This document shows positions 1 through 64,000 of a stretch of 64,000 nt of DNA, piece after piece. Every line of letters starts with the position of its first letter. Within the stretch, counting starts at the first letter, position 1. The notes under the pieces are model-generated. The model was not told where the DNA came from and did no database searches. It saw nothing but the letters and a program-made list of their open reading frames with translations. The stretch lies in the IMG/VR virus record IMGVR_UViG_3300042474_001633, positions 32,001 to 96,000 of that record; one strand, written 5' to 3'. The stretch comes from a virus. The position numbers were made by a program, and so were the translations under genes.

Positions 1-50
1 CTTCCAGATACGATTATTTCCATGCCTGGTAGTATAGTCGCATTACGCTT

Positions 51-1163
51 ATGGGCGCGTCCAAGTTTTCAGTCGGTTTTGTCTCCCAGGACTGGTCTCG
101 TGTCAATGAGGTCAATATCCCAAACGGGTGCACGTGGTACCGCTGTGCAGTACCGGCATCAATCCTCAATTCCGCTGGTTACTCTGCGCATGTCGGAATG
201 GCTTCTTCTACCGAACAGGGCCGTCTTGCCATATATCTAACCCCACCGTTTTACAAGCAACAGGGAATGATTTCTGGACATGACATCATCGTTTTAAAAG
301 TTGTCATGAACCGTAAAACAAAAGAAATTGTCGAAGCAGAAATGCGGGCTGGTAAAAAAATAGTTGTTGACATTGATGACTGGTTTGACGACCTTCCTGA
401 TACAAATAGGGCAAAACAGACGACTGACCCCGAAAAAAACCCCGACAATAACCGAGATATTTATTTTGAAATAATCGACATGGCTCATGCCATTATTTGC
501 TCAACCCAATTTCTATATGACCAGTATTCAGCGCGGTACCCATCAAAGCCCGTCTTTATGGTCAGGAATTCAATCGATATTGCTCGCTGGCCGCAGCGGA
601 AAATGCAGCCCAAACTCCCAGTCATCGGGTGGTGCGGTGCCACACCGTGGAGAGCAAATGACCTTGAGCAATTGGCGCCATTCATGAATGACTACCTAAA
701 GTCGCGGCATCTCACATTCCATCATGCAGGGCACATCCAGAACGCGCACAGCGTAGCAGAATTGATGCAGGTTGACCCAAGTATTGTGTGTCTTGAGCCA
801 ATGCAACCAATAACCAATCTTCCACAAATGTTGCAAAAGATAGACATCGGAATCGTCCCACTGAATGACCTACCATTCAATCACGCCAAGTCGTATCTAA
901 AGGGTCTTGAATACGCTGCAGCGGGTATCCCTTTTGTTGCTTCTGACCTACCGGAATACAGGTTGCTTGCAAAAAACGGAGTGGGACGAATCGCAACTAC
1001 AGCAGAAGAATGGATTAAACATCTTGATGAACTTCAGGAATACAAATTGCGCTTTGAAGAAGCACAAAATAACTACGGCATTGTTAAAGATAAATACTCA
1101 ATGACTTCAATGAGCAATAAATGGCTTTCTGTATTTCGTGAAATTATGGACATGAAGGTTTAG
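51..1163 (+). CDS. Glycosyltransferase (GT-B, GT4-like)
   Basis: 370 aa. N-terminal VVDIDD and C-terminal DIGIVPL...FNHAKSYLKGLEYAAAGIPFVASD motifs are typical of phage GT4-like enzymes. Confidence 0.85.
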   Translation: MGASKFSVGFVSQDWSRVNEVNIPNGCTWYRCAVPASILNSAGYSAHVGMASSTEQGRLAIYLTPPFYKQQGMISGHDIIVLKVVMNRKTKEIVEAEMRAGKKIVVDIDDWFDDLPDTNRAKQTTDPEKNPDNNRDIYFEIIDMAHAIICSTQFLYDQYSARYPSKPVFMVRNSIDIARWPQRKMQPKLPVIGWCGATPWRANDLEQLAPFMNDYLKSRHLTFHHAGHIQNAHSVAELMQVDPSIVCLEPMQPITNLPQMLQKIDIGIVPLNDLPFNHAKSYLKGLEYAAAGIPFVASDLPEYRLLAKNGVGRIATTAEEWIKHLDELQEYKLRFEEAQNNYGIVKDKYSMTSMSNKWLSVFREIMDMKV

Positions 1164-1326
1164 GGGCCAAAAACCGTGGCACTGCGCTACGACGCTTATT
1201 TCAAAAAACTTCTCACCCTTTGGGGTGATGGCTGGCATTCGGTTTAAAACATTACATCTAAGAAAAAAACAATGCCACACTCTGCAGAAACAAACGCAGA
1301 CAGGCAAGCCCCCAGAATTGATAAAT

Positions 1327-1935
1327 TCAGCCGACTACTGGGGCCTCTTCTTGACCAAATTCAATAACATAATCCTCCAATTTTTTAAGCCTCTCGTCTA
1401 GTTCTCCGGTTAATGGCTTATTTGTCCATCCGGAGATAATTGAATAACGTGTTGAGCCAGAAACAGGACTCACGCCATGTGAATGCTCGTTTTCCGTTTT
1501 AGCCACATAAATTGAGCCGGTTTTGGGCGTTACAATTTTTCCAAAATCTGGATACAAGGCCTCACCACCATCAAAATCGTCATTCAAAAAAACTACGCTT
1601 TCTGCAACTCGGCCAATTTCTGTTGCGAAATATTTAAACATAGGCTGTTGAGCTCCTGGTTCAATACGCAGAATCGCCATGAATTCTACATTTACATCAT
1701 GGCCAATAAATTTAGAAACATAATCCTGCATTTTACGAAAAATCTGCAAACATAGTCTATGTGATTGAACGGAAGAACAGCGGCGATGTTGAAGCGTGGT
1801 AAAAAAATCTATAATTCTTTCATCAAGAAATGAACCAGGATAATTGTCCCAATCATTTTGGCATTCGGCCATCAAAATTAATAGGTCGCACTCATCAGGG
1901 CTCAGAAAATCTTCTTTTTGTGCAATTGTTTTCAT
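1327..1935 (-). CDS. 2OG-Fe(II) oxygenase-like protein (prolyl-4-hydroxylase type), HxD apparently lost
   Basis: VVFLNDDFDGGE and HSHGV...GSTRY are present. The expected HxD position reads QQPMFKYF. Confidence 0.75.
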   Translation of the reverse strand: MKTIAQKEDFLSPDECDLLILMAECQNDWDNYPGSFLDERIIDFFTTLQHRRCSSVQSHRLCLQIFRKMQDYVSKFIGHDVNVEFMAILRIEPGAQQPMFKYFATEIGRVAESVVFLNDDFDGGEALYPDFGKIVTPKTGSIYVAKTENEHSHGVSPVSGSTRYSIISGWTNKPLTGELDERLKKLEDYVIEFGQEEAPVVG

Positions 1936-1942
1936 TTTATTG

Positions 1943-2590
1943 TTAACCCCGATTAATTATTTGACCCTTTAGGAGACTTCTCCTAAAGCTGCTGTATTCA
2001 TTATTGTAATCAAACATGGTTACCGCAGCATACTTGGTTCCCGTAATCACTGGCAGGCTTGCGTGGGAATAAATAAATGTTGACGGGAAAACAATAACAT
2101 CCCCAGCGGTTGGCTTGAGTTTGAGGTTCAACTTATCGAAAGATAATTCTCCACCTTCGTAATTATCGTTGTAATAAGCGATTGTTGAGATGGTGCACAC
2201 ATAATGATGCGCATGGTCTGAGTGGTAAGAAAAATGAGTTCCCTGTTTGTATTTTACAAAATTTACTGCTTCCATATAATTCATACTTATGCCGTATGAC
2301 CGAGAATAATCTTCAACGCAACCTCTAACTTGACTAATTGTTTCTTCATAAACTGAGACAATTTTGTCCTGCACATATGGGATTTCATTTGTTCCCATTT
2401 TAAAATCTTGACAATTTCTGTAACTTTCGTCTGGTACCTGCTCGTATCCAACAAGCGCAAGCGACCATTTATTGCACGACTGCTCATCGGTAAGGCACTG
2501 ATTTAGTAGTTCTGATGAGTCTGGGCCGAGTGTGGATTTATAAATTCTTATCCCCAGTTCTGGTGGTCCTAGGTTAACAAAGTCCATCAC
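1943..2590 (-). CDS. 2OG-Fe(II) oxygenase (P4H-like)
   Basis: YHSDH, YYNDNYEGGEL, HASLPVITGTKY. Confidence 0.88.
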   Translation of the reverse strand: MMDFVNLGPPELGIRIYKSTLGPDSSELLNQCLTDEQSCNKWSLALVGYEQVPDESYRNCQDFKMGTNEIPYVQDKIVSVYEETISQVRGCVEDYSRSYGISMNYMEAVNFVKYKQGTHFSYHSDHAHHYVCTISTIAYYNDNYEGGELSFDKLNLKLKPTAGDVIVFPSTFIYSHASLPVITGTKYAAVTMFDYNNEYSSFRRSLLKGQIINRG

Positions 2591-3408
2591 ATATTCCAGT
2601 TCGGGATTAAATTTCCAGTTTCTTCAACTGCGCCCATCATCCATTTTGATTCTTTGAATTCGCGAGCAAGCCTGTCCTTCTCCATTTCGCCCCAAATATC
2701 TTTGCCGTATTTGGTTTCGTTTGCTTTCCAACTATCGCTACCGTCATACTCGTATCCCCAGAACATGCGTATGAATAACTTACGGCTAGAGAGTGTTTTG
2801 CATACACCGTGGTAATACGGGTGATGTGCCGGGAGAATCAGCATATCGCCTGCCCGAGGTTTGTATTTAAAATGGACAAATGGGTCATTTTCAGAAATGT
2901 TATTTTCATCTGCGAATACCTTAAAAGCTATTTCTCCACCCTGGTAATCATCATTTACATAAAGTAGGCAGGTTATCCAAAATTTATAACCTGGGTTGTG
3001 TGTTTCGGCCATTTTGAAATCCGTGTGATACTGCATAGCAAGCGTTCCGTCTATTGGTTTTGCAGAATGAGTCAGCAAGAATGGGCCATAGTGCGACCAA
3101 TTGGGAATTTCAATTCCATATTTGGATACATACTGATTAGTAGTTTCATAAAAAATTGATGCAGTTTCCATTGCTACTGGGTTATTTGATATTATTGAAT
3201 AATTTGATTCCCATTCGTGTTTTGTTGGAAATGATGTAGAAAAGAAATTTGGATATCCGATAAAGTGGGTTTCTTTGCCGAGATTGTACCAATCGGTCCA
3301 GGGGTGAACATGCGGGGAACCGTCCGCTAATAGCGATTCAAAATTTTTCGAGTCCCCAATTGTGTCACGGAAGACAACTATTTTTGGATAAAGCTCTTCT
3401 TGATTCAC
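2587..3408 (-). CDS. 2OG-Fe(II) oxygenase (P4H-like)
   Basis: YHTDF, YVNDDYQGGEI, YYHGV. Confidence 0.85.
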   Translation of the reverse strand: MNQEELYPKIVVFRDTIGDSKNFESLLADGSPHVHPWTDWYNLGKETHFIGYPNFFSTSFPTKHEWESNYSIISNNPVAMETASIFYETTNQYVSKYGIEIPNWSHYGPFLLTHSAKPIDGTLAMQYHTDFKMAETHNPGYKFWITCLLYVNDDYQGGEIAFKVFADENNISENDPFVHFKYKPRAGDMLILPAHHPYYHGVCKTLSSRKLFIRMFWGYEYDGSDSWKANETKYGKDIWGEMEKDRLAREFKESKWMMGAVEETGNLIPNWNM

Positions 3409-3998
3409 AAAACACTCCGAATTCCTGTCACTGTCCAGAACGTGGACACTGTGTATCTTATCCCATCGGTAACCGTATTGACTCCATGGATAAAGTTTAT
3501 GTCGCCGGGGAAAATTATCAGCATGTTTCTGACTGGTTTTGCTGTGAATGATTGAATCGGGAAAAATATTTCTCCTCCTTTGAAATCATTATTGAGATAA
3601 AATACTGACGATAGGTCGTATGTTGGACAACAGTTTTTGCTTCCATCAAGTTCCTGTTTATCGGCATGTGGTGCTTGCTCATCACCAACTTGCCATCTAT
3701 TTAGCTGAGCTCCAGTTGAGTCGGCCAAAATGTCAAACGTAGTTTGAAGTATGTTTTTCGTTTTGATATATAGATTTTCGTAAATGTTCTTCGCTATAGG
3801 CTCAGTAAAATCTCTATGTACCCTGTCGGACCATTGATGATGGCCGTATACGGCAGACCAATCGTCATTACACTTTGCATAGCGAAGCAATTCTGCGAGC
3901 TCATCGGTCGGTAGTAAATTTTCAAAAATGTGTATATTGTCCACAGAATCACCCCAATACCCAGAGGGGGTTAGCTCAATTCTGGTGCTGTAATTCAT
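3405..3998 (-). CDS. 2OG-Fe(II) oxygenase (P4H-like)
   Basis: PHADK, FYLNNDFKGGEI, IHGV...GIRY. Start moved to ATG 3998 to reduce overlap with the upstream gene. Confidence 0.88.
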   Translation of the reverse strand: MNYSTRIELTPSGYWGDSVDNIHIFENLLPTDELAELLRYAKCNDDWSAVYGHHQWSDRVHRDFTEPIAKNIYENLYIKTKNILQTTFDILADSTGAQLNRWQVGDEQAPHADKQELDGSKNCCPTYDLSSVFYLNNDFKGGEIFFPIQSFTAKPVRNMLIIFPGDINFIHGVNTVTDGIRYTVSTFWTVTGIRSVL

Positions 3999-4491
3999 AA
4001 TTAACTGATGGGTTTTTTGTTTCGCTGCCATAAACAAAACATGTCAACATATACCTAGTTCCACTAGAAACAGTGCTGACCAGGTGTGGCTCATCACCGG
4101 CATGAACAACCAATTGTGATGCAGATGGTCGCCAAACAGTGTTAAGACGCGGGTACACGAGGTCCCCACCCTCAAAGTTATCATTCAGATATACAACGCA
4201 TCCGAATCTGCATGTCTTCTGATAGTTGTCAGTGTGTTCTCCCATTCCACCACCCTGGGAGATTCTTTGTATTCCACAAAATGGGCTTATAAAATCATAA
4301 TCATCAAAATATAATTTAATTCGCTCATTTAACAAATCAAATATTGGTGATTGAAATGGGAATCTATTGCCAACCCAATATTCCCCACCACCATTTTGTA
4401 TTGACCAATCACTGCTACTCGCAGAATATGCGGTGCAGAGCAACTCAAGTCTTTCGTCTTCAGTTAGAAAAGAGTCGATGTGTAAAAGCAT
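3976..4491 (-). CDS. 2OG-Fe(II) oxygenase (P4H-like)
   Basis: EHTDN, VYLNDNFEGGDL, PHLV...GTRY. Confidence 0.88.
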   Translation of the reverse strand: MLLHIDSFLTEDERLELLCTAYSASSSDWSIQNGGGEYWVGNRFPFQSPIFDLLNERIKLYFDDYDFISPFCGIQRISQGGGMGEHTDNYQKTCRFGCVVYLNDNFEGGDLVYPRLNTVWRPSASQLVVHAGDEPHLVSTVSSGTRYMLTCFVYGSETKNPSVNYELQHQN

Positions 4492-4512
4492 GTATGGAAC
4501 CGCATTCCACTA

Positions 4513-4758
4513 TCACCACTTGTTTAGTGGGCAAACTGCAGTATTGAGTTTTGTCTTTAATGACATGAAGCAGCCACACTCTTTGCATTGTTTTGTCAAC
4601 TTAATTAATTTTGGGCACGCTTCGCAAATCTGCATTCTAGTACTGGCAATTTCGTCTGTTGTGTAATTTGACTTATCCAACAAGTCGGTTGGCAATACCT
4701 TTGCCCCATTTTGTAATTGCATTTGTCTTCTTTTTTTGAATTCCTCGTAGGCGGTCAT
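4513..4758 (-). CDS. Small Cys-rich protein (DUF6171-like)
   Basis: RMQICEACP...QCKECGCFM...KTKL...CPLNKW. Confidence 0.6.
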   Translation of the reverse strand: MTAYEEFKKRRQMQLQNGAKVLPTDLLDKSNYTTDEIASTRMQICEACPKLIKLTKQCKECGCFMSLKTKLNTAVCPLNKW

Positions 4759-5225
4759 TATGTCACTGCTCCTGGTTCGTTGAATTTTTTAACATATTTA
4801 TTCGCAAAATTAGCGCTTGCCAGTGTCACAGTAGTGTCTGACCATGATTTTTTGTAGTCAAAGTCTTCTGTTTCTTCGTTTTCAAGAATGTAGTCAGCAA
4901 CTTTTGTTCCTATTCCTTGTCGTTGGTGGTCTGGGTGAACATCAAAAATAAAGGGTTTATATATATTTTGTTCTTCGTTATAGTATCTAGCTACTACACA
5001 AAGAAGTTGTCCATCTTCTCCTCGATACAGGAAGGTTTCTACATTTATTTCATTATTGTGACCGAAAATATTGGGGAATCTTGCTGGAAGTATTTGTTTA
5101 GAGAAGCCTGGGGTGCCAAATTCCCCAAATTTTGCTTCAAAGAAAGACCATGTAGTGAAAAAACTTTCCTCTGTTCTTTCTATAGTTGGCAGCAAATCTT
5201 GCCATGATGCATTTTTTTTAATCAT
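4758..5225 (-). CDS. GNAT-family acetyltransferase
   Basis: Acetyl-CoA binding motif A: VHPDHQRQGIGT. Confidence 0.75.
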   Translation of the reverse strand: MIKKNASWQDLLPTIERTEESFFTTWSFFEAKFGEFGTPGFSKQILPARFPNIFGHNNEINVETFLYRGEDGQLLCVVARYYNEEQNIYKPFIFDVHPDHQRQGIGTKVADYILENEETEDFDYKKSWSDTTVTLASANFANKYVKKFNEPGAVT

Positions 5226-5282
5226 AAGTCAATCATTCGCTCCCATCTTTTTTGTGTCGTATATTTTTATTCACCGACCACA

Positions 5283-5984
5283 TTATAGGCATCCTTCCTC
5301 GCCATTTCCCTTGATGTCAATGCATCCTGAACCGCTGCCACCGCCACAGGAGGCACAGTTGCCGGTCGGTGGAAAACTGGGCGTTGGAAAACTGGGCGTT
5401 GGAAAACTGGGGGTTGGAAAACTGGGGGTTGGTGCCACATAGCCACAGCAACCATTTCTAAGCGCTCCGTAATACCCACCCTCATAACCCGGACAACCTT
5501 GACACCAGTATTCATATGAAGTCTCGCCGGAGCAAGTATATCCGCAGCCATCGCCGTCAACACACCCGGCGTTACCGCCGCAACTCCTCGAGCAGTTGCT
5601 GGATGGCGGGTCTCCGGTTGGATACCCAGGGGGTGGACAGCTTGCTGGCGGGAAGGAAGGCGCTGGCGGGAAAGAAGGAGCTGGCGCCGCCGGTGTGGCC
5701 GAGTTGGATGCAGTTGATACAGCGCTCACCCCGTATCCAGTAACCGTGGTGACCGTAAATGTGTAAGCAGTTCCATTGCTTAAACCAGTCACCGTTATGG
5801 GCGAACTAGAACCACTTCCCGTAAAACCTCCGGGGGATGAAGTTGCCACATAGGTTGCAACACCTTTACCGTCGTATGCTGGAAGAGTAAAAGAAACAGT
5901 TGCTTGACCGTTGCCCGCACTAGCCGAAACAGATGTCGGCGCATCAGAGAACTTTCCCTGACTAGAAGTATTTCCCGGTATCAT
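5283..5984 (-). CDS. Fibronectin type III protein with Pro-rich (PSFP) repeats and a Cys-rich C-terminus; probable virion fibre or decoration protein
   Basis: Fn3 signature APTSVSASAGNGQATVSFT...ITVTGLSNGTAYTFTVT. Six PSFP units and many Cys. Coupled to the upstream fibre gene by an ATGA overlap. Confidence 0.75.
   Translation of the reverse strand: MIPGNTSSQGKFSDAPTSVSASAGNGQATVSFTLPAYDGKGVATYVATSSPGGFTGSGSSSPITVTGLSNGTAYTFTVTTVTGYGVSAVSTASNSATPAAPAPSFPPAPSFPPASCPPPGYPTGDPPSSNCSRSCGGNAGCVDGDGCGYTCSGETSYEYWCQGCPGYEGGYYGALRNGCCGYVAPTPSFPTPSFPTPSFPTPSFPPTGNCASCGGGSGSGCIDIKGNGEEGCL
5371..5430 (-). repeat. Tandem 15-bp coding repeat x4 (encodes TPSFP)
   Basis: GGAAAACTGGG(C/G)GTT repeated four times on the plus strand. 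A related 18-bp unit (APSFPP) occurs about twice near 5645-5686. Confidence 0.95.
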
Positions 5985-7042
5985 GAAGCACTCAAGTCAC
6001 CCATCAACATCCAGGTGTTCGCCGCGGCGCACTTCAGCAAAGTTGCCGATGAATATTGTGCACGTAAGTAGGCGCCAGGAGTTGAATAAAGTATTACTGA
6101 CCCCGAGGCACCAACAATTTGCGTCTTGCCTGTTCCGTATTGAATAATATGAATCTGTGCGCCTTCAGGGAAGGTAACTGTTGAGTCAAGAGGAACGGTA
6201 ACAGTATTTGCGGTGCTTGTTATGTTCATTTTAATGAACTTGTTCTTGTCTGTGAGTTGAAGTGTGTAGTTTCCTGTTTTGATGTCAATAGTCGCATCAG
6301 CCAATTTACCTAAGCCAATTGCAGCGGTTGTGCTGATGTCTGCATCGACAATGGTTTGATTAGCAATCATTGTTGATGTAACAGTTCCGCTATCTCCAGC
6401 AGTAATTGCTGTTCCAGAAATCTTGGTCTTGTCAATCGCTGCAGATGCATTTATATCTGCGTCGACTATTTTACCTGGCCCAATCTCAACGACGCCAGAA
6501 GAGTCGATTGTCACATCTCCAGAAATTGTTGTATAGGTAGGGGTTCCAGAACTGTTGGCTATTACAACCTGTGCTGCGGTTCCGGAAGCAATCTTACTTA
6601 ATGCTATCGCTGCATTGTTTGCAACGTCAGCATTGGTAATCGTTGAATCAAGAATTGCCACAGAAGTAATTCCAGTTAAAACCCAGTTGTTTGTTTCGCG
6701 CTTAACCAACTGTGCTTTTTGCCATGCAGAAGTCAAAGAGGTTATTCCTCCAGTTGCTTCGATTGTCACTCCAGTGTCACCAAAAATCTGCACCGTTGCA
6801 GAAGAACTGCTAATTATCTCAAGCACATCGCCAAGACTGAAGGCAACGGATGAGTTGGTCGGTATCGTTACGGTCGTTCCACCAGCATTTTGGAACTCAA
6901 GAAGCTGACCACGGTCTTCAAGAACGGCCGTGTATGTCGCCGCGGTAACTATTTTTCTCGTATAGTTAAAATCGCTTGCCTGCAGCGCATTCATTGCGCC
7001 GGCCGTCAACGTCTGTCCAGCTGTAAATTGTTGAATAGCCAT
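5981..7042 (-). CDS. Tail fibre-like protein with a duplicated beta domain
   Basis: N-terminal FTAGQTLTAGAMN. Two homologous YT...D...VTxP...F..G..I.I modules. Repeated I.DADI..A.I..SKI units. Confidence 0.7.
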   Translation of the reverse strand: MAIQQFTAGQTLTAGAMNALQASDFNYTRKIVTAATYTAVLEDRGQLLEFQNAGGTTVTIPTNSSVAFSLGDVLEIISSSSATVQIFGDTGVTIEATGGITSLTSAWQKAQLVKRETNNWVLTGITSVAILDSTITNADVANNAAIALSKIASGTAAQVVIANSSGTPTYTTISGDVTIDSSGVVEIGPGKIVDADINASAAIDKTKISGTAITAGDSGTVTSTMIANQTIVDADISTTAAIGLGKLADATIDIKTGNYTLQLTDKNKFIKMNITSTANTVTVPLDSTVTFPEGAQIHIIQYGTGKTQIVGASGSVILYSTPGAYLRAQYSSATLLKCAAANTWMLMGDLSAS

Positions 7043-7096
7043 AAATCACCTGCCAAATATCGTTGATTTAATATTGTACTTCATATAACGCCTTTA

Positions 7097-7345
7097 CTAA
7101 TTTTCCAAATCTTCGTCTTCTGAGCGGTTAAAGTCTCCGGCCATCATCATTTGTTGTGCATACCTTAGCATTCCATCTGCAGCCCACGGAGAAAGACCCT
7201 CTGAAACAGAAACTGAAAGCTCGCTTGTCTCTTCGTCTGCGACCTCGGCAACGATAATAAAATTAGTGACAAGTCTTGACGGCATAATATTTTTCATAAT
7301 CGAATTAAACAAGTTTTGCAGTGTCTGGTCTTCATCTTCCTGCAT
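7097..7345 (-). CDS. Hypothetical acidic protein
   Basis: 82-aa ORF in the operon direction, filling the gap between structural genes. Confidence 0.65.
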   Translation of the reverse strand: MQEDEDQTLQNLFNSIMKNIMPSRLVTNFIIVAEVADEETSELSVSVSEGLSPWAADGMLRYAQQMMMAGDFNRSEDEDLEN

Positions 7346-7347
7346 GT

Positions 7348-8592
7348 CTACTCCACGTACTCATGGGTTATTTTCGTGCCAAGTGGTCTTGCGGGTTCGA
7401 TAGATTCAAGAATTATTACCGAAGATTGCCCAATCACCTCAGGACCGATGGCCCCAATGGTCTCGGACCATTTTGTTTGTATATTTATTTCATAAGGCGC
7501 AGTGTCGTAGTCATATGTGACATATACCGTCTTGGTGTTGATTAACTGAAGTTTGGCCGCTTCAGTTAATGCATTTAGAGTTCCCGCATTCTTTCCGTAG
7601 TATCCAGTTTCGAGCTGCCATCTGAGCAACGTCTCTTGAGCATCGATGTCGAGAAGTGGCGGATTAAGCTCGGTAAAACTGGTTAAACGTAATTGGTCTT
7701 CTGAATTCAAGTCGCTACTCCCCAGAATAAATGCATCGGAAACTATCTCTGGAGAAAAATCAAATCTGGTTATCGGCTGTGTTCCGCTAAATTTGCATAG
7801 CCAAATCAATGTTTCGAGTTCCGCGACCGAAGAATCCACAAGGGTGCTTTTTGTCAGCGAGTCAGAAAAAGAAAATCCCTCTTCTGTATCGACATACGCA
7901 AATTCACGTGTTAACTCCAATGATTCCCCAAGACCCAAGGTTGCTATGTCTATTAGTCGCAACATTGCCCTGTCTGGAGTTGTTTCTGCATCCAAATCTG
8001 CTTGAAACATAACGTCCGGCAAGAAAGAAGCAACTAAAGCTACTGACTCGTTCGCCGAAGAAAATTCGTAGGCGGGGTAAACCGCTGGGGTTGTAAAATA
8101 AAATGTTTCGTCAGGGTTGTTCGGCTCAAATATTATATCAATATTTATTGCGGGGAGTTGTTGGTTGCTTTCAAGTTGGAACATGTTGCTTCTAAAGATG
8201 TTCCATTGTGGTGAGAGTATTCCTGGAGCATTAATTACCGCATCCGATTGACTCAAATTCAATGCTGTTGTTGTTGTTGTTCCACTAACTAGGTCAACGT
8301 CGGAAATACTGCAAGTAACCAGTCCCCCAGATGGCATTTTTACAGCAAACAAAAAAACAATATCCTGATTAAAATCTCCCACTTCGAGTTGAATGTCTTC
8401 GTGGAAGAGTGTTCCAGATTGATTGCCGGCTGAAACTTTTAGCGATATTTGTTTGAATTCGGAAAAGCCATCAAACAATTCAGACGAACCGCCTTGCCCA
8501 ATTTCGAGATTTGAAACACTCCAAAAATCTTCATCATAAATATTTTGGAGTTTTGCCAGGGAATTGGTAAGTCGGTTACGAACTCCAACCAT
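7348..8592 (-). CDS. Baseplate wedge / tail protein (P2 gpI-like position)
   Basis: Follows baseplate J. C-terminal GTLNALTEAAK...PARPLGTKITH. Confidence 0.6.
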   Translation of the reverse strand: MVGVRNRLTNSLAKLQNIYDEDFWSVSNLEIGQGGSSELFDGFSEFKQISLKVSAGNQSGTLFHEDIQLEVGDFNQDIVFLFAVKMPSGGLVTCSISDVDLVSGTTTTTALNLSQSDAVINAPGILSPQWNIFRSNMFQLESNQQLPAINIDIIFEPNNPDETFYFTTPAVYPAYEFSSANESVALVASFLPDVMFQADLDAETTPDRAMLRLIDIATLGLGESLELTREFAYVDTEEGFSFSDSLTKSTLVDSSVAELETLIWLCKFSGTQPITRFDFSPEIVSDAFILGSSDLNSEDQLRLTSFTELNPPLLDIDAQETLLRWQLETGYYGKNAGTLNALTEAAKLQLINTKTVYVTYDYDTAPYEINIQTKWSETIGAIGPEVIGQSSVIILESIEPARPLGTKITHEYVE

Positions 8593-10083
8593 TTAGAGCA
8601 CTACCACTTCTACCGTGGCTCGAGGGAGTACGCCGTAATACCCAATCTCATAGCCAATTATGCTTCCAGCAAGATTAACTTCTGTTCCCAGAAGCTCATT
8701 TCCTGGATACTCCGCCGCAGGATAAGTTGGAACACTGGTTCCAACACTGTAAACATAATCAACGCCGGCAACTTTGCTAGCAGCCACAACAATGTCAAAT
8801 ATTCTTACTGTGGTATTCCAGTTTGGCCATTCTGCGAGAGAAAGCAATGTTTCTATTTCTGACGCTACGGCAGTTGCAACGGAGTTGGCTCCAAACTCTG
8901 GATTGATAGAAATTGTCGCTGTCACCGCTATGTCAAACGGGTAGGCGTCGAGGAGCGAAAATTCTAGACCCGCAGGTATGCGCTCGGCTACCGCTTCAAC
9001 AATCTCTGCTTTTAGGGTGGATGTTAATGGTGAGCCCCCAGAGTCGCACGCATATATCACGAAGTATCCCGGGGAGTCACCTTCGAAGGCATGTTCGATT
9101 GAGTTCATTGAAACAACCGATATTGGTCCAGCGACGCCGCTTGCCGCAGTATTTATATTCGTGAACTCAACACTTGAGCTACCAGAAGATGCACCCTGAT
9201 AAACACCTGTTTTAATTATTGATTGATACGTGGTGTCCCCGTAGTAGTCGGGCGCCAACACCATAAAAAGGTCGGTATTAAAGTCATTGCACAGGTCAAT
9301 GAAATCAGCACTGGTTGAAACGGTGGCCACATCAGATTCGCTGTTGAAACCATTTAAAAATCCCGCGGAAGCAGAGAAATTAACGGCTTTCGAGACGTCA
9401 TAGACCTTGCATCTATACACATCAACAAAGTTGGTAAGAATGTATTTTTCTACTTGGGAACCAGTTGCAAGCACTGAGCTAAGGCTTTCCAAGTGAGACG
9501 TTCCCCTACTGAAATACTCAGTTGTTGTCTCGGCTAGCGAGCCCTGCGAAACATTGCCACTGGTGTGAACATCCAGGATTGCTGCACTTGGTTGAGCCAG
9601 GACAAGCTGTGTCCCAGAAGCAATTGTCGGCAGGACTCCAGCAGTCAGCGACGTTGCGTTGACGGTCACCGTTGTAGAGGCTGAATTAGCAACTACGGTG
9701 CTATCGGTTGAAAATGGATACTGAATAACATCGTCACCACTAACTATTTCATATACCGCCAACGTTTCGGCTGGAACAATACCACCAGCTTCAGACAAGG
9801 TAAATTCCAGCCCGACAGAGCCAAAAGTTGCTTCTTTGCGCAAAATGTCCAGGTACCTAAGAACGCCCTCCATAATTCCATCAGGCAGACGATTTATGTT
9901 TCCAAGATTCAACGAACCTATATAGGCACCCGCCTGAAGTATGGCATCTTCGATTGTCCCTGGTCTTGGCGAAAATTCAGGCATTGCAAGGCGCGCATAA
10001 TCAACAGCCTCGTCATATATGTCACCGGGCTGTTTGTCGTTAATCGTGAGGTCGATGTAGTCTGAAAAATCTGGTGATGGCAT
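8593..10083 (-). CDS. Baseplate J-like protein
   Basis: PEFSPRPGTIEDAIL, ETTTEYFSR and KVAGVDYV patterns. Lies directly after a gp25-like gene. Confidence 0.8.
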   Translation of the reverse strand: MPSPDFSDYIDLTINDKQPGDIYDEAVDYARLAMPEFSPRPGTIEDAILQAGAYIGSLNLGNINRLPDGIMEGVLRYLDILRKEATFGSVGLEFTLSEAGGIVPAETLAVYEIVSGDDVIQYPFSTDSTVVANSASTTVTVNATSLTAGVLPTIASGTQLVLAQPSAAILDVHTSGNVSQGSLAETTTEYFSRGTSHLESLSSVLATGSQVEKYILTNFVDVYRCKVYDVSKAVNFSASAGFLNGFNSESDVATVSTSADFIDLCNDFNTDLFMVLAPDYYGDTTYQSIIKTGVYQGASSGSSSVEFTNINTAASGVAGPISVVSMNSIEHAFEGDSPGYFVIYACDSGGSPLTSTLKAEIVEAVAERIPAGLEFSLLDAYPFDIAVTATISINPEFGANSVATAVASEIETLLSLAEWPNWNTTVRIFDIVVAASKVAGVDYVYSVGTSVPTYPAAEYPGNELLGTEVNLAGSIIGYEIGYYGVLPRATVEVVVL

Positions 10084-10084
10084 A

Positions 10085-10384
10085 TTAGTTACCTACCACA
10101 AAGTCGATGAGGATTCTTTGCTCGCCAGTATTTTTCGGTTTATCCCTAGCAATAAGGGTAAGCTGTATTTCTGGCCAAAATTGACTAATCGTGTACCTTA
10201 TTTCTGATTCTCTGAGCTGTGCAAAAGTTGGGTCTTTCGTTCCGTAGGTTCTCTCAAGCGGCAATTCCCCACGCTCAATTCTGCAAGCAAGAGCAATTAT
10301 CTGCGAATAGTAAGGACGCGTTCCTTCAGACAGGGTCGCAGCCGTGCCTCGCTCAAATGTCATTGGTAGTTTTAATGTGTCCAT
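10085..10384 (-). CDS. Baseplate wedge gp25/GPW-like protein
   Basis: 99 aa with GELPLERTYG and FWPEI. Canonical position before J. Confidence 0.7.
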   Translation of the reverse strand: MDTLKLPMTFERGTAATLSEGTRPYYSQIIALACRIERGELPLERTYGTKDPTFAQLRESEIRYTISQFWPEIQLTLIARDKPKNTGEQRILIDFVVGN

Positions 10385-10387
10385 AAA

Positions 10388-10765
10388 TCAGTCAAAATTC
10401 TGGTCGACGTAGTTTTTAAGATTTTGTATCACTAGGTCAACATAGCTTTTATTTGCTGCGTCGCTAGATGCCATTGGCGTGTCGACCTCCTTAATAATTT
10501 TACTAGTAGTTTCCCTTCCAAGAATGACGACTTCTTCAAATCTGTTGTCAAGGAATCCACATAACACTTTTTGCCCAGCAATTGGATACGCAGAAAACAC
10601 AGTGCACGGGCCAAATACCGTTTGAGCTGCGACTTTAGGGATACTTACAAAAACGCCCTGAGCCCCAGCCCTAACAACCGTGCCCAGGTACAGTCCACCT
10701 GGCACGGGTTTTCGAGAAGAGGCTTTTTTTGAATTAGAAAACCTTGAGGTTGGGTCGTAAAGCAT
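10388..10765 (-). CDS. Baseplate spike / gpV-like OB-fold protein
   Basis: GLYLGTVVR...VSIP...PIAGQKVLCGFLD. Confidence 0.6.
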   Translation of the reverse strand: MLYDPTSRFSNSKKASSRKPVPGGLYLGTVVRAGAQGVFVSIPKVAAQTVFGPCTVFSAYPIAGQKVLCGFLDNRFEEVVILGRETTSKIIKEVDTPMASSDAANKSYVDLVIQNLKNYVDQNFD

Positions 10766-10767
10766 GA

Positions 10768-12201
10768 CTAAAAGATACCAGGGCTCGAGCCGACCCTAGG
10801 CTTGATTGGTTTGCCTTTTTGGTCTTTGGGTTCTTCCGGAGTACGAAATGATATTCGAGCAGATTCTGGAGAACCCTCACTAAAACTAACCTCCGTTATT
10901 AGGTAGCCCCCAAAAAAATAATTAGGCAAGGGTCCACAAACAGCAGTATGTCCTGGTCTTAAAGCTCCACCCTGTGGCATTAGAACGCTGCAGCTTCCGG
11001 TTGCGGCAAGCGGTTCGTTATCTGATGAATTGAAATCATGCCAAGTTTCTAGTTGAAATAATTCACTAGAGTCTCCGAGCATTGCATTTGCAAATAAATC
11101 TTTTGGGTCTCTGTTCGGATAGAAAAGCAATGGAACAAATTTACGAACACCATTTGCCGGACTGGTCCAGCTAGAACTGCCAAATTTCCACATCAACCAT
11201 TCTTGCGATGCGTAGACCAAAACGCCATCAACCTCAAACACGACAAACTGATTGTCTCCAGCAGTCCTGGTGAGGACGTCCCAGACCGACTCTTCACCGT
11301 CACCGGTTCGAGCTTTAAAAGTTGACTTTGTTTTAGCTGATTTTTGCCCGACAAACTCCAGGCCGAACTTCTTGGCCGCGTTTCCGGCATACTCGTAACC
11401 AGAGCCACCAGTAACCGAATTCGGAAACTTATCGCGTCTCATCTGTTGAAGAGCCTTGTTGCGAGCTTTGATTACTACGGTGGGCGAACCTCCCGGTCCT
11501 GGCTTGGCCGAAACATCGGCTATCTCGTATCTTCTTCCCCTGTATGTAACATCTCGTCTAATAATGAAATAATTTGAATCGAACATTTTGTAATCTTCAT
11601 CAACTATTTCAATAGATATTTCAGGGTTTAGGTCCATGGAATAATTAACCGAAACCGATACAAGATTATTTTTAAAATCTTCAGTAGCAGCACCAAAAAG
11701 GTCTGTTATTTGCAAAATCCCGCCAAGGTTTCTATTCGACGGCTCAATAATCTGGTCAATTGGATACCAGGTCTTTTCGCCAACTAGGTAATCAGGATTA
11801 TTCTTTATTTGTTCTTTGTAACGTTTATTTTCTTGTGCAGACAGGGCCTTGGCATAAGTATTGGCAATTCTCAGAGTGGCAAATTTGCCGAGATGCCTTC
11901 CACTTTTGTTATAAATTAATCTTGCTTCTTTTTCCGGCACAACCACGCCGTCATCGCTAATCGTTGGTATTAAAGAAAAACATAGTTTTCCAGAAATTGT
12001 GTCCTGAATTGTTATTGAGACAAGTGTGGCGATTTGACCATTTTTCAACTTAACAATAGGTCGAAGATTTAAATTTATGTTGCCATATTCAAACACATCG
12101 GCCTCGGACATGCTCAAAGACTGCATGGATGGATATTCTGGCCGTTTTTGTAATGACATAATTTCTGCGTTTCTATTATTACTACTTTGAAGCTTCGGCA
12201 A
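10768..12201 (-). CDS. Baseplate hub (gpD/gp27-like) with an extra N-terminal domain
   Basis: ESVWDVLTRTA...FEVDGVLVY and LRPGHT..GYLITEVSF. Position between the tube initiator and the spike. Confidence 0.65.
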   Translation of the reverse strand: MPKLQSSNNRNAEIMSLQKRPEYPSMQSLSMSEADVFEYGNINLNLRPIVKLKNGQIATLVSITIQDTISGKLCFSLIPTISDDGVVVPEKEARLIYNKSGRHLGKFATLRIANTYAKALSAQENKRYKEQIKNNPDYLVGEKTWYPIDQIIEPSNRNLGGILQITDLFGAATEDFKNNLVSVSVNYSMDLNPEISIEIVDEDYKMFDSNYFIIRRDVTYRGRRYEIADVSAKPGPGGSPTVVIKARNKALQQMRRDKFPNSVTGGSGYEYAGNAAKKFGLEFVGQKSAKTKSTFKARTGDGEESVWDVLTRTAGDNQFVVFEVDGVLVYASQEWLMWKFGSSSWTSPANGVRKFVPLLFYPNRDPKDLFANAMLGDSSELFQLETWHDFNSSDNEPLAATGSCSVLMPQGGALRPGHTAVCGPLPNYFFGGYLITEVSFSEGSPESARISFRTPEEPKDQKGKPIKPRVGSSPGIF

Positions 12202-12931
12202 GCTCTAATGCGTAATACTCTATGGCCTTGACATTACCAGCAGCTCTAGCTGCATTTAGCTTTGCTGTAAGCGCCTTGATGTGGTCCGCCCCACCATTCT
12301 CATCATTGCCGGTTGATTTTTTGTTTGCAGGCACAAATTTCCCATGCTTAAAACGCGGCAATAGAATCATCGTTTTCCTACGTGGTATAAACTCGATAAG
12401 CGATAAGCTGACCGTAGCGCTCGTGGTGTTTGCTTGAAGGTTCTGCCTACCATGATTTATCGTGCACTCGTCTATGTACCATTTGGGAATAGCGAGAGCT
12501 GGATGAACATTTATGAACTCAACTGGAATAGCAAAATCTGCAATTGATTGAATAAACCTAAGCTGGTCATCGATTGATTCATAGAAGTCTTGATAAGTCT
12601 GCGAAGAAGGCTTACCGTCTTCCCCTGTAAGGGTGTTAATTCTTTTTGGTGGCGCAACAAGGAACTCGAAAGAACACCGCTCCGCCTTGCCGCTTGTTAT
12701 ATCCACAATCGGCGTCGAATAGGGGCGATTGATTTCGTTGAATGTTGGCCCGTATCCACTGTGGCTAAAAGTCGTCGGAGGAAAATAGAATTCATAAGCA
12801 AGTTCAGGGCCTGCAACTTGGCGCATTTCCCTAATGTCGGAGGTATTACGCAGAACAGTAGCTGATTTTTGAAACTGAAACTTGCCCGAAATTTGACTCG
12901 GTATTTGTTTGCCGATTATTGAAATTGCCAT
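12182..12931 (-). CDS. Tail tube initiator-like protein
   Basis: Directly after the tape measure. ATVSLSLIEF C-terminal strand pattern. Confidence 0.5.
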   Translation of the reverse strand: MAISIIGKQIPSQISGKFQFQKSATVLRNTSDIREMRQVAGPELAYEFYFPPTTFSHSGYGPTFNEINRPYSTPIVDITSGKAERCSFEFLVAPPKRINTLTGEDGKPSSQTYQDFYESIDDQLRFIQSIADFAIPVEFINVHPALAIPKWYIDECTINHGRQNLQANTTSATVSLSLIEFIPRRKTMILLPRFKHGKFVPANKKSTGNDENGGADHIKALTAKLNAARAAGNVKAIEYYALELAEASK

Positions 12932-15900
12932 TATATTCTCTGTTTCACATTTCTTTGAATCTGAAGAATTTCGTTAGCAACTGCACGCGCCGTAACCTGA
13001 GGTGTTGACGATTCATTGACCGTGATGTTAAAAGTGTCCCCGCCACTAGAGCCTCCAGATGGGATTGAGCCCGTCATCTTCGCAAGGATACTCGTGGAGG
13101 TATCTCCCATTGGACCAACAGGGGGAACTACGTGCAAGTGGCGCGCACCACCAGTTCCGTGGAATTCAGCAAACCCGCCAGATGCATTGACTAGTGATGA
13201 ATATTTGCCAAGGTTGTCACCAACCAGGTCGTAAGCATGTCCGGTTGCGTGGTCTGAATTATTTGAACCAAGTGCAAAGTTCCTTAGTGAACTTGTTACC
13301 GTGCGCTTACCGGGAACAGCGCCATCAAACATGCCATGCTTGCCCATTGTCTTACCTAAAACCTTGGGCGTATCGGTGTCACCCATTGGGACAAGTTTGT
13401 CAATTACGCCGTTTTTGAGTTGAACCTCAAATCCATTAGTCCACCAGCTTGGTGCATCATTCCACCACTTAGGTGTGTCTGTTGATTCAAAGAATTCTTG
13501 GCGAACAGCGTTCGTGAACTCCTCTCTCATCAATGCGGCTTCTGCGGTCAGAATATCTTTGTATGGGTCTAGTTCTCCTGACATCTCGGGCTTTAATTTT
13601 GTTCCAAACAGATTATTTCCCAGAGCCCCACTACCTAAAAGTTTTGAACCAATAATTGAAGCTATGGCATCTTGTCCTTTGCCTTGAAACGCGACACCCC
13701 TAGAAAGCATTCCTTCAAGGTCTCTTATCTGAGCGGTTGCGGCCTCATCGCCACCCATTGCCTTTGTTATCAGGGCGTTTATTTGTGTTTGTGCTCCGCT
13801 AAATGCTTTTTCTCCATCCTCAAAGACAAAACCGGCTTCTCCGGCCATAGCCAGAAGTTGTTTTGTCATTTCAGTTGCTGAGCCTGAAGCAGTCTGTTTT
13901 TGCGCCTGACCGATGAGCCCCTTAGCTTCGTCCCCCATAACGACGCCCGAAAGAGGACCTCCTGGACCAAACGCGGAACCTGCGCCCACATTCGCACCAG
14001 TGCCAAAGGCTTGGGCTTGAGCTATCGAATTGAGAAGGGGTGAGTCCGGGGAGATGTAGTTTGAATAATCGAGATATTTTGTGTAGTAATCGAGGAATGC
14101 TTCCGTTGATGTATCTCCACCAGTCAAGTTATCCCCAGAAGCCTGAAGGGCGTCTTTCATGGCTTTGTTTTCGGAGAATCTCTTAAACACGTCCATGGCT
14201 CTAATTTGCACATCCCTAAGAGCATCCGAGAATTGTTTTGAAGTCTTGGTCATCCCGACGCCGAGAGCTTTGGTTGCATCATTGAGTTTAAGAGTGGTGC
14301 TGTAGAGGTCTACATTGCGCTCCATGGCGAGTTTATATATTTCCTCGGAAGTCATTCCTGTTGTTTGTTTCAGGGAATTCATGATTGAATCAAATTGATT
14401 AAAAGCCGGAGTCAATGCCTGGTCCATGTTTTTGGATGTTTTTGCAAGAGCTTTTTGGGCGTCTTCAGCATTGTCTCCAAGCGCAAGGCTGAGTTCATTC
14501 CCGCCAATCACTCCAGCGTCAATGAAAGGTTGCAAAACCTTTTTTCTATCTTCCTTTGTTTCGGCCTTCGTAAAATCGCGAGTCATGTTTCGAGATGCCG
14601 CAAGTACGGCGCGAGCCTCGGTAGTGCTTCCTGCTTGACCACCTTTTGCCGCCGCCGCAGCTATTCCGGATATCTGAGCAAGACCCACCTTGCCCATTGC
14701 CCCTTCTGCCATCTTCTTTTGGTTGCGTTTTGCTGCCAGGAAGCCGAGACCAGCACCAAGCACGCCACCAACTGCTGCTCCAAGTGGACCAGCAATCATT
14801 GCGCCGACTGCTGCACCACTGACTGCACCAGCAATCGCCCCACCTTTTTTGGTCTTGGATGAAAACGCTGTCAAACCAGCACCTACCGCAAGACCAAGCA
14901 TTGGGTTAATGGCCATCAGAGACGCGCCCATTTGCATTCCGCCCTGTGCTTCTTCTGTGCCATATCTGCTAGCCAACGCGCTGGCCCCCATGCCAGCAAT
15001 CATGCCTGCGCCGCTCAAGCTATACTTTGCACCAGCTTTCATCCCTTGAAGCCTGCTGAACTTTGCGTTTGCAGGAATTTGTCCAGCCTTCTTGGCTTCA
15101 TTAAAATTCAATCTTGCGTTTCTGTATCCCTGACCAAAGTTCCCACCCTTTGCGGAATTGTAGGCTCTACCCAATAAGCCATTACCGGGTCCCAACTGCC
15201 CCATTCCGCTTTGGTTTCTGATTGTATCCCTGAATCCTCTATAGCCACCTTCGTTATAAGACTGGCCAAGCAGTGTTCTTCCAGCAAAACCACGAAGACC
15301 ACCTCTTCTGGCGGTGTTGTTGTAATTGTTTGTTCCGGTTCCGGCAGCCTGTTGTCCGGTTATGCCACCCATCCCGCCCATCGCGCCAGAAACAGTTGGG
15401 GTGCCGTTGAGCAAAAAACTGCCATAGCTTTTTGCTCTACCAAGCAATTTTTTCTCAAGTTCAACTACGCCGGGCAGTGCATCAATGCGGCTAGGGATTG
15501 CCGCAAGACGCCCCCTAATGCCTTGTCGAATCGGCCTGCCAGGAAAAAACCCAGACGCCTGGAGGGACTGGTCTGTTCTGTACCTAAACGCAGAATTGTC
15601 CATCAGATTACTATGCGGTCCCTGTGGGGCATTCGGCCTAAGCTTCATCCTCCTCATACGCTCGGAAGCCTGGTATTGCTCACGCGTCATCATTCTCTGA
15701 CCTATGTTTTCATAGTCTGGTGTGACGCCACGTCGTCTACCAAAAATGTTTGTAGAATCTTGGTCTTTGCGGCCGAGAAGGTCTTTTGCTGACCGATTCA
15801 TGCCTAAACTCGGAGCCTTATACCCTCTTTGCTCTAGGGGTAAGTCGGTTACACCTCGATTCCTCGTGACGAATGCATTGACATCGCGCTGGTAGTCTGC

Positions 15901-17877
15901 ATTTGATTGTCCTGGTTTTCTCGCCGGCAATCTTGTGTATCTTCCGGTTGCTCTGTCAACCGCCCCACCACCCATTCCACCACGGAGGGTTCCTCCCATT
16001 GCCGCGCCGGTAATGGCAGCCGCAGCACCCTGAAGAGATGCGCCGGCGGCAGTCAACGCGCTTGCCCCTGGCGCTATAGCAGCACTTGCTGCTGTCCCTG
16101 CTGCCTGTCCGGCGCTAGACATCGCTCCAGCTATCGAGCCGAGCTGGCCTTGATTGGCGGCCCCACCTCCACCAACATTCGTTCCCATTGTTGAGAATTT
16201 ATGGCCAGAGTAGATTGCTTGCTTCGAAGAAAGACCCACGTTGCCAAATTCATCACCCATGCCCCTGCTGCGCTGAAACCTTGCTGCACGACGTCCTTTA
16301 AATGCAAACATTCCCAGTAGCGCAACAATTGCCGAAGAGCCACCGCTTCCAGTCTTGCCGCTAAGCGTATTAATGATGGTTGCAAGAGTTGACATGAGCT
16401 TGCCGAGCGCAGCGACGACCGGGTTTATTATCGGTAGCGCTCTGGCGAACACCTCTCGAAGTGCTCGCATAATTTCGAAAAATCCGACAACTACGCTCTT
16501 CATTGAGTCACCAAATGCAAGGAATAACGGTTCATATTTAACCGCTTGTGCAGCAAGCGCTTGTACGCCAAGCCCAATTTGCTTAAATATTTCAACAATC
16601 GGTTTTCCGAAAGTCTTAATCACTATGGAGCCACCCTCGCGCAGGGGGTCCAAGGCGTCACGAACTTCTCTAAAATAAATTGCAAAGCCCTTAAAAAAAT
16701 CGGTTGTTCTTCTCCAAAAACCCTCTGTCGCAGGAAGAAATTTTCTAAACAAAACGACAGTAAAATCTTCTAGTTTCTCTGTGAACTTCACCAACGAGGA
16801 CAAAAACGGACCCTGTCCAAATGTGACGAGGTCCCCAGAAATTCTTCTAAATGTTCGTTCTAGGCCGAAGTAAATGTCAGACATTGCCTTCTTGATTGGC
16901 TCGAGTACACGAACACCAACATCAGACATTTCTACCAACGCCGAACTCAGATAAGTTCTGAATTGACCAACCAAGGTCCGAGCCATAGTCCCAGATTGCC
17001 CAGAGACTCCAGCGTCTAGGGCTAGCTTCCCGCTTTGAAGGTCTTCCAAGAACTTTCTGTAGTCCTTGTAATTTCCTTTTTTAAATGCTTTTTCAAACTC
17101 CGGACTAATTGCTTTTACTGCTTGAAGAGCTTCGGCAGTAAACTTCTTTTCTTTTTGCAATATTCCCACCAAAGAACCAGCCGCCTGTAGAGCATTTTGG
17201 GGGTCGCCGCTTGATTGCACAAAGTCAGCCATGGCTTTTAGGGCCGCCTTAGAGGCCGGAGTGAAAGCGGAATGCTTATTCACAGCAGCAAAAGCACCAG
17301 CAAGTGCTTGCACACCCATTGAGGCCAACGTGGCATCCTTGTATAAACTTCTTAGCCCAGAGCCAGACTGGTCAAGAGCGGAGCCGAGCTCTTTTGAATC
17401 TTTGTATCTAAATGCATACTGGGCTGCTTGGAATTCCTTAAACGCTGCAGCTGCACCAATCGCCGCAACTCCAACCGCAGCAACGGTCCCAGCCAGGGCT
17501 TGCATTAAATAGTTATATGCCTGCGCAACAATTTTCCCAACAGCAAAAGCAGCGTTAACGCTTGCCAACGCAAGGGCTGAAATACCGAATTCAATTCCCA
17601 AGGCTATGACGCTAAACATGAGTAGGCGGGCCATTTTCAAAAATTTGGCACCAATTTTTTCGACGAGATTCAGCTGCTTGGAAAACTTTGTGACGCCTTT
17701 GCTTGTGGTCGTCATCTGCAGGTTCAGCCTGCCCATAGCACCAGTAAGTCGATTGGTTCTGTTCTCTAAGCGTTTTGATGCAGCATCGAGGGCCGTAAGT
17801 TTTGCCGCGGTAGTAAGTAGCTTATTATCACCTTTGACGTCAACGTCAACATTTAAATTTACGATTTCGTCAGCCAT
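12931..17877 (-). CDS. Tape measure protein with a C-terminal M15-like peptidase domain
   Basis: 1648 aa, Ala/Gly-rich and helical. C-terminal VTSSLR...SDHATGHAYD...HLHV fits the S-x-H...D...H-x-H zinc site. Confidence 0.9.
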   Translation of the reverse strand: MADEIVNLNVDVDVKGDNKLLTTAAKLTALDAASKRLENRTNRLTGAMGRLNLQMTTTSKGVTKFSKQLNLVEKIGAKFLKMARLLMFSVIALGIEFGISALALASVNAAFAVGKIVAQAYNYLMQALAGTVAAVGVAAIGAAAAFKEFQAAQYAFRYKDSKELGSALDQSGSGLRSLYKDATLASMGVQALAGAFAAVNKHSAFTPASKAALKAMADFVQSSGDPQNALQAAGSLVGILQKEKKFTAEALQAVKAISPEFEKAFKKGNYKDYRKFLEDLQSGKLALDAGVSGQSGTMARTLVGQFRTYLSSALVEMSDVGVRVLEPIKKAMSDIYFGLERTFRRISGDLVTFGQGPFLSSLVKFTEKLEDFTVVLFRKFLPATEGFWRRTTDFFKGFAIYFREVRDALDPLREGGSIVIKTFGKPIVEIFKQIGLGVQALAAQAVKYEPLFLAFGDSMKSVVVGFFEIMRALREVFARALPIINPVVAALGKLMSTLATIINTLSGKTGSGGSSAIVALLGMFAFKGRRAARFQRSRGMGDEFGNVGLSSKQAIYSGHKFSTMGTNVGGGGAANQGQLGSIAGAMSSAGQAAGTAASAAIAPGASALTAAGASLQGAAAAITGAAMGGTLRGGMGGGAVDRATGRYTRLPARKPGQSNADYQRDVNAFVTRNRGVTDLPLEQRGYKAPSLGMNRSAKDLLGRKDQDSTNIFGRRRGVTPDYENIGQRMMTREQYQASERMRRMKLRPNAPQGPHSNLMDNSAFRYRTDQSLQASGFFPGRPIRQGIRGRLAAIPSRIDALPGVVELEKKLLGRAKSYGSFLLNGTPTVSGAMGGMGGITGQQAAGTGTNNYNNTARRGGLRGFAGRTLLGQSYNEGGYRGFRDTIRNQSGMGQLGPGNGLLGRAYNSAKGGNFGQGYRNARLNFNEAKKAGQIPANAKFSRLQGMKAGAKYSLSGAGMIAGMGASALASRYGTEEAQGGMQMGASLMAINPMLGLAVGAGLTAFSSKTKKGGAIAGAVSGAAVGAMIAGPLGAAVGGVLGAGLGFLAAKRNQKKMAEGAMGKVGLAQISGIAAAAAKGGQAGSTTEARAVLAASRNMTRDFTKAETKEDRKKVLQPFIDAGVIGGNELSLALGDNAEDAQKALAKTSKNMDQALTPAFNQFDSIMNSLKQTTGMTSEEIYKLAMERNVDLYSTTLKLNDATKALGVGMTKTSKQFSDALRDVQIRAMDVFKRFSENKAMKDALQASGDNLTGGDTSTEAFLDYYTKYLDYSNYISPDSPLLNSIAQAQAFGTGANVGAGSAFGPGGPLSGVVMGDEAKGLIGQAQKQTASGSATEMTKQLLAMAGEAGFVFEDGEKAFSGAQTQINALITKAMGGDEAATAQIRDLEGMLSRGVAFQGKGQDAIASIIGSKLLGSGALGNNLFGTKLKPEMSGELDPYKDILTAEAALMREEFTNAVRQEFFESTDTPKWWNDAPSWWTNGFEVQLKNGVIDKLVPMGDTDTPKVLGKTMGKHGMFDGAVPGKRTVTSSLRNFALGSNNSDHATGHAYDLVGDNLGKYSSLVNASGGFAEFHGTGGARHLHVVPPVGPMGDTSTSILAKMTGSIPSGGSSGGDTFNITVNESSTPQVTARAVANEILQIQRNVKQRI

Positions 17878-17906
17878 GACCCTACCTAGGTAATAAATCT
17901 CATTCG

Positions 17907-18101
17907 CTAATACCCCTGAGACTTACGCTCAGCTGCCTCACGGTCTGCCTCAATAACTTTAGCACACGCAAGGCGTATTATCCATTCTTCGAATGAGCAA
18001 TCTAGAATTCTTATTGGGTCCGTCCCAAACACCTCCCCTAGTCGGGCGGCTGTAACTATTCGACTATCGTCGGTTAATTCGTTGAGGACGGATTCGTAGG
18101 G
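17907..18101 (-). CDS. -1 frameshift extension of the tail assembly chaperone (gpGT-like)
   Basis: The -1 frame is open from the slippery site to TAG at 17907: PYESVLNELTDDSRIVTAARLGEVFGTDPIRILDCSFEEWIIRLACAKVIEADREAAERKSQGY. It has no own start codon and fills the gap to the tape measure. Confidence 0.8.
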   Translation of the reverse strand, partial: PYESVLNELTDDSRIVTAARLGEVFGTDPIRILDCSFEEWIIRLACAKVIEADREAAERKSQGY

Positions 18102-18595
18102 TTTTCTTGCTGTTCAACCGTATCACCGAAGCCCGCTGCATCAATAATTGTTAACGCTGCTGCCTCTACGTGTGGGTCAAGTCCAAAAAACTTCTGAACT
18201 GCATCCGGTAGTGCTCGCGCTGCACCGGTCATTTTAAGAATTGCCGGAGAAGCAAATCCAAGAGATTTCCCATTCTCTAGAACCTCTTCACTGTTGAAGT
18301 AAATTCCTCTTGTGGTGTGACCAATGACTTGACATGCAAATCTTGTTGCGTCAAGACCAGTCTTTGAATCAGAACCAGCATTCTTTTGCCATGCTTTAAC
18401 TTGCTGCTGCGTGATGTTTGGGCTGATGAGCAGAGTTACGCCTGGTCGCTCTGGGACATTGATGAATACATCAGGTCGCGAAACCTTCTTGCTAATCACG
18501 GCTGTGAGTTGCTCCAGAACGTTGTCTGAATCTTCACCAGACACGCCAGAATCTAAAGAGGAATTTGAGTCTTCTGAGTAAAATGAGTTTGTCAT
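18074..18595 (-). CDS. Tail assembly chaperone (gpG-like)
   Basis: Between tube and tape measure. Ends ENPTNPSSTN across the slippery heptamer. Confidence 0.8.
   Translation of the reverse strand: MTNSFYSEDSNSSLDSGVSGEDSDNVLEQLTAVISKKVSRPDVFINVPERPGVTLLISPNITQQQVKAWQKNAGSDSKTGLDATRFACQVIGHTTRGIYFNSEEVLENGKSLGFASPAILKMTGAARALPDAVQKFFGLDPHVEAAALTIIDAAGFGDTVEQQENPTNPSSTN
18098..18104 (-). promoter_or_regulatory. Programmed -1 frameshift slippery site A-AAC-CCT
   Basis: X-XXY-YYZ heptamer in frame with the chaperone ORF, followed by an open -1 frame. Confidence 0.75.
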
Positions 18596-18602
18596 GTGGC
18601 AA

Positions 18603-18608
18603 ACACTA
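18603..18608 (-). promoter_or_regulatory. Putative -10 box of a leaderless transcript (tail chaperone)
   Basis: TAGTGT 7 nt upstream of ATG 18595, no SD sequence. Same geometry at 24684-24689 (TAGAGT, RuvC) and 25320-25325 (TAACAT, HNH). Confidence 0.45.
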
Positions 18609-18652
18609 GCACTAGCACTAGGCCAGTAGTGGATGTCAATTGGATATTTTGA

Positions 18653-19102
18653 TTATGCCTGAGCGGGAACACCGGAGATTGCAAACGTAAGAGCAATCGT
18701 CGCTGGTGCACCAGATGAGGCATCGCCTTCTGGCTCCGATAGACCAACAAGCAAGGCACCTGCATAAACACGCTCCGACTGAAGATTCTTCAGGTCGCAG
18801 TCAGTGTCGTAAATCTTGATGTCATAGTAAGCACGACCAACAACAGGACGAACCTGGTTGATTAGGACACGCATGTCGGCATCATAATGCTTGGTTAGCG
18901 TGACGTCGCCTACTTCTGATGGGGCGCAAAGAACTTCCGGGAAAGCCTGCCCACCGATGTAAATTTTTTCTACAGCGGCTGTGATTTCTCCACCGGACAC
19001 CTGAGCGAAATACCCAGAAAGGGTCGGCCCAGTAACCGCGCCGCTAACTGGCGTGATTTCTGCGATGATTTGTCGCTGTGCCAATTTTGTGGAAATTGCC
19101 AT
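18653..19102 (-). CDS. Tail tube protein
   Basis: 149 aa after the sheath. FAQVSGGEI...GDVTLTK...DASSG pattern. Confidence 0.8.
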   Translation of the reverse strand: MAISTKLAQRQIIAEITPVSGAVTGPTLSGYFAQVSGGEITAAVEKIYIGGQAFPEVLCAPSEVGDVTLTKHYDADMRVLINQVRPVVGRAYYDIKIYDTDCDLKNLQSERVYAGALLVGLSEPEGDASSGAPATIALTFAISGVPAQA

Positions 19103-19130
19103 AATTCCTCCGTGTCTTTACTTTATTTTC

Positions 19131-20588
19131 TTAGACCAATGTTGAAGTCAGGTTTGACTTTGTAATCTCGACCTCAATCGTGTCACCGATTGAAGAAACT
19201 CGAGCGCCAACCTTGGCCTTGATTACGCCAGTTGCCAACTGAGTAAGCGGGTTGTTTGCATTGTTCACCTGAACTGTGTAGCCAGGGTCAAGCTGCTTAC
19301 CGTTTGCATCAAACGCCTCGTACAGACCGCCAGCCAAACGGATTCTTTCCATGATGGCTGTCAGTGTTGCGCGAACTCGTGAGAATGTCGACTGTCTTCC
19401 GTCGATTGGCAAGAAGAGGAGAGCCTCAAGTGCGCTCTCTGCCTCATAGACAATCTGATTCAGAACCTCGCGAGAGATGATGAATCTAAAGTTTGCTGTG
19501 TCGTCAGAGGCGGAACGAGCTCCGTAGATTCTCGCACTGCCATTGATGATTTTAATCGCGTTGATAAAGTTCTCATCAAGGTTGTCTGAATCTGTCTTTG
19601 AGAGCGATGTCTCAAGGCCAGTCACAAATGTAGCTTCTGTTCTTTCACCTGCATAAGGGTTCCACGGACCGTAAAGATTATGTACGCGTGCTCTCTTGGC
19701 AGCAACATAACCTTCTGGTGGAACCATCATTGTGAGTGTTCCGTTTGGAATCTTTACCCATGGGTAGAAAAACGCACCATATGGCGCATTATCGTCGCCA
19801 GTGTGATTTGCAGCCTCGGAGATTGCTGTAGCAACAGACGTGCCCTCATCGAATGATGTCAAAGCGATTCTGTTATTGGAAGCTGCGTGAGCAAATACCA
19901 AATCTCTCATTGCCTCTGCGTAGAAGCCCGGAGCAGCAACTGCACCTGGTCCAAGATTGTTGGTGAATGTGTCCAACGCATCTTCTAGGTCTGCTGCAAC
20001 TAACGAGCTTCCATTTGTGCCACCAGTAAAGTTTGTTGCGGCAACAACAGCAGGAATATTCGTTGATGCACCAGTCGTGGCCGTTAAGTACAGGGCAGCT
20101 GTTGCGCTGTTATTGATTTCATTAACAGCATTTGCTGGGCTTGTGTGATTTTCTGTCGTGTAAACCAGGGTTCCGTTAACGCGAACTTTAATTCTGAAAT
20201 TCACGCTCGCAGTTGGTTGCTCAACCTGAGCAGTCAATCCACCGCTGTTAGCCCAAGTGCCAGTTCCGGAGGCAAGAAGGTTTATGCATGTTGCAGCAGA
20301 GGAATCGGCAAGAGCAAGGCTTGCCTCATTGGCCGATTCATCAACGACGCGCGAAACATAAGCACGTGCGCCGCCTTCTTCGAAAAATGTTTCAATCGTC
20401 TGGTGTGTGTAACCGGATGATGTGTACCCGCCAAAAATATCTTCGAAATCCGAAAGGCTGGTAACGAGGTGCGAGGTGCCATCTGGCCCCCTCTCCGTTA
20501 CTCCAGCAACAAACAACGTCGCTGTTGGCGCGGTTTGCGTATTGGTTGGACCAGTGCGGACCGCCGTTGTAACAACTATACCTGGCAT
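19131..20588 (-). CDS. Contractile tail sheath protein
   Basis: MPGIVVTT...GVTERGP, FFEEGGARAYVSRV, YPWVK, VPPEGYVAA, RIYGARS. Confidence 0.92.
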   Translation of the reverse strand: MPGIVVTTAVRTGPTNTQTAPTATLFVAGVTERGPDGTSHLVTSLSDFEDIFGGYTSSGYTHQTIETFFEEGGARAYVSRVVDESANEASLALADSSAATCINLLASGTGTWANSGGLTAQVEQPTASVNFRIKVRVNGTLVYTTENHTSPANAVNEINNSATAALYLTATTGASTNIPAVVAATNFTGGTNGSSLVAADLEDALDTFTNNLGPGAVAAPGFYAEAMRDLVFAHAASNNRIALTSFDEGTSVATAISEAANHTGDDNAPYGAFFYPWVKIPNGTLTMMVPPEGYVAAKRARVHNLYGPWNPYAGERTEATFVTGLETSLSKTDSDNLDENFINAIKIINGSARIYGARSASDDTANFRFIISREVLNQIVYEAESALEALLFLPIDGRQSTFSRVRATLTAIMERIRLAGGLYEAFDANGKQLDPGYTVQVNNANNPLTQLATGVIKAKVGARVSSIGDTIEVEITKSNLTSTLV

Positions 20589-20654
20589 TTTTCCTCCGTC
20601 CCATTTCTTTCAGGAACTATTTCGTATGAGACTACTGAAATTATAGGTGGTTAC

Positions 20655-21017
20655 TCAAGGTGTTTGGCGTACGTTTTTGTCTGGACCCTCAAAAAGATGA
20701 CTTAAGTTTTCAAGTACGTGGTCTTGGTGCGCTTCTATTTCTTTTTTGACTTTTTTGCGAGATTTTGGTTTCTCGACATGTTTTACTGCTTTTGCAGCTG
20801 GGGTTTCAACCAGGAGAACCAAACCTTTGTCAATTAAAATTAATACTTTTTCGTTGTCGGCTTTCACCAAAGCAGACGCCCGGCTTAGCAAATAGGCGTC
20901 GTTGGTTACTTTGAGCATTTTTGGGGAAAGGTTTTGAATTTGCATAAATCCTGCATATTCAACAGGTATTTCGTTTATTTTTTCCCCAAGACCAACAAAG
21001 TCGATTTCACCACTCAT
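20655..21017 (-). CDS. Hypothetical protein
   Basis: 120-aa ORF in the operon direction. Confidence 0.6.
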   Translation of the reverse strand: MSGEIDFVGLGEKINEIPVEYAGFMQIQNLSPKMLKVTNDAYLLSRASALVKADNEKVLILIDKGLVLLVETPAAKAVKHVEKPKSRKKVKKEIEAHQDHVLENLSHLFEGPDKNVRQTP

Positions 21018-21021
21018 GATT

Positions 21022-21657
21022 TTACTCGCCTATTGAAATGCTTGCCGCGTTTGTAAAATTAGAAATAAGTGCAGTTAGTGGGTTTTGACCAACAGTTAAG
21101 CCGAATTCAATAACCTCATCAGCAATATTGTCGCGAGCTATAACTTCGTCAATAGATAAGTCATACCCTATGTAGGCTCCAGCAAGAACTCGGTCGCCCT
21201 TCAACATCGTAAGGTCGGAGAACTCTTCAACCACGGTAGTTTCCTCTATGCGAGCCTCCCTCTCTGCGCCCTCCCGCTGCAGACATGGGTAATCCAAAAG
21301 AGCAGAGCGGACGACGGTGGTGAGTCTGTCTCGCATCTCGGTGGTTTCTTTTGAGCCATCGGTTCTTACCCAAATATATGTTCTCATTGAGTAATTCACT
21401 TTATATACCGGGTCAGCCCCTATACCATACCCGACGCGATTAAACGAGCGCGTAGATATGGCAACAGTAATTATCGTTGGCCAAGAGTCGAGAGCAACTG
21501 GCTCATATGTTAGATACTCTGCCGGGTCTGGAAGTTCATCCTCGGATAGATTCCAACCATTTCTATATCTAATTAATCTGCGCGGAATGTCGTCGGTTAA
21601 ATAGTCGTTTACGAATGACTTTGCAAATTGAGCTCCGTACATTAATTCTGCTGGCAT
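21022..21657 (-). CDS. Tail completion / terminator-like neck protein
   Basis: Position between the virion morphogenesis gene and the sheath. Confidence 0.5.
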   Translation of the reverse strand: MPAELMYGAQFAKSFVNDYLTDDIPRRLIRYRNGWNLSEDELPDPAEYLTYEPVALDSWPTIITVAISTRSFNRVGYGIGADPVYKVNYSMRTYIWVRTDGSKETTEMRDRLTTVVRSALLDYPCLQREGAEREARIEETTVVEEFSDLTMLKGDRVLAGAYIGYDLSIDEVIARDNIADEVIEFGLTVGQNPLTALISNFTNAASISIGE

Positions 21658-22118
21658 CAGAACACCTCGCCGTTTGCAATGTATGAAACAGTATCGCCGC
21701 CGAGCTTTTTGGCAAACAGCGGTGGCTCAAATACAATTTTTCTTTTTGGCATTTTTGTAGTTCCATACTGATGAAACTTTGCATATTCCACAGACGTTCC
21801 AGTAGAAAAAGATGTATTCGTCATTGTGTCAATCGAGCCGTTGGCACCAGAAAGAGATGCGAATAATTTTCCAGTCCTTATCATCGGTGGCATACCGGGG
21901 AATCGAGTCATCTTCCACGATGCATATTGAGCATCAAGCGGTCTCCACCCGCCAACCAGGAGACCATTACTTGTAAAGTTTGCAGCATTTGCCATACGCA
22001 CTTCTTGTTTTGCTTTTATCAACACCGGAGTGAGCACTTGAGCGCGAGAATACATGGCCCCAAGCCTGGCAATGGCGGACCCCATTCCCCTGGTACTTAC
22101 GCCTATTTCAATGTCCAT
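21657..22118 (-). CDS. Phage virion morphogenesis protein (Mu gpG-like)
   Basis: WRPL...MIRTGKLFASL...GTSVEYAKFHQYGT.KMPKR. Start placed at ATG 22118, overlapping the upstream stop. Confidence 0.8.
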   Translation of the reverse strand: MDIEIGVSTRGMGSAIARLGAMYSRAQVLTPVLIKAKQEVRMANAANFTSNGLLVGGWRPLDAQYASWKMTRFPGMPPMIRTGKLFASLSGANGSIDTMTNTSFSTGTSVEYAKFHQYGTTKMPKRKIVFEPPLFAKKLGGDTVSYIANGEVF

Positions 22119-22972
22119 TAAATGCGTCGCCTTCTCCACCTACGTAGAGCAAGAAGTTCTCTCTCTGAAAAACCAGTTTCAAGAGGGGCAACATTTCTTG
22201 TCGTTAAGTCTTTAACTCCAACAACGTCATCGTGCATATTTTGCATTTCTCTTGTGGCAGCACGAAGAATAAATAGTTTAAACATCTGAATCGCTTCACC
22301 ATCAAGGCCGCCGGTGTAGACAATTTCAACAACGTCGTTAGGAAAACCTCTGTACAACTCAATTCCGTATCTATGAACTGTGTAGTCGTTTCCGGTTGCA
22401 GTTACGGTTCCGCCAGATACATAAGCGGACAACCCGCTCTGATAACCGCCAACAGAAAAAGTTGTACTTGTTACTGCGGTAATTTCAAATGAAGATTTAT
22501 TGTATGAGTTTGGAGTTACTCCTGTAACAACAACTCTCTGACCCTTCGTGAAAGTATTTGCAGCGCTAAATGTGACCACCGTTCCAGACTGTGATGCACC
22601 GGTTATTGTCGCTGTACGCATCTTTGCTTCGGCCATGAATATTGGCACTTGTGAAAGATTTCCAATCGAAACACTTTTTACGGTTACGACAGGTGTGTTT
22701 CTTAAGCTAAGAACAATCGAAGGCTGAATATAGTTCAATCCACTATCCGTAGTGTCCAGCGATTGGTCGTAGAAAAAAGAAGTGGCTGGAACTCCTTGAA
22801 AATAACTTGGTATTACATGTTGCTCCGTATGCTCGGCAACTTCTACCGGCCTACGCAAAAAAGCCTCAAGCTCACTCTGGAGACCATTCAGCACAAATTC
22901 AGCAGCATCAAGTTGCCGCAAACTGAACTTAACGTCCATATAGATTGCTAAATCAGAAGCCGTAACAAGCAT
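22118..22972 (-). CDS. Head-tail adaptor with an inserted beta-rich domain
   Basis: N-terminal LVTASDL..Y, C-terminal VEIVYTGG...ELLALRRWRR. Central Thr-rich insert. Confidence 0.7.
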   Translation of the reverse strand: MLVTASDLAIYMDVKFSLRQLDAAEFVLNGLQSELEAFLRRPVEVAEHTEQHVIPSYFQGVPATSFFYDQSLDTTDSGLNYIQPSIVLSLRNTPVVTVKSVSIGNLSQVPIFMAEAKMRTATITGASQSGTVVTFSAANTFTKGQRVVVTGVTPNSYNKSSFEITAVTSTTFSVGGYQSGLSAYVSGGTVTATGNDYTVHRYGIELYRGFPNDVVEIVYTGGLDGEAIQMFKLFILRAATREMQNMHDDVVGVKDLTTRNVAPLETGFSERELLALRRWRRRRI

Positions 22973-22979
22973 TAAGACC

Positions 22980-23195
22980 TCACGTAGCTCTTGCCAGATT
23001 CAGCCTTCGTCTTTCCCTCAAAAGCGCTCGACCGGTGCCGGACTGCGTTGTTCTTTGACCAGACACGGCGTCAGCAAGACGATTCAAGCCGTAGGCTGTG
23101 GCCCGACGCCACCATGCAGGACGATTACCTCCGGTTATCGGATTTCTTCTTGTCAATGCACCGATTTCTCTATCTCTGACGGTGTTCTGTTCCAT
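22980..23195 (-). CDS. Small Arg-rich hypothetical protein
   Basis: 71 aa with an upstream GAGG ribosome-binding site. Confidence 0.55.
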   Translation of the reverse strand: MEQNTVRDREIGALTRRNPITGGNRPAWWRRATAYGLNRLADAVSGQRTTQSGTGRALLRERRRLNLARAT

Positions 23196-23247
23196 GGCTA
23201 CCTCTTCAGCGTTTGACTAAAGTTTACACCATTGGATTCTAGGTGTG

Positions 23248-23802
23248 TCAACGGTCCTGATTTGGTGGCTTCTCTAACACGATTTTGTCAGATGATTTTG
23301 CAGGTGCTTCGATTGGAACCCACGCACTCGAGTAGACGTGCTCTTTAACCTTGCGCATTTTAACCAGTGAACCGTCGAGCATCATGTCGGATTCCTGAAC
23401 GGTCATATTGAAAATCTCGTCTAGTTCATCCATCGAATAAACTCTACTTTGATGTATCTTCTTGACAATGTCGGACATCCGTTTTGCAACAACCGAACCG
23501 CGACCTCGATTTATTTGGACGTGAAGAATCATCGCGTCCAAATCTGATACGTCCAATTCGACGCAGGTGATTGATTTTGAGTACCGCTTGGCTAGCGCCT
23601 TGGATTGAGATATTGCAATCACTCTTTGATGGCCATCAATTATCACGTTTGATTTTTTCTGCACAATGATTGGGCTTAAAAGTCCGTATTTTTCGATTGA
23701 AGAAATAAGCACTTTAAGGTCAGGCTTGAGAATATAATTTGCCCTCCATGTAGCCGGCTTCAGCAAAGAAGGATTAATTAAAGATGTTTCTGTGTTATTC
23801 AC
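23248..23802 (-). CDS. ParB/Srx-like protein (IbrB-like)
   Basis: SSIEKYGLLSPIIV...IIDGHQR and QINRGRG. Confidence 0.8.
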   Translation of the reverse strand: MNNTETSLINPSLLKPATWRANYILKPDLKVLISSIEKYGLLSPIIVQKKSNVIIDGHQRVIAISQSKALAKRYSKSITCVELDVSDLDAMILHVQINRGRGSVVAKRMSDIVKKIHQSRVYSMDELDEIFNMTVQESDMMLDGSLVKMRKVKEHVYSSAWVPIEAPAKSSDKIVLEKPPNQDR

Positions 23803-23804
23803 TT

Positions 23805-24155
23805 CTAAACCTGGGCGCGGACATTGGCGTTGAGGGTTCGCAAGGCATCAATACTCGTCCTGAGTGAAAGAAGTTTTTCTCGCTTTGCCCTAACTAGTGC
23901 TTCCGCGATTTCGTAATCCTCTTTCATTTGTTCCATCTTGTAATGAGACCATTGCTCTCTGTCGGTGATTGTTCTGTGCCCCTTGCCAGCAGCTCCTAGA
24001 TATTCTTTTGCCCATTCCGCCTTGTACCTGGCGTCTTTTTTTGCAGCGTCCACGGCGAGTATTTCAAAGTTTTCAGTTTCTTTTTCGAGCAGGTCGAGCA
24101 GTCTCATCATTTCTCGTTCAATGTCCACCTGGCTGATTGGTTGACTTCTATTCAT
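23805..24155 (-). CDS. Hypothetical coiled-coil protein
   Basis: 116 aa helical protein overlapping the RuvC-like gene. Confidence 0.65.
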   Translation of the reverse strand: MNRSQPISQVDIEREMMRLLDLLEKETENFEILAVDAAKKDARYKAEWAKEYLGAAGKGHRTITDREQWSHYKMEQMKEDYEIAEALVRAKREKLLSLRTSIDALRTLNANVRAQV

Positions 24156-24678
24156 TTTCTATCCCTTCGAGTGGGGACCAGTCTATCTTCTCTAGCGCCG
24201 AGAGAGAAATGTTTGACCACTTATATTTTGCATTTCCAATTTTTGCCAAAACCATTTCTTCAAGAACCCACGCATCGCACATATCATCAGCATGCCCCCC
24301 TTTCCAAACTATTCCCGTAATAGCTGATATTGCAGATATGACTTCTGACTTGCCAGCGTTCCCTTTGCCTGTGGCAAATTTTGCTCGACAAGTAGGAGGC
24401 ACGATTATGTATGGAATATCAAGATTTAGCAAGGCAACCCTGACAACACCGCCAAGCTCCCCAATTGAGTGAGCCTGAGAATTTCTTGATGCAAAAGAAT
24501 AACCCTCTATGGCTACCAATTGTATTTTGTTGGAAACCGCAATATTGCCAATTTCGCTGGCTATTTTCCTCAATCTTTCAGCTCCAGATAAATCAAAAGA
24601 AAGATAACCAGCTTCTCCAGCATGGCAATACCCAGTGGATGTAAGTGATAGGTCGAGACCTAGGATGTTCATGGGCAC
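24148..24678 (-). CDS. ruvC: RuvC-like Holliday junction resolvase
   Basis: ILGLDLSLTSTG, VAIEGY, FATGKGNAGK, DDMCDA catalytic motifs. Confidence 0.85.
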   Translation of the reverse strand: MPMNILGLDLSLTSTGYCHAGEAGYLSFDLSGAERLRKIASEIGNIAVSNKIQLVAIEGYSFASRNSQAHSIGELGGVVRVALLNLDIPYIIVPPTCRAKFATGKGNAGKSEVISAISAITGIVWKGGHADDMCDAWVLEEMVLAKIGNAKYKWSNISLSALEKIDWSPLEGIENE

Positions 24679-24694
24679 GCAAAACTCTACCCCA

Positions 24695-24728
24695 CAAACA
24701 AAGACCCGCCGGGTGTAATCCCGACGGG
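24695..24728 (-). terminator. Intrinsic terminator
   Basis: CCCGUCGGG-AUUACA-CCCGGCGGG stem with one U-G pair, followed by UCUUUGUUUG. Confidence 0.7.
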
Positions 24729-24823
24729 AATTAACACAGACAGACGTCCATGTCTACTTTGCGTAGTTATTCACCACTAGACCTTGGACCACCTGCCTTT
24801 CTTTTCTCAGAAACGGCTGTAAG
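24695..24823 (-). ncRNA. Putative small RNA B, complementary to the 16S rRNA 3' end
   Basis: -10 TACTCT at 24834-24829. AGAAAGGCAGGUGGUCCA at 24802-24785 pairs with 16S UGGAUCACCUCCUUUCU. Terminator hairpin at 24728-24705. Confidence 0.55.
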
Positions 24824-24881
24824 ACCTTAGAGTACCATTACAAAATTATTAGCTCAGGTAAAGAGATGTTGGCGCGCACAT

Positions 24882-24941
24882 AAAAAAAGAGACGCAAGAA
24901 CCGGGGGCTGCACGTTGCCCTGTGCCCCCGGCCCTCGCGCC
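24882..24941 (-). terminator. Long GC-rich hairpin plus U tract
   Basis: GGCGCGAGGGCCGGGGG pairs with CCCCCGGUUCUUGCGUC, then UCUUUUUUU. Confidence 0.8.
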
Positions 24942-24959
24942 TATAACGGTCCTAAGGAT
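24882..24959 (-). ncRNA. Putative small RNA A, antisense to 23S rRNA helix 69
   Basis: -10 TAGAAT at 24969-24964. 5' segment CCUUAGGACCGUUAUAG (24957-24941). A 17-bp stem closes only on the minus strand via G-U pairs, followed by a U7 tract. Confidence 0.65.
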
Positions 24960-25009
24960 ATTAATTCTACAACTGAAATGTCTTTCGTGTTGTAAACGCA
25001 AGTAATGTT

Positions 25010-25312
25010 TTAACGTTCCCAGCCGTGCTTGGCTAAACCTAAATCAAAAGCAAGCTGCGGATAGTTTCCAATTCGATTGTGACATGGCCTGCATACCGCA
25101 AGAAGATTTTCCTCATCGAGTATCGACCCACCCTGAGAGCGTCTAATTATTTCGTGAATGTCGCAACTTCTGTTACGAACATATGTCAACTTCTCGTCAT
25201 GTTCAGCAAATACAGGACACGCTTCGCAAAATGGTTTTTTTGACAAAAGTTTTTCTACGAGCGGGCGCCTCAGCAAATACTCTTCTTGTTTCTTTTTTGA
25301 ACGATATTTCAC
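25010..25312 (-). CDS. HNH endonuclease-like protein
   Basis: CEAC...DIHEIIRRSQGGS...NLLAVCRPCH. Confidence 0.8.
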   Translation of the reverse strand: MKYRSKKKQEEYLLRRPLVEKLLSKKPFCEACPVFAEHDEKLTYVRNRSCDIHEIIRRSQGGSILDEENLLAVCRPCHNRIGNYPQLAFDLGLAKHGWER

Positions 25313-25794
25313 TCAGGAGATGTTACATCGTCGAACTGCCATTTATTTTCTAACGATGCCCACAGGGCGACATCGATGTCGGTTGGCTCCATGTCGAACT
25401 CATCCATTAGTGACTTGTGCTTCAAGATTGCTGACTCAAGGAAATTGGCACGAGAGAGTGCGCCCTCGTCTTCGCCCAAGGAGACAACGTAATCGAGACG
25501 CTTGTTAACAAAGAACCTGAAGCGTTCAATTTTTGCTAGCCTGCCGTCGTAAGATTGCATTGCTTCGGCTAGCAGTACCGTGCCGTCGGAACCCAAATCC
25601 GCGTATCTCTGGGAATCAAGTTCTTTATCGTCTTTGATGTCAGCAATTTGCTCATCAAGGTTCCGCACCAGCGCGAGAAGGGCTCGCTTCCAACGCTCGC
25701 GATTTTGGGGCAAATGAATGTATTCGCTCTGTGTGTCTGATACTCGGTTTTTAACATCCTCTGCAACAAGGCGAGCAAACATATCATCATTCAT
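25309..25794 (-). CDS. Hypothetical protein
   Basis: Helical protein. Start placed at ATG 25794 (MNDDMF), overlapping the upstream gene end. Confidence 0.65.
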   Translation of the reverse strand: MNDDMFARLVAEDVKNRVSDTQSEYIHLPQNRERWKRALLALVRNLDEQIADIKDDKELDSQRYADLGSDGTVLLAEAMQSYDGRLAKIERFRFFVNKRLDYVVSLGEDEGALSRANFLESAILKHKSLMDEFDMEPTDIDVALWASLENKWQFDDVTSPE

Positions 25795-26572
25795 CTTTTG
25801 GGTTCCAATATGTACAGAGATTTGTTTTGAAGTGGCACCAATTGCAGAGGTTTGATGGAATTGCTGTCCATGTTGAATTGTCATATGAATTTACTATCTC
25901 CTTCTTTGTTGTTGTTATTGTATTTCTTGTGCTTACAAAATCATCTGCCGTTGGCAAATGTTTTTTCGCAACACCATCTTTTAGGTATAAAAGCTCCAGA
26001 TTGAATGATTTCTTATTCTCTAGTTCGGCAAGAAGAATCGCGTACAGGCTGAGCTGAAACCATTTATCCGCCATGTACTTGGGTGCTGGGGTTTTCCCCG
26101 TTTTGTAGTCCGTGATTGTCACAACCCCATCGATTTCCGTCCACCTGTCGATGAATCCCTTAATAAGAACGCCATCTATCTCGCCAAGGACTTCGTATTC
26201 AATACCAGAAGGCTGAACCAGAGACGGGTTTTCAAGAAGGAAAATGTTCTCCACGCACCACCATGCGCTCCATCGAAAATCGTTGATTGGCGTTCTCTTC
26301 AGATAAGGGGCAACCCTGTCTGCCCAACCGCCACTGGACCATACGTGAGTACATGCGTGTCGAGCAGACACAACAGTCCTCTCTTCCGGCTGATAGGCGG
26401 CGTAGAAATGCTCCAGCACATCGTGTACGAAATTTCCCAACAATGTCTGCATCGTTGGCGGCTCTTGAATTTTGTCGACACGAGACAGCTTAAACTTCAG
26501 CGGACACTGAATGTACGTTTGAATTGACGAAGCTGAAAGGTGTGCTGGAAGCTCTGGTTTTACATCGCTCAC
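25787..26572 (-). CDS. PD-(D/E)XK nuclease, RecB/Cas4-like
   Basis: HLSASSIQTYIQCP, GNFVHDVLE, GFIDR...ITDYKTGK, QLSLYA, CNWCHF..C. GTG start overlaps the upstream TGA. Confidence 0.88.
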   Translation of the reverse strand: MSDVKPELPAHLSASSIQTYIQCPLKFKLSRVDKIQEPPTMQTLLGNFVHDVLEHFYAAYQPEERTVVSARHACTHVWSSGGWADRVAPYLKRTPINDFRWSAWWCVENIFLLENPSLVQPSGIEYEVLGEIDGVLIKGFIDRWTEIDGVVTITDYKTGKTPAPKYMADKWFQLSLYAILLAELENKKSFNLELLYLKDGVAKKHLPTADDFVSTRNTITTTKKEIVNSYDNSTWTAIPSNLCNWCHFKTNLCTYWNPKDE

Positions 26573-27240
26573 TTGGCAGGCGCTTCTATGATTGTCCCAC
26601 CAAATGTTAAACGAGTTGCTTCTGTAAGGAGAAAATTTGCCTGTTCTTCGGTAACGGTGTCTTTTGTGGGTGTTGGCTTGCCGTCGCTCCACTGTGTCCA
26701 CGCAGAACGCAACTGTTCCTTTTGGTCTTTGCTCAAACCCTTACTTACAGACATGAAGCTTTCCCAGGTCATCTTTGATGGCGAGGGTGGCTCCGAGGCA
26801 GTAACCATCTCGGCCTCCATTACCTGTTCGATTTCGATTGCGTCGTCAGTACGAGATAAGTACAAACCGACACCAAGGCTTTGGGCTGCTTTCTTGAACG
26901 CGTTTGACTCTGCGCTCTTGTACGCATCGCCAAGGTCGACAATCTGACCTTGCTTGGTGCGCATAATCTTTGCTGCATCAATTCCATCGCGAGATACGGC
27001 TGGGTGCTCATCCGTTGCAAGCCAAGTAATGCGGACATGAGCCATAATCCAGTCAGTATCAATTGCGTCGCGTTCACACTTGATTACCTTGCGCGACCAC
27101 TTCCCAACACCGAGAACCTTATTGAGACGGTTGGTTACTTCGGTAACTGGGATGTATAGAAGATTCGTTCCACTTTTATTAACTGAACGCACCATCTCTG
27201 GTGGGAACGACTCTGATAGTTGTTGGTATATGTCTGACAT
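26569..27240 (-). CDS. Rad52/Rad22-like single-strand annealing protein
   Basis: LLYIP..EVTNRLNKVLG...W, DAYKSAESNAFKKAAQSLGVGLYL. Confidence 0.85.
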   Translation of the reverse strand: MSDIYQQLSESFPPEMVRSVNKSGTNLLYIPVTEVTNRLNKVLGVGKWSRKVIKCERDAIDTDWIMAHVRITWLATDEHPAVSRDGIDAAKIMRTKQGQIVDLGDAYKSAESNAFKKAAQSLGVGLYLSRTDDAIEIEQVMEAEMVTASEPPSPSKMTWESFMSVSKGLSKDQKEQLRSAWTQWSDGKPTPTKDTVTEEQANFLLTEATRLTFGGTIIEAPAK

Positions 27241-27241
27241 T

Positions 27242-27760
27242 TTATTTAGCCTTTCGTACGATAATGCTTGTTTTGGATTCGCTCACTTCACAAAAGCTAT
27301 CTGCAGATACTCCAATTTTGGCAAGTTCTTTTATTCGCCAGTATGAAACTGCTGCAAAGTCGAGCATTTTTACCATCATGTCCTGTGGGGTCATGATTAC
27401 CTCTCCAGTATCAAGGTCAACCGCCATGTCATTGATTCGACTAGCAACATTCTTTGCAAGGCCTTCGTGGTCCCACTTCTTCCTGTCAGAACCACCCTTT
27501 TTCTCGATTAAACTTCCGTCGCTAGATGACACTTCTGGGACGTTGGCCATTTTGCCAATCATGGAATGACAAACCGAGTCGTACATAACTGACATTTCTG
27601 CCTTAAGAGCATGAACGCTCACCATTGCATCAGCGACTTCGGAAAGCGGTTCATCGCTCAAACACATTTCCTTGAACAATTTATCCAAAGTCATGAAGTC
27701 CCCTGTCATTTTTGCGACAAGTTCTTTAAACTCGGACGTAGTGATGTTTTCGTTACTCAT
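27242..27760 (-). CDS. Hypothetical protein in the recombination module
   Basis: 172 aa with an upstream AAGGGG ribosome-binding site. Confidence 0.7.
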   Translation of the reverse strand: MSNENITTSEFKELVAKMTGDFMTLDKLFKEMCLSDEPLSEVADAMVSVHALKAEMSVMYDSVCHSMIGKMANVPEVSSSDGSLIEKKGGSDRKKWDHEGLAKNVASRINDMAVDLDTGEVIMTPQDMMVKMLDFAAVSYWRIKELAKIGVSADSFCEVSESKTSIIVRKAK

Positions 27761-27789
27761 ATATACCCCTTGCTCTAGTTGATACTTTG

Positions 27790-29094
27790 TCAGATGATTA
27801 TAGACACCGGACGCCGCTGCGGCAACCCCAAGCCAGCTAAAAATGAAAAAGCTCCAACCGCCGAGTCCACCTGGTCGTCGTGGTCACAGGCCTCAGGGAA
27901 GGATGAAAATTCGTCGAACCAGTCGGTTAGCCATGAGCCTCGCACGACACGGACATTGCCATTTGCAACCGCTGCGGAAAAGGGTCGGGAACGGGTTAGC
28001 TTGTCTCCAGTGGAGCGTATTCCTTGAAAATCATACCCAGGAACGACATATCGGGCATATTGGTCAACTAGAGCCTTTCCAGACGAACCCGGTTCTTGCT
28101 CCATCCTGATTGCAACAGAGTGACCATCTTCATAAGCTGTTTGCGCAATTAGCTGTTCTACTTTTTCGTTTTTAACTCTCTGTCTGCGCACATCCAGAAC
28201 ATAGGCAATGCCCTGGTCGAAAAGCATCAGTGTTCCAACGGTGTAGTCGGGGTTCGGATTGCTAGACGATGGCTCGGTGGCCGCCAAGTCCCAGAATCTC
28301 ACGGCACGTGCAGATGACAACACCTGTGGAACTTCAGAGGAATCAATAACAACAAAATTAGTTCTATCAAAAAGAGTTCCTAAAGTAGTAGCCCACCAGT
28401 CGCCCATCTCGAGCCTTCTGCGCTCAATCGGGTCCAGGGCGGACAGGGCCTGACGATATGAGTCAGCATCGATTCCGGGGTTGTCAGTAAGCATCGACGG
28501 AACGAAAATCCTCCCAGAATCCGCTCCCTCCACGATGAATCTTTGTCTGACCCAGTTGGGTGCTGGGTTTGAAGCCGCCCTCATCCTCAGCGGAACCTTG
28601 GAAAGCTCGCCTGTTGCTGGTCGGCGCAAGCGAGAGAACAGGTATCGATAATCAGATTCCCTGATTTCGGTCACCTCATCCATTCCAATAAATTGAAATT
28701 CCGAACCTTTATATCGAAGGTAGTCATTGGTGTTGTTCAGATACCCGAATGATATTCGAGCCCCAGACGGAAAGGTGGCTACATAGGTGCTGCCATTCCA
28801 ATGGACTTCGTCATAATTTGAAATCCATGAGCGGAATCGGTCCATTAGGGCGCCAGGGAGCGCGAGGTCTGCGTAAGTCTTTCTAAAGAGAATCGCTGAA
28901 TACCCAGGGATGTCAACGTATTGCATGGCCGACATAAGTAGGGCTGAACTCTTGCCTCCGCCAGCAGCCCCACCGAATAATGCCTCTATAGAGTAAGAAC
29001 GCAAAAATACTTTCTGAGTTATGGATGGCGCCTCAGGACAATAAAGCGGTTCCTTCGGTTTTAGATATTCGAGAACTTTGTCCCAATTCGTCAT
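27790..29094 (-). CDS. terL: Terminase large subunit
   Basis: Walker A FGGAAGGGKS, Walker B FIGMDE, ASNP, nuclease FWDLAAT and HDDQVDS. Confidence 0.93.
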   Translation of the reverse strand: MTNWDKVLEYLKPKEPLYCPEAPSITQKVFLRSYSIEALFGGAAGGGKSSALLMSAMQYVDIPGYSAILFRKTYADLALPGALMDRFRSWISNYDEVHWNGSTYVATFPSGARISFGYLNNTNDYLRYKGSEFQFIGMDEVTEIRESDYRYLFSRLRRPATGELSKVPLRMRAASNPAPNWVRQRFIVEGADSGRIFVPSMLTDNPGIDADSYRQALSALDPIERRRLEMGDWWATTLGTLFDRTNFVVIDSSEVPQVLSSARAVRFWDLAATEPSSSNPNPDYTVGTLMLFDQGIAYVLDVRRQRVKNEKVEQLIAQTAYEDGHSVAIRMEQEPGSSGKALVDQYARYVVPGYDFQGIRSTGDKLTRSRPFSAAVANGNVRVVRGSWLTDWFDEFSSFPEACDHDDQVDSAVGAFSFLAGLGLPQRRPVSIII

Positions 29095-29173
29095 TTATAA
29101 GCCTGCTCTCTGCCGAGAATGATAAACCATACTAGTATTAAATTATGCAATGTTCTGTTTTTGATGAGGAGAC

Positions 29174-29338
29174 ATGAAAATAGTACAATGGTTTACTAGG
29201 GCAAGAGCTGCCAATCTCCTTATGGGGTCATTTATAATTATGACTACAACAGGTGCGTTTATTTTTAGCATTCCGGTCGGATTCTTAGTGGCTGGCGTGT
29301 GCTGTGGGGCTGTTGGCCTGCTGCTCGGACTGGATTAA
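29174..29338 (+). CDS. Small membrane protein upstream of the portal (54 aa, not in the ORF track)
   Basis: GAGGAG RBS. MKIVQWFTRARAANLLMGSFIIMTTTGAFIFSIPVGFLVAGVCCGAVGLLLGLD is strongly hydrophobic. Confidence 0.7.
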   Translation: MKIVQWFTRARAANLLMGSFIIMTTTGAFIFSIPVGFLVAGVCCGAVGLLLGLD

Positions 29339-29347
29339 TCATAAAAC

Positions 29348-31636
29348 ATGGCTTGGAACTCAACCAATAACAAATCTGCTTCATCGTCAGGGCAAAAGTC
29401 CGCTATTGGACCTGGCGCCCCAGTTGCATACAACACCGGTCTTCAAGGTAAACCCTATAGGGACTCTTGGGATATCGAACGTGCATACAGAGAGGGAATG
29501 CAGAAGGTCACATGGGTTAATAGGTGTATTGACGCAATAGCAGGGAACCAAGCAAGACTTCCAGCAATACTCCGCGAAGACAATTCTCCAGACGGAAAAA
29601 TTGTAACAAATAACAGAGACCATAAAATTCTCAATTTGCTAAACACTAAAGCAAATATTGGCGAAAACTCTTTTGTATTCAGATACAGGCTTTCTTCTCA
29701 GCTACTCATGTCAACCAGGGGTGCATTTATTGAGAAGGTTAGAGGGAGAAATGGTGGAGTCATAGCGCTACACCTTCTTCCACCGCAACACACATCCCCA
29801 ATTCCAGATGCAAAAAATTTCATTGCAGGTTTTGAAGTGGACATGCGGAACGGCACTAAAGCAATTCTAAAACCGCAAGATGTCATATGGATTCGCAAGC
29901 CTCACCCCCTAGACCCATATCTGTCACTGACTCCACTTGAATCAGCTGGTGTCGCTATTGAAATAGAAAATCTTTCAAAAATTTATAACAGGAATTTCCT
30001 GCTCAACGACGGCAGGCCGGGTGGTTTGCTTGTTGTGCGAGGGGAAATAGATGACGACGACAAAGATGAATTGCGTAGTCGTTTCCGTGGAAATATAAAT
30101 CGCGCCGGTGCAGTGACTGTCGTCTCATCAGACGAAGGTGTCGACTATGTGGATACTGGCTCAAATCCTCGTGACGCCAACTACATCCAGATGCGACAAA
30201 TCACCAAAGAAGAAATTCTTGCTTCCTTCGGAGTTCCAGAGTCAGTCATCGGCAATGCATCAGGAAGAACCTTCAGTAATGCCGCAGAAGAGCATCGAGT
30301 GTTTTGGAATGAAACAATGCTGCCGCACATGGAGCTGATTGGGCGCGGCCTAGATGAGCTAGATGATGAGTACTACATTGACTTTGACACTTCGGAAGTT
30401 CCAATTCTTGTTCTTTACAAGCAAGAAAGAGAACGTTATTTGCTTGATGAATTTCAGAACGGTCTCATTAGTGGAAATGAATACAGAAGAGAAACGGGTC
30501 GAAAGAAAATTGATTCCGACCTAATGCAAGCAATGCTTGCCAATCCAAACCTCACGCCGATTGGATACACCGATAAGAAGTTTGATTCAACACAACAGGC
30601 AGCACAAATGGCGGCTGCGGGTGGCGCGCAGCCGGGAATGCCCGGTGTTGCGGCGGCAGGAATGGTTCCAGATGGACAACCACCAGCACCCGGACAAGAA
30701 CCCACAGGGCAACCAGAACAGCCGGCTGCGCCAGGTGAGATACCTGCTCAATTAGTTAATTTTAATGAAAAACCGAGCACCATGACTGAAGCGCTTGCCG
30801 CAGAAGGACAGGGGCAGCAGCAACCAGTGATGGCTTCGCCGACCGCACTATCAGCGTTTGATAACGGAATGCAGTTCAAGTCTGCCAATAAAGAACTTTC
30901 TGAGTGGGAGCAAAAAGCCGTTGAAAACGCGGACCGATGGGTTGAAATTCTTGATAGAAATGTTGAAAGATTCATGGAGCGACAGCAGCGTGTCGTGATG
31001 GAAAAAGCTTCTGGAGCAAAATCAAAAAAACTAATCACCTCTGGCACCTTGACTGTAGAAAACATCTTTGATGAGCAGGTCTGGAATAAGCAGCTTGAAG
31101 AAGATGTAAAGCCAGTTATCGCAGGTATTTCTGCTGATGCCACGCGATTGGTGAGCGAACAAGCAGGAATGCCCGCGGACGAAAACTCAGAAGAAATGCA
31201 ACAAGATATCGAATCGCAGATGGAGCGAATGAAGAAAATAAATTCAACAACCAAAGATGAAATAGCTTCAGCAATTCTTATCGCTCTTGCTCTTGCAGAT
31301 GACGAGGATAGGGTTGGAATGTTGAAAGCAGCCTTGCTCGCAATATTCATGAACCTGCTTTCGAAGCGCCGCAGGATAATCGCGGAACATGAGTCCCAAA
31401 CTGCCTATAACTCTGGCGTTTATCATGCTGCCAAAGGGATAGGCGCATCGACGAAGACCTGGATTGCAAATAAGGATGCTCAGGTCAGGCCGGAACATAG
31501 ATTGCTCGACGGAAATACAACATCGATTGATTCGGCGTTTAGTGTTTCAGGCAAGGACATTAGATTCCCAGGAGACCCACTGGCTCCGCCGCACCTAACA
31601 ATTAACTGCAGGTGCAGACTGTCGTTCTCAATCTGA
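29348..31636 (+). CDS. HK97-type portal protein fused to a MuF (head morphogenesis) domain
   Basis: WVNRCIDAIA, NFLLNDGRPGG, ILASFGVP. C-terminal KTW...VRPEH...FPGDP...INCRC. Confidence 0.9.
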   Translation: MAWNSTNNKSASSSGQKSAIGPGAPVAYNTGLQGKPYRDSWDIERAYREGMQKVTWVNRCIDAIAGNQARLPAILREDNSPDGKIVTNNRDHKILNLLNTKANIGENSFVFRYRLSSQLLMSTRGAFIEKVRGRNGGVIALHLLPPQHTSPIPDAKNFIAGFEVDMRNGTKAILKPQDVIWIRKPHPLDPYLSLTPLESAGVAIEIENLSKIYNRNFLLNDGRPGGLLVVRGEIDDDDKDELRSRFRGNINRAGAVTVVSSDEGVDYVDTGSNPRDANYIQMRQITKEEILASFGVPESVIGNASGRTFSNAAEEHRVFWNETMLPHMELIGRGLDELDDEYYIDFDTSEVPILVLYKQERERYLLDEFQNGLISGNEYRRETGRKKIDSDLMQAMLANPNLTPIGYTDKKFDSTQQAAQMAAAGGAQPGMPGVAAAGMVPDGQPPAPGQEPTGQPEQPAAPGEIPAQLVNFNEKPSTMTEALAAEGQGQQQPVMASPTALSAFDNGMQFKSANKELSEWEQKAVENADRWVEILDRNVERFMERQQRVVMEKASGAKSKKLITSGTLTVENIFDEQVWNKQLEEDVKPVIAGISADATRLVSEQAGMPADENSEEMQQDIESQMERMKKINSTTKDEIASAILIALALADDEDRVGMLKAALLAIFMNLLSKRRRIIAEHESQTAYNSGVYHAAKGIGASTKTWIANKDAQVRPEHRLLDGNTTSIDSAFSVSGKDIRFPGDPLAPPHLTINCRCRLSFSI

Positions 31637-31720
31637 CTTTACTAAAACTCGAGAATAGTTTCGCCAGAACTGTCTCATAATTGTTTATCATTGGATAAAC
31701 ACTATGGAAAGCGCCACAAC

Positions 31721-34336
31721 ATGAGCAATATTGCCAATGACTTTACTGAAACTCAATACAAAGCGATTCCTGGGCAAATCAACACGATTGAATCAAAGGG
31801 AATAGTTGAGTGTTTTGTTGCGGGCATTGGCAATAAGGACAGCGTAGGGGACATATGCCTACCTGGTTGCTTCAATGGCTCTCTTGGACGACGCAAGCCT
31901 CGCGTTGTATGGGGCCACAACTGGAACGAACCAATTGGAAAAGTTCTTGAAATTTACGAAGTTGGACCAAACGACCCACGTCTTCCAGCGAAGATGAAAG
32001 CCAATGGTATTGGTGGTTTGTTTGCCAAAGTACAGTTCAACCTTGCTTCAGAGCGTGGTCGCGAAGCATTTGCAAACGTAAAATTTTTTGGTGAAGAGCA
32101 AGAGTGGTCAATTGGCTACAAGACTTTGGACGCAGTATTCGACACAACAAAGCAAGCCAACATGCTCAAAGAAGTTGAACTATACGAAGTCAGCCCTGTA
32201 TTGCATGGAGCAAATCAGCTCACAGGAACAATTTCAATCAAGTCAGATAAGCAAAACGAAGAAGTCAAGGGCGGACCTTGTTGGGATGGCTACAAGCAAG
32301 TTGGGATGAAGAGGGGCAAGAATGGAAATATGGTTCCAAACTGTGTTCCCATTGAGGAAAAAGGAGAAAAGCTCAGGGACCCAAAGGGCGGCCTTACTGC
32401 TGCTGGTCGCGCACACTTCAAGCGCACGGAAGGGGCAAATCTGAAGCCAGGAGTTAAGGGAGCAGCAAATACGCCAGAAAAAATGCGCAGAAAAGGTTCT
32501 TTCCTAACTCGCTTCTTCACTAATCCATCTGGACCAATGAAGGATGAAAAGGGTCGCCCAACACGCCTTGCGCTTTCTGCAGCCGCATGGGGTGAGCCGG
32601 TGCCACAGGATACTTCTGATGCAGCAAAACTCGCAGCGAAAGGACGTCGCATGCTTGAGCGTTATGAGAATTCAAAGAAGAAGTCGAGTGAGGTTGAGAT
32701 TGAAGAAAAAAATATTTCAATCTATTCCATCGCGAACCCATCCGAAAATCCAACAATGGGAAGAATGGGTTCAATCGCAAAGGCAATTTCAACTCACTTT
32801 GGTGGTGAAGTCGCTGTCCGCGAAGCAGACAGCAACAACGTCGTGTTTGACCTCATGAAAGACGGAATGGTTGAGACAATGCGCGCTGCGTACCACACAC
32901 AAAATGAGTCAGATTTTATGTTTGGCCCAGCCCAAAAGGTTAGAGTCGAAACGATTTATCTTCCAGTTGATTCAAACGGAGAAACATCCGGAGCACCAAT
33001 ACCAAAAAGCCCGAACATGCTCGCCGCGCCAAAGCCGGGAGGGTGCGGATGTGGCGGAGCGTGCGGTGGAAAGTCTGACCCATTTTCAAGTTGGGAAGAG
33101 TTCAAGAACGACAACCCGGGTGTCCATCTTTTCATCAAGACAGAAAACATGGAGATGTACGAAGTAGCGAACAACGTTTCCGAGTATCACGGTTTTGACA
33201 TTGAGCTACTCGCCGATGGATTTGTTGTTCCAAACATCGATTGGTATGAAAAAGACGCGCGAGATGCTGTGATAACAGCAATTGAGAACGTTGAACAAAA
33301 GGCCATTGCAAGAGCCGCGCGCAGCGCTCGTGGTGTTGGTCGTTCGGCAAGAAGAATGGTTAATCCATCAGAGTTCGATGGAGATGGTGACGGATTCAGA
33401 ACTGGGCGCGATGGCAGGGACAATGTTCCATACAAGAAGCCAAAGGCACCAAAGATGATGCCACCACGAACCGTTCCTCAAGAAATTCCAGAACGAGAAG
33501 AAAAACCACTTAGAATCCCTAAGCCAAACGAAATCCCTCGGCCGGCACCAGCACCACAGCCGGCTCCCGCACCAGCTCCCGCTCCGTCGGTCCCACAGAG
33601 AGTTCCGGAAAGACCCGGAATTCCCGCAACCATTACGGGTCGCACAAGAGGAGCTTCTGCCCTGAGGGCCGGAAAACTGGATTCCGCTATTTACAAGGAA
33701 AGAATGGCTGGAGCCTCCCTTGAGGATGTAGCAAAAAAATACGGTGTTGAAAGAATTGACGTTCGTCGAGCCGAACAGCGCCATATGCAAAAAATGAGGG
33801 CCGCAAAACAGAAACGTTCATCAATCCTGCAACAACTAAGAGACATGCAGGACGACCCGAGCATGCCTTCTGGTGTGCCGGAGAGGGCTAAAGAACGAGC
33901 CATATCCATGATTGCAGAGCAAAACAGTATGACGCCTGCTGGCGTTCGCAGGGCCATCAGAAGAGAGCTCGCTGCAGAAAGAATGACTCAAGCAGCAAAT
34001 CAAATGAGAGGCAGAAGAAAGTCTCTTTCCTCTGTCTATGTTTCGGTGTCTGAAGGTAACGACATATCCGTTAAAACTGCCCTGCAAAGCACGGTTGACG
34101 ACTCGGTACTTATCAAGGTTGAGCCCCAATTCGTATCGCAAGTAAAACAAGCGGTTGACACTGTTGCCGAATACCACGGCGTGCGTATTTCTCGTGCCGA
34201 AAATGGAATTAACGTATTCGGAGCGCATGAATTGAATGACGACTCGATTGAGGCTATTTCTCGCGCGATATATGCGTCGTATGTGGATAGCAATATTGAA
34301 GACATCGAAATGGACAGAATTTTCTCGAAGAGATAA
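31721..34336 (+). CDS. HK97-type prohead protease with a long multidomain C-terminal extension
   Basis: GNKDSVGD, WGHNW..PIGK, EWSIGY, LYEVSPVLHGAN in the first ~175 aa. Then small basic modules, a Pro-rich linker and an HTH. Confidence 0.9.
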   Translation: MSNIANDFTETQYKAIPGQINTIESKGIVECFVAGIGNKDSVGDICLPGCFNGSLGRRKPRVVWGHNWNEPIGKVLEIYEVGPNDPRLPAKMKANGIGGLFAKVQFNLASERGREAFANVKFFGEEQEWSIGYKTLDAVFDTTKQANMLKEVELYEVSPVLHGANQLTGTISIKSDKQNEEVKGGPCWDGYKQVGMKRGKNGNMVPNCVPIEEKGEKLRDPKGGLTAAGRAHFKRTEGANLKPGVKGAANTPEKMRRKGSFLTRFFTNPSGPMKDEKGRPTRLALSAAAWGEPVPQDTSDAAKLAAKGRRMLERYENSKKKSSEVEIEEKNISIYSIANPSENPTMGRMGSIAKAISTHFGGEVAVREADSNNVVFDLMKDGMVETMRAAYHTQNESDFMFGPAQKVRVETIYLPVDSNGETSGAPIPKSPNMLAAPKPGGCGCGGACGGKSDPFSSWEEFKNDNPGVHLFIKTENMEMYEVANNVSEYHGFDIELLADGFVVPNIDWYEKDARDAVITAIENVEQKAIARAARSARGVGRSARRMVNPSEFDGDGDGFRTGRDGRDNVPYKKPKAPKMMPPRTVPQEIPEREEKPLRIPKPNEIPRPAPAPQPAPAPAPAPSVPQRVPERPGIPATITGRTRGASALRAGKLDSAIYKERMAGASLEDVAKKYGVERIDVRRAEQRHMQKMRAAKQKRSSILQQLRDMQDDPSMPSGVPERAKERAISMIAEQNSMTPAGVRRAIRRELAAERMTQAANQMRGRRKSLSSVYVSVSEGNDISVKTALQSTVDDSVLIKVEPQFVSQVKQAVDTVAEYHGVRISRAENGINVFGAHELNDDSIEAISRAIYASYVDSNIEDIEMDRIFSKR

Positions 34337-34339
34337 TTC

Positions 34340-34711
34340 ATGGCTTCAGATTTTTTAAGTCACCTTGCTCGATTGCGCGACAGCGCCATAGTGAATCACG
34401 ACATGAAGTCTGTCAATAAATATAATGATGCAATCGACGACTTTTTGGAACTTAGCAAAAAACAAGAAAATTCGATTGCTCCTCGAACGGCAAAAAAGAA
34501 GTCATCGCGCTTCACTGTTAGCAAGCGGAGACCAAACGTCAGCCGTGAATCCTCTTCTATGGGTTATGCTAAACCTATACATAATCAACGGATTTTAAGT
34601 AAATACAACTGCATGGTTACCGGAGAAAAGCGCATGAATCCATGCGCTGGCTGTAGTAACGTACAAGGTTGTATTTCCAATTCAATGCAGTACAAGGAGC
34701 ACCAAGCATGA
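34340..34711 (+). CDS. Hypothetical protein with a C-terminal Cys cluster
   Basis: YNC...PCAGC...GC; 123 aa. Confidence 0.6.
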   Translation: MASDFLSHLARLRDSAIVNHDMKSVNKYNDAIDDFLELSKKQENSIAPRTAKKKSSRFTVSKRRPNVSRESSSMGYAKPIHNQRILSKYNCMVTGEKRMNPCAGCSNVQGCISNSMQYKEHQA

Positions 34712-36213
34712 GCGAAAAAGCAGCAGTCGTAAAGTTGAATGCTGACGGCGAAGTTGTTAGTTGCGCCAAAGGCCTCGGCTCGGATGAGTGTGGATACACG
34801 CCAGGCGCAAAAGTTTGTGGAAAGTGCGGAGCAATGGCTGTCTCTGTAAAGAAGAAAGAAGATGTTGACGTTAAGGCCGCCAAGAAAAACATGCTAAACA
34901 TGGCCGCAATGGATTCTGACCTGGATGAAGAAATGTCCATGGAAGATGAAGAAAAAGATGACGACATGGAAGACATGGAGCTCGTTGATGACGAAGAGGA
35001 CATGGATGAAGAGGACATGGACGACGAAGACGACGAAGACATGGCCGCAGATGACGACGAAGAAGACGAAGACATGGAAGACCTTGACGGCAAAATGTAT
35101 GATGATGAATCAGTAGACGAAATGTTCGTCCGTCGTTCTGCGCCAAAGAAGAAAAAGAAAGGCGCCATGATGATGGGGCCAGACGCTGAAGTAGAACTAG
35201 ACGAAGACGAAAAAGACATGGATGGCATGTACTCAGATGAATCTTCAGTTCGCAAAAAGATGCGCAGACGCAGACTCGGAACAATGGGGTACAAGTCAGC
35301 AGATTTTGACGACAACGCATTCGTTTGTGGATTCGACCGCAAGGTCTACCCAGGCGGCGCAAATGTTTGCGATAGCTGCCCAGGCGGTTGTGTTTCCGAA
35401 AAGGGAATGCCAGCCCTGATTGAAATTGAAGGCATGGCAGAAGACATGTTTAGAGGCAAGGTTCTCGATTCTGGATATTCAGATGAAGCAGACCTGTTTA
35501 TAGTTGATGTTGAGAGAAAAGACGGAAAGCCAGTCGAGGTGTTCTTCGATGGTTCAACCGGCGAAGTCATGGGCTGGCACATGCTCACTCAGGATGTCGT
35601 GCAGGTTAAGTCTGCGCTGCAAAACAAGGTGATGATTAGCTTTGGTGAAGCAGCAGATATTGCTGTTAAATCGGTTGAAGGTGACATCATTGCTGTTGAA
35701 CCAGATGTTTTTGAGGGATTTGATGTTTACGCAGTAGAAATCGAGGGCCTCAATGGCAAGTCGTATGACGTGTTTGTTGGGCTCGATGGTGAAGTGCTTG
35801 GATACGATGAGTATACGCAGGAAGAAGCTTCAGAGATTGAAGCCGAAGCGGCGGAAATTGCGCTGAAGCGTGCCTACTCGGAAGATTCGCGCACATCAAT
35901 GGCTCAAGCCGGGCAGGCACTTGCAGATGGTTCATTCCCAATCAAGGATGAAGCAGACTTGAAGAATGCAATCCAGGCTTACGGTCGCGCAAAAGACAAG
36001 ACAGCAGCAAAAGCTCATATCATGAAGAGAGCTGTTGACCTTGGCATGGAAGAAATGATTCCTTTGAGCTGGGTCTCCAAGGAAGATATGGACAAAGCCA
36101 AAAAGGACTACGCTGCTGAAGAGAAGTCAGAAGTGACGGATTTCTTGTCAAACTTGATGGAATTCGAAATGCTTTCCATCGAAGAGGAAATCAACGAACC
36201 AAAACCTGAATAG
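34708..36213 (+). CDS. Acidic scaffold-like protein with Cys clusters, two PepSY-like repeats and a C-terminal DUF6582-like domain
   Basis: D/E/M tract at ~34915-35115. ISFGEAADIAVKSVEGDIIAVE...YAVEI...DVFVGLDGEVL. ALADGSFPIKDEADLKNAIQAYGRA. Confidence 0.7.
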   Translation: MSEKAAVVKLNADGEVVSCAKGLGSDECGYTPGAKVCGKCGAMAVSVKKKEDVDVKAAKKNMLNMAAMDSDLDEEMSMEDEEKDDDMEDMELVDDEEDMDEEDMDDEDDEDMAADDDEEDEDMEDLDGKMYDDESVDEMFVRRSAPKKKKKGAMMMGPDAEVELDEDEKDMDGMYSDESSVRKKMRRRRLGTMGYKSADFDDNAFVCGFDRKVYPGGANVCDSCPGGCVSEKGMPALIEIEGMAEDMFRGKVLDSGYSDEADLFIVDVERKDGKPVEVFFDGSTGEVMGWHMLTQDVVQVKSALQNKVMISFGEAADIAVKSVEGDIIAVEPDVFEGFDVYAVEIEGLNGKSYDVFVGLDGEVLGYDEYTQEEASEIEAEAAEIALKRAYSEDSRTSMAQAGQALADGSFPIKDEADLKNAIQAYGRAKDKTAAKAHIMKRAVDLGMEEMIPLSWVSKEDMDKAKKDYAAEEKSEVTDFLSNLMEFEMLSIEEEINEPKPE

Positions 36214-36283
36214 GCTAATATGGTTGTTGTTCCATAACTTCGTTAGGTGATTGCGGTATCTGTTTGCCGCCTAGGAGCAACAA

Positions 36284-39200
36284 GTGGCTAATTCATATTC
36301 CAATTTCGCAGAACGCAGGATAAACAACCTGTCCAAGAATGGCGAATTAGAAATAGGTTTCATTCCCAAAATAGAGACCAAGGCCGAAAAACCAGAAGTA
36401 AATAAGCCTCCAGTAAAATATTCAAACCCGTATGAAGAATACATAAAGACATGGGAGCCGGGGGACGTAATACCGCTTGTTCCACCAGGCAAGAGAATGC
36501 ATTTTTGCACTTTCAACCCAAATATGCTGGATACAGATTCAACATTTTTTAGGTCAACACACAAACATTCCTCTCCGACGAAATTTAAATCGGGTGAACT
36601 GAATGACATCGAGTACAAGGTCCTTGGAAGGAAACTAAAGGACAGCCTTGACTCGCTACTGCGAAGAGCAGCCAAAACAAGAGGCTTATGGGTTGACGAT
36701 AAAAACAAGCTTCGCTGCCCTCCGGGAACACCAGCTGCAAACCAATTTACAGACATAACTGGCTCTAACTGCTTCATACCGTCACCAAGAACTGCCGCAC
36801 AAAGTGGAGCTCGTGCAGTGCGTAGAGCAACAGCTGGCGCAACCCAGATGTCAACCCAGGTTGGCGGAAGAGTTGCTAGTGGATTCGATGCAGCTAGAGC
36901 AAACGCTGAACAAATTAGAGAACTTGGTTTTGAAAGAGTTCAAGAAGCAATGGGGTACGGTGGCAGAATTGCGCCCACTCCACAAATGGTTAGCGATACA
37001 GTCTCGGGAGCCATGAGGGCTACGAGGTTTGGTCTCATACCAAACCCTTCAGCGAGAACTGGAGGCAAGCAGCGTGGAGCACCGAAGGGCGTCGGCAACA
37101 ATGTGTGGCAGCTTGGATTAAAAGAACAAGTCTGGAGAGGCAGAAGAGCCACCGAACTTGCTCGCTCCACAAGGGATAGATTTAATAACCCAAACCGACC
37201 AGACGGACTAAGACTCCCACCGAGTCAGAACTTCCCGGCCGGTAGACCAATCGGCGACATAAGCCAAAAGGCTCAATTCGTTTCCGCAATGGCCGAACTA
37301 TTTCCAAACGTTCCACAAGCAGAAATAGAAGAAATGTTTGACCAAGCAATTCCAATGAGCTTGAGCAGGATGGAAAGGTCAAAACTGAAGGCATCTTTGA
37401 TTCAATACTGGTACTCCTGGATGGAAAATGCAATTGCAAATCCAGAGCAGGCAAAATGGGTTACCTCTTTCGCGATAGATACGGAAATGGGGTCAGCGTT
37501 CGAAGTTAGATTTGATGCATTTGCTCCCTCGCCTTCAACGGGAGGAAGAAGAATTAGCCAAGCAGCATCAAACGCGGCTCAGGGAAGAACCGCAGAACAG
37601 GGTGGACTTCAGTTCTCCCTTGTTATGAATCCATGGGAAATGTGGTCACAGGTAAATCGCTCGGGCTTTGACAGAAATGGTCGAGCAAATGGAGTCGCTG
37701 ATTCTGTTGAGGGTGACATGCACTATTTGGCCAACCATGAGTGGGGCCACGTTGCGCACTTCTCGAGTGTTATGGAGACACTTGGATTCCAAACGCAAAA
37801 TCTTCAGAGATATCCGCTTGCACAAACACTCGTAAAACCACAGCAGGGTGGTCCCCAGTGGCAAAGACAGAAACAAGTCAATGCATGGATGATTGACTTT
37901 AGGCAAGCTGCGAATCCAACAGGAAACAGAAGTATTCAGCTGTTAATCGACTCAGCAAACAATCTAAGCAGAAGGCAATATATTCGCTCTGGAAGTTGGG
38001 GAGGTTCGACCGGGTACACAAGGCAAGACCTGGAGACCGATTTAAACAATTTTCATAATGCGCTAGCTGAGGCAATTGAAAACAACATCACCGATGATGC
38101 TGACGACCAGGAGTTGATGAGACAGTTTTCTGGTGGTGTTTATGCGGCAACATCAAACATAGAAGCCCGCGCAGAGTTCTTCGCATCCCGAAGATTGTTT
38201 GGAGACCCGGTACTAACAGGTGGGCAAACAGGAATCCCATCCACGGTTGATGAGTTCGCGCGAACAATGGCTTCAGCCCAGGGAGCCACACGGACGCAGG
38301 CACAATACCGTTCCCAGATGGACGACATTGGACAGAATGTTTTTAGTGTTCCTGGAAACGCATGGAATATTAGTGGTCGCATGGCTGGTTCTGGATTGCC
38401 ACAACAAAGGCCAACACTTAAAACACAGGCCGTCAGAAGAGCTGTAGACCAAAACTATCCACGAAGCAATAGAAATAGGAGTTCCTCGGCTATTACTGGA
38501 GCAATGAGGTCATCCTCATTACAGCAGAGAACCACTTCTTCTCGTGACTGGAAAAATCAAGACACGATAAGTTCAATAAACACAAACAGGCCATTCACCG
38601 AAGAGCGTCAATCGCTGCCGGGAATGCTGCAATCAGCATTGGGAACTCAGCAATCATCTACACCAATCGTTGGAAGGATGTCCCCGCTGGTGCCAACAAC
38701 GGTCACGGGTGTTAGGAATCGTTTCGATGGCAGCAGGTCTGGTGATGTCGACATCAAGGTCCACGAAATAAACGGCGAAAAAATAGTATTTGATAATCCC
38801 GACGCAATATCAATCGATGACTCATCAATAAAAATTATTCCTAAAAACCCATTTGAGATAACCGGAAAATCCAGAACCAGTAAGGAAGGTCGCGAATATT
38901 CAGAGAAGTGGCTCAATGCCCATCTAGGCAAAGGAGACATGGATTCGAATGATGTCGACGCCCTTCTGTATCGAGCATCACGCGGTGACACGGAGGCAGC
39001 AAAGGAATTCGATGGTTTAGCGGAAAAAGGAAGCAAGCGAGTCTCTGAAGCAGAAGGAAAATTGTATGAACCCATCGAACTTGATGAATACCAGGAAAGA
39101 ACAATAACCCGAGCTGGTCTTGAGGATTTGAGCCTAGATGACTTGTATGTTGTACATGAAACAAGTTACGAGCCAGAAATTGATGAAAATGGAGACATAA

Positions 39201-42200
39201 GCATCTCTCCTCGTTCTAACTTTGAGGAAACAACTGAATCCGGAAAGAAGGTAAGGGTTCCTCGCCACACGATTCACTTCGCATTAAATCACCTTGTTGG
39301 TGGACATATATTTAGGCAGCGCTCAGAAAAAGATACGACTATCTTAATAGCGCCACTGTCTCAGGTGCTAAGAGACAATCCAGATTCACTCGACAATCTA
39401 TATACGCTTGATACTGTTCTTACACCAAAACCTGGTGAGGGGATAAAGCTCAAATCAGGAAGCTTCCGAAGACTCACTGGTACACCAGACAAAGAAGCAA
39501 CAGAAGAGGCTGTTCGTCAGCAGCTAAACGAAATGGGTGCAACAAAGATTTTTAAAGCAGAATCAGCAGAGTCTTCAACTGACGCACAGGATTTAGCAGT
39601 CGGCAAAATAGCCAGGCAGCTGAGAACCCAATCGGGATTGCACGCAAACATCCCAAGCGGACAGGTCGAGCAGTATTTGATTCGCCAGGCTGGAAGTGGT
39701 GGTAGCGCTGAAGTGACGCTTCCGCCTAGTTGGGTGGCCGGAATGAGCAAAAACCATCGCCAAAGACTTGGTGATTCAAACTTCTGGAGCGATGCGAAAC
39801 CAGCCCCAATCACCGGCTTTATGAGAAGCGGCTCGACCCCACAAGCAGGACAGAGCAGAATCAAGAAAAACAAAGACGGTGTGCCTCAGTACCCACGGAC
39901 GCCAACCTACGGTCCAATGCTCGGTGAAACAGAAAATATTTTTGCTGGAGTTAATTCTTGGGAAGAATTTAAACAGAGATATAATGACCAGGAAATAGTC
40001 TTTCTTGATTATGAAACAACTGGTTTAGTATTCGACAAATATGGTCGCGCTACGGAAAACGGAAATCCGGTAGAAATAGGCGCAATAAAAGTAAAAAACG
40101 GACAAGTAATAGACAGATTCAACACATTTGTCAATCCGGGAAAGCCTCTGCAGCAATGGTCTAAAGACAACTTGCGCGACGCAGACGGAAACCCCCTCAC
40201 TGACCAATACCTACAGGGGGCTGAGTCTTTGGAGTCTGGGCACAAAAAACTTGTTGAATTTGCTGGACCAAATGCAATTATGGGTGTTCAAAACGCCGCA
40301 TACGACAAGAACGTACTTGAAGACACTCTCCGTGAAGCGGGAATTGAATGGCAAGCAAGGGGCTGGATTGACCTCAAAGATATGGCCGGCATGACACTCC
40401 CAAGGTACACAGATGAAAATCCGGATGGACCACATAAGACAAATAAAGATGGAACAAAATCACCATCCAATGGACTTGCGGACATAACAAGATACCTCGG
40501 GGTCCCTCTTGGCAAAGAGCATCATAGAGCAGACAAAGACGCTGAAGCAACAGCGGAATCAATGCGTCTTTTGATTGATGGTGCAATTGAAAAGAATTGG
40601 TCAAAAGACGCTCTGGATAGAGCCAAGCGAAGTGCGTACGTCAAAAAAACACAAGACGATTTTGACTCAGATGTAAAAGAATGGGAGTCCGAGCTTGCAA
40701 AGTACTTAGGTGATGGAGTGTCGGGAAAGATGTCGTCATCACCTGCTTTGCGCTCTGCTCCACAGTTTGGCAGAAGACAGTCTCGTGAGTTCTATAGCTC
40801 GGTACCAAACAGTAAATTATGGAGACCGGAAACTCTCGAGCAAAGCGAACCATCACGAATTGCGAAAAGACAAGAAATAATCAAAGACATCAAAGGATTC
40901 ATAGAGTCTGGCGATGGCGACGCAAAATACATGTCTGCAATGAATGGACTTGACCCAGAATTTGCTAACTACATGCGCAATACCGAAGACCGCGAGATTC
41001 TGGCAGACCTTCGTCAGGCAGCAGTTGAATTTCATGCTGGCATCGACCAGAGACCACGTCTAAACGTAAACACTGCAGAACTTTCGAGCTTAATGGAAAA
41101 TGGGCTACGAAGAGACGATTCAGGCAAACCGCGACGTCTGTCAGAGAGAGTAAAAGCCTACGAAGCAGACATTGGAATTTCTCCAGACCTTCCCGACGCA
41201 GAACGCCCAATAACTGGATACATGGTGCATTCCGATGGCGACTTCGCTGAACAAGAGGCTTCATTTAGGGAGTTTTCTAATAAAGTTGATGTCAATTCTC
41301 CACGTTATAAGTTTGACCTTTTTAAGTCAAGTAACGAAAATCGCAACAATGGTTTCAATTCTATTTTTGGTGATGCTGAAATAATTCTAAAACCAGAAAC
41401 CGGCCAAAGGACAGCTTACGGCAACGGTGACGCCCTTGATAATCACATATTTCCTGTCCTGGCAAACTCAACAGATTCTGACGAAATAGGTCGCGCACTC
41501 ATTGACCCTAACGGAAGATTTGACGAACGTGAATCAAATTCCATCGAACTTCTCTATGGAAAATTTAAAAATGATTTCAATGCCTACAGAAAAGATAACG
41601 GTCAAACTCGTCCACGGATAAGCGGAGCATGGGGAAATAGGGACGCCCTGATTATGGGCGGAATAGAGCCGAGTGATATCGAAGAGGTGAGGGTTCCGTT
41701 TAATTCTCTAGATATTACAAACTCAACCACGCCGGAAGAATTTGCAAAAAAACCAAGAGAACTTAAGTACTTACCCGTTACTGAGTATGTAGACGAAGGC
41801 CCTGCGATTGCTTCCTCCGGCGCAGGAGCACCACCGCCGCCACCACCGCCAGATGACCCTGACAACAACATGACAGACGAAGAAATTTCTAAAATTCAAG
41901 AAAAAATGAAACGGAGTTTTGCGGCCACAAAAGAAGAGCAAAAAATAATCGAAGATATTTTGTCTGGGTTAGAGCCAATTAATGCGATACCCAAAAATTT
42001 AGCCATACGAATTGACAACGTTAACGAATACAGGAAAATCTCAGACGACTTTAGAAATCTAAGAAGAATTGAAGAAGCCGAAAGACTTCAGAGATTAGCG
42101 AAAGCAAGAGGTTTTAATCTTGCAGTAACCAATGACTACGGATTGGACGTATTTGATGGGCGCTCATTCTCAAGTAAGGCTCCCAAGTCAAAAACATCAA

Positions 42201-42364
42201 AAGAAGTTATTGAGGCAAAAATAGACAAGCAGATAGAAGAACTTGTTGAGTCAATGCGTCAGGCAAAGTTCAAAAACATTAAAAATATTTCTGACTCCAG
42301 AAGCAGACTGGAAAAGATACAGGAAGAGTTTGATAAACTCACAGACGGCAGGAATGAAAAGTGA
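36284..42364 (+). CDS. Giant multidomain (polyvalent) protein: zincin metallopeptidase, unknown domain, DEDDh exonuclease, DUF3626-like domain
   Basis: 2026 aa. HEWGH at 37736. FLDYETTG/QNAAYD/HHRADKD. RPITGY...FGDAEIILK...RTAYGNGD. Confidence 0.8.
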   Translation: MANSYSNFAERRINNLSKNGELEIGFIPKIETKAEKPEVNKPPVKYSNPYEEYIKTWEPGDVIPLVPPGKRMHFCTFNPNMLDTDSTFFRSTHKHSSPTKFKSGELNDIEYKVLGRKLKDSLDSLLRRAAKTRGLWVDDKNKLRCPPGTPAANQFTDITGSNCFIPSPRTAAQSGARAVRRATAGATQMSTQVGGRVASGFDAARANAEQIRELGFERVQEAMGYGGRIAPTPQMVSDTVSGAMRATRFGLIPNPSARTGGKQRGAPKGVGNNVWQLGLKEQVWRGRRATELARSTRDRFNNPNRPDGLRLPPSQNFPAGRPIGDISQKAQFVSAMAELFPNVPQAEIEEMFDQAIPMSLSRMERSKLKASLIQYWYSWMENAIANPEQAKWVTSFAIDTEMGSAFEVRFDAFAPSPSTGGRRISQAASNAAQGRTAEQGGLQFSLVMNPWEMWSQVNRSGFDRNGRANGVADSVEGDMHYLANHEWGHVAHFSSVMETLGFQTQNLQRYPLAQTLVKPQQGGPQWQRQKQVNAWMIDFRQAANPTGNRSIQLLIDSANNLSRRQYIRSGSWGGSTGYTRQDLETDLNNFHNALAEAIENNITDDADDQELMRQFSGGVYAATSNIEARAEFFASRRLFGDPVLTGGQTGIPSTVDEFARTMASAQGATRTQAQYRSQMDDIGQNVFSVPGNAWNISGRMAGSGLPQQRPTLKTQAVRRAVDQNYPRSNRNRSSSAITGAMRSSSLQQRTTSSRDWKNQDTISSINTNRPFTEERQSLPGMLQSALGTQQSSTPIVGRMSPLVPTTVTGVRNRFDGSRSGDVDIKVHEINGEKIVFDNPDAISIDDSSIKIIPKNPFEITGKSRTSKEGREYSEKWLNAHLGKGDMDSNDVDALLYRASRGDTEAAKEFDGLAEKGSKRVSEAEGKLYEPIELDEYQERTITRAGLEDLSLDDLYVVHETSYEPEIDENGDISISPRSNFEETTESGKKVRVPRHTIHFALNHLVGGHIFRQRSEKDTTILIAPLSQVLRDNPDSLDNLYTLDTVLTPKPGEGIKLKSGSFRRLTGTPDKEATEEAVRQQLNEMGATKIFKAESAESSTDAQDLAVGKIARQLRTQSGLHANIPSGQVEQYLIRQAGSGGSAEVTLPPSWVAGMSKNHRQRLGDSNFWSDAKPAPITGFMRSGSTPQAGQSRIKKNKDGVPQYPRTPTYGPMLGETENIFAGVNSWEEFKQRYNDQEIVFLDYETTGLVFDKYGRATENGNPVEIGAIKVKNGQVIDRFNTFVNPGKPLQQWSKDNLRDADGNPLTDQYLQGAESLESGHKKLVEFAGPNAIMGVQNAAYDKNVLEDTLREAGIEWQARGWIDLKDMAGMTLPRYTDENPDGPHKTNKDGTKSPSNGLADITRYLGVPLGKEHHRADKDAEATAESMRLLIDGAIEKNWSKDALDRAKRSAYVKKTQDDFDSDVKEWESELAKYLGDGVSGKMSSSPALRSAPQFGRRQSREFYSSVPNSKLWRPETLEQSEPSRIAKRQEIIKDIKGFIESGDGDAKYMSAMNGLDPEFANYMRNTEDREILADLRQAAVEFHAGIDQRPRLNVNTAELSSLMENGLRRDDSGKPRRLSERVKAYEADIGISPDLPDAERPITGYMVHSDGDFAEQEASFREFSNKVDVNSPRYKFDLFKSSNENRNNGFNSIFGDAEIILKPETGQRTAYGNGDALDNHIFPVLANSTDSDEIGRALIDPNGRFDERESNSIELLYGKFKNDFNAYRKDNGQTRPRISGAWGNRDALIMGGIEPSDIEEVRVPFNSLDITNSTTPEEFAKKPRELKYLPVTEYVDEGPAIASSGAGAPPPPPPPDDPDNNMTDEEISKIQEKMKRSFAATKEEQKIIEDILSGLEPINAIPKNLAIRIDNVNEYRKISDDFRNLRRIEEAERLQRLAKARGFNLAVTNDYGLDVFDGRSFSSKAPKSKTSKEVIEAKIDKQIEELVESMRQAKFKNIKNISDSRSRLEKIQEEFDKLTDGRNEK

Positions 42365-42705
42365 AAAAGTACCTAATCGCCAAAGTCGGAAAAACTGGGA
42401 ATCTCTATTTTGTTCCAGATGGCGACAGGTATAACGGCCTGTTTGTTGACGGCAAGAGATTATCCCCAGTTCCGCTGTTTTCTTTTATTGAACGACGTAA
42501 TGACATCTTCCCAGTTATGAAGACCAACAGACAGAAACGTTTCTGGAAGCTAGACTTCAGGGATAGTGACTGGTCCACTAGGCACAACACGGAAAACCCC
42601 GGAAAGATATCAAAGAATCCTTATAATAAAAAAGCTTTAGATTTTTACGACCAACTAGAGGAAATCCAGCCAGTCCGCAAGCCAGGATTTCGGAAATCTA
42701 GTTGA
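42361..42705 (+). CDS. Hypothetical protein coupled to the preceding giant gene
   Basis: GTGA overlap; 114 aa. Confidence 0.6.
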   Translation: MKKYLIAKVGKTGNLYFVPDGDRYNGLFVDGKRLSPVPLFSFIERRNDIFPVMKTNRQKRFWKLDFRDSDWSTRHNTENPGKISKNPYNKKALDFYDQLEEIQPVRKPGFRKSS

Positions 42706-42777
42706 CATGTATTTAAATCACAGTATTTTGCGTACAATTAAATTCAGGGGTTTATTCACTGGTTGCAAGGAGACCAA

Positions 42778-43422
42778 ATGAGTCTGGTCAACAAAATTAT
42801 GAATGGCGATGTCCAAATTGCCGTCGACACAAAAGCAGCAGGACCTGCTGGCGCCATAATACCTCAAGAAAATATTACCGGTGATGTACTCAGGGGGTAT
42901 GGACCGCGCAGGGGCAATCTTGAGCGCCTCCTTCGTTACTGGAGACCAATTATGCGCAAGCCTGGCGGGTTCAGGAGATGCCGAGTAATTCTTGCCGACC
43001 ACCCAGAGCTTTACCCACTTGAAAGAATATGCGCCTGGTTGCATCACGAAACAACTGGTCTGTGGCCAAATGAAGGGTGCCACCACCCAGGAATGAAAAA
43101 CTGTCGCAAGAAGATGCGCGGGGTTGTTCGTGGCTCACTCTACTCTGACCAGGAATTCAACAATAGAATGCGCAAACTGACATCGCGCAGTGGCAGGAAG
43201 GCTGTAGAATTTACGGGTATACGCTCGGTTGATGAGCCCTTTTCCCCAGTCATCACGCAGGATGATTGGACCCATGCAGTGAAAGTATTACAAGATTTCA
43301 TAGACATGGAACCGGACTTCGTTAAGTACGTGGAAGACGAAAAAAACTGGGAACACGTCGATGGGTATGTTATCGATAAAAACGAATTGGAGTCGCTAGA
43401 TGCGAACAATATTGAGTTCTGA
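42778..43422 (+). CDS. Hypothetical head-module protein
   Basis: AAGGAG RBS before ATG 42778. GNLERLLRYW...PGGFRRC...CAWLHHETTGLWP Cys/His motif. Confidence 0.7.
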   Translation: MSLVNKIMNGDVQIAVDTKAAGPAGAIIPQENITGDVLRGYGPRRGNLERLLRYWRPIMRKPGGFRRCRVILADHPELYPLERICAWLHHETTGLWPNEGCHHPGMKNCRKKMRGVVRGSLYSDQEFNNRMRKLTSRSGRKAVEFTGIRSVDEPFSPVITQDDWTHAVKVLQDFIDMEPDFVKYVEDEKNWEHVDGYVIDKNELESLDANNIEF

Positions 43423-45451
43423 TTGCTGCCCGTCCCAGGAGATTGTAAAAGTTAGACATATTTCTCCGTCTTTCGCACTATCTAGAACTAACCTTTTTAC
43501 AGCGCCAATTTATTCTGTCAACGAAAGAAAATCAATTATTGATTTCAAATGCGCAATGCAGCGCAGAGGCGTAAAAAGTGCTTACGAAATAAAAGTCGGA
43601 GCGACTGGCTCGGACAGCAGAATTCTTCAATCTCTCCAGGGACTTGGTTCTGCCGTTACTCCGGGAAACTTTTCCAACGTGCGAAGTCCTGTTAGGTCAC
43701 GAATTTACTCAGCTCTCACCCCGGGTGGTGGTCGAGGAGTTCCTGGTGGATTTGGCGCACTCAAGCCAGAGCGTGGATATAGATGTCCAGAAGGGTATCA
43801 ATTCGGTGGAAGATTTACTGACTCACGTTTTTCTACATGTGGAAAACAACTATTCGACCTTCCTGGAATCATAGGCGCAACAATCGCCTCTGTTTTGCGT
43901 GGCTCTCGTCGTAGCCCATCCTTCCAGGATGTCGGTGGCACACGTGTTAAGCCAGTGTCTGTGGCTGGTGACGTAATCCAGTCGCGCGCGCCACAAATTC
44001 CAAAAGTTACTGGTGCTAACAGACAGCGCAGAAATCGCTCCGTCGATGACATAGTCGGACAGATGTCGCAGGTAAATGAAGCCTACATGAGAATGGTGCG
44101 GCGCGACGGCTTCATCTTGGAGCCGGTAGTTTCTCCTGCAGTTCTTAGGACAATCCCCGACAACAGAGATATGGAAGGCGCAACATTCCTGATGAATGCT
44201 TTGACGTCGGATTCAATTGGTGGAGAAGAACTTGGAATGCTTTCGAATACCGGCATTGAAAAACTATCCTATGTCCTATCTGGAGGTTCAACTGTTTCCA
44301 TCGGGAAAGCTCGCCCGCTAACAGTTGGAGAACGACGCAAGCTTGGTAGAACTGTGGCCACGGCGGAGAAGCTGCGTGCCAATGATGACCCGGTTCAAAA
44401 ATTAAAATTCATCGCAGAGGAAATGGGCGATGGAATATCTTATGAAGAAGAGTTTAAAGGAATAAAAAACCCGAATGAAATCATTAAAGTCAACCTCCCA
44501 GCAGGTGCTGGCAAGCGAACAATGCGCAGGTGGCATTATGAGACTTTCTATCGAAAGAAAAAGAAGTCAAAGCAGTCCGCTCGCTCCACAGAGCTAGAAG
44601 CAATTCCCGAAGACGATAAAATCAAAGACCTTGCTTCTGCGGTCCGTCACCTTAATAATGGTGGTTCGATTGAGAATATTTCATCGAATGTTCGGTCGGA
44701 GGCTGTCAGTCGTAGCGCAATGTACAAGACTGGAAAAATACGAAACGGTGTATTGATTCACGAGCGTGCCGATGGACAAACGGTGTTTGAAATAACACCT
44801 GATGAGAACTTTGAACATCTGGGTGCCGCACTGGCATCAGAACTACAGCGCTCAATGGGTCTTATTGCGCCAAAGGTTCGTTTGGCTGGTGCTGGAAAAA
44901 AGCGCAACTATATGCTTGGAGAAGCTCAGGATGCAGAAATGTTTGGCGTTCAAGATAGGACAATGGACATTGCTGACCTCCCCTCGGAGGACGTTGTCGG
45001 AATTCTAATGTCCGACTATCTCACCGATACCAGGGATAGAAACCCTTCCACGATTGCGCCAATACGCGTCGGTGGCAGAATGCGTGCAGTTGCTTCTTTG
45101 AATGGAAGTGCTGGTCTCTCGGGTATGACCTCGACGGAAATACGCGGAAGACGACAAATGCAAGTAAACGATTTCTTCAAGAAAAAGCAGCAGAGAATAT
45201 ACGCTGAATATTTTGAAAAACTTCAGGCCCAGCAGCGCAAGAGGGCGTTAATGCTATTTGATAAGCTGCTCGAACAAGCAGGAGAATTTGATTTTAAGCG
45301 ATTTAGACAAATGCTCTCAATAGATGGACAGCTTTCTGAAGCAGAATTACTACATCTTGGGATTGTCGAAAAAATATTTGAACAGCGTGTCAACATACTT
45401 AAATCATCATCTGGAAATTTCAAGAAACTGATTGGCTTATCGATTAGATGA
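43400..45451 (+). CDS. Multidomain protein with a C-terminal HipA/PI3K-like kinase fold
   Basis: EHLGAALASEL..MGLIAPKVRL and DYLTDTRDRNPST. Carries the shared RCP leader motif. Confidence 0.6.
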   Translation: MRTILSSDCCPSQEIVKVRHISPSFALSRTNLFTAPIYSVNERKSIIDFKCAMQRRGVKSAYEIKVGATGSDSRILQSLQGLGSAVTPGNFSNVRSPVRSRIYSALTPGGGRGVPGGFGALKPERGYRCPEGYQFGGRFTDSRFSTCGKQLFDLPGIIGATIASVLRGSRRSPSFQDVGGTRVKPVSVAGDVIQSRAPQIPKVTGANRQRRNRSVDDIVGQMSQVNEAYMRMVRRDGFILEPVVSPAVLRTIPDNRDMEGATFLMNALTSDSIGGEELGMLSNTGIEKLSYVLSGGSTVSIGKARPLTVGERRKLGRTVATAEKLRANDDPVQKLKFIAEEMGDGISYEEEFKGIKNPNEIIKVNLPAGAGKRTMRRWHYETFYRKKKKSKQSARSTELEAIPEDDKIKDLASAVRHLNNGGSIENISSNVRSEAVSRSAMYKTGKIRNGVLIHERADGQTVFEITPDENFEHLGAALASELQRSMGLIAPKVRLAGAGKKRNYMLGEAQDAEMFGVQDRTMDIADLPSEDVVGILMSDYLTDTRDRNPSTIAPIRVGGRMRAVASLNGSAGLSGMTSTEIRGRRQMQVNDFFKKKQQRIYAEYFEKLQAQQRKRALMLFDKLLEQAGEFDFKRFRQMLSIDGQLSEAELLHLGIVEKIFEQRVNILKSSSGNFKKLIGLSIR

Positions 45452-48400
45452 AAAAAGCAACGGTAATTAGAGACAAGCTCTCTGGTCAGCCTTTTGCAAT
45501 ACTTCTTCCATCCGATGGAAAGAAACCAGTTGCATTCGGCTCATCAGGCCAAGGGAGACTATGGGCCGACTGGGCGATGTCGTCCAGTAGCGGAGCGCTC
45601 GACAATCTCGATGTGTCTCTTACCGTCGAGAAAGATGTTGAACTAACCGATGAATTTATAACCTCACTCGAGAGCACTTTTGAAATTGCCGACTTAAACG
45701 AACTTAAATTCACCATCTCCAAAAAGGCGTTGCTGGTCATCGAAAAAGTAAAATCCCTTGCCGGAGAGGAGCCTGCAAAATATGAGCAGATGAACGAGGA
45801 TAACGAGGAGGAACTCGTAGACAGATGGCCAGTAGTGGATGCTGCGATTGCGACCATCGATGTTGCCTATAAACAAAATGCTCTTGACTACAAGGCAAAG
45901 GCTTTCAACCTTGATTCAAAACGCAGCTCAATGCTGCTGCAAGTCAAGGGCGTAAGAGCCATGTGGGACCCAAACATGCCTGGCGGGGGTGGATGGAGAT
46001 GCCCTGACGAAACGGTAAATGGTGGCCAGTTCACCAACAGACTTGGTCGTGGGTGCACATTTGGGGCAATACGCAGAATAGGCAGGGCATTGATGACTGC
46101 CTCCCTGAAGGACATTGCAAAGGGTTTTGATGATGATGAGGTGGCCTTTCCGAGCGTCTACAGGGCTGGAAAGAAACTAGACGAGGTTGGAGAAAAACTC
46201 AAAGAAAGAACAGGGAAAAAATACAGCCGCAGAGCGATGAGGAGGGCTGACCAGCTCAAAAAAGAACAAGCTCGTCAGATGCTAAAAGAATCTCGCCCAA
46301 CGTTTAGACAAAGATATGAATCGCTTGGGCCAACAGTAAGTAGACGCAACAGGGTTCTAATAGCCGCCTCTCAAACCGCCAGAGACGTTGCCGATGACCA
46401 GGCAACCAGAGGTTTTGTTTCTGAAGCCAGGAGACGCACTCGCAGACAAGGCATCCCCACAAGAAAAACACCAACAAATGATACTGAAACCTTCTCAAAT
46501 GACGACACCATAACTGGCGCCATGAGCCCAGAGCGAAGGGCTCAGATTGCGGAAAAACTGAGAACAACAGCACAAGACATTTACGAAGGTCGACGTTTTG
46601 CAAGACGACAAAAAAAATCGGAACGAAAACAGACAAAAAACTCACCACAACTCAATGAAAACGAACTAGAGCGCAGCAACAGGATTGCTACAAAGCAAAT
46701 TGATTCAATACTTGGCGTACTCAAGCAAAGAGACTCGGGTAGAGAGTATCTTGCCGGAGTTGTGAATTCAGCGGTGAGCAATTTGAATAATTGGGCTAAA
46801 GAAAAAACTGATGGATTAGGGTTTCCTAACAGGGTTTATACAGAAGCCGACTTCGACGATAACGATGTACAGATAATCGAACGGGCTCTGCGTGAGCTAA
46901 AAGAAAACCCAGACAAGCCATTTGCGGACCAACAGTGGGGTAGATTTGCGCAATTATTCAAGCTTTGGGGAACGCACAACTGGGCGGTAAATCGCTCTAT
47001 GCCACTGCAAAATAACGACGGAAATGTAATTTCAGATTATATTCCAAGATTAAAAAAACCTTTTGGGCAAACAGATGTGTTTCCGGAGCTATGGGTAGAT
47101 GGTCGTTCGGTCAATGAGTTTGGATTGCGCACGCCTGAGGAGTTGACCGAATTAAATAACGCCCACACTACTCTTGGTTTTCTCGACATTGACACAAAAA
47201 TTCCAGACAAAGACCAGACACTCTCCATGCTCGGCGGATTTTACTCTGACGAAGAAGGTGATGTTTTCGGTGGCTACTACAAGGAGTTTATCGCCGATGA
47301 ATCAAAATTTTCGGTTTCGGCGAGAGAAGTTTTGGCAAATGGGCTAAAGCGCAATCATGAAATAGACTTGCGTAAGTTTTTACATAATAAATTTTATGGC
47401 TCAACCGCGTGGAACTCTCCAAAGAAAACCACAAACAGGGAAACTGAGATAACGCCATCACAGTCCATTGTTGAGCGTTTCATGCGTGGACTAAGTCCTT
47501 CGCGTGACAAAGAACAACGAACTCTTGAAAGAGAACTCAGAGGAAAGACGCCTCGCAGTACAACCGAATTGCGCGAAAGAATTGCTCGACGACAGAGACG
47601 GCGAGCAAAGGAGCAAGCTGGTGAGCTGGTCACGTTTGAGGATTATGCAGACTACGAGCAGCTCAAAATAAACAGACCAGAACTTGTTGGCGGAAAGCGA
47701 AAGCTTAATGAATTTACAGAACCAACACCTCCGAATAAAACCAGAATGCGTGCGCGCGAACGCTGGAGGACCAAACCATCCGAAGAGGGTCGCCCAAAGG
47801 TCGACATCATCCTGCGAGACATGGAGCCACACCTATCCTCAAGCGGAGATGTAAATGAAAACACCATCAAAGGTCTTGATGACCTAGATAGATTTTTTCA
47901 AGCGGAAGTAAATCATGCCGCAATCGCCAGACTGCGAGAGTCCGCCCTGACTCCATACGACACAGAAAATCAGGATGAACTCAAAAAGATTTACGGAGAC
48001 TGGCTGCGCTCATTCAACGACTCAGATGCGGACCCGCAGCCGGGTTCCCCATCAAACATGGGACTCACTGAGCAGACATCGATATCGTGGGTTGTTCCCG
48101 GTGAACCAGGGTTTCTCACCAGGAATCTGGATGAAGCATGGGAATTTGCAACTTCAAAATCAGAAGAAGATAGCAATTTCGACCCACGCACGCTAGACGC
48201 GGTAGGGGACAGAATTGTTCTCCGAGCAAATCAATTCAACGGACGTCCTGTGGTTTACGTAGAAGATACGGAGGCGCAGGTTGCTCACCTTATGACTCCG
48301 GATGGAAGACACCTGATGTCGATTGTGACATCGCGGGACGACTCAGACGAGCCAGGAAAAGTTAGATTTATCAGCGGCTCCGCGGCCTTGGAGCAAATCG

Positions 48401-51400
48401 CAAGAACAAAAATGCGTCCAACAGTTTCGGAACGAATCGCAAAACTAACAGGAAGACAGAGACGCAGAACCGCTTCGTTAAGCAAACCAGCAGAACAAGC
48501 AAAAACGAAAAAGAGACTAAATATTGGTTTCGCCAATGGAGAGCCAGTCGGTTTATTTTTTGGCAAAACAACTACCGGCCGCCGCCTAAACACGCTCTCC
48601 CCATTGGCGATGACCGAATCCGAGATGGCGGAAATAACCAAGTCAATCGAGGAGAATCTAGACATTCTCGAAAACAACCTACGTAGAAGACTTGGCTACC
48701 CAGATTTGAATCAGCCAATTTCAACAGTCGATGCCGCAGCGAGAATTGAAGAAGTACGTAAAACTTCTGGAAGATTTGCAGGAATTCTAGAAACAGACCT
48801 ACACAACATGATTGCGCTTTCCAGGGCTCAAGAATCAAACGATATTCTCTACATAAACGACCTAAAACCTGCATTGCGTAACAAAATTTTAGAAAACGTT
48901 TCTTCTAGCTATTTGGAAATTGGCTTGTCGTCCGGGAACAAGAGATATGACGTTGTTCCGCACAAGGGTAGGCCGGCAGCAGCCAAAAAAGTAATAAAAC
49001 TGCCGCAGCGGGCTCCGCTCATGGTTTCAGAATCATCCCTTGCTCCGGACCCGTCGACCGTGGGAACTGGTCCTGACTTAACTCCAGGAGTTGGAAATGC
49101 CCAGCTAGGCATTGAATACGAGGCGAGCACTGGTCTCTACAAGGATTCCGTCAGTCTCGAATACATAGAAGACTACTCAAACCTCCCAATTGAGCAAACG
49201 GCAATCTACGACCCGGTTCTTCCTGATGAGACAAAAACGTACCCACGAGTTTCGATTACCCCAGCTGGGGTATTCCCAACCAGATTCGCAACATTGGCTC
49301 CAGAAGTGAATCCGGATGGCGATGCAATTAAACCTGGTGACGTTGCCACAAGAACATTCAAGGACGCAATCGAAGCTTACATATCATCTCGGGTGCTAAC
49401 TGGAAAAGCGAAGACGGACCCAACCGCAGCGGCAGTCGACAGAATACTTGGAAGAAATGTCGAAGCCGAGTCGCTTAGGGCAAACATACTTGCTCGAGTT
49501 GACGCGAGAGGATACAAGCCCACGAAGACGAACGGCGACCCTGTCTTTTCTGTGCCTCCGACACTTGGTCAACTCACGTTTGCTGAAATGCAGGCTCTTG
49601 CAAATAGCTCAATTGAATCAAATCCAGATTCAAGCATGACCGACTTGGGTCTAACATTTTCTTCAGTTAGCCCCAATGCAGAACTTGGTTCGATAGCTGG
49701 GAAGAGGGCATTTGAGGATGTTTTCAGAACTTCCTTCATTGATGGTTTAGGTCTAGATATGGATTTGGAACCATCACTCTTTTATATCCCTTCTGAGTCC
49801 GTAAAAGGCAACGACATAAACGAGATGCTTGTCGACATAAACAGAGCATTGCAGCTTCAAAATGCCGCCGACCTGCTGCGTGCTTCCCTCTCTAGTTCAT
49901 TCTCGGATGCCAAGGCTGCCAAGCTACAACAACTACAAGACGAGGCAAATGACGCATGGCAGCAGGCATCAAAAACTTTATCTACGTCTTACAGGGATGC
50001 GGCAACAGCCCGGAACGATGCCCTCGCGATACTCAGCGATAACCCTAAGAATAAATCTGCCATGAGTATGTATTTACAGATGGGCGCAAGAGCAGAAGCA
50101 GCGAAGATGCTTCTTGATAAACACATAACATCAAATCAGGTGGCTTTGGACGCAATTACGGCGATGAGGCGTACCGAACTTGAAGGAATGGCAAAATCTA
50201 GAAATCAGCGTAAGCGCGCAATGCTCGACAGGGTGAAAGCAAGGGCAAATAAAGGAATTCCTCGCAATGAGGGAGCCTTTGACGCAACACCAGAACTCCT
50301 TGACCCATGGGGAACGGCGACTCCTCCGTTACAGCCTCGCTCCCTGGATGACATCCTCGCCGTGAGGGCTCAGCATCGAGCCGAGGGTCTGTATGACGAC
50401 CCAACTCAAGGTATCGCTCAGCTAGCAGAAGAACAAATTGATGCACTCGTTGCAATGGATGTCATACAAAAAAAAGCCGCAGATGCTATGCAGGGCAATG
50501 GGGATGGTAGCGACCCAAGCAAATTTACCGGCATGGAAAATACGCCTATGTACGGTGCGGATTTCGACTACACACAGAGAGCCGACGTGCAGGTTGCTCA
50601 CTTTTGGTATTACAACGGTTCTAGCAGCTTGCCGGTGCTGGTCAATCAAGAAGAATTAGACGAAATTTTAACCTCTGTGGATTCTTCGGGTAATAGGCGC
50701 GCACTCGTGATAACGCGCGGCGTAAAGGCGTCAACCGGAACGACAGCGGAAAAAACGGCACAGGAAGAAGAGTGGGTAAACATGGCTCTCCGTGGAGACA
50801 GATTTGTCCCGGGAAGCGGCGGAAAGGCAGAGGGACACGGCGAGTATTGGACATTTAATCCTGGTGGTGGTTGGTCCTCGTATCATGGAGGACACGGCGG
50901 AACGATGATTGCCGTAATAACCGACCAATCGGAAATATTCCACAAAGACGTTTTTCATGCTTTGTTTTCTGGTAATTCAGGACAACTATACGAAAATCTG
51001 TGGGGAATCTATAATGCAATTGGCGCTCCTGATTCGACTGGAGTCAATGCATCTCACGGACAGCAAGTAGCAAGATTGCTGGCGCCAAACAGTGTTCTCC
51101 CAGACGCGAATACCGGACAATTCACCGCAACTCAACTTGCACAACTTGAAGACGTAGTTCAACAACTAACCGCTATCGGCCCAGACCTCACCGTAAGAAA
51201 GTCAAGTAGGTCAAGATTGAAAGCACTTGATATATCGGATGAATGGGGAGCATTCACCCTGGAGGGACTATACAGAGACAGCCCATTGGGCACTCGCCCT
51301 CCACATTCAAGCATGTCACAATCTGCATGGGAAGATATGTTTAGGGACGTTAGATTAACACCCGACACACCGGAGAATATCCGAATAATCGAAGAGACAA

Positions 51401-51837
51401 AAGCATTGCGTCAAAAAGTGAATGCTTGGTACGCTCAACATCTCAGCTGGTTCGTGCAGCTCGCGCAGATGCGCCGAGATGAATCACAACCTGGGCAAGC
51501 AGGCACAGATGCAAAAGAGTACAATACAAGACTCAATTCAGCCATGCGAAGCATTCTGTATTTAGGGGCAGAATCTCGCGCATCAATGTTGGGGGTTGAC
51601 GCATTGATTCCCGATGTGGCTCAAACGGTGCTTCCATCGGAATTATTTCAAGCTATCAGCAGGCCTGACAATCCGGCCGGGGACAGGGTGCTGATGATGA
51701 ATCGCTCAGGTATGATTATGCTGAGGACAGGAATAAAGCACTATACCGATATCGTAAGTCACCTGAGGAATCTGCAGGTCCCAAAACCAAACGGAACCGC
51801 ATACTCACCTATAAACGATAGAAACTGGGGACGTTAA
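45448..51837 (+). CDS. Giant multidomain protein with a possible C-terminal ADP-ribosyltransferase-like domain
   Basis: 2129 aa with the RCP leader motif. LPVLV..EELD...ITRGV...GDRFVPGSGG..EGHGEYW. Confidence 0.65.
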   Translation: MKKATVIRDKLSGQPFAILLPSDGKKPVAFGSSGQGRLWADWAMSSSSGALDNLDVSLTVEKDVELTDEFITSLESTFEIADLNELKFTISKKALLVIEKVKSLAGEEPAKYEQMNEDNEEELVDRWPVVDAAIATIDVAYKQNALDYKAKAFNLDSKRSSMLLQVKGVRAMWDPNMPGGGGWRCPDETVNGGQFTNRLGRGCTFGAIRRIGRALMTASLKDIAKGFDDDEVAFPSVYRAGKKLDEVGEKLKERTGKKYSRRAMRRADQLKKEQARQMLKESRPTFRQRYESLGPTVSRRNRVLIAASQTARDVADDQATRGFVSEARRRTRRQGIPTRKTPTNDTETFSNDDTITGAMSPERRAQIAEKLRTTAQDIYEGRRFARRQKKSERKQTKNSPQLNENELERSNRIATKQIDSILGVLKQRDSGREYLAGVVNSAVSNLNNWAKEKTDGLGFPNRVYTEADFDDNDVQIIERALRELKENPDKPFADQQWGRFAQLFKLWGTHNWAVNRSMPLQNNDGNVISDYIPRLKKPFGQTDVFPELWVDGRSVNEFGLRTPEELTELNNAHTTLGFLDIDTKIPDKDQTLSMLGGFYSDEEGDVFGGYYKEFIADESKFSVSAREVLANGLKRNHEIDLRKFLHNKFYGSTAWNSPKKTTNRETEITPSQSIVERFMRGLSPSRDKEQRTLERELRGKTPRSTTELRERIARRQRRRAKEQAGELVTFEDYADYEQLKINRPELVGGKRKLNEFTEPTPPNKTRMRARERWRTKPSEEGRPKVDIILRDMEPHLSSSGDVNENTIKGLDDLDRFFQAEVNHAAIARLRESALTPYDTENQDELKKIYGDWLRSFNDSDADPQPGSPSNMGLTEQTSISWVVPGEPGFLTRNLDEAWEFATSKSEEDSNFDPRTLDAVGDRIVLRANQFNGRPVVYVEDTEAQVAHLMTPDGRHLMSIVTSRDDSDEPGKVRFISGSAALEQIARTKMRPTVSERIAKLTGRQRRRTASLSKPAEQAKTKKRLNIGFANGEPVGLFFGKTTTGRRLNTLSPLAMTESEMAEITKSIEENLDILENNLRRRLGYPDLNQPISTVDAAARIEEVRKTSGRFAGILETDLHNMIALSRAQESNDILYINDLKPALRNKILENVSSSYLEIGLSSGNKRYDVVPHKGRPAAAKKVIKLPQRAPLMVSESSLAPDPSTVGTGPDLTPGVGNAQLGIEYEASTGLYKDSVSLEYIEDYSNLPIEQTAIYDPVLPDETKTYPRVSITPAGVFPTRFATLAPEVNPDGDAIKPGDVATRTFKDAIEAYISSRVLTGKAKTDPTAAAVDRILGRNVEAESLRANILARVDARGYKPTKTNGDPVFSVPPTLGQLTFAEMQALANSSIESNPDSSMTDLGLTFSSVSPNAELGSIAGKRAFEDVFRTSFIDGLGLDMDLEPSLFYIPSESVKGNDINEMLVDINRALQLQNAADLLRASLSSSFSDAKAAKLQQLQDEANDAWQQASKTLSTSYRDAATARNDALAILSDNPKNKSAMSMYLQMGARAEAAKMLLDKHITSNQVALDAITAMRRTELEGMAKSRNQRKRAMLDRVKARANKGIPRNEGAFDATPELLDPWGTATPPLQPRSLDDILAVRAQHRAEGLYDDPTQGIAQLAEEQIDALVAMDVIQKKAADAMQGNGDGSDPSKFTGMENTPMYGADFDYTQRADVQVAHFWYYNGSSSLPVLVNQEELDEILTSVDSSGNRRALVITRGVKASTGTTAEKTAQEEEWVNMALRGDRFVPGSGGKAEGHGEYWTFNPGGGWSSYHGGHGGTMIAVITDQSEIFHKDVFHALFSGNSGQLYENLWGIYNAIGAPDSTGVNASHGQQVARLLAPNSVLPDANTGQFTATQLAQLEDVVQQLTAIGPDLTVRKSSRSRLKALDISDEWGAFTLEGLYRDSPLGTRPPHSSMSQSAWEDMFRDVRLTPDTPENIRIIEETKALRQKVNAWYAQHLSWFVQLAQMRRDESQPGQAGTDAKEYNTRLNSAMRSILYLGAESRASMLGVDALIPDVAQTVLPSELFQAISRPDNPAGDRVLMMNRSGMIMLRTGIKHYTDIVSHLRNLQVPKPNGTAYSPINDRNWGR

Positions 51838-52217
51838 TGAGCAATGCAAACATCGACTCAGACGATGCGAGATATCAGTACAATCGCGGAAAATTTATAG
51901 ACAAATACTTTGACCTGTTCGAAAACTTGAATTTTCCACCTATGTTCATCGCAGGTCAAGACCTTGTCGCAGGTGAATATGAAATGGCTCTCAAGGAAGC
52001 GTACATTGATGGATTATCAGTACCCAGAATAGATTTCGTCACCGGTGATGCAAAACCATTTTCCGAATTTGAATCTAAATTCAAAAAAGAAATAGATGAA
52101 GCAAAGAAATTTAGAAGTGCAACAAACGACAACCACCGATTGGCCTTGGATTTGTATGCAAAAGAAAATGGTGAACTTCACGAGTCGGAGTACATGAAGC
52201 AACAAAAGAGACCGTAA
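51837..52217 (+). CDS. Hypothetical protein coupled to the preceding giant gene
   Basis: TAATG overlaps at both ends; 126 aa. Confidence 0.7.
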   Translation: MSNANIDSDDARYQYNRGKFIDKYFDLFENLNFPPMFIAGQDLVAGEYEMALKEAYIDGLSVPRIDFVTGDAKPFSEFESKFKKEIDEAKKFRSATNDNHRLALDLYAKENGELHESEYMKQQKRP

Positions 52218-54571
52218 TGAAAAATGAAGAAGAGTTAGTCCCTAAGCTTTTCTCTAAAAAGAAAAAACGCACACGTAAGCGTTCTGCTGGAGAACATCGT
52301 GACGGATGGGAAAATTTGGGGGAACGTGGCGTTGTCAGAATAGATGCAAGCCCTGGTGGTGGAATAACAGGGGTTAATGTCGGCGGTATTTCTGGAAAGG
52401 GAGTGCCACGGGTCGGCCGTAGATTGGGCTCAATAGGTAGGGCTGCAAGAAGGAAATTTCAAAAAGTTTCACGAGATGGTGACGGTGATGGAAAATGGAC
52501 AAACCCCCTTACGGGTGAAGACAATTTGCCATACAACCCTTCTGGAAAACCAGACGCGACTGATTTGCCTGGTGCAATAAACCTACCAAGCCCCAGCGAC
52601 ACAAATGGTCGGCAACGACGCAAGTTTCTTTCAGATATGGAAAATCACGTAATGAGATTGACCACTGGGGGGATAGATTCTCTGGAAGTTGAAATTGAAG
52701 ACAGAATCACAGCAATGCAGTTGAGAGGCCGGGTTCACTACTGGAATAGACCGGGAACCAGGGATATAAAAACTTCTTACAATGGAAATAAATTCAGAGC
52801 CTACGCTTCAACTGGTCCTAAGTCTGGGAAAAAAGTAACAATTAGCGGAGCAATGGCGTCCGGTCCACCCAGGAATGAAACACCCTACATCGGTGACGAA
52901 AAACTGATTGAAGAGCAGGCAAACCAAACACAAAAGTTTTTGCGCTGGAAGCAGAATGACGATTGGAAAAATTTCCACATTGAGCATTACGACTGGTGGA
53001 CATTCCCAATAGACAAAGGCTCTGGACCGTACGGATTTATGTACGACGTCAGTGGCGAGCCACTTGAAAGGCTTAAACAAAACCAGAGTTATCTTGCATC
53101 GATTCGAGATGCAGCTTCCGCCTACATGGAAAGCCTTGGATGGAACATGAGAACCGGGTGGTGGATTCCAAATCCAAGACCAGACCAAAAACCTAACGGG
53201 AACATAAATCAACAGCGTTTGTTTAAAATAGGACGGTCGCTTCAAATACACGAACTGAATGATTCTTTCAATTCTGTGCGGCACCTAGTGGAGACACTGA
53301 AGGCTAATGGGGTGCGCGTAGGGAACGATGAATACTGGTCAAATCCGAGCAAATACACACCAAGGTCTCGTTTTAAAGATTCTGATGGCGTTGTTGGAAG
53401 GATGGCTCTCGGAATTAGTCCAAAAGCATTCAAGGGTCACCAGGAGTTAATTGACCCAATGGATGCCAGCTTCAGGAGGGTGTGGAATGATAGAGATGAA
53501 CGAAATGCAATTAAAAGCAAAATAAAAAATGATTTGACTTTTGATTGGAAGGACGAAAACTCGCGCAGGGATTATATTAATAAACTTTGGAGAAATGACC
53601 TAACCCCAGAATACGCAAATTTTGCTAAAAAGATTTCTCCGCAAACAAGAAATTCTGCTGATGGAAAAACCGGTCTAAACCCAATACTGAAGGAAAACCT
53701 TGGCCTCATAAATGATTTGGGTGTTCACTGGACATCACGAACGGGTGCGCGCGGTCAAGCAACATTTCGAGACCAATATGGCTCCCTGTTCGGGCACGCC
53801 ACAACACCAATGGGAGAGGACGCATACGCCAATCAAGTCAGAGATATTCTAGGCTATTTTGCACCGACGATTAATCCAGATTTGTATTGGAATAGATTTG
53901 AATCGTGGATTAGGAATCCATTTTCTGTAGTTCGTGATAAAAAGACCGGAAACGACATAGGAGTGCGACTTTACTTCAATGACGACAGAGATGAGCTGGT
54001 TAAAGAATTTAATAAAAGAATTACACGTCTCTATGCAGCTGTCGCCGAGGCATACGGCCATAGGCCCGAAGACAAGCCTTTTATTCCCTTGCCCGAACAT
54101 GAGGAAATGGACACCTTTTCACAAGATGATGTTTTGGAGTACATCCGAAAGCAGATGAATGCGTTGATTAATTCCCCCGAGCTGCCCATGCACCAAACAC
54201 CAACGGTTGAAGCGTTGAGAAAAGAACTTATTGAGTACATGTCGGTCAGCAATCCACAGAGCATCGATAATTTGGCGCCGATTACGTCAACCTGGTTTGA
54301 GGAATACCTCAAAAGAAACCAGCCTGGATATCTAAAGCGCACGCTGAATTCAAATCCAAACTTTCTGCGTCGAAGCCTCGCTGACGACCTGGACGCAAAC
54401 AAACGCAGGGACTTGGTGGAAATGATGGAGATTGTCTTGTCTTATCCTGGTAATTCGAACCTGAGCGCAGAGCGACTCAAGCGTTCTCACTTTCCAGAAA
54501 AAGATTTCACAGAAGAGATGATTCAAGAAGAAAGAGATAGGCAGGTGGGGATAAAAAATGTCAACAGTTGA
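52217..54571 (+). CDS. Multidomain protein with an OGFr/DUF1810-like domain
   Basis: 784 aa. FHIEHYDWWTFPID...RLFKIGRSL lies between ISGAM and VVGRM motifs. Confidence 0.6.
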   Translation: MKNEEELVPKLFSKKKKRTRKRSAGEHRDGWENLGERGVVRIDASPGGGITGVNVGGISGKGVPRVGRRLGSIGRAARRKFQKVSRDGDGDGKWTNPLTGEDNLPYNPSGKPDATDLPGAINLPSPSDTNGRQRRKFLSDMENHVMRLTTGGIDSLEVEIEDRITAMQLRGRVHYWNRPGTRDIKTSYNGNKFRAYASTGPKSGKKVTISGAMASGPPRNETPYIGDEKLIEEQANQTQKFLRWKQNDDWKNFHIEHYDWWTFPIDKGSGPYGFMYDVSGEPLERLKQNQSYLASIRDAASAYMESLGWNMRTGWWIPNPRPDQKPNGNINQQRLFKIGRSLQIHELNDSFNSVRHLVETLKANGVRVGNDEYWSNPSKYTPRSRFKDSDGVVGRMALGISPKAFKGHQELIDPMDASFRRVWNDRDERNAIKSKIKNDLTFDWKDENSRRDYINKLWRNDLTPEYANFAKKISPQTRNSADGKTGLNPILKENLGLINDLGVHWTSRTGARGQATFRDQYGSLFGHATTPMGEDAYANQVRDILGYFAPTINPDLYWNRFESWIRNPFSVVRDKKTGNDIGVRLYFNDDRDELVKEFNKRITRLYAAVAEAYGHRPEDKPFIPLPEHEEMDTFSQDDVLEYIRKQMNALINSPELPMHQTPTVEALRKELIEYMSVSNPQSIDNLAPITSTWFEEYLKRNQPGYLKRTLNSNPNFLRRSLADDLDANKRRDLVEMMEIVLSYPGNSNLSAERLKRSHFPEKDFTEEMIQEERDRQVGIKNVNS

Positions 54572-54674
54572 CACCAGGCTTTCACTACTCCCGCCATCGA
54601 GCACTCGTAAAGTAAGATTGTTTCATCTGCTTCTATCGCAAATCAGCGATATTCGAGAAAATTAACGAGCCTCC

Positions 54675-57600
54675 ATGGATGATTCCGCAGAAATGCAAAA
54701 CATAGAAGAAAAGGTGATTTTTGGCGCTCGCGTCGTGAATCCATCCGACCCCGACGTGTTTGACAACCCGGATTCGGCCAGAGTTAGAGCAAGACAAATC
54801 GGTTGCATTGGAATCAGAAGATATAACAACCGAAGCGGAGCCGCATCATGGATGCCATGCACAAACGAATCTGACTACAGGAGAGTATCTGGCATCGGCC
54901 ACTCAGGTAGAAGATTTAGAAGACAAGAAATTGAGCGCGAGGTACGCAGGGTAATCGGCGGTCGTGGTGGTCGCAAGGTCGACTCCAAAAGCGCAAACTA
55001 TACAAAACCAGAGGTTCGAGAAACTCTAAAGAAAAGAATTATGGCTGGCTCAAAGGGTGGAAACCCGGGTCAGTGGAGTGCAAGGAAGGCTCAGCTACTT
55101 GCAATCGCATACAGAAAAGCTGGTGGTGGCTACAAGGGTGGAAAGACAAAAAAACAACGTTCACTTTCGAAGTGGACAAAACAAAAGTGGCGCACTTCTG
55201 ACGGCAAACCTGCTCGTCGTGGAAACGTGACGCGACGCTATCTTCCTGCAGCAGCATGGAACCGTCTAACTGTCGGCCAACGAGCCGCAACGAATAGAAA
55301 AAAAATTCAAGGGAGCAGAGAGGGACGTCAGTTCGTTGAAAACACAGAAGCAGCGAAGCGTGCACGCAAGCGTTCGACCCGCGGGCAAAAACACATCGAG
55401 TTTTACGAGGATTTCGAGTTTAAGGCAATCGGCTCACGGATAGGAAAAGTAACAAGACAAAGAAATTTTGGCTCATCCACTGGTGGGCGGGTAGCTAGAA
55501 GAATAGGTGGAAAGCTTCGCGGTGCATTCGCTACCTTCGACCCCAGTGCAAGAGACGCAGATGGAGACAACATCGTCCAGGAAGGAACTATTCAAGAACG
55601 ACGTATTGGTACGAGAATCACCCAGGCTGCACGGAGAGCTGCCGCAAGTACACCAGACAACATTGGAAGAATACGACGTCAACCACAGGTTGATGAAGCA
55701 CGTGCTTTTGGTAGAGCTGAACGACTTGCCGACGGAAGATACGCGACAACGCTTCCTTCTAGTATTGCGCGGACACAGCCTTCACCAAGAAAAATTCGAA
55801 GAGGTTCTACACAGACTAGACGCATCGAAGAGACCAAGCCGAAAAAAATACGTCAGTCAAAGCGCCCAGAGACCAAGCCAACAACGGAAATCCGTGCGGC
55901 AGTGCGTGATGCAAAACCGGAGCCGAAACTATACCCACCTCAGTACGAGCGTGACGCAATTCGAAGCATTAGGGATAGTCGTCCAGAAATATACAGACAG
56001 TTCATCACTGGTGAATCAACTGTTGCCGAAATTGCAGACCGATTTGATGTCGTTAGGGACGAAATACAACAAGCGATTAACCAACATAAAAAGTTAAGAA
56101 AATCGAACCGGAATAAATTCACAAACAACAATCCACGATTAACCAGAGCAATTGAAAAGTTTTCCAACTCCAGAAACGCATTCACGGAAGCAATATCCGA
56201 AGGCAGGTTCCGAGACTGGGACTCCATGGTTCAATACGTTTTTAGAAATCCTGATTCATCAAAAAATCGCGACAATATGGTTCAAGACCTGTTCGACACA
56301 TTCAAGACAGGAAGGAACCCGGACCGCTCAAGCAATATAAGTCTTGGCTATGTGCCAAGTGTTAGAGAAGATGACAAGAGACTTGTAAAAACTTTCTCCG
56401 ACTCACGCAAACCGCGACCAGGATTCCGCGGTCTCGACCAGTTCGAAGTGCAGCCAAAGAGAACTACTTCTGCTGCTTCCTTTGAACAGCGCACTCCGCG
56501 TTCGTACAGAAGAGACGACTTGATTGCAGACGCAATGGCTGGTGGTTACACAATCACCGGCAAGATGTCGGGCTCAATGACGCCAAAACAGGAGCAAGAG
56601 TGGAAAAGGAAAGAATGGAAGCGCCAGCAACTCAAAGGATTTGCCATCGACCCGAATGCTTCTGCGAAATTCCCTTCATTAAACGCAGTTCTTGCTGGCA
56701 GAGACGTAACCAAGTCCATAGAGGCGCTTGATGCTCTTGACGATACCCAATTGGATAATTTATGGACATCGACAATTGGAGATATATCTTCGGTCCCTGG
56801 GATGTCCGTTCCTGCATATCAAGCAAAGAATGCGCCACTGTCCCCGAGGGAGCTTGCTCTTGCCGCATCAGTTAAGAGACCGCTAGTTAAAGCGTTTGTT
56901 GATGAATACAAGAAGTTTAATGCAGGTGGCCTAATTGCCGGCCTGGATATCGATGCAATGAGTGATGCTGATATTCAGTCATTCTTCAATACTTTTGTTT
57001 TGCCAGAGTTAACAAACACAGGCTCGCCTTCTGTGCAGGACGTCGAGCAGGCAGCACAACTTCTTCCAACCCAAGCAAGACTGTCAGATGCAGAAAGACT
57101 ACTAGCGGCGCTACCGTCATCATTTCAAACTCTTGAATACAGAATGAAGGTCGGTCGCAAGGTGCTTGCCGAAGAGGGGTACGACGTTGATACCCCAGAA
57201 TTCGACGCAGCTCTTCAAAGATTCCTCGATGAATCAGAGCAAAAGGACTTAGACAATTTCAACGAACAGCTAACCACTTGGCTCAATGGCGGGAAGCCAG
57301 TAAAAGCAGTTAAGAAAATCCCAATCAATCCGGATACAAACGAACCTTACACAGAACAAGAACTGCGAGACCAGATTGACGCCGTATCCGAGGCAATTGA
57401 AGTAATTCAGGAAAATTTTGACCCTGAAATGTTCAATGAATTGCAGCAGATAAACGGCATAACTTCTCTCCTAAATGAAGCAATGGCTCTTGAGACATTC
57501 CTAAATGACCCTACAAAAGTTCCCGACGAAAGCCTTCTGCCGATAAACACATCAACTGGGAAACCGTATACGTTGCGCGAATGGATTGAGTCTGGGGCAT

Positions 57601-60600
57601 TCAAATTGTTTCGTATGTACGACAACCCAGCTACAAAAAAACCATTCACAGACGCAGAACTTATGGAAGTTCTCTTCAACCTTGCATTACAACGCAGAGA
57701 AATAGAAAACAAGATAGGGCCATCAATCCTTTCCGACTTCAACAAGCTCGAAGCTTTCAACAGAAGGCTGATTAACGCACTAGCTGGTTTAGCAGAAGAA
57801 GACGAAGACGAATTTGAGCTATCGCCCGGAGACCTGCTTGATGGCGAAGAAGAAGAAGGAGAAGAAGGAGGCATGCAGCCAGACCCTCCCTCGATTGAGG
57901 AAATGCAGCAAGCAAACCAAGACATCCTCGACTCCCAGGCGGAGCGCCTACAAAATCGCCCTGAAGTTGGCGATGAGTTCACCAAGGATGATGTGAAAAA
58001 TATACGCGACACAATATCCTCCATCAAGAAAAACCAAGAACCAACCACTGCAGCTCCAGATACTGATGAATACTGGGAAAGATTCGGTCCTTATGATGGC
58101 GACAAAAATCACCCTCTCAACCAGGTAACTGACGCCGAGGGTAAAGAAGTTGGTCTTAATTCAAAAGAATACCAAGTAGATAAAAATTTGTGGAACGAGT
58201 ATCTGGCTGGAAACTATGCACAAGAATGGTCAGACATACACAACAGTCACATAATTGCACGATATACGGACGTGCCGGAAGAACTTAGTCGTTACAACGG
58301 CGAGTTCGAAGAGGGCGCAGACCCAGCGTTGATTGACCCCAATATTCGGTGGGACAAACTAATCGATGTGCTTCAGCAGACAAACCCTGAACTATTCCGC
58401 AAAGACCCGAAAACTGGCGAGGTTGTTGGGGAGACACTCGATAATCTTGCTCAACAACTTGGTCTGCAGAATTATGGTGGGGCATCATTCTCAGCAAGAG
58501 CAGGACGAGTGACTGATGCGTCTGGAGAGATTATTGATACCAGCGGACCGCAATACAGAAGATTGCTTGGTGAACTCGCAAAGGATGAGCGCTTAAAGCA
58601 AAATGAGCAGTATTTGGGTTCTACGAAAGCTGCCGCAAAAGAACGTGCGAAGCTTTGGAACTTATTTGAGGTAGGGACTTTAACACCAGAAGAAATTGCT
58701 TTTCAGGAAGAAATTCGAGACGTAAACACTGTTGTCCAGGCATTGCATATGCACGAGGTTGATAACAGTATACCAAGTGCAAACAGGACCAATCTCGATG
58801 GAGTGGCAAGAACGGCCTTTCAGACAAGAAAAGCGGCATTCGAAAAAGCCAAGACAAAAAAACTAATTGAAGGTATACGCGAAATAGCAAGACTTTCAAA
58901 CCCGAATGTCTCCACTAGGGCTACAGCTAGTGACCTTCAGAACACAATCGATAGGGCAATTACGTATCTTGACGAAACAATAAAGAAGATTGGAATTGAA
59001 TACGACCAGTTCAGAAGAACGAAACAGATGCTTCACGGCATGATTTCTTCCCTACTAAAAACGAGACCGGGATTATTCGAGGTCGACCCCAAAAATCCAA
59101 ATCAACGAAATAGATTCGGCCAGACCGGTTGGAATAGGGCCAAAGAACCGCTCCTTAGGTATATGAACCGCATCTATAAGTGGAACGAAGAAATGTTTGG
59201 CTATGTCGACAGGAGAACAGGCGAGACGAAGCGCGGGCTCTTGCGCATCCTGGTCGAATATGAGCGCTCTCTTGCTCTTCAGACAGGCGACCCGGCTGGT
59301 TCGTCATCTACAACCGCAATTTTTAATCGTGCGCGGCAAAGAAAACAAGAGCTCGAGCGATTCAAGGGAGAATTGCAGTCGCTATCGCAACAGGCGCAAA
59401 GTCAGGGCATTACCGGATTCATGAAGGGTGCTGGGGCGCTTGGACGAGCTGAAGATTCTGCTCGCAGAGGTGCCCGGAGGGCCGCTGAAGGAAGATTCGG
59501 ATTTGCAGACCCTCGAATTCTCAAGAGGTATGACCGCGCGGGATTTGATGTAACCAAGCCAATGCTTGGAAACGCATCGGGGTTTAATAAGCGATTCAAT
59601 CGGGAGATACAAGAGGCAATTCGTAATAACAATAAAAGCATGGAGAGTTCCCCGGCGTTTAATCGGCTTAACCAGAATGAAAAGTCTTACATGAGACTAC
59701 TAGAAGCCGTGAACAATACACCAAGGCTCTTTGGGAATGAAGAAAATCCTGCTCGCTTACGTCAACAAACGGGTCGAGTCGGTCAAACTGGTTTGAACCC
59801 TAGCGTTCGCACACCAAGATATGTAACTCCATACGTAAACAGAAGACCAACAGAATTTTACAAATCCGGCATAACAGGCAGAATGGAAGGCACTTCTCGC
59901 AACGAAAGAATTAAGAATTTTGGCGGCAAAGACAAACTAAAGATTGGTGGATTTCTAGAAGTTGTGCCAGAAGAACTAGAAGACGGTCGCTGGTACATGG
60001 TCAATAGGCATGGTGAAATAATGTCACCAGAGTCTTATACAAACGAAGACGCCGCCTACAAGGCGAGCCTGGCTCTTGGGAGAAAATTTAGAGAACAGCA
60101 ACGTGGCCAAGAGCTTCCACAAAACACAGCTGAGTGGGAAGCTGCGCGTCTTGGACTCAGACAAAGTGGTTATCGAGCTGCCTCGGTTCACCGTCAAAAC
60201 CTTGCAGACATTGCGCCAATCAAGGCTGACGGAACAAAAAACGAATACATATTTGCTGTTGACAAACGCCCCAAGCAAAGGGCTGGAGACGCATTAATTA
60301 TCAGGAAGAACCCATCTACTGGCGCGCTCGAGGCATTGGTCATCGAAAGAGGTTTTGGCCCACATAGAAAAGATGGTGAAGGAACCGTTGCTCTTCCTGG
60401 TGGATTTTTTGACCAAAGCAAGGGAGACGCGGACCTTTTCGATTCAGCTCTACGAGAAGCCCTCGAAGAAACAGGACTTCGTCCGGAAGACCTAATTACT
60501 TCACAGAAGCTGGGAACAATCGATTCCCCAGACTGGGACCCTCGTTTTGCCGAAGGCATAGAAGTTTCTGCAGTTCTCGTGGAAGTTCCATCCACTTGGG

Positions 60601-63600
60601 AACCAACAGCTGGCGATGATGCAGAATCAGCTCGATTCGTTCCACTGGTAGACCTTGCCAGTGGAGATATTCCACTTGGATTCGGACACGCAGCGTGGTT
60701 CGATGCAGCTTTTTCCGCCCATGAGGACCCGGAATTATCGTCCCTGGGAGAAAAATTCTCCCACCTCAACTGGTTGGCAAGACAACGTCAACAGAGAATA
60801 ATACGAGACGCTAACGAATTGCGCGTGGCCTACAACGCCGAAAGACTTGAGCGAGACCTAACTTTATTTGACCAAGAAAATCCACGCCTAAAACTTTTTC
60901 CAACAGAACTTCCAGACACAACAAATGGGGGCTGGAGGCCAACTGGTTCGGAGTTTGATGCAATATCCAAGCCGAGAGTGGCAAGAATCATCAAAGAAGC
61001 ACATGCTCATCTAGACGCTCTGATTAACACAGAGAGAGCCAAGCGTGGATTGCCACCAAAGAGAACCAAGAGAAATCTTCCAGAGATACCGCCTGGGGCA
61101 GTATCTGGTGCGATGCGTGCAGCAATGACCGAAATGGGCCCTGACGAATTTGACAAGGTAAGTCGTCTTGACAACGGAAGAGATAACCCAGCTGCAAGAA
61201 AGTTTATTGATGACGTAATCAACTTGCGTATGGCCGGTATGGATAAATACTCAATCGCTAAATTCATGTCAGATAAAGCAGCGCTTGAATTCGCGATACG
61301 CGACAATGGAAATTCCCCAGAACCAAAAGACCTCATTAGAAGTCATAATTCAAAAGCGGATAGAGGCAGCGAGCTAGCCGGCCTGGCTCCGACAGATGAA
61401 CTTATTTTTAGAATAATCTCTGAAAGAAAACTCAACACAACTGGCAACTCACGAAGCAGGTTCTCCACCGCGGTTCGTGGAGTCGAGCCGCAGGATAAGT
61501 TTACGAAGCAAAGAAACGATGCAGCAAAAGACGTGATGACGCTCGCCCTTGAGGGGATGTCAACAGCAGAGATAGCAGACATCTTGGATATTTCCAAAGG
61601 GAGAGTTGGAAGCACCCTTCGTCGAATGGGCATGCAAGACAGGGATGGCTCTACAACTATTGGTGATATGAGTGATTCAATTCGCCGCTATGAGCAGTCC
61701 CCAAATCAAAAAGCCATGTATGTGGACTCAATGTATAAGCGGATGTCTCTTTCGGAAATATCCAGAAAGTACAAACTTACCGAATCAGAGGTTAGAGAAT
61801 CGGTTGAGTCATACAGGGATAATGTGGAATCGCTGCAGCCGGAACACCACGCCATCTACCGTAAAGCGCTAACCGATATCGAAGCAGATGTACTTTCCCG
61901 AGACGAAGAGCAAATTACAAGAATGAGACTCGATGGCCTTTCGATTTCTGATATATCTGAAGTCACAAAAATGGACAATGGACGAGTAAAGACCATAGAG
62001 CAGCGAGCTCTTTATAAACTTCGCAGAAACAATTCTGATGAATTTATGGGAGTCAAGCGCGACCTCGACGTAATCAACTACAGAAGAACGCCAAGCATGA
62101 ACTACATGGTTGGCGGTATGACCGATATTGAGAGAGATGGCGTCTACTTCAGCGCGAGAGACCTTAGAGACTTCCGAAACAACGACAAAGACATATACAT
62201 AATGAATCAGCATATGGGGTCTTCCGTGAAGGATATTGCCTCAAGATTCAAGATGTCAGAAGATGCTGTGCGCCAATCAATCGAATCCTACTCGTCAGCA
62301 ATTGAAAAAACTGACACATTCAAACACAAAGCTCTTCGGCGCGTTCTCGCGACGAATAATTCCTCCCTTAGTGGCGCGGACATTGACATTATAAACATGC
62401 GTAATGACGGTGCATCAATCGACGATATCGCTAGGTATTTTGAGGTCCCCTCAGAGTCCGTGAGAGCTCGACAGATTGCTGTTATGTCCAAGTTGAACAA
62501 CTCTGATGGAATCAGCGGCGCAATGAAGGGTGTTCCGAATATTGAATCACGCAATTTATACAGAGAGCTTGGTGTTGATGAATCAGCTCCCCAACGCGAG
62601 ATTGACGATGCTTTTACTTCTGAGGTTTCTGGAATCATGTCCAGGGCGATGAAAAATGAACCGAACTCGGTTGACCGCTTGTATACAATCTCGGAGGCCT
62701 ACAAGGTTTTGTCCAACCCTGCAGCCAGAGAGTCGTACGATAACTTCGACTTTGACGACAACGACGACTTTATGGAAATTCCAGAGCTTGATAAGTTGTT
62801 TGACTCTTGGCCAATGTCTCAATATGTTGAGCCATCAACAAATAAGATTCGTCCGCCGTGGGTCGCAGACGCGATACTTGGCGAATACAGACAGTACGAC
62901 AACTTTGTCAAAATGCCGCATCATCTTGGCTCTGATGAAATAACTGATGACATCGACGATGGTTTCTTGGGCTTTAACATAAATGATTCCGATAGAGACC
63001 TGGCGATTAGCGACATGTATTACCGCGAGCCGATTCCTGGAACAAAAGAATGGGATATGGGCCAGCGAGCGGCTGACCGAGCTCGAGCCAGCGGAGACAC
63101 AAGAATAACGTTTGACAAAGACGGATTTATTTCTGGGTCCACTATGAATTTTGACCCAAGATTTGATGACCCTCAGTCTCCGGTTTATATCGGTGATAGA
63201 TACGGCGGCCCCCAAAAAGGAGCACGGCTAGACCAGCCAATGATTTCTGGTGGAATGGATTCTGAGTCAAAAAAAAAATTCAGCAAACTACTCCCTGAAA
63301 GTCTGAGCGAAAGCTCCACTAGATATCCAGGTAATTCCCGTCCGTCCAAAAAGGATATGACGCTCATCAAGACCTCGTCGGATAGGCTCCGAAGTACGGA
63401 AATTCTCCCGATAGCCGAAGTCTTTGACTTTGAATTCAGCGGACCAGATGGCGAGCGTTACGAATCGGGCATCCTGACAATTGCACAAAGACCCGTAGTT
63501 GTCGTCCGTTTTTATGACGATATCAATGTTCCCTTCTACATAAGTTCTGGACGCGGCGGAAAGAAGGATGTCGCTACGGGCAAATGGTATCCATTCTGGG

Positions 63601-64000
63601 GTATTGGAAAAGACGGCTGGTTCAACAAGACAAGCGGCGACGACATCAACAACTTCTATGGAATTCCAGAACTCAGGGAAGCCGCAGAACGGCTGAATCA
63701 AATACTTCCTGCTGATTCGTTGCCTGACGCCTCGATTAAGTGGAATAACGGAGACACGAAATGGAGAGCAAGCTCTGAGGAAAGAAGAAGGCTGCGTCAG
63801 TCACCAAACTACTCCCCCATCAAGTCCTCACTTATTCCGGTAGTAAACGGCAAGCGTGAAGCGGTTGCCCGTAGTGGCAGCTTGCAGCAATTGAGCTCCA
63901 ACATCGTTGGCGCTAGAAAACAATTCAATAAGCTGAGAAACGATTATGTAATCGCAGGGAAGATGGCCACTCCACCAGCATCGAGCCCGCGAAAAGGTGC
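54675..64000 (+). CDS. Giant polyvalent protein (>3,100 aa, runs off the window): DUF5872-like, Nudix hydrolase, sigma-70 region-4-like HTH array, HPD-less J domain, unknown domains
   Basis: Hand translation from ATG 54675 (MDDSAEMQNIEEKVIFG) found no stop in the long segments read, and the same frame is open at the window end (YVIAGKMATPPASSPRKG). Motifs GGNPGQWSARKAQLL, ALPGGFF...ALREALEETGL, RVKTIEQRALYKLR, ISEAYKVLSNPAARESYD. Confidence 0.88.
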   Translation, partial: MDDSAEMQNIEEKVIFGARVVNPSDPDVFDNPDSARVRARQIGCIGIRRYNNRSGAASWMPCTNESDYRRVSGIGHSGRRFRRQEIEREVRRVIGGRGGRKVDSKSANYTKPEVRETLKKRIMAGSKGGNPGQWSARKAQLLAIAYRKAGGGYKGGKTKKQRSLSKWTKQKWRTSDGKPARRGNVTRRYLPAAAWNRLTVGQRAATNRKKIQGSREGRQFVENTEAAKRARKRSTRGQKHIEFYEDFEFKAIGSRIGKVTRQRNFGSSTGGRVARRIGGKLRGAFATFDPSARDADGDNIVQEGTIQERRIGTRITQAARRAAASTPDNIGRIRRQPQVDEARAFGRAERLADGRYATTLPSSIARTQPSPRKIRRGSTQTRRIEETKPKKIRQSKRPETKPTTEIRAAVRDAKPEPKLYPPQYERDAIRSIRDSRPEIYRQFITGESTVAEIADRFDVVRDEIQQAINQHKKLRKSNRNKFTNNNPRLTRAIEKFSNSRNAFTEAISEGRFRDWDSMVQYVFRNPDSSKNRDNMVQDLFDTFKTGRNPDRSSNISLGYVPSVREDDKRLVKTFSDSRKPRPGFRGLDQFEVQPKRTTSAASFEQRTPRSYRRDDLIADAMAGGYTITGKMSGSMTPKQEQEWKRKEWKRQQLKGFAIDPNASAKFPSLNAVLAGRDVTKSIEALDALDDTQLDNLWTSTIGDISSVPGMSVPAYQAKNAPLSPRELALAASVKRPLVKAFVDEYKKFNAGGLIAGLDIDAMSDADIQSFFNTFVLPELTNTGSPSVQDVEQAAQLLPTQARLSDAERLLAALPSSFQTLEYRMKVGRKVLAEEGYDVDTPEFDAALQRFLDESEQKDLDNFNEQLTTWLNGGKPVKAVKKIPINPDTNEPYTEQELRDQIDAVSEAIEVIQENFDPEMFNELQQINGITSLLNEAMALETFLNDPTKVPDESLLPINTSTGKPYTLREWIESGAFKLFRMYDNPATKKPFTDAELMEVLFNLALQRREIENKIGPSILSDFNKLEAFNRRLINALAGLAEEDEDEFELSPGDLLDGEEEEGEEGGMQPDPPSIEEMQQANQDILDSQAERLQNRPEVGDEFTKDDVKNIRDTISSIKKNQEPTTAAPDTDEYWERFGPYDGDKNHPLNQVTDAEGKEVGLNSKEYQVDKNLWNEYLAGNYAQEWSDIHNSHIIARYTDVPEELSRYNGEFEEGADPALIDPNIRWDKLIDVLQQTNPELFRKDPKTGEVVGETLDNLAQQLGLQNYGGASFSARAGRVTDASGEIIDTSGPQYRRLLGELAKDERLKQNEQYLGSTKAAAKERAKLWNLFEVGTLTPEEIAFQEEIRDVNTVVQALHMHEVDNSIPSANRTNLDGVARTAFQTRKAAFEKAKTKKLIEGIREIARLSNPNVSTRATASDLQNTIDRAITYLDETIKKIGIEYDQFRRTKQMLHGMISSLLKTRPGLFEVDPKNPNQRNRFGQTGWNRAKEPLLRYMNRIYKWNEEMFGYVDRRTGETKRGLLRILVEYERSLALQTGDPAGSSSTTAIFNRARQRKQELERFKGELQSLSQQAQSQGITGFMKGAGALGRAEDSARRGARRAAEGRFGFADPRILKRYDRAGFDVTKPMLGNASGFNKRFNREIQEAIRNNNKSMESSPAFNRLNQNEKSYMRLLEAVNNTPRLFGNEENPARLRQQTGRVGQTGLNPSVRTPRYVTPYVNRRPTEFYKSGITGRMEGTSRNERIKNFGGKDKLKIGGFLEVVPEELEDGRWYMVNRHGEIMSPESYTNEDAAYKASLALGRKFREQQRGQELPQNTAEWEAARLGLRQSGYRAASVHRQNLADIAPIKADGTKNEYIFAVDKRPKQRAGDALIIRKNPSTGALEALVIERGFGPHRKDGEGTVALPGGFFDQSKGDADLFDSALREALEETGLRPEDLITSQKLGTIDSPDWDPRFAEGIEVSAVLVEVPSTWEPTAGDDAESARFVPLVDLASGDIPLGFGHAAWFDAAFSAHEDPELSSLGEKFSHLNWLARQRQQRIIRDANELRVAYNAERLERDLTLFDQENPRLKLFPTELPDTTNGGWRPTGSEFDAISKPRVARIIKEAHAHLDALINTERAKRGLPPKRTKRNLPEIPPGAVSGAMRAAMTEMGPDEFDKVSRLDNGRDNPAARKFIDDVINLRMAGMDKYSIAKFMSDKAALEFAIRDNGNSPEPKDLIRSHNSKADRGSELAGLAPTDELIFRIISERKLNTTGNSRSRFSTAVRGVEPQDKFTKQRNDAAKDVMTLALEGMSTAEIADILDISKGRVGSTLRRMGMQDRDGSTTIGDMSDSIRRYEQSPNQKAMYVDSMYKRMSLSEISRKYKLTESEVRESVESYRDNVESLQPEHHAIYRKALTDIEADVLSRDEEQITRMRLDGLSISDISEVTKMDNGRVKTIEQRALYKLRRNNSDEFMGVKRDLDVINYRRTPSMNYMVGGMTDIERDGVYFSARDLRDFRNNDKDIYIMNQHMGSSVKDIASRFKMSEDAVRQSIESYSSAIEKTDTFKHKALRRVLATNNSSLSGADIDIINMRNDGASIDDIARYFEVPSESVRARQIAVMSKLNNSDGISGAMKGVPNIESRNLYRELGVDESAPQREIDDAFTSEVSGIMSRAMKNEPNSVDRLYTISEAYKVLSNPAARESYDNFDFDDNDDFMEIPELDKLFDSWPMSQYVEPSTNKIRPPWVADAILGEYRQYDNFVKMPHHLGSDEITDDIDDGFLGFNINDSDRDLAISDMYYREPIPGTKEWDMGQRAADRARASGDTRITFDKDGFISGSTMNFDPRFDDPQSPVYIGDRYGGPQKGARLDQPMISGGMDSESKKKFSKLLPESLSESSTRYPGNSRPSKKDMTLIKTSSDRLRSTEILPIAEVFDFEFSGPDGERYESGILTIAQRPVVVVRFYDDINVPFYISSGRGGKKDVATGKWYPFWGIGKDGWFNKTSGDDINNFYGIPELREAAERLNQILPADSLPDASIKWNNGDTKWRASSEERRRLRQSPNYSPIKSSLIPVVNGKREAVARSGSLQQLSSNIVGARKQFNKLRNDYVIAGKMATPPASSPRKG

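Follow-up and report, generated by a model that had tools for sequence, protein, structure and literature searches.

A conserved small RNA gene in a phage genome with extended complementarity to the 3' tail of 16S rRNA

What occupies the 331-nt minus-strand gap between an HNH endonuclease gene on its 5' side and a RuvC-like resolvase gene on its 3' side in the genome of a large virus? The gap is surrounded by a gene block for terminase, Rad52-like, PD-(D/E)XK, HNH and RuvC proteins. It lies in a 64-kb window, by which we mean the whole stretch of DNA analyzed (bases 32001-96000 of a 160,282-bp IMG/VR viral contig; 47% G+C). An original prediction, made from the sequence letters, placed here the second of two tandem small RNAs, complementary to the 3' end of 16S rRNA and acting as a sponge for the 30S subunit. 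Comparative analysis of the locus indicates that the minus-strand region 24822-24697 is almost certainly the gene for a conserved non-coding RNA, with a predicted transcript of about 130 nt running from ~24822 to ~24697. The features of the locus are collected in Table 1.

Table 1. Features of the small RNA locus and its flanks (window coordinates).
Feature	Position	Strand	Remarks
HNH endonuclease gene	25010..25312	-	Pfam HNH; upstream of the 16S-tail RNA (module B)
Module A small RNA	24882..24957	-	17-nt 23S antisense (24957-24941), then a long G+C hairpin to ~24882
Upstream promoter element TTTACC	24857..24862	-	22 nt before the -10 hexamer; putative function
Extended -10 box TGgTACTCT	24829..24837	-	Predicted transcript start ~24821-24823
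P1 hairpin, GCCGUUUCU paired with AGAAAGGC	24795..24817	-	In MFE and centroid folds; hides core block 1
Core AGAAAGG-C-AGGUGGUCCA	24785..24802	-	Complements 16S tail U1528-U1544 (E. coli numbering extended)
Near-invariant UCUAG (few: UCGAG)	24777..24781	-	Between core and P2; T, C, A and G invariant in alignment A1
P2 hairpin GUGGU-GAAUA-ACUAC	24763..24777	-	Carries the putative micro-ORF; in all homologues
Conserved GCAAAG (most relatives GGCAA)	24757..24762	-	After P2; in A1, G and A invariant, C nearly so
Variable region	24735..24756	-	Can pair onto core and linker: GGCAG/CUGUC, GUCC/GGAC, GUCUA/UAGAC (centroid fold)
Intrinsic terminator	24695..24728	-	9-bp stem, loop AUUACA, then UCUUUGUUUG
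RuvC-like resolvase gene	24148..24678	-	Pfam RuvC; directly downstream of the small RNA; without SD

Both ends of the predicted transcript are marked by conserved signals. The TACTCT -10 box that had been proposed lies at 24834-24829, is preceded by TGg, and is conserved as an extended -10 box: TGnTAnnnT is aligned across most homologues in alignment A1, and TAnnnT is the -10 consensus of actinobacteria. Upstream of homologues TTTAC[CT]-N22-TAnnnT recurs, and this motif, with the TGn included, occurs once in the 160-kb genome versus 0.1 occurrences expected. At the 3' end, a terminator scan recovered the terminator that had been noticed after the micro-ORF, with a 9-bp stem (8 G-C) at 24728-24705 followed on the minus strand by the U-rich TCTTTGTTTG; compensatory changes affect six of its nine pairs (RNAalifold, 31 sequences). 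A conserved -10 box and a covarying terminator across homologues bear out the earlier suggestion of a separate small non-coding RNA gene.

We identified 58 distinct homologues of the small RNA in IMG/VR contigs, all of which keep the core. The sample combined RuvC-based loci with pattern scans: at least 577 RuvC relatives occur in IMG/VR, 80 loci were fetched, and a metagenome scan contributed 27 further DNA contigs (at least 1 kb). With at least these numbers of distinct copies and related RuvC loci, the family is widespread in freshwater viromes; so far it is confined to a lineage of large freshwater actinobacteriophages. By nhmmer, the small RNA was present in 86 of the first 126 loci and in 40 of the 80 RuvC-based loci, and in a first pattern scan (46 loci) it lay between HNH and RuvC wherever flanks were available. 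The 58 copies share a common plan in which TTTAC[CT]-N22-TAnnnT (usually with TGn), a variable stretch and the core are followed by a linker of 3-9 nt, UCUAG, P2, G(G)CAA, a variable hairpin and the terminator. Some loci were retrieved by patterns that fix one core block, a retrieval bias which the RuvC set mitigates and which appears limited, because scans leaving one block free retrieved nothing beyond GGUGGUC-bearing family members and unrelated coding matches. Loose-pattern matches in coding regions (L172, L186, L188, L218-L229) were inspected and discarded as chance.

No relevant match to the window region was found in Rfam 15 at E up to 10, the match to McaS being on the opposite strand over the terminator and scoring 19 bits versus a gathering score of 42, and six divergent homologous loci gave no Rfam match at E up to 0.1. 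ARAGORN detected no tRNA or tmRNA in the window, and the region had no blastn match among 50,697 phage records. Resemblances to a tmRNA-like tag, an SRP-like motif and a tRNA D-arm were dropped, as none had model support (Rfam, ARAGORN). The phage genome contains no second copy of the small RNA, and the exact core plus UCUAGU pattern had 0 matches in 185,579 GTDB species genomes, so that no prophage or host copy was found among them.

A first alternative is that the region is coding, with the 16S-like stretch being a strong Shine-Dalgarno sequence (SD) for a seven-codon micro-ORF. The ORF described in the original prediction (GTG GTG AAT AAC TAC GCA AAG TAG) is present at 24777-24754, within the P2 region, but neither its start nor its frame is conserved, and a covarying hairpin stands in its place. 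P2 comprises 17 distinct stems with loops of 2-19 nt across all homologues, among them GUGGU/ACUAC, GUAGC/GCUAC, GUGA/UCAC, GCGGAG/CUCCGU and GUGGA/UCCAC; its third pair is GC in 39, AU in 16 and GU in 2, and its fifth AU in 10, CG in 14 and UA in 6. RNAalifold on the MAFFT alignment recovered the terminator only; since P2 is misaligned there, its stems were counted by scripted anchoring instead. Family-2 copies do carry an ATG 7 nt past AGG, but the micro-ORF is refuted because many homologues lack a start codon (UAGUAGC) and the differences in loop length, being non-multiples of three, shift the frame. The peptides likewise have no common sequence beyond MSSG, and that within one clade. A peptide conserved at the expense of the pairing had been named as the result that would speak against a role on the ribosome; the opposite was found, with the pairing kept and the peptide not. 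We consider the probability of a micro-ORF SD, or of a mere chance match, to be practically negligible. As in trans-acting small RNAs, the transcript would be short, terminated and without an ORF.

Under a second alternative, the element would act in cis on the RuvC operon, as its leader or attenuator, with the SD-like stretch as a standby or sensing site for ribosomes. In most loci 125-151 nt separate the core from the RuvC start, and the terminator is located between the two. Such a role is nonetheless very unlikely, since the element is not always contiguous and co-oriented with RuvC. At one locus (L105) an opposite-strand gene of ~255 aa sits between the 16S-tail RNA (module B) and the neighboring small RNA (module A) and separates B from RuvC, and in several clades module A is located between B and RuvC, in family-2 loci together with a hairpin of its own. 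The core is also set apart from the start codon by three hairpins and over 50 unpaired nt. RuvC further has a TAnnnT of its own: TAGAGT at 24689-24684 precedes the gene in the window, and in related loci (including L002-L020) TAnnnT stands 6-8 nt before ATG or GTG with no SD, so that the RuvC mRNA looks leaderless.

Any ribosomal target would be that of the host. The phage genome carries two WhiB-like genes, at 142570-142761 and 111570-111767 (outside the window), which place its host among the actinobacteria; among 14 control genomes, WhiB was present in the actinobacterium only. Distant relatives of the RuvC protein include phages of Gordonia, Mycobacterium and Streptomyces, and the closest isolate phages by RuvC protein are less than 34% identical. 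A WhiB match in an Ilumatobacteraceae MAG provided the entry point into 16S sampling of the Actinomycetota. The presumed host 16S tail was taken from this phylum: the 16S gene ends in UGGAUCACCUCCUUUCU in 30 of 30 Actinomycetota sampled, a set that excluded four genomes flagged as unpublished. Bacteroidota are hosts with a different 16S tail, GGAACACC. Among other translation-related genes, five tRNA genes lie at 114.5-152.3 kb of the phage genome, none of them in the window (ARAGORN); an S21 gene and an RNase III gene were both looked for in the phage genome and neither was found.

The minus-strand 18-nt string at 24802-24785 reads AGAAAGGCAGGUGGUCCA, exactly as first reported, and forms 17 pairs, including one G-U, with the last 17 nt of 16S rRNA (GCGGCTGGATCACCTCCTTTCT), leaving one bulged C. 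RNAduplex against the GCGGCUGGAUCACCUCCUUUCU tail of the 30 Actinomycetota confirmed the 17 pairs at -25.6 kcal/mol, compared to -30.0 kcal/mol for a perfect complement and -8.7 kcal/mol for GGAGG. When the whole 160,282-bp genome was scanned on both strands against the 16S tail, the core site ranked first at -26.7 kcal/mol and the runner-up reached -20.4 kcal/mol (mean -5.3, sd 2.6); sites at -20.4 kcal/mol and below in this ranking are ordinary SDs before genes, such as GAGGUGGUCAAUG. Regions upstream of RuvC in related phages without the element score -10 to -19 against the same tail, and duplex energies of the core across 31 variants range from -21.5 to -27.2 kcal/mol. A chance match is excluded because the core is conserved and ranks first genome-wide. 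The only other near-matches to the core (14 of 16 core bases), at G000:C1 126361 and 129711 outside the window, have the same sense as the core and were rejected as ordinary terminator hairpins of the form GGGGCG(C/U)ACUUGC(U/C)-GAAA-GGCAGGUGCGCCCC. An attP or homing-site reading was also set aside, as the 16S match has an indel and sits inside the promoter-terminator unit.

The variation of the core is informative with respect to its partner. For each of 31 distinct cores we took the best duplex and recorded which base lies opposite every 16S position. Opposite C, A or G of the tail (1530, 1531, 1533-1536, 1538, 1539 and 1543) the Watson-Crick partner is present in all 31, whereas the six positions facing U are all polymorphic and contain A or G only, with the sole exception of two variants that have no partner for U1537. 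The partners are G 30 and A 1 at U1532; A 25, G 4 and none 2 at U1537; A 28 and G 3 at U1540; A 29 and G 2 at both U1541 and U1542; and A 25 and G 6 at U1544. Variable sites therefore make up 6 of 6 positions facing U versus 0 of 9 others (p ~2e-4; hand calculation, 1/C(15,6)), and a change from G to A was seen only at the G facing U1532. The conserved stretch ends with the C opposite G1530, the base that immediately follows helix 45, and any of C, A, U or G occupies the position beyond it. An interruption of 1-3 nt is always there (C, U, CA, AC, AU, CGA, CAA or UCA), and it moves between variants, as in GG^C^AGG, GGA^C^GG, GG^CG^AGG and GGGAG^A^GUGG, with both flanks staying complementary to the tail. 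It breaks GGAGG in all variants except L034-L036, where it is an A placed two pairs further on and GGGAG remains. This pattern fits pairing with a fixed external partner, and the extended complementarity at the heart of the original prediction proves to be a conserved, selected feature across homologues. A conserved seed with pairing-preserving variation (31 variants; shuffled-core comparison) is likewise a trait of trans-acting small RNAs.

Variation restricted to A and G could also come from transition bias or from a purine-reading protein. This leads to a third alternative, in which a structured non-coding RNA has a core read by a protein or paired with another RNA, and likeness to an SD reflects descent or mimicry with no 16S pairing. 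The core is purine-rich, a protein could tolerate the exchange of one purine for another, and the predicted folds partly bury the core; the conserved UCUAG and GGCAA are in addition unexplained by the 16S model. This alternative, which we regard as unlikely yet the most credible of those considered here, leaves unexplained why positions sort into invariant and variable ones by the 16S base they face, why the bulge moves while both flanks hold one register, and why conservation ends at G1530. Pairing with another RNA finds no candidate in the phage genome, in which no site is complementary to the core within three substitutions.

The folding predictions bear on both of these readings. Core block 1 of the window copy has an unpaired probability of 0.08, and core block 2 has a mean unpaired probability of 0.25 versus 0.40 for the whole RNA, so the core is predicted to be partly occluded by intramolecular pairing and not especially open. 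The P1 hairpin is not universal among homologues; occluders differ by clade (CCACCUG and CCACCAG in relatives), and no conserved intramolecular partner for GGUGGUC exists among clades. As the occluders change from clade to clade and the core stays constant, whatever constrains the core must lie outside the RNA. When the RNA was cofolded with helix 45 and the tail and the cost of its internal structure was deducted, the net energy was -11.4 +/- 3.1 kcal/mol (-15.6 kcal/mol for the window copy), against -5.0 kcal/mol in a control with the core shuffled. As the net energy is about that of a good SD, the RNA would be expected to act as a competitor of mRNAs and not to trap ribosomes for good.

On balance, we lean toward the reading that the RNA works by base-pairing with the 16S tail. 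The two-block core, AGAAAGG plus AGGUGGUC, would pair in trans with the single-stranded tail of the host 16S rRNA from G1530 to the 3' end, a stretch that ends GGAUCACCUCCUUUCU in 30 of 30 Actinomycetota and contains the anti-SD CCUCC. A 30S subunit bound by the RNA would likely be unable to dock SD-led mRNAs. The interruption of 1-3 nt opposite U1537 would prevent a canonical SD helix in most variants, and the variable internal anti-core may reduce the net affinity to about that of a strong SD. Expression, ribosome binding and the consequences of binding are what we infer from these comparisons of sequence. The breaking of GGAGG in most variants is odd for a pure ribosome trap. The original prediction went on to suggest that a sponge of this kind could favor leaderless phage mRNAs, and both the sponge role and this benefit are conceivable. 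A leaderless-type signature marks approximately 14% of phage gene starts (background 1.9%, at internal ATG/GTG/TTG codons), and ~32% have an SD (background 6.3%). Because of the latter, a strict anti-SD block would also hurt the phage, for which the balance would presumably be favorable at some genes and unfavorable at others.

The neighboring RNA provides a second link to the ribosome. The anti-helix-69 RNA reported beside the 16S-tail RNA is there: in four actinobacterial 23S genes, the 17-mer of module A is the exact reverse complement of CTATAACGGTCCTAAGG (23S C1914-G1930), and it is the longest exact match between phage and rRNA in the genome. Modules A and B each occur alone too, and in either order. 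That two adjacent, independent RNAs each match a universally conserved rRNA segment strengthens the reading of rRNA as the target. In diverged module A copies (L009 and L044), the best 23S register is shifted to 1921-1937, although the energies are no more than 2.6-2.7 sd better than shuffles.

Several side observations concern this slot. Among module A variants, A to G facing U1923 keeps pairing, and U to C facing A1916 or A1919 breaks it. Other hairpin-terminated small elements occupy the same slot upstream of RuvC at L032 (~106 nt) and L060 (~74 nt); they contain 11-nt 23S antisense stretches (CCUUGUCGGGU, near helix 70-71, and AAGGUAACGGA) with energies no better than shuffles. At L164 (G048 23S gene), the actinobacterial match spans 4.1 kb versus the usual ~3.1 kb and contains no helix-69 17-mer even when up to three edits are allowed, which points to an insertion there or close by.

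The 16S pairing could also be real and serve to protect: toxin nucleases of toxin-antitoxin or abortive infection systems that are specific for single strands would then be kept off the tail by the duplex. The mycobacterial toxin MazF-mt11 cuts 16S rRNA between C1533 and A1534 (C^ACCU), just before the anti-SD and in single strands only (PMC12274833). RelE1 cleaves the tail at this same position, C1533/A1534, and MazF-mt3 (MazF6) after U1537, and MazF toxins also cut 23S helix 70 (PMC12620021). The three toxins thereby target, in the same host phylum, the 15 nt of 16S rRNA to which the phage RNA would bind (PMC12274833, PMC12620021). Block 2 (GGUGGUC) is centered on C1533/A1534, a site that an ordinary SD never covers, so the RNA could shield against abortive-infection nucleases, and the usual bulge lies at U1537/C1538. 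The host would, however, have to carry such toxins; module A covers 1914-1930 and not the helix-70 site at 1939-1943, a protected ribosome would still be SD-blind, and the coincidence of bulge and cleavage site has no mechanistic rationale. We regard a protective function as rather improbable. The anti-SD-removing toxins and the phage RNA have a common expected outcome, the loss of SD-led initiation, but the toxins are proteins that cut irreversibly, whereas the phage RNA would mask reversibly and could equally antagonize them. If the RNA did act as a shield, it would be an RNA-based counter-defense directed at a host molecule and not at a defense protein. Broader still, and doubtful in our estimation, is a two-RNA phage system against host rRNA with one RNA per subunit, which would mask the 16S tail and 23S 1914-1937, either switching the cell away from SD-led translation or shielding toxin-cut sites.

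Base-pairing with the 16S tail, which we favor, has partial parallels in known systems. Synthetic oligonucleotides complementary to the 16S 3' end inhibit initiation, and both these and SD:anti-SD pairing involve the same target strand and the same duplex type as the phage RNA. SDs of the phage's own genes, GAGGUGGUC-N-AUG among them, extend to the same 16S bases as the core. In contrast to an SD, which forms 4-9 pairs, the phage RNA would form 15-17, from the very 3' end to G1530 and always interrupted midway, and its core is carried on a terminated small RNA with no gene after it. Ribosome-associated non-coding RNAs are similar in that they are proposed to act on the ribosome itself and not on mRNA; those known are cellular, mostly tRNA or mRNA fragments in archaea and eukaryotes, and we know of none that is phage-encoded or whose defining feature is a long stretch of Watson-Crick pairs with the anti-SD tail. 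Phages retune translation by proteins, including kinases, nucleases such as RegB, and ribosomal protein homologues. Phage base-pairing small RNAs resemble the present one in their short transcript, seed, intrinsic terminator and phage origin (bioRxiv 10.1101/2024.10.31.621285), but those described pair with host or phage mRNAs, and here the best complement is rRNA. Our search of open papers and preprints found no description of a phage RNA pairing with rRNA, at either the anti-SD or helix 69. The phage RNA may be a base-pairing small RNA of a known type with rRNA as a new target. Binding to the anti-SD tail, if it occurs, would make it a natural and reversible off-switch for SD recognition and a small, convenient tool for comparing SD-led with leaderless translation in actinobacteria, and it may represent a new kind of counter-defense. 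The RNA is small enough for direct testing in vitro.

The ends of the RNA differ among subfamilies. Pairing of a 5' CUAG with the conserved UCUAG was considered and rejected, as the variants (read by eye) do not support it. In the subfamily of L002, L010, L014, L015, L033, L041 and L050, the predicted 5' end UCUAGCC complements the terminator loop GGCUAGA, and variants stay compatible (UCUAGC/GCUGGA, UCUGGC/GCUAGA). The window copy is without this pairing, with UUACAGCC and the loop AUUACA, and the predicted 5' ends of other subfamilies are GGUACC or GCGCGC.

Follow-up and report, generated by a model that had tools for sequence, protein, structure and literature searches.

The HNH-RuvC gap and its putative small RNAs

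The window, i.e. the whole stretch of DNA that we analysed, spans 64,000 nt and corresponds to bases 32001-96000 of a 160,282-bp IMG/VR virus record. The genes at the locus all lie on the minus strand, in the order large terminase, Rad52-like annealing protein, PD-(D/E)XK exonuclease, a 191-aa protein, HNH endonuclease (100 aa, 25312..25010), a gap of 331 nt, RuvC-like resolvase (176 aa, 24678..24148), ParB-like protein and tail genes, including the tail sheath. The gap (24679-25009) holds two putative small-RNA genes on the same strand, which we call E1 and E2.

E1 is preceded by a -10-like promoter hexamer, TAGAAT (24964..24969, minus), identified from the sequence and matched by a TANNNT box in most members of its family. 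Six nucleotides further on, on the minus strand, begins a 17-nt segment, CCUUAGGACCGUUAUAG (24941..24957, minus; the plus strand reads CTATAACGGTCCTAAGG), which is complementary to 23S rRNA and occurs only once in the entire virus record. The hexamer is predicted to set the start of transcription at about 24958-24957. A good -35 box is absent upstream of it and a sigma-70 scan of the window found no full -35/-10 promoter; a promoter of its own is attributed to E1 by the consensus only. Poor -35 boxes are usual in actinobacterial promoters. The 17-mer is followed, without any spacer, by a 17-bp hairpin (24892..24940, minus), found by folding and by covariation within the family. Its four G-U pairs make the hairpin specific to the minus strand, with a minimum free energy of -37.5 kcal/mol for 24940-24892 on that strand vs -26.1 kcal/mol on the plus strand. 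A U7 tract (24882..24888, minus) lies 3 nt (CUC) past the stem, and hairpin and tract together read as an intrinsic terminator in the window phage. The sum of these parts is a predicted small RNA of ~77 nt (24882..24958, minus), and in the folded 79-nt RNA the 5' segment is predicted to be essentially unpaired. An earlier note on this DNA had described the 17-mer, the 17-bp minus-strand stem with four G-U pairs, the U7 tract and the TAGAAT box, and sequence and folding agree with this anatomy throughout. It had also proposed a minus-strand RNA of ~78 nt with a free 5' end complementary to helix 69 (H69) and a 3' hairpin; comparison among phages lends support to such an RNA, at a predicted length of ~77 nt. 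A scan of metagenomes for short transcript-like contigs returned just three matches, all of them long DNA contigs.

The second small-RNA gene, E2 (~24697..24823, minus), has an extended -10 box, TGgTACTCT (24837-24829), and a terminator hairpin (24728-24705). Its conserved core, AGAAAGGcAGGUGGUCC, is complementary to the 3' end of 16S rRNA: AGAAAGG-linker-GGUGGUCC is predicted to be able to pair with this end, including the anti-SD, with one bulge, and GAAAGG..GGUGGUC is invariant. E2 also contains a small hairpin, GUCUAGUGG, then CCACGGCAA and a terminator-like helix, ACCCGCC/GGCGGGU, followed by UUUGCU. It has no conserved ORF and no Rfam match; its consensus alignment supports the terminator helix only, and its fold led to no identification. 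Among relatives, E2 is found alone, before E1 or after E1, and we see it as an associate of E1 rather than a part of it.

Downstream of both elements, RuvC starts at a GTG (24678), with a TAGAGT 5 nt upstream (window 24678-24692). In all relatives examined in this region (L003-L081), RuvC has a TANNNT box 5-7 nt ahead of its start codon, often inside GUAGUAGG, which suggests that the RuvC/late operon may be read from a leaderless message. A general preference of the phage for leaderless translation is made less likely by the enrichment of SD-like sites upstream of the phage's own genes (30% vs 9% in the background).

The source of the window is a large freshwater myovirus, probably an actinophage. 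The phage genome carries two WhiB-family genes (G000:C1:142570-142761 and 111570-111767; 50.7 and 50.4 bits), and the same search over 14 well-known control genomes gave matches in Corynebacterium only. It also has five tRNA genes (Ile-TAT, Met, Arg-TCT, Asn, Thr) and promoter-like boxes of the -10-only type. Together with the leaderless-type start of RuvC, the WhiB genes, the tRNAs and these boxes point to an actinobacterial host.

The complementarity to 23S rRNA and its conservation

In L217, Rfam confirms a 23S gene (LSU_rRNA_bacteria, 3551-6486) to which the 17-mer is exactly complementary (match at 5499-5516), and the perfect 17-nt antisense match announced by the earlier note is thus real. 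It is also antisense to the 23S of a Flavobacteriales MAG and of a gammaproteobacterial MAG, and the target stretch is identical in the 23S of Klebsiella, Listeria, Staphylococcus, Salmonella and Acinetobacter records. We take the target to be C1914-G1930 in E. coli numbering, i.e. the loop and 3' strand of H69 plus the linker to H70; the pseudouridines that we place at 1911, 1915 and 1917 agree with the U positions of the target. All 17 pairs form in the duplex, with a predicted energy of -29.2 kcal/mol, and the phage genome offers no alternative target for the 17-mer. When the whole phage genome was compared with a real rrn operon, this match was the top hit (18 nt, E 0.01). Since the reversed operon used as a control still yields two 16-mers, the match in a single genome is barely above chance and is by itself weak evidence. 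What raises it above chance is its conservation across phages.

To follow the element without bias, 80 related viral loci were recruited by their RuvC-like protein alone, ignoring the RNA. E1 is present in 41 of them (31 distinct sequences), always between HNH and RuvC, in a context where the neighbouring proteins are 40-65% identical. Within this unbiased set the pairwise identity is 0.864 for the 17-mer, 0.61 for the 5' arm of the hairpin and ~0.39 for the 40 nt upstream of the 17-mer. This is the reverse of conserved flanks around a varying 17-mer, the pattern that the earlier note had named as speaking against its reading. The boundaries of the invariance of the 17-mer are also those of the 23S match. 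Variants at its positions 1 and 2 are C to U changes, which keep a wobble G-U pair with the target; this holds in both genomic settings in which the element occurs (see below). We rejected a 50-aa ORF (25001..24849) overlapping E1, given the identity of ~39% in the 40 nt upstream of the element and the compensatory nature of the changes in the stem.

The hairpin is itself maintained. In its alignment 93.5% of the cells are paired and both sides have changed in 16 of the 17 pairs; none of 500 shuffles equals the observed pairing and slid controls are 39-55% paired. The closing pair is G-U in 26 of the 31 sequences, which fixes the strand, and the hairpin adjoins the seed without spacer in all members. 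Of 76 distinct copies, 58 have a TANNNT box 6-7 nt ahead of the 17-mer, so that transcription would start at or next to the 17-mer. The 3' end is less regular. The earlier note's U7 tract stands for the window phage and does not extend to the family: a U-rich tail follows the hairpin in only 16 of the 76 distinct copies, the other 60 lacking a U tract. Hence, the 3' end is not always a terminator, and many copies of E1 may be read through into the downstream sequence.

The earlier note had also suggested a search of viral contigs for the 17-mer followed by a hairpin. Scans with an exact pattern found the core of the 17-mer in more than 117 viral contigs. Most loci after L081 were fetched in this way; their invariance exists by construction and we do not count it as evidence. 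In one genome from each of 185,579 prokaryote species there were 37 matches, all of them in coding sequences or rRNA variants and scoring at most 26 bits by the model, and none of these bacterial and archaeal genomes held a copy bearing the hairpin. E1 was found only in viral sequence. Rfam has no family for E1: the window gave no match at gathering score and only chance-level ones at E up to 10, and seven related loci gave no match for E1 or E2. Megablast and blastn against 50,697 phage records revealed no cultured relative of the E1 family (family A) or of families B, D and F, the only matches being to rRNA.

Conservation of the element does not imply that every phage keeps it. The closest relatives by RuvC identity (L003, L004, L006, L007) are without E1, and since it is absent from about half of the related phages it must be dispensable. 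The HNH-RuvC gap is in fact modular among L003-L081: it can be absent, or contain E1 or E2 alone, or the two together in either order, and in L029, L039, L040 and L080 the HNH stop abuts the RuvC start without any RNA. The distance between HNH and E1 ranges from 16 to ~1,400 nt in relatives; in the window, hairpin and U7 lie 53 nt past the HNH stop. The effects that the earlier note had proposed for the RNA, a block of subunit joining, an occlusion of enzymes that target H69 and the guiding of a phage enzyme, are conjecture. We found no support for the last of them, as relatives can have HNH and RuvC with no RNA between them, and the RNA also exists away from these genes. An omega-RNA of IscB/HEARO type or an sgRNA-like guide was likewise discarded: HNH and RuvC are separate small proteins here and Rfam gives no HEARO match.

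Some distant variants, CCUGAGGACCCAAAUAG, CCUGGGGAU-GGUAUAG and CCUUAGGCCCGCUGUGG, keep the hairpin and have largely lost the complementarity to 23S, the longest runs paired to it being of 6-13 nt. Among variant substitutions 15 break and 7 keep the pairing with 23S, which is not above the expectation from transition bias and is uninformative as a test. In one subgroup (L147:5385-5492, minus; also L136, L145, L149, L170, L198 and L200) the 17-mer is paired internally: GGACCGUUAUAG pairs with UGUAGCGGUCUU past the hairpin, and CCUU with an upstream AAGG. The result is a predicted helix of ~30 bp followed by U6, with a minimum free energy of -55.2 kcal/mol (z -7.65), which may represent a masked seed or a substrate of RNase III.

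Other settings and other putative RNAs antisense to the same region

The 17-mer is not confined to the HNH-RuvC gap. Ten contigs of 28-69 kb have it in a different, unrelated and podovirus-like neighbourhood, where small ORFs are numerous, a denV-like gene is present along with a PurM-like gene whose closest counterparts are those of pelagiphage podoviruses, and no matches to HNH or RuvC lie near the element. Here a small covarying 5' hairpin precedes the 17-mer and a different long hairpin follows it; the flanks differ as well. In three of these contigs (L129, L202, L284) as many as 28 nt are complementary to 23S, one of the pairs being G-U. The cultured pelagiphage relatives HTVC033P and 023Pt_psg01 do not have the element.

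A scan for an antisense stretch to the neighbouring part of 23S, AATTTCGCTAYCTTAGG, retrieved 40 viral contigs, a number that by itself proves nothing, as a rough estimate of the size of the collection allows some tens of chance matches. The matches nevertheless group into families in which the complementarity extends well past the pattern and lies just ahead of terminators, and just one match is plainly rRNA. Family C (13 contigs) has 31 nt complementary to 23S, with one G-U pair, and its own terminator. Families D and E combine 18-20 nt with a separate stretch of 11-13 nt complementary to a site farther along 23S, in the correct order, and end in a terminator hairpin and U tract. In family F, 18-20 nt are complementary to 23S and the element adjoins tRNA genes. 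Two single contigs have antisense fragments of 41 and 59 nt, whereas single-contig matches of 18-20 nt may be due to chance. Examples of families C-F can be seen at L254:11700-11900, L251:520-680, L255 (minus, ~4512-4528) and L250:940-1090.

These comparisons suggest that several phage lineages have arrived, by descent or independently, at small-RNA-like units antisense to the same region of 23S. Such recurrence is the strongest argument for pairing with 23S being the property under selection. It also raises a broader idea, that E1 belongs, as one of several families, to a larger class of "anti-ribosomal" RNAs of phages that has not been described so far. E2, directed to the 16S 3' end, and at least three other architectures from other phages, directed to H69-H71 of 23S, would be included, and all would disable or seize host subunits by pairing directly with rRNA at the subunit interface. 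We put this forward tentatively, as a serious possibility that falls slightly short of being probable. If true, it would amount to a protein-free takeover of host translation, and one workable across bacterial phyla since the 23S target is nearly universal.

One further match was rejected as an antisense element. It lies in Paenibacillus phage Pd_22F (L290:1290-1760; MZ092003.1, ~82.9-83.4 kb) and is a genuine fragment of a 23S gene, located in an unannotated gap; a serine recombinase gene lies ~1.2 kb away. The fragment may stem from host DNA at the junction of a prophage or from faulty assembly. In Pseudomonas phage PA5oct, simple patterns for an RNA complementary to 23S, of a different family, gave matches that did not exceed the control.

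Possible action on host ribosomes and alternative readings

We think it somewhat probable that E1 is an independently transcribed, trans-acting antisense RNA directed against host 23S rRNA at the subunit interface, likely acting on 23S that is not in 70S ribosomes. The phage would thus probably bind the ribosomal RNA of its host directly. The RNA would begin at or next to the 17-mer and present it as a single-stranded segment followed at once by a very stable hairpin. Comparison points to pairing with H69/H70 as the selected property, in the part of domain IV that contacts the 30S (bridge B2a). The partner would be nascent rRNA, a late pre-50S particle with H68-H71 undocked, or the free 50S, and the pairing would block either subunit maturation or the joining of the 30S, leaving fewer new host ribosomes. 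Since the hairpin comes directly after the seed, it could stack on the 17-bp duplex; one might speculate that the resulting helix of ~34 bp is cut by RNase III. E2 may act in an equivalent way on the 3' end of 16S. To our knowledge, actinobacteria are devoid of Hfq, and the long perfect seed of E1 fits such a host.

Several lines of evidence bear on the state of the target. H68-H71 dock late in 50S assembly. The m3-pseudouridine at 1915 is made only on 70S ribosomes and cannot pair with A, such as the A at position 16 of the seed, which favours immature 23S as the target. In actinobacteria, the toxin MazF-mt6 cuts helix/loop 70 of 23S in the free 50S and not in the 70S, while MazF-mt3 targets both the helix/loop 70 site and the anti-SD of 16S (PMC5408214). 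Both regions must therefore be exposed and vulnerable in free subunits, and the combination of E1 and E2 is suggestive because MazF-mt3 shares the target regions of the two. The growth of E. coli is inhibited by a peptide nucleic acid against H69 (PNA; Kulik et al. 2017, reviewed in PMC7038079), which shows that antisense at this helix can act on bacteria. Given the specificity of MazF-mt6, the late docking of H68-H71, the modification at 1915 and the effect of PNA, 23S outside 70S ribosomes would be the likeliest substrate. Whether a natural RNA could invade H69 and H70, which are folded in mature ribosomes, is uncertain. Since the phage's own genes use SD-like sites, the phage too would suffer from a general block of ribosomes.

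That the phage's own genes need ribosomes invites the opposite reading, in which E1, or the transcript carrying it where it has no terminator, is a positive tether that holds 50S or 70S particles near phage messages and boosts their translation, e.g. that of the RuvC/late operon. In many relatives E1 does lie 75-115 nt upstream of RuvC without a U tract, and the TANNNT box of RuvC in all relatives examined suggests a leaderless message downstream of E1. But a leaderless message from a -10 box placed downstream of E1 would exclude E1, the window phage has a strong terminator and the whole E2 gene between E1 and RuvC, the second genomic setting is without RuvC and families C-F have their own terminators. 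We therefore find the tether unlikely. Slightly less likely still is that the RNA serves as a shield or decoy, covering or competing for rRNA sites attacked by abortive-infection toxins such as MazF-type RNases. In favour of this are the probable actinobacterial host, the targets of MazF-mt3, which are precisely helix/loop 70 of 23S and the 16S anti-SD, and the restriction of MazF cleavage to single-stranded RNA (PMC5408214); moreover E2 covers the UCCUU of the 16S tail and the antisense stretch of family E covers the UUCCU site, those of B1, C, D, H and I reaching it part-way only. Against this, E1 itself covers 1914-1930 and leaves the cut site (1939-1943) outside, a ribosome duplexed in that region could not function anyway, and protection would require stoichiometry with all ribosomes. 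We rate just as low the chance that the true partner is another molecule (a protein, the E2 RNA via GGUGGUCC-AAGG, or a host mRNA), the 23S match of family A being incidental or ancestral. This would account for the distant variants that keep the hairpin and lose the complementarity, and for the L147-type segment that is paired internally; in addition, the invariant GGUGGUC of E2 can pair with GACCGUU of E1, and the variant of L035 suits E2 better than 23S. It would leave inexplicable the 28-31-nt extension or second 23S stretch seen in other lineages, and it is at odds with the coincidence between the boundaries of invariance and those of the 23S match. Pairing between E1 and E2, in particular, was rejected as the cause of conservation, as each is often found without the other and no consistent covariation links them.

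Two other readings do without pairing to rRNA and we give them very little credence, in equal measure. One is that the 17 bp shared with rDNA are a recognition or recombination site at the DNA level, for the adjacent HNH protein, an enzyme of I-CeuI type or integration into rrn operons. The HNH gene is immediately upstream, and the 17-mer is the core of the I-CeuI site; the full site is of 19-26 bp, with flanks that are absent at the element, where only 17 bp match and the sequences on either side differ from 23S. The G-U pairs and compensatory changes further indicate a constraint on the RNA of one strand, and the position of the promoter would have transcription begin with the 17-mer. Many relatives have HNH directly next to RuvC with no element in between, the element also exists without these genes, no integrase was seen near it and the bacterial genomes scanned contain no copy. 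The other reading takes the hairpin and U7, 53 nt after the HNH stop, as the plain terminator or 3' UTR of that gene and the 23S match as an accident, which a match of 17-18 nt only marginally beyond the reversed control would permit in a single genome. It does not accommodate a distance to HNH varying from 16 to ~1,400 nt, 60 of 76 copies without U tract, an unpaired 17-mer more conserved than the stem, or the existence of a second genomic setting and of other families.

If E1 is an RNA antisense to 23S, it resembles some known regulators. Among these are the trans-encoded small RNAs that base-pair through a 5' seed and end in a terminator hairpin, e.g. the enterobacterial RybB/OmrA type and the prophage-encoded DicF. 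E1 shares with them a short independent unit, a single-stranded seed that is its best-conserved part and a stable 3' hairpin (with a U tract in the window phage). It differs in its proposed target, rRNA instead of mRNA, in a fully complementary and invariant seed of 17 nt, in belonging to a lytic-type phage of a host group without Hfq and in the lack of a U tract in most members. Extended pairing with structured RNA is known from CopA/CopT and RNA I/RNA II, and pairing with rRNA from snoRNAs and the TURBS of caliciviruses. Yet the seeds of CopA and RNA I are exposed in loops and target RNA of their own replicon, while snoRNAs and TURBS are eukaryotic and depend on dedicated proteins or act in cis. 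MazF-mt3 and MazF-mt6 of Mycobacterium are close to E1 and E2 in their targets, 23S domain IV and for mt3 also the 16S anti-SD, and in their actinobacterial hosts; but they are host-encoded protein endoribonucleases that cut ~10 nt 3' of the E1 target (PMC5408214), whereas for E1, an RNA, no catalytic partner is known. The anti-H69 PNA is directed to the same helix as E1 and differs in being man-made, with a PNA backbone and a carrier peptide, and in covering the 5' strand and loop of H69 instead of 1914-1930 (Kulik et al. 2017, reviewed in PMC7038079). E1 would be a natural counterpart of such synthetic H69-directed antisense antibacterials.

In kind, then, E1 would be an antisense small RNA like others; the novelty would lie in what it is proposed to target, the functional core of the host ribosome, and in its repeated occurrence among phages. 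No phage RNA complementary to 23S, or pairing with any host rRNA, was found described in the literature searched, which left most subscription journals out of reach. Phages are known to seize host transcription, DNA and some translation factors. If E1 binds the bridge helix of 23S, an RNA of ~77 nt would add a new and very economical tool of takeover, independent of host range because its target is nearly universal. As the target sequence is identical in E. coli, the idea can be put to the test in standard strains, with no need to culture the phage or its host. It would also offer a handle on the means by which large phages that infect slow-growing freshwater bacteria divert the production of ribosomes or switch it off.

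Other features of the phage were noted within the window. After the portal and protease genes come three giant ORFs on the plus strand, at 36284-42364 (2026 aa), 45448-51837 (2129 aa) and 54675-63998 (>3108 aa); the 2129-aa ORF has no PHROG match and the 2026-aa ORF has only a stretch resembling a DNA polymerase exonuclease. The first 190 residues of an 881-aa protein (31691-34336, plus) match a head maturation protease and the remainder is largely unmatched, so that the protein may be a fusion of the protease with a scaffold or with the capsid.

Follow-up and report, generated by a model that had tools for sequence, protein, structure and literature searches.

The window analysed here is a 64,000-nt stretch (positions 32,001 to 96,000 of IMGVR_UViG_3300042474_001633) of the 160,282 bp genome of an uncultured phage, coded G000 in our comparisons. 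It is a myovirus with a probable actinobacterial host; the host assignment is based on two WhiB genes in the genome, on the nearest cultured relatives being actinophages and on one relative labelled Ilumatobacteraceae. In the head operon the portal-MuF gene is followed by the genes for an S78 prohead protease, an acidic scaffold-like protein, the giant proteins A to D and an HK97-like capsid protein, the major capsid gene lying directly 3' of the giant D gene (Table 1). The protease gene is located between the portal and capsid genes, a prohead protease in the head module being a feature shared with phages of the T4/phiKZ/SPN3US type, and with terminase and tail sheath genes also present around the giants the setting is the virion/late neighbourhood typical of polyvalent proteins. 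Large genes between the portal and capsid genes are also present in the cultured actinophages Gordonia Chidiebere and Streptomyces Gilgamesh (Gilgamesh gp48 is 4,624 aa long).

Table 1. Genes, domains and pentapeptide sites in the window (positions refer to the window; aa, residue number in the respective protein)
Feature	Position	Strand	Evidence or remarks
Tape-measure-like protein, 1,648 aa, Gly/Ala-rich	12931..17877	-	Two pattern matches: IAGAM 16120-16134, VSGAM 15379-15393
Portal protein with MuF-like domain fusion, first + strand head-module gene	29348..31636	+	Pfam Phage_portal 173 bits, Phage_Mu_F 43 bits; PHROG portal
881-aa protein: S78 (HK97-type) serine protease domain aa 38-182, DUF6321 aa 229-300, long C-terminal extension	31691..34336	+	PF04586 42 bits, PF19846 102 bits
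TMGRM, variant G-x-M site after DUF6321	32753..32767	+	Five-homologue alignment; homologues VIGRM or IAGRM
ITGRT, degenerate site, Met lost in the window	33632..33646	+	Homologues ITGRM, VAGRM or ISGRM
514-aa protein, long acidic tract, C-terminal half conserved	34669..36213	+	Homologue alignment
Giant A, 2,026 aa	36284..42364	+	Leader domain, zincin, two short spacer peptides, unknown domain, DEDDh exonuclease, two C-terminal cassettes
RCP-x8-FT-x6-C leader motif of A	36713..36772	+	Invariant among A homologues
VSGAM, A aa 240, leader/zincin boundary	37001..37015	+	Conserved in 4/5 homologues
HEWGH zincin signature, A aa 485, rival candidate protease	37736..37750	+	H480, H485, E486, G488, H489, E627, E631 invariant in 5 homologues
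ISGRM 38369, ITGAM 38492, IVGRM 38666; spacers of 41 and 58 aa	38369..38680	+	I696/G698/M700 and I737/G739/M741 invariant
ITGFM, A aa 1176, ~10-13 residues ahead of exonuclease fold	39809..39823	+	AF2 A1150-1520: model residues 1-39 pLDDT <50, site = 27-31
DEDDh/DnaQ-like exonuclease domain, A aa 1239-1425	39998..40558	+	Pfam RNase_T 44 bits
VSGKM, A aa 1479, 3 residues past last exonuclease-cassette helix	40718..40732	+	Orthologous position in G004 is LSSGR
ITGYM, A aa 1643, within conserved domain segment	41210..41224	+	Homologues ITGYV, ISGHV or ASGYM
683-aa conserved protein with RCP leader	43400..45451	+	One copy, IVGQM 44051, non-conserved
Giant B, 2,129 aa	45448..51837	+	One site, ITGAM 46510, after leader region
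Protein C, 784 aa	52217..54571	+	Sites ISGAM 52841, VVGRM 53390
Giant D, 3,915 aa, 2,419 nt beyond the window	54675..64000	+	Sites 56553, 59409, 59871, 61101, 62511, 63243, 63951; 62625 inside J-domain match

The RCP leader motif of giant A recurs in the 683-aa ORF (43781-43840) and in giant B (45997-46056), and BLAST with the A leader region matched the N-termini of other giant ORFs; we infer that this leader may be a capsid-targeting domain. The zincin of A gave no match in the Pfam search, and for the exonuclease the structural model matched the exonuclease domains of PolC, epsilon and DinG in Foldseek with a probability of 1.00. NUDIX, sigma-70 region 4 HTH and DnaJ-like domains were found in giant D. 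Together A and D hold RNase_T, NUDIX, Sigma70_r4, DnaJ-like and HEWGH zincin domains, i.e. many unrelated effector domains as in polyvalent proteins. Family searches with giant B and the 683-aa protein found none, and downstream of its ITGAM giant B has a 1,772-aa stretch without any site.

A sequence-only reading of this DNA had listed 16 copies of a recurring pentapeptide, [IV][STVA]GxM, and every one of them was recovered in place and in frame. Three additional copies are present in the window, ITGYM 41210, IVGQM 44051 (683-aa ORF) and VSGIM 62625, and giant D continues beyond the window end with one extra copy there. The three additional copies look non-functional given their conserved (41210) or non-conserved (44051) domain context and, for 62625, the location within the J-domain match; judged from its homologues, ITGYM is probably a pattern match and not a processing site. 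The estimate that less than one copy would occur by chance in about 8,000 residues holds: for A, B, C and the window part of D (8,047 aa) 18 copies were observed against 0.33 expected from composition, and across 5,000 shuffles the count averaged 0.32 and never exceeded 4. The giants contain 28 G-x-M tripeptides, and 19 of these have I or V two residues upstream. Among the ORFs of at least 100 aa in the 160,282-bp genome the motif is confined to the giant-gene cluster and to two copies in the tape-measure-like protein. The latter and its three homologues have 2, 1, 2 and 0 copies (approximately 0.25 expected in each), located in a Gly-rich region and statistically marginal. Selection on the peptide had been proposed on the basis of free codon usage, and the codons do vary: I/V is encoded by ATT, ATC, ATA, GTC, GTG, GTA or GTT and G by all four GGN codons. 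The 514-aa acidic protein, which may be a scaffold, lacks the canonical motif and its sole family match was a weak one to PepSY. Enrichment of IxGxM was not found in the large genes of Gordonia Chidiebere or Streptomyces Gilgamesh.

With respect to the position of the sites, the Pfam domains of A to D fall between them. The claim that the copies bracket recognizable domains stands for RNase_T/DEDDh, NUDIX, the sigma-70 region 4 HTHs, a weak DnaJ match and the conserved HEWGH zincin, but the 'OGFr-like' domain was not confirmed by Pfam. The flanks of the sites are poor in hydrophobic residues (0.19 vs 0.27, p=1e-6). When the sites were overlaid on an AlphaFold (AF2) model of A1150-1520, both exonuclease-cassette sites mapped to disordered ends and not inside the fold; A1189-1477 was confidently modelled and both flanking sites had pLDDT <50. 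The stretch with three sites is the least structured part of A (aa 731-824, pLDDT 23-33, no secondary structure), as seen in a low-confidence AF2 model of A1-1200 (5-sequence alignment, mean pLDDT 39) that is usable only for the broad absence of structure at approximately aa 690-860. In homologues the sites are kept at 83%, 58% and 36% identity, with diverging flanks and with site positions that drift by a few residues; the C site at 52841, for example, is conserved in 4/4 homologues.

The S78 protein carries variant and degenerate sites of its own in the region after DUF6321 (Table 1), and 142 IxGxM copies are present in 120 homologues (101 kaa in total). A consensus motif is hence shared by the putative substrates and the protease itself, as is the case for head cargo processed by prohead proteases. 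In sister lineages the S78 domain constitutes the N-terminus of site-bearing ORFs of 4,740 aa (G004), 2,947 aa (G001), 2,330 aa (G028) and 4,905 aa (G029), and its catalytic domain is nearly invariant across lineages.

In relatives with a capsid protein that is 74-83% identical, these boundaries are marked by different motifs: P[VI]GxM, R[LFM]SSG[RK], RGMASR and GFASR. In the giant ORFs tested we counted 18 copies of ISGRMG, 11 of P[VIST]GxM, 20 of [LFM]SSG, 13 of GM[ARS]S and 15 of GF[AS]S; by chance 0.1-0.5 copies of each would be expected, and the types are mutually exclusive. LSSGR, for instance, takes the place of VSGKM/ISGRM where the exonuclease cassette ends in the orthologue, and tandem copies occur in G005 (ISGRMTSISGRM). 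In G004, the giants of which have UvrD, KTSC, ArdC-N, MPTase and RNase_T domains, none of the 20 sites lies inside a Pfam domain (chance probability approximately 0.002). No such repeated motif was found in G026, where the cargo is encoded by separate smaller genes. The five motif types have a core in common, a hydrophobic residue, a small one (S/T/A), a second small one (S/G) and then R/K/A/G, and this core suggests cleavage beside a small residue in a manner like that of assemblin-type proteases.

Proteolytic processing is the reading that best accounts for the enrichment, the linker position, the conservation, the concerted switching, the S78 fusion, the sites in the protease extension, the absence of the motif where the cargo is split, and the precedent in other phages. 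We therefore suggest, tentatively and with a likelihood somewhat short of even, that the pentapeptides are sites at which polyvalent proteins packaged in the head are processed within their linkers and that the S78 protein is the enzyme most likely to cut them. As candidate processing protease the 881-aa S78 protein is favoured, since in sister lineages the S78 domain and the polyprotein form a single chain, and the embedded zincin is placed second. The products of the giant genes in the head operon are series of effector cassettes (zincin, DEDDh exonuclease, Nudix, sigma-r4 HTHs, J domain and others) connected by disordered linkers. Gene position and protease fusion suggest that these polyproteins enter the prohead, where a phage protease would cut them at the lineage-specific linker motifs, and the freed domains and short spacer peptides would be injected alongside the DNA. 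The original proposal of effector cassettes packaged as polyproteins with a site-specific processing signal is hence strengthened by comparative evidence (linker sites, conservation, concerted replacement and protease fusion), with the cutting itself predicted from sequence. The suggestion of a new N-terminal Met is unsupported, since the orthologous sister-lineage sites LSSGR and GFASR lack Met. Interchangeability of cassettes by way of the motif receives partial support: cassettes are indeed shuffled and homology breaks at linkers, but the motif is lineage-specific and its codons vary, so it serves neither as an adaptor common to all lineages nor as a signal for recombination.

One finding that counts against processing is that the lineage motif is missing from the expected maturation site of the capsid protein, where prohead-protease cargo would share it. 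The mature N-terminus of the phage D3 capsid protein is at residue 114 (PMC12749128), and by homology to D3 the maturation site should here be near aa 145, where the sequence is identical in all lineages. The segment K[ST]IGQMF at approximately aa 105 was considered as a motif-sharing capsid maturation site and rejected; it is conserved across lineages of every motif type and is probably located within the scaffold domain (D3/HK97 homology). Moreover, the S78 catalytic domain is near-invariant while the motifs differ, and S78 alone may thus not read the lineage-specific positions. The zincin family changes along with the motif, an observation that counts against an S78-centred reading.

Processing might instead be carried out by the zincin embedded in the giants (HEWGH in A, MPTase-PolyVal in the sisters), in cis or in trans, and in the head or after injection; we regard this as unlikely, yet it is the alternative that survives best. 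The A-type HEWGH was found only in the IxGxM records G000, G005, G006, G007, G008 and G010, and PF18818 MPTase-PolyVal only in LSSG/GFAS records (17 records, 9 complete genomes among them). The zincin cassette has sites on both sides (A240 and A696 in the window; 1049 and 1377 in G029), its catalytic residues are invariant, and both the near-invariance of S78 across motif types and the motif-free capsid protein are consistent with a cutter other than S78. Release of the domains of polyvalent proteins by embedded peptidases has also been predicted (PMC5512222). However, the association between zincin and motif follows the clades of the capsid tree and may represent very few independent events. 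MPTase-PolyVal is always located behind ArdC-N, and the pair is a self-contained ArdC-like anti-restriction effector; it is also common to G004 and G029 despite their different motifs (LSSG and GFAS, respectively). A related HExGHxxHF zincin is present in G026 and G027, yet neither has a repeated motif; an HMM of the A-type zincin gave no match in G026, G027, G028 or G029, and the likeness is local only.

That the pentapeptide is an uncleaved short linear motif, such as a docking site present in each linker and bound by a scaffold, portal, chaperone or ejection component, or a structural signature of the linkers in giants that stay intact, seems improbable to us. Co-evolution with a binding partner would also fit sites that lie in disordered linkers and change in concert between lineages, and the N4 virion RNA polymerase is packaged at full length (PMC5512222). 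One docking signal per chain would suffice, however, and yet there is one at each domain boundary, the tandem copies of G005 included. No motif is present where the cargo is encoded by separate genes, and the fusion of a protease domain is hard to account for.

Cleavage by a host protease, e.g. a Prp-like enzyme, is a considerably weaker proposition that we hold to be very unlikely. It draws on the GFASRG and RGMASRG motifs, which resemble the Prp site; F-A-S-R-G and M-A-S-R-G are similar to the F|A-S-K-K site of L27 and phage 80alpha, and phage 80alpha uses the host Prp. A search of 5 phage genomes of the family found no Prp (PF04327), the probable host is an actinobacterium, and Prp is to our knowledge untypical of Actinobacteria. 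In addition, the occurrence of five motif types in phages whose capsid proteins are nearly identical favours a phage-encoded reader. Finally, a signal at the nucleotide level, i.e. an internal start at the ATG or microhomology for cassette recombination, would agree with ATG being the last codon of the motif and with cassettes being shuffled between proteins and lineages, but it is highly improbable, given that codons are free at the other positions, that GGN is only 3 nt upstream of the ATG (not Shine-Dalgarno spacing) and that the orthologous LSSGR, GFASR and GMASR sites have no Met.

Returning to processing by a phage protease, we consider it nearly an even chance that these phages represent a widespread family of uncultured actinophages (~140-170 kb) with true polyproteins. 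In such a family an HK97-type prohead protease, fused or adjacent, would be combined with up to ~20 injected effector cassettes that are bounded by lineage-specific cleavage motifs, and these motifs would have changed together on at least four occasions (IxGxM, PxGxM, RLSSG, RGMASR, GFASR) while the capsid protein and the protease stay ~75-80% identical, a co-evolution of protease and substrate like that of RNA virus polyproteins. If the motifs are cleavage sites, sequence alone delimits ~20 cassettes here and hundreds in relatives. Most of these are without known family and would be candidates for injected anti-defence or host-takeover functions, such that a sequence-only boundary map for dozens of unknown anti-host domains would be at hand. 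We would then have a dsDNA phage with a polyprotein strategy in which a maturation protease at the N-terminus is followed by as many as 20 sites, which joins the concept of polyvalent proteins to prohead-protease biology, and the concerted switches would constitute a natural system for the joint change of a protease specificity and many substrate sites.

Among known systems, T4 (gp21, L/I-x-E) and phiKZ/SPN3US (gp175/gp245, A/S/G-x-E) likewise have a prohead protease in the head module and a short consensus that is common to several packaged proteins; in these phages the protease trims itself and the host receives the processed proteins on ejection (PMC10052503, PMC5694885). SPN3US gp245, for example, cuts head and ejection proteins at A-X-E (PMC10052503). 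In contrast, the protease studied here is of the S78/HK97 type, unlike gp21 of T4, and its candidate motif is devoid of Glu, with a small residue as the putative P1. The sites here part many cassettes in one chain, whereas 13/14 SPN3US sites remove N-terminal propeptides. Furthermore, the motif is absent from the capsid protein here, close relatives have undergone several motif switches, and cleavage is predicted from sequence.

The polyvalent proteins described by Iyer, Burroughs, Anand, de Souza and Aravind (2017, PMC5512222) are also giant chains encoded beside virion genes. Each combines 2-15 or more effector domains of unrelated kinds (ArdC-N, MPTase, nucleases, HTHs, Nudix, helicases), and the prediction is that they travel with the DNA and that embedded peptidases then release the domains; PF18818 and PF08401 are present in relatives of the window phage. 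No boundary motif was defined in that study, and a fusion to a prohead serine protease was not found in its text. PF18818, frequent in polyvalent proteins though not obligatory, had no match in G000, where the zincin is of a different, unclassified HEWGH type.

[quoted passage not shown] Their genome type and protease folds are unrelated to those considered here, however, and the phage chains would be virion cargo and not replication machinery. The maturation proteases herpesvirus assemblin and HK97 gp4 belong to the same fold class as S78. Assemblin cuts at (V/L/I)-X-A|S, where P3 is hydrophobic and P1 small, a pattern that resembles the core shared by the motifs. Unlike the putative cutter here, assemblin and HK97 gp4 act on precursors of scaffold or capsid and cut these once or twice, and we know of no comparable string of 15-20 cargo sites.

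The sequence-only reading had listed 16 copies of the pentapeptide [IV][STVA]GxM, a candidate processing signal, in the giant proteins A, B, C and D, and all are present at the coordinates it gave. Three further copies in the window (41210, 44051 and 62625) look like in-domain or chance matches, and one more lies beyond it. The enrichment also held: A to D, with D counted only up to the window end, together have 18 copies vs 0.33 expected (maximum 4 in 5,000 shuffles), and the full-length giants 19 vs 0.39. The codons of the motif vary, as had been claimed, and therefore the constraint acts on the peptide. The window spans positions 32001-96000 of a 160,282-bp virus record; across this genome (every ORF of 100 aa or longer) the motif is confined to the giant cluster apart from two copies in a tape-measure-like protein. 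This protein is Gly/Ala-rich (matches at 15379-15393 and 16120-16134, minus strand); it and three homologues carry 2, 1, 2 and 0 copies vs about 0.25 expected each, numbers that either tape-measure processing or composition could explain.

The tail genes, encoding the sheath, the tape-measure-like protein (1,648 aa) and fibres, occupy the minus strand in the first 29 kb together with the large terminase gene, and the head module follows on the plus strand (Table). D (3,915 aa) extends beyond the window end. The gene directly 3' of D encodes an HK97-like major capsid protein (E=2.5e-65 to PHROG major head protein; E about 1e-52 to the capsid structures of HK97 and D3), so that the maturation protease and capsid genes have about 30 kb of giant genes between them. 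The capsid protein has a coiled-coil N-terminal scaffold domain. An RCP-x8-FT-x6-C core is present near the N-termini of A (36713-36772), the 683-aa ORF product (43781-43840) and B (45997-46056), and is absent from C and D; the roughly 70-100 aa around it also match the N-terminal ends of giants encoded separately elsewhere in the family (L043, L100 and L101). This shared N-terminal domain may serve in capsid targeting or incorporation.

Features of the head module, domains relative to motif sites, and motif classes in related phages
Feature	Location	Strand	Flanking sites	Observed	Expected	Source
Head module 1: portal fused to MuF-like domain	from 29348	+				
Head module 2: 881-aa protein, S78 (HK97-type) prohead protease domain, DUF6321, long extension	31691-34336	+				
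Head module 3: acidic 514-aa protein		+				
Head module 4: A (2,026 aa), 219-aa ORF, 683-aa ORF, B (2,129 aa), C (784 aa), D		+				
Major capsid gene, just outside window	G000:C1:98768-100105 = L013:12768-14105					
RNase_T	A1239-1425		1176 and 1479			Pfam
NUDIX	D1880-1994		1733 and 2143			Pfam
Sigma70_r4 HTHs	D2285-2450		2143 and 2613			Pfam
DnaJ, weak match	begins 14 residues past D site 2613					Pfam
[IV][STVA]GxM (strict ISGRMG in G005)	G005			18	about 0.5	
GP[VI]GxM	G002, 5,553-aa ORF			11	0.12	
R[LFM]SSG[RKAG]	G004			20	0.37	
RGM[AR]SR	G028			13	0.11	
[DE]GF[AS]S[RG]	G029			15	0.12	

The host is probably actinobacterial, judging from gene content and similarity: two WhiB-family genes lie outside the window (G000:C1:111570-111767 and 142570-142761), and among cultured phages, those of Gordonia, Brevibacterium and Streptomyces have the most similar portal and capsid proteins (36-49% identity). 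A related protease protein is labelled by NCBI as from an Ilumatobacteraceae MAG; its 135-kb contig is probably phage DNA binned in error. Large cargo-like genes between portal and capsid also occur in cultured actinophages in which both proteins are related to those here, e.g. gene 48 of Streptomyces phage Gilgamesh (L015, MN234216), a 4,624-aa hypothetical protein, and genes 25-30 of Gordonia phage Chidiebere (L014), including an RNA ligase, a VIP2-like ADP-ribosyltransferase and a 971-aa HTH protein. These cargo-like genes show no IxGxM enrichment; the two phages could be tractable models.

The proposal that the motif brackets domains is borne out, in that the Pfam domains RNase_T, NUDIX and Sigma70_r4 sit between sites. 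Moreover, the 15 residues on each side of the sites are depleted in hydrophobic residues (fraction 0.19 vs 0.27 background, p=1e-6). In an AlphaFold model of A1150-1520 (six homologues as input, mean pLDDT 76.6), A1189-1477 is confident and, as modelled, is a DnaQ/DEDDh exonuclease, while both flanks, which hold the sites, have pLDDT <50; ITGFM lies about 10 residues ahead of the fold and VSGKM 3 residues past its last helix. Three consecutive sites are separated by two short spacers of 41 and 58 aa (within A701-794, window 38384-38665), the first spacer with a predicted helix and conserved L712, V717, R718, A720, V721 and R730. If the spacers are released, the products would be small and internal, recalling the head peptides of T4.

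Homologues of A at 83%, 58% and 36% identity retain the sites: W694, N695, I696, G698, M700, I737, G739 and M741 are invariant and the linker around them diverges. In more distant comparisons the orthologous linker still has a motif, shifted by a few residues, as is usual for short linear motifs of disordered regions.

Among about 390 capsid relatives in IMG/VR we kept 80 (at least 73% identical) for analysis, and the proteins encoded upstream of their capsid genes fall into mutually exclusive motif classes (Table) with a common core of a hydrophobic residue followed by S/T/A, S/G and R/K/A/G in that order. The motif on a cassette, i.e. a candidate effector domain between two sites, matches the lineage in which the cassette sits. 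Specifically, the exonuclease cassette ends in '...ESELAKYLGDG-VSGKM' in the window, '-VSGKM' in L010, '-ISGRM' in G005 and '...ESELSQYG-LSSGR' in G004. Cross-lineage BLAST matches between cassettes begin and end at sites: A1201-1474 matches G004 3147-3420, flanked by G004 sites at 3139 and 3422, and D from 3096 matches G002 from 2932, immediately past a PVGKM site. The D homologue in G005 (L103:6402-16793) has a tandem duplicated site, ISGRMTSISGRM, and its cassettes include a Zeta-toxin kinase (74 bits) and a strong DnaJ match (67 bits). No repeated motif was detectable in G026, where the cargo is split over separate smaller genes, or in G027, which retains a 2,464-aa ORF. In a quick capsid tree, IxGxM appears twice, in one supported clade and again as a grade basal to the LSSG clade, and therefore it may be the ancestral type. 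The capsid variable loop (ALPSG-TPG-SFG) has a 'DSRLGSFG' insert in LSSG-type lineages only; there, DUF6321 has an ORF of its own 3' of the capsid gene (L064:11985-13622 and L020:11461-12726 compared), and in the window lineage it is fused behind S78.

As to which protease would cut the motifs, we tentatively favour S78 over the zincin, the HEWGH cassette in A. In four lineages the ORF that bears the motifs has S78 as its N-terminal domain (G004, 4,740 aa; G001, 2,947; G028, 2,330; G029, 4,905), and in G004 the 20 sites avoid every Pfam domain (S78, HTH, KTSC, a 606-aa UvrD helicase, RNase_T, and ArdC-N plus MPTase; chance probability about 0.002). The window lineage encodes the protease separately, with TMGRM and a degenerate ITGRT in its extension, where homologues have ITGRM, VAGRM or ISGRM; 120 database homologues (101 kaa) hold 142 motif copies. 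T4 and SPN3US provide precedent (PMC10052503), and the nearly invariant catalytic domain is in line with the motif core common to the lineages. Evidence against S78 comes from the capsid protein, which lacks the lineage motif: all lineages conserve its K[ST]IGQMF segment, and all are alike near aa 145, where maturation is expected by homology to D3, whose mature capsid N-terminus is residue 114 (PMC12749128). Cleavage by the zincin is less likely. Embedded peptidases are predicted to process polyvalent proteins (PMC5512222), and in about 23 records the A-type zincin occurs only with IxGxM and MPTase-PolyVal (PF18818) only with LSSG/GFAS, with 0 exceptions; however, the zincin-motif association tracks clade structure, the MPTase is always with ArdC-N, together a complete ArdC-like effector, and one MPTase family is paired with two different motifs. 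The motif may instead be an uncleaved docking site, but that reading leaves unexplained why each domain boundary has its own copy, why some sites are in tandem and why a protease is fused to the chain. Cutting by a Prp-type enzyme of the host is unlikely, since the five phage genomes searched have no Prp gene and the probable host is actinobacterial. An internal translation start and a recombination signal are both disfavoured by varying codons and Met-less orthologous sites in sister lineages.

In the literature searched we found no description of a defined boundary motif in polyvalent proteins, of its concerted replacement among close relatives, or of any fusion between polyvalent proteins of 2-5 thousand residues and an S78 prohead protease. 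Polyvalent proteins as a class, within whose definition the giants fall, and head-cargo maturation by a prohead protease are already known, and the cleavage predicted here from sequence resembles the latter as it occurs in T4, phiKZ and SPN3US.
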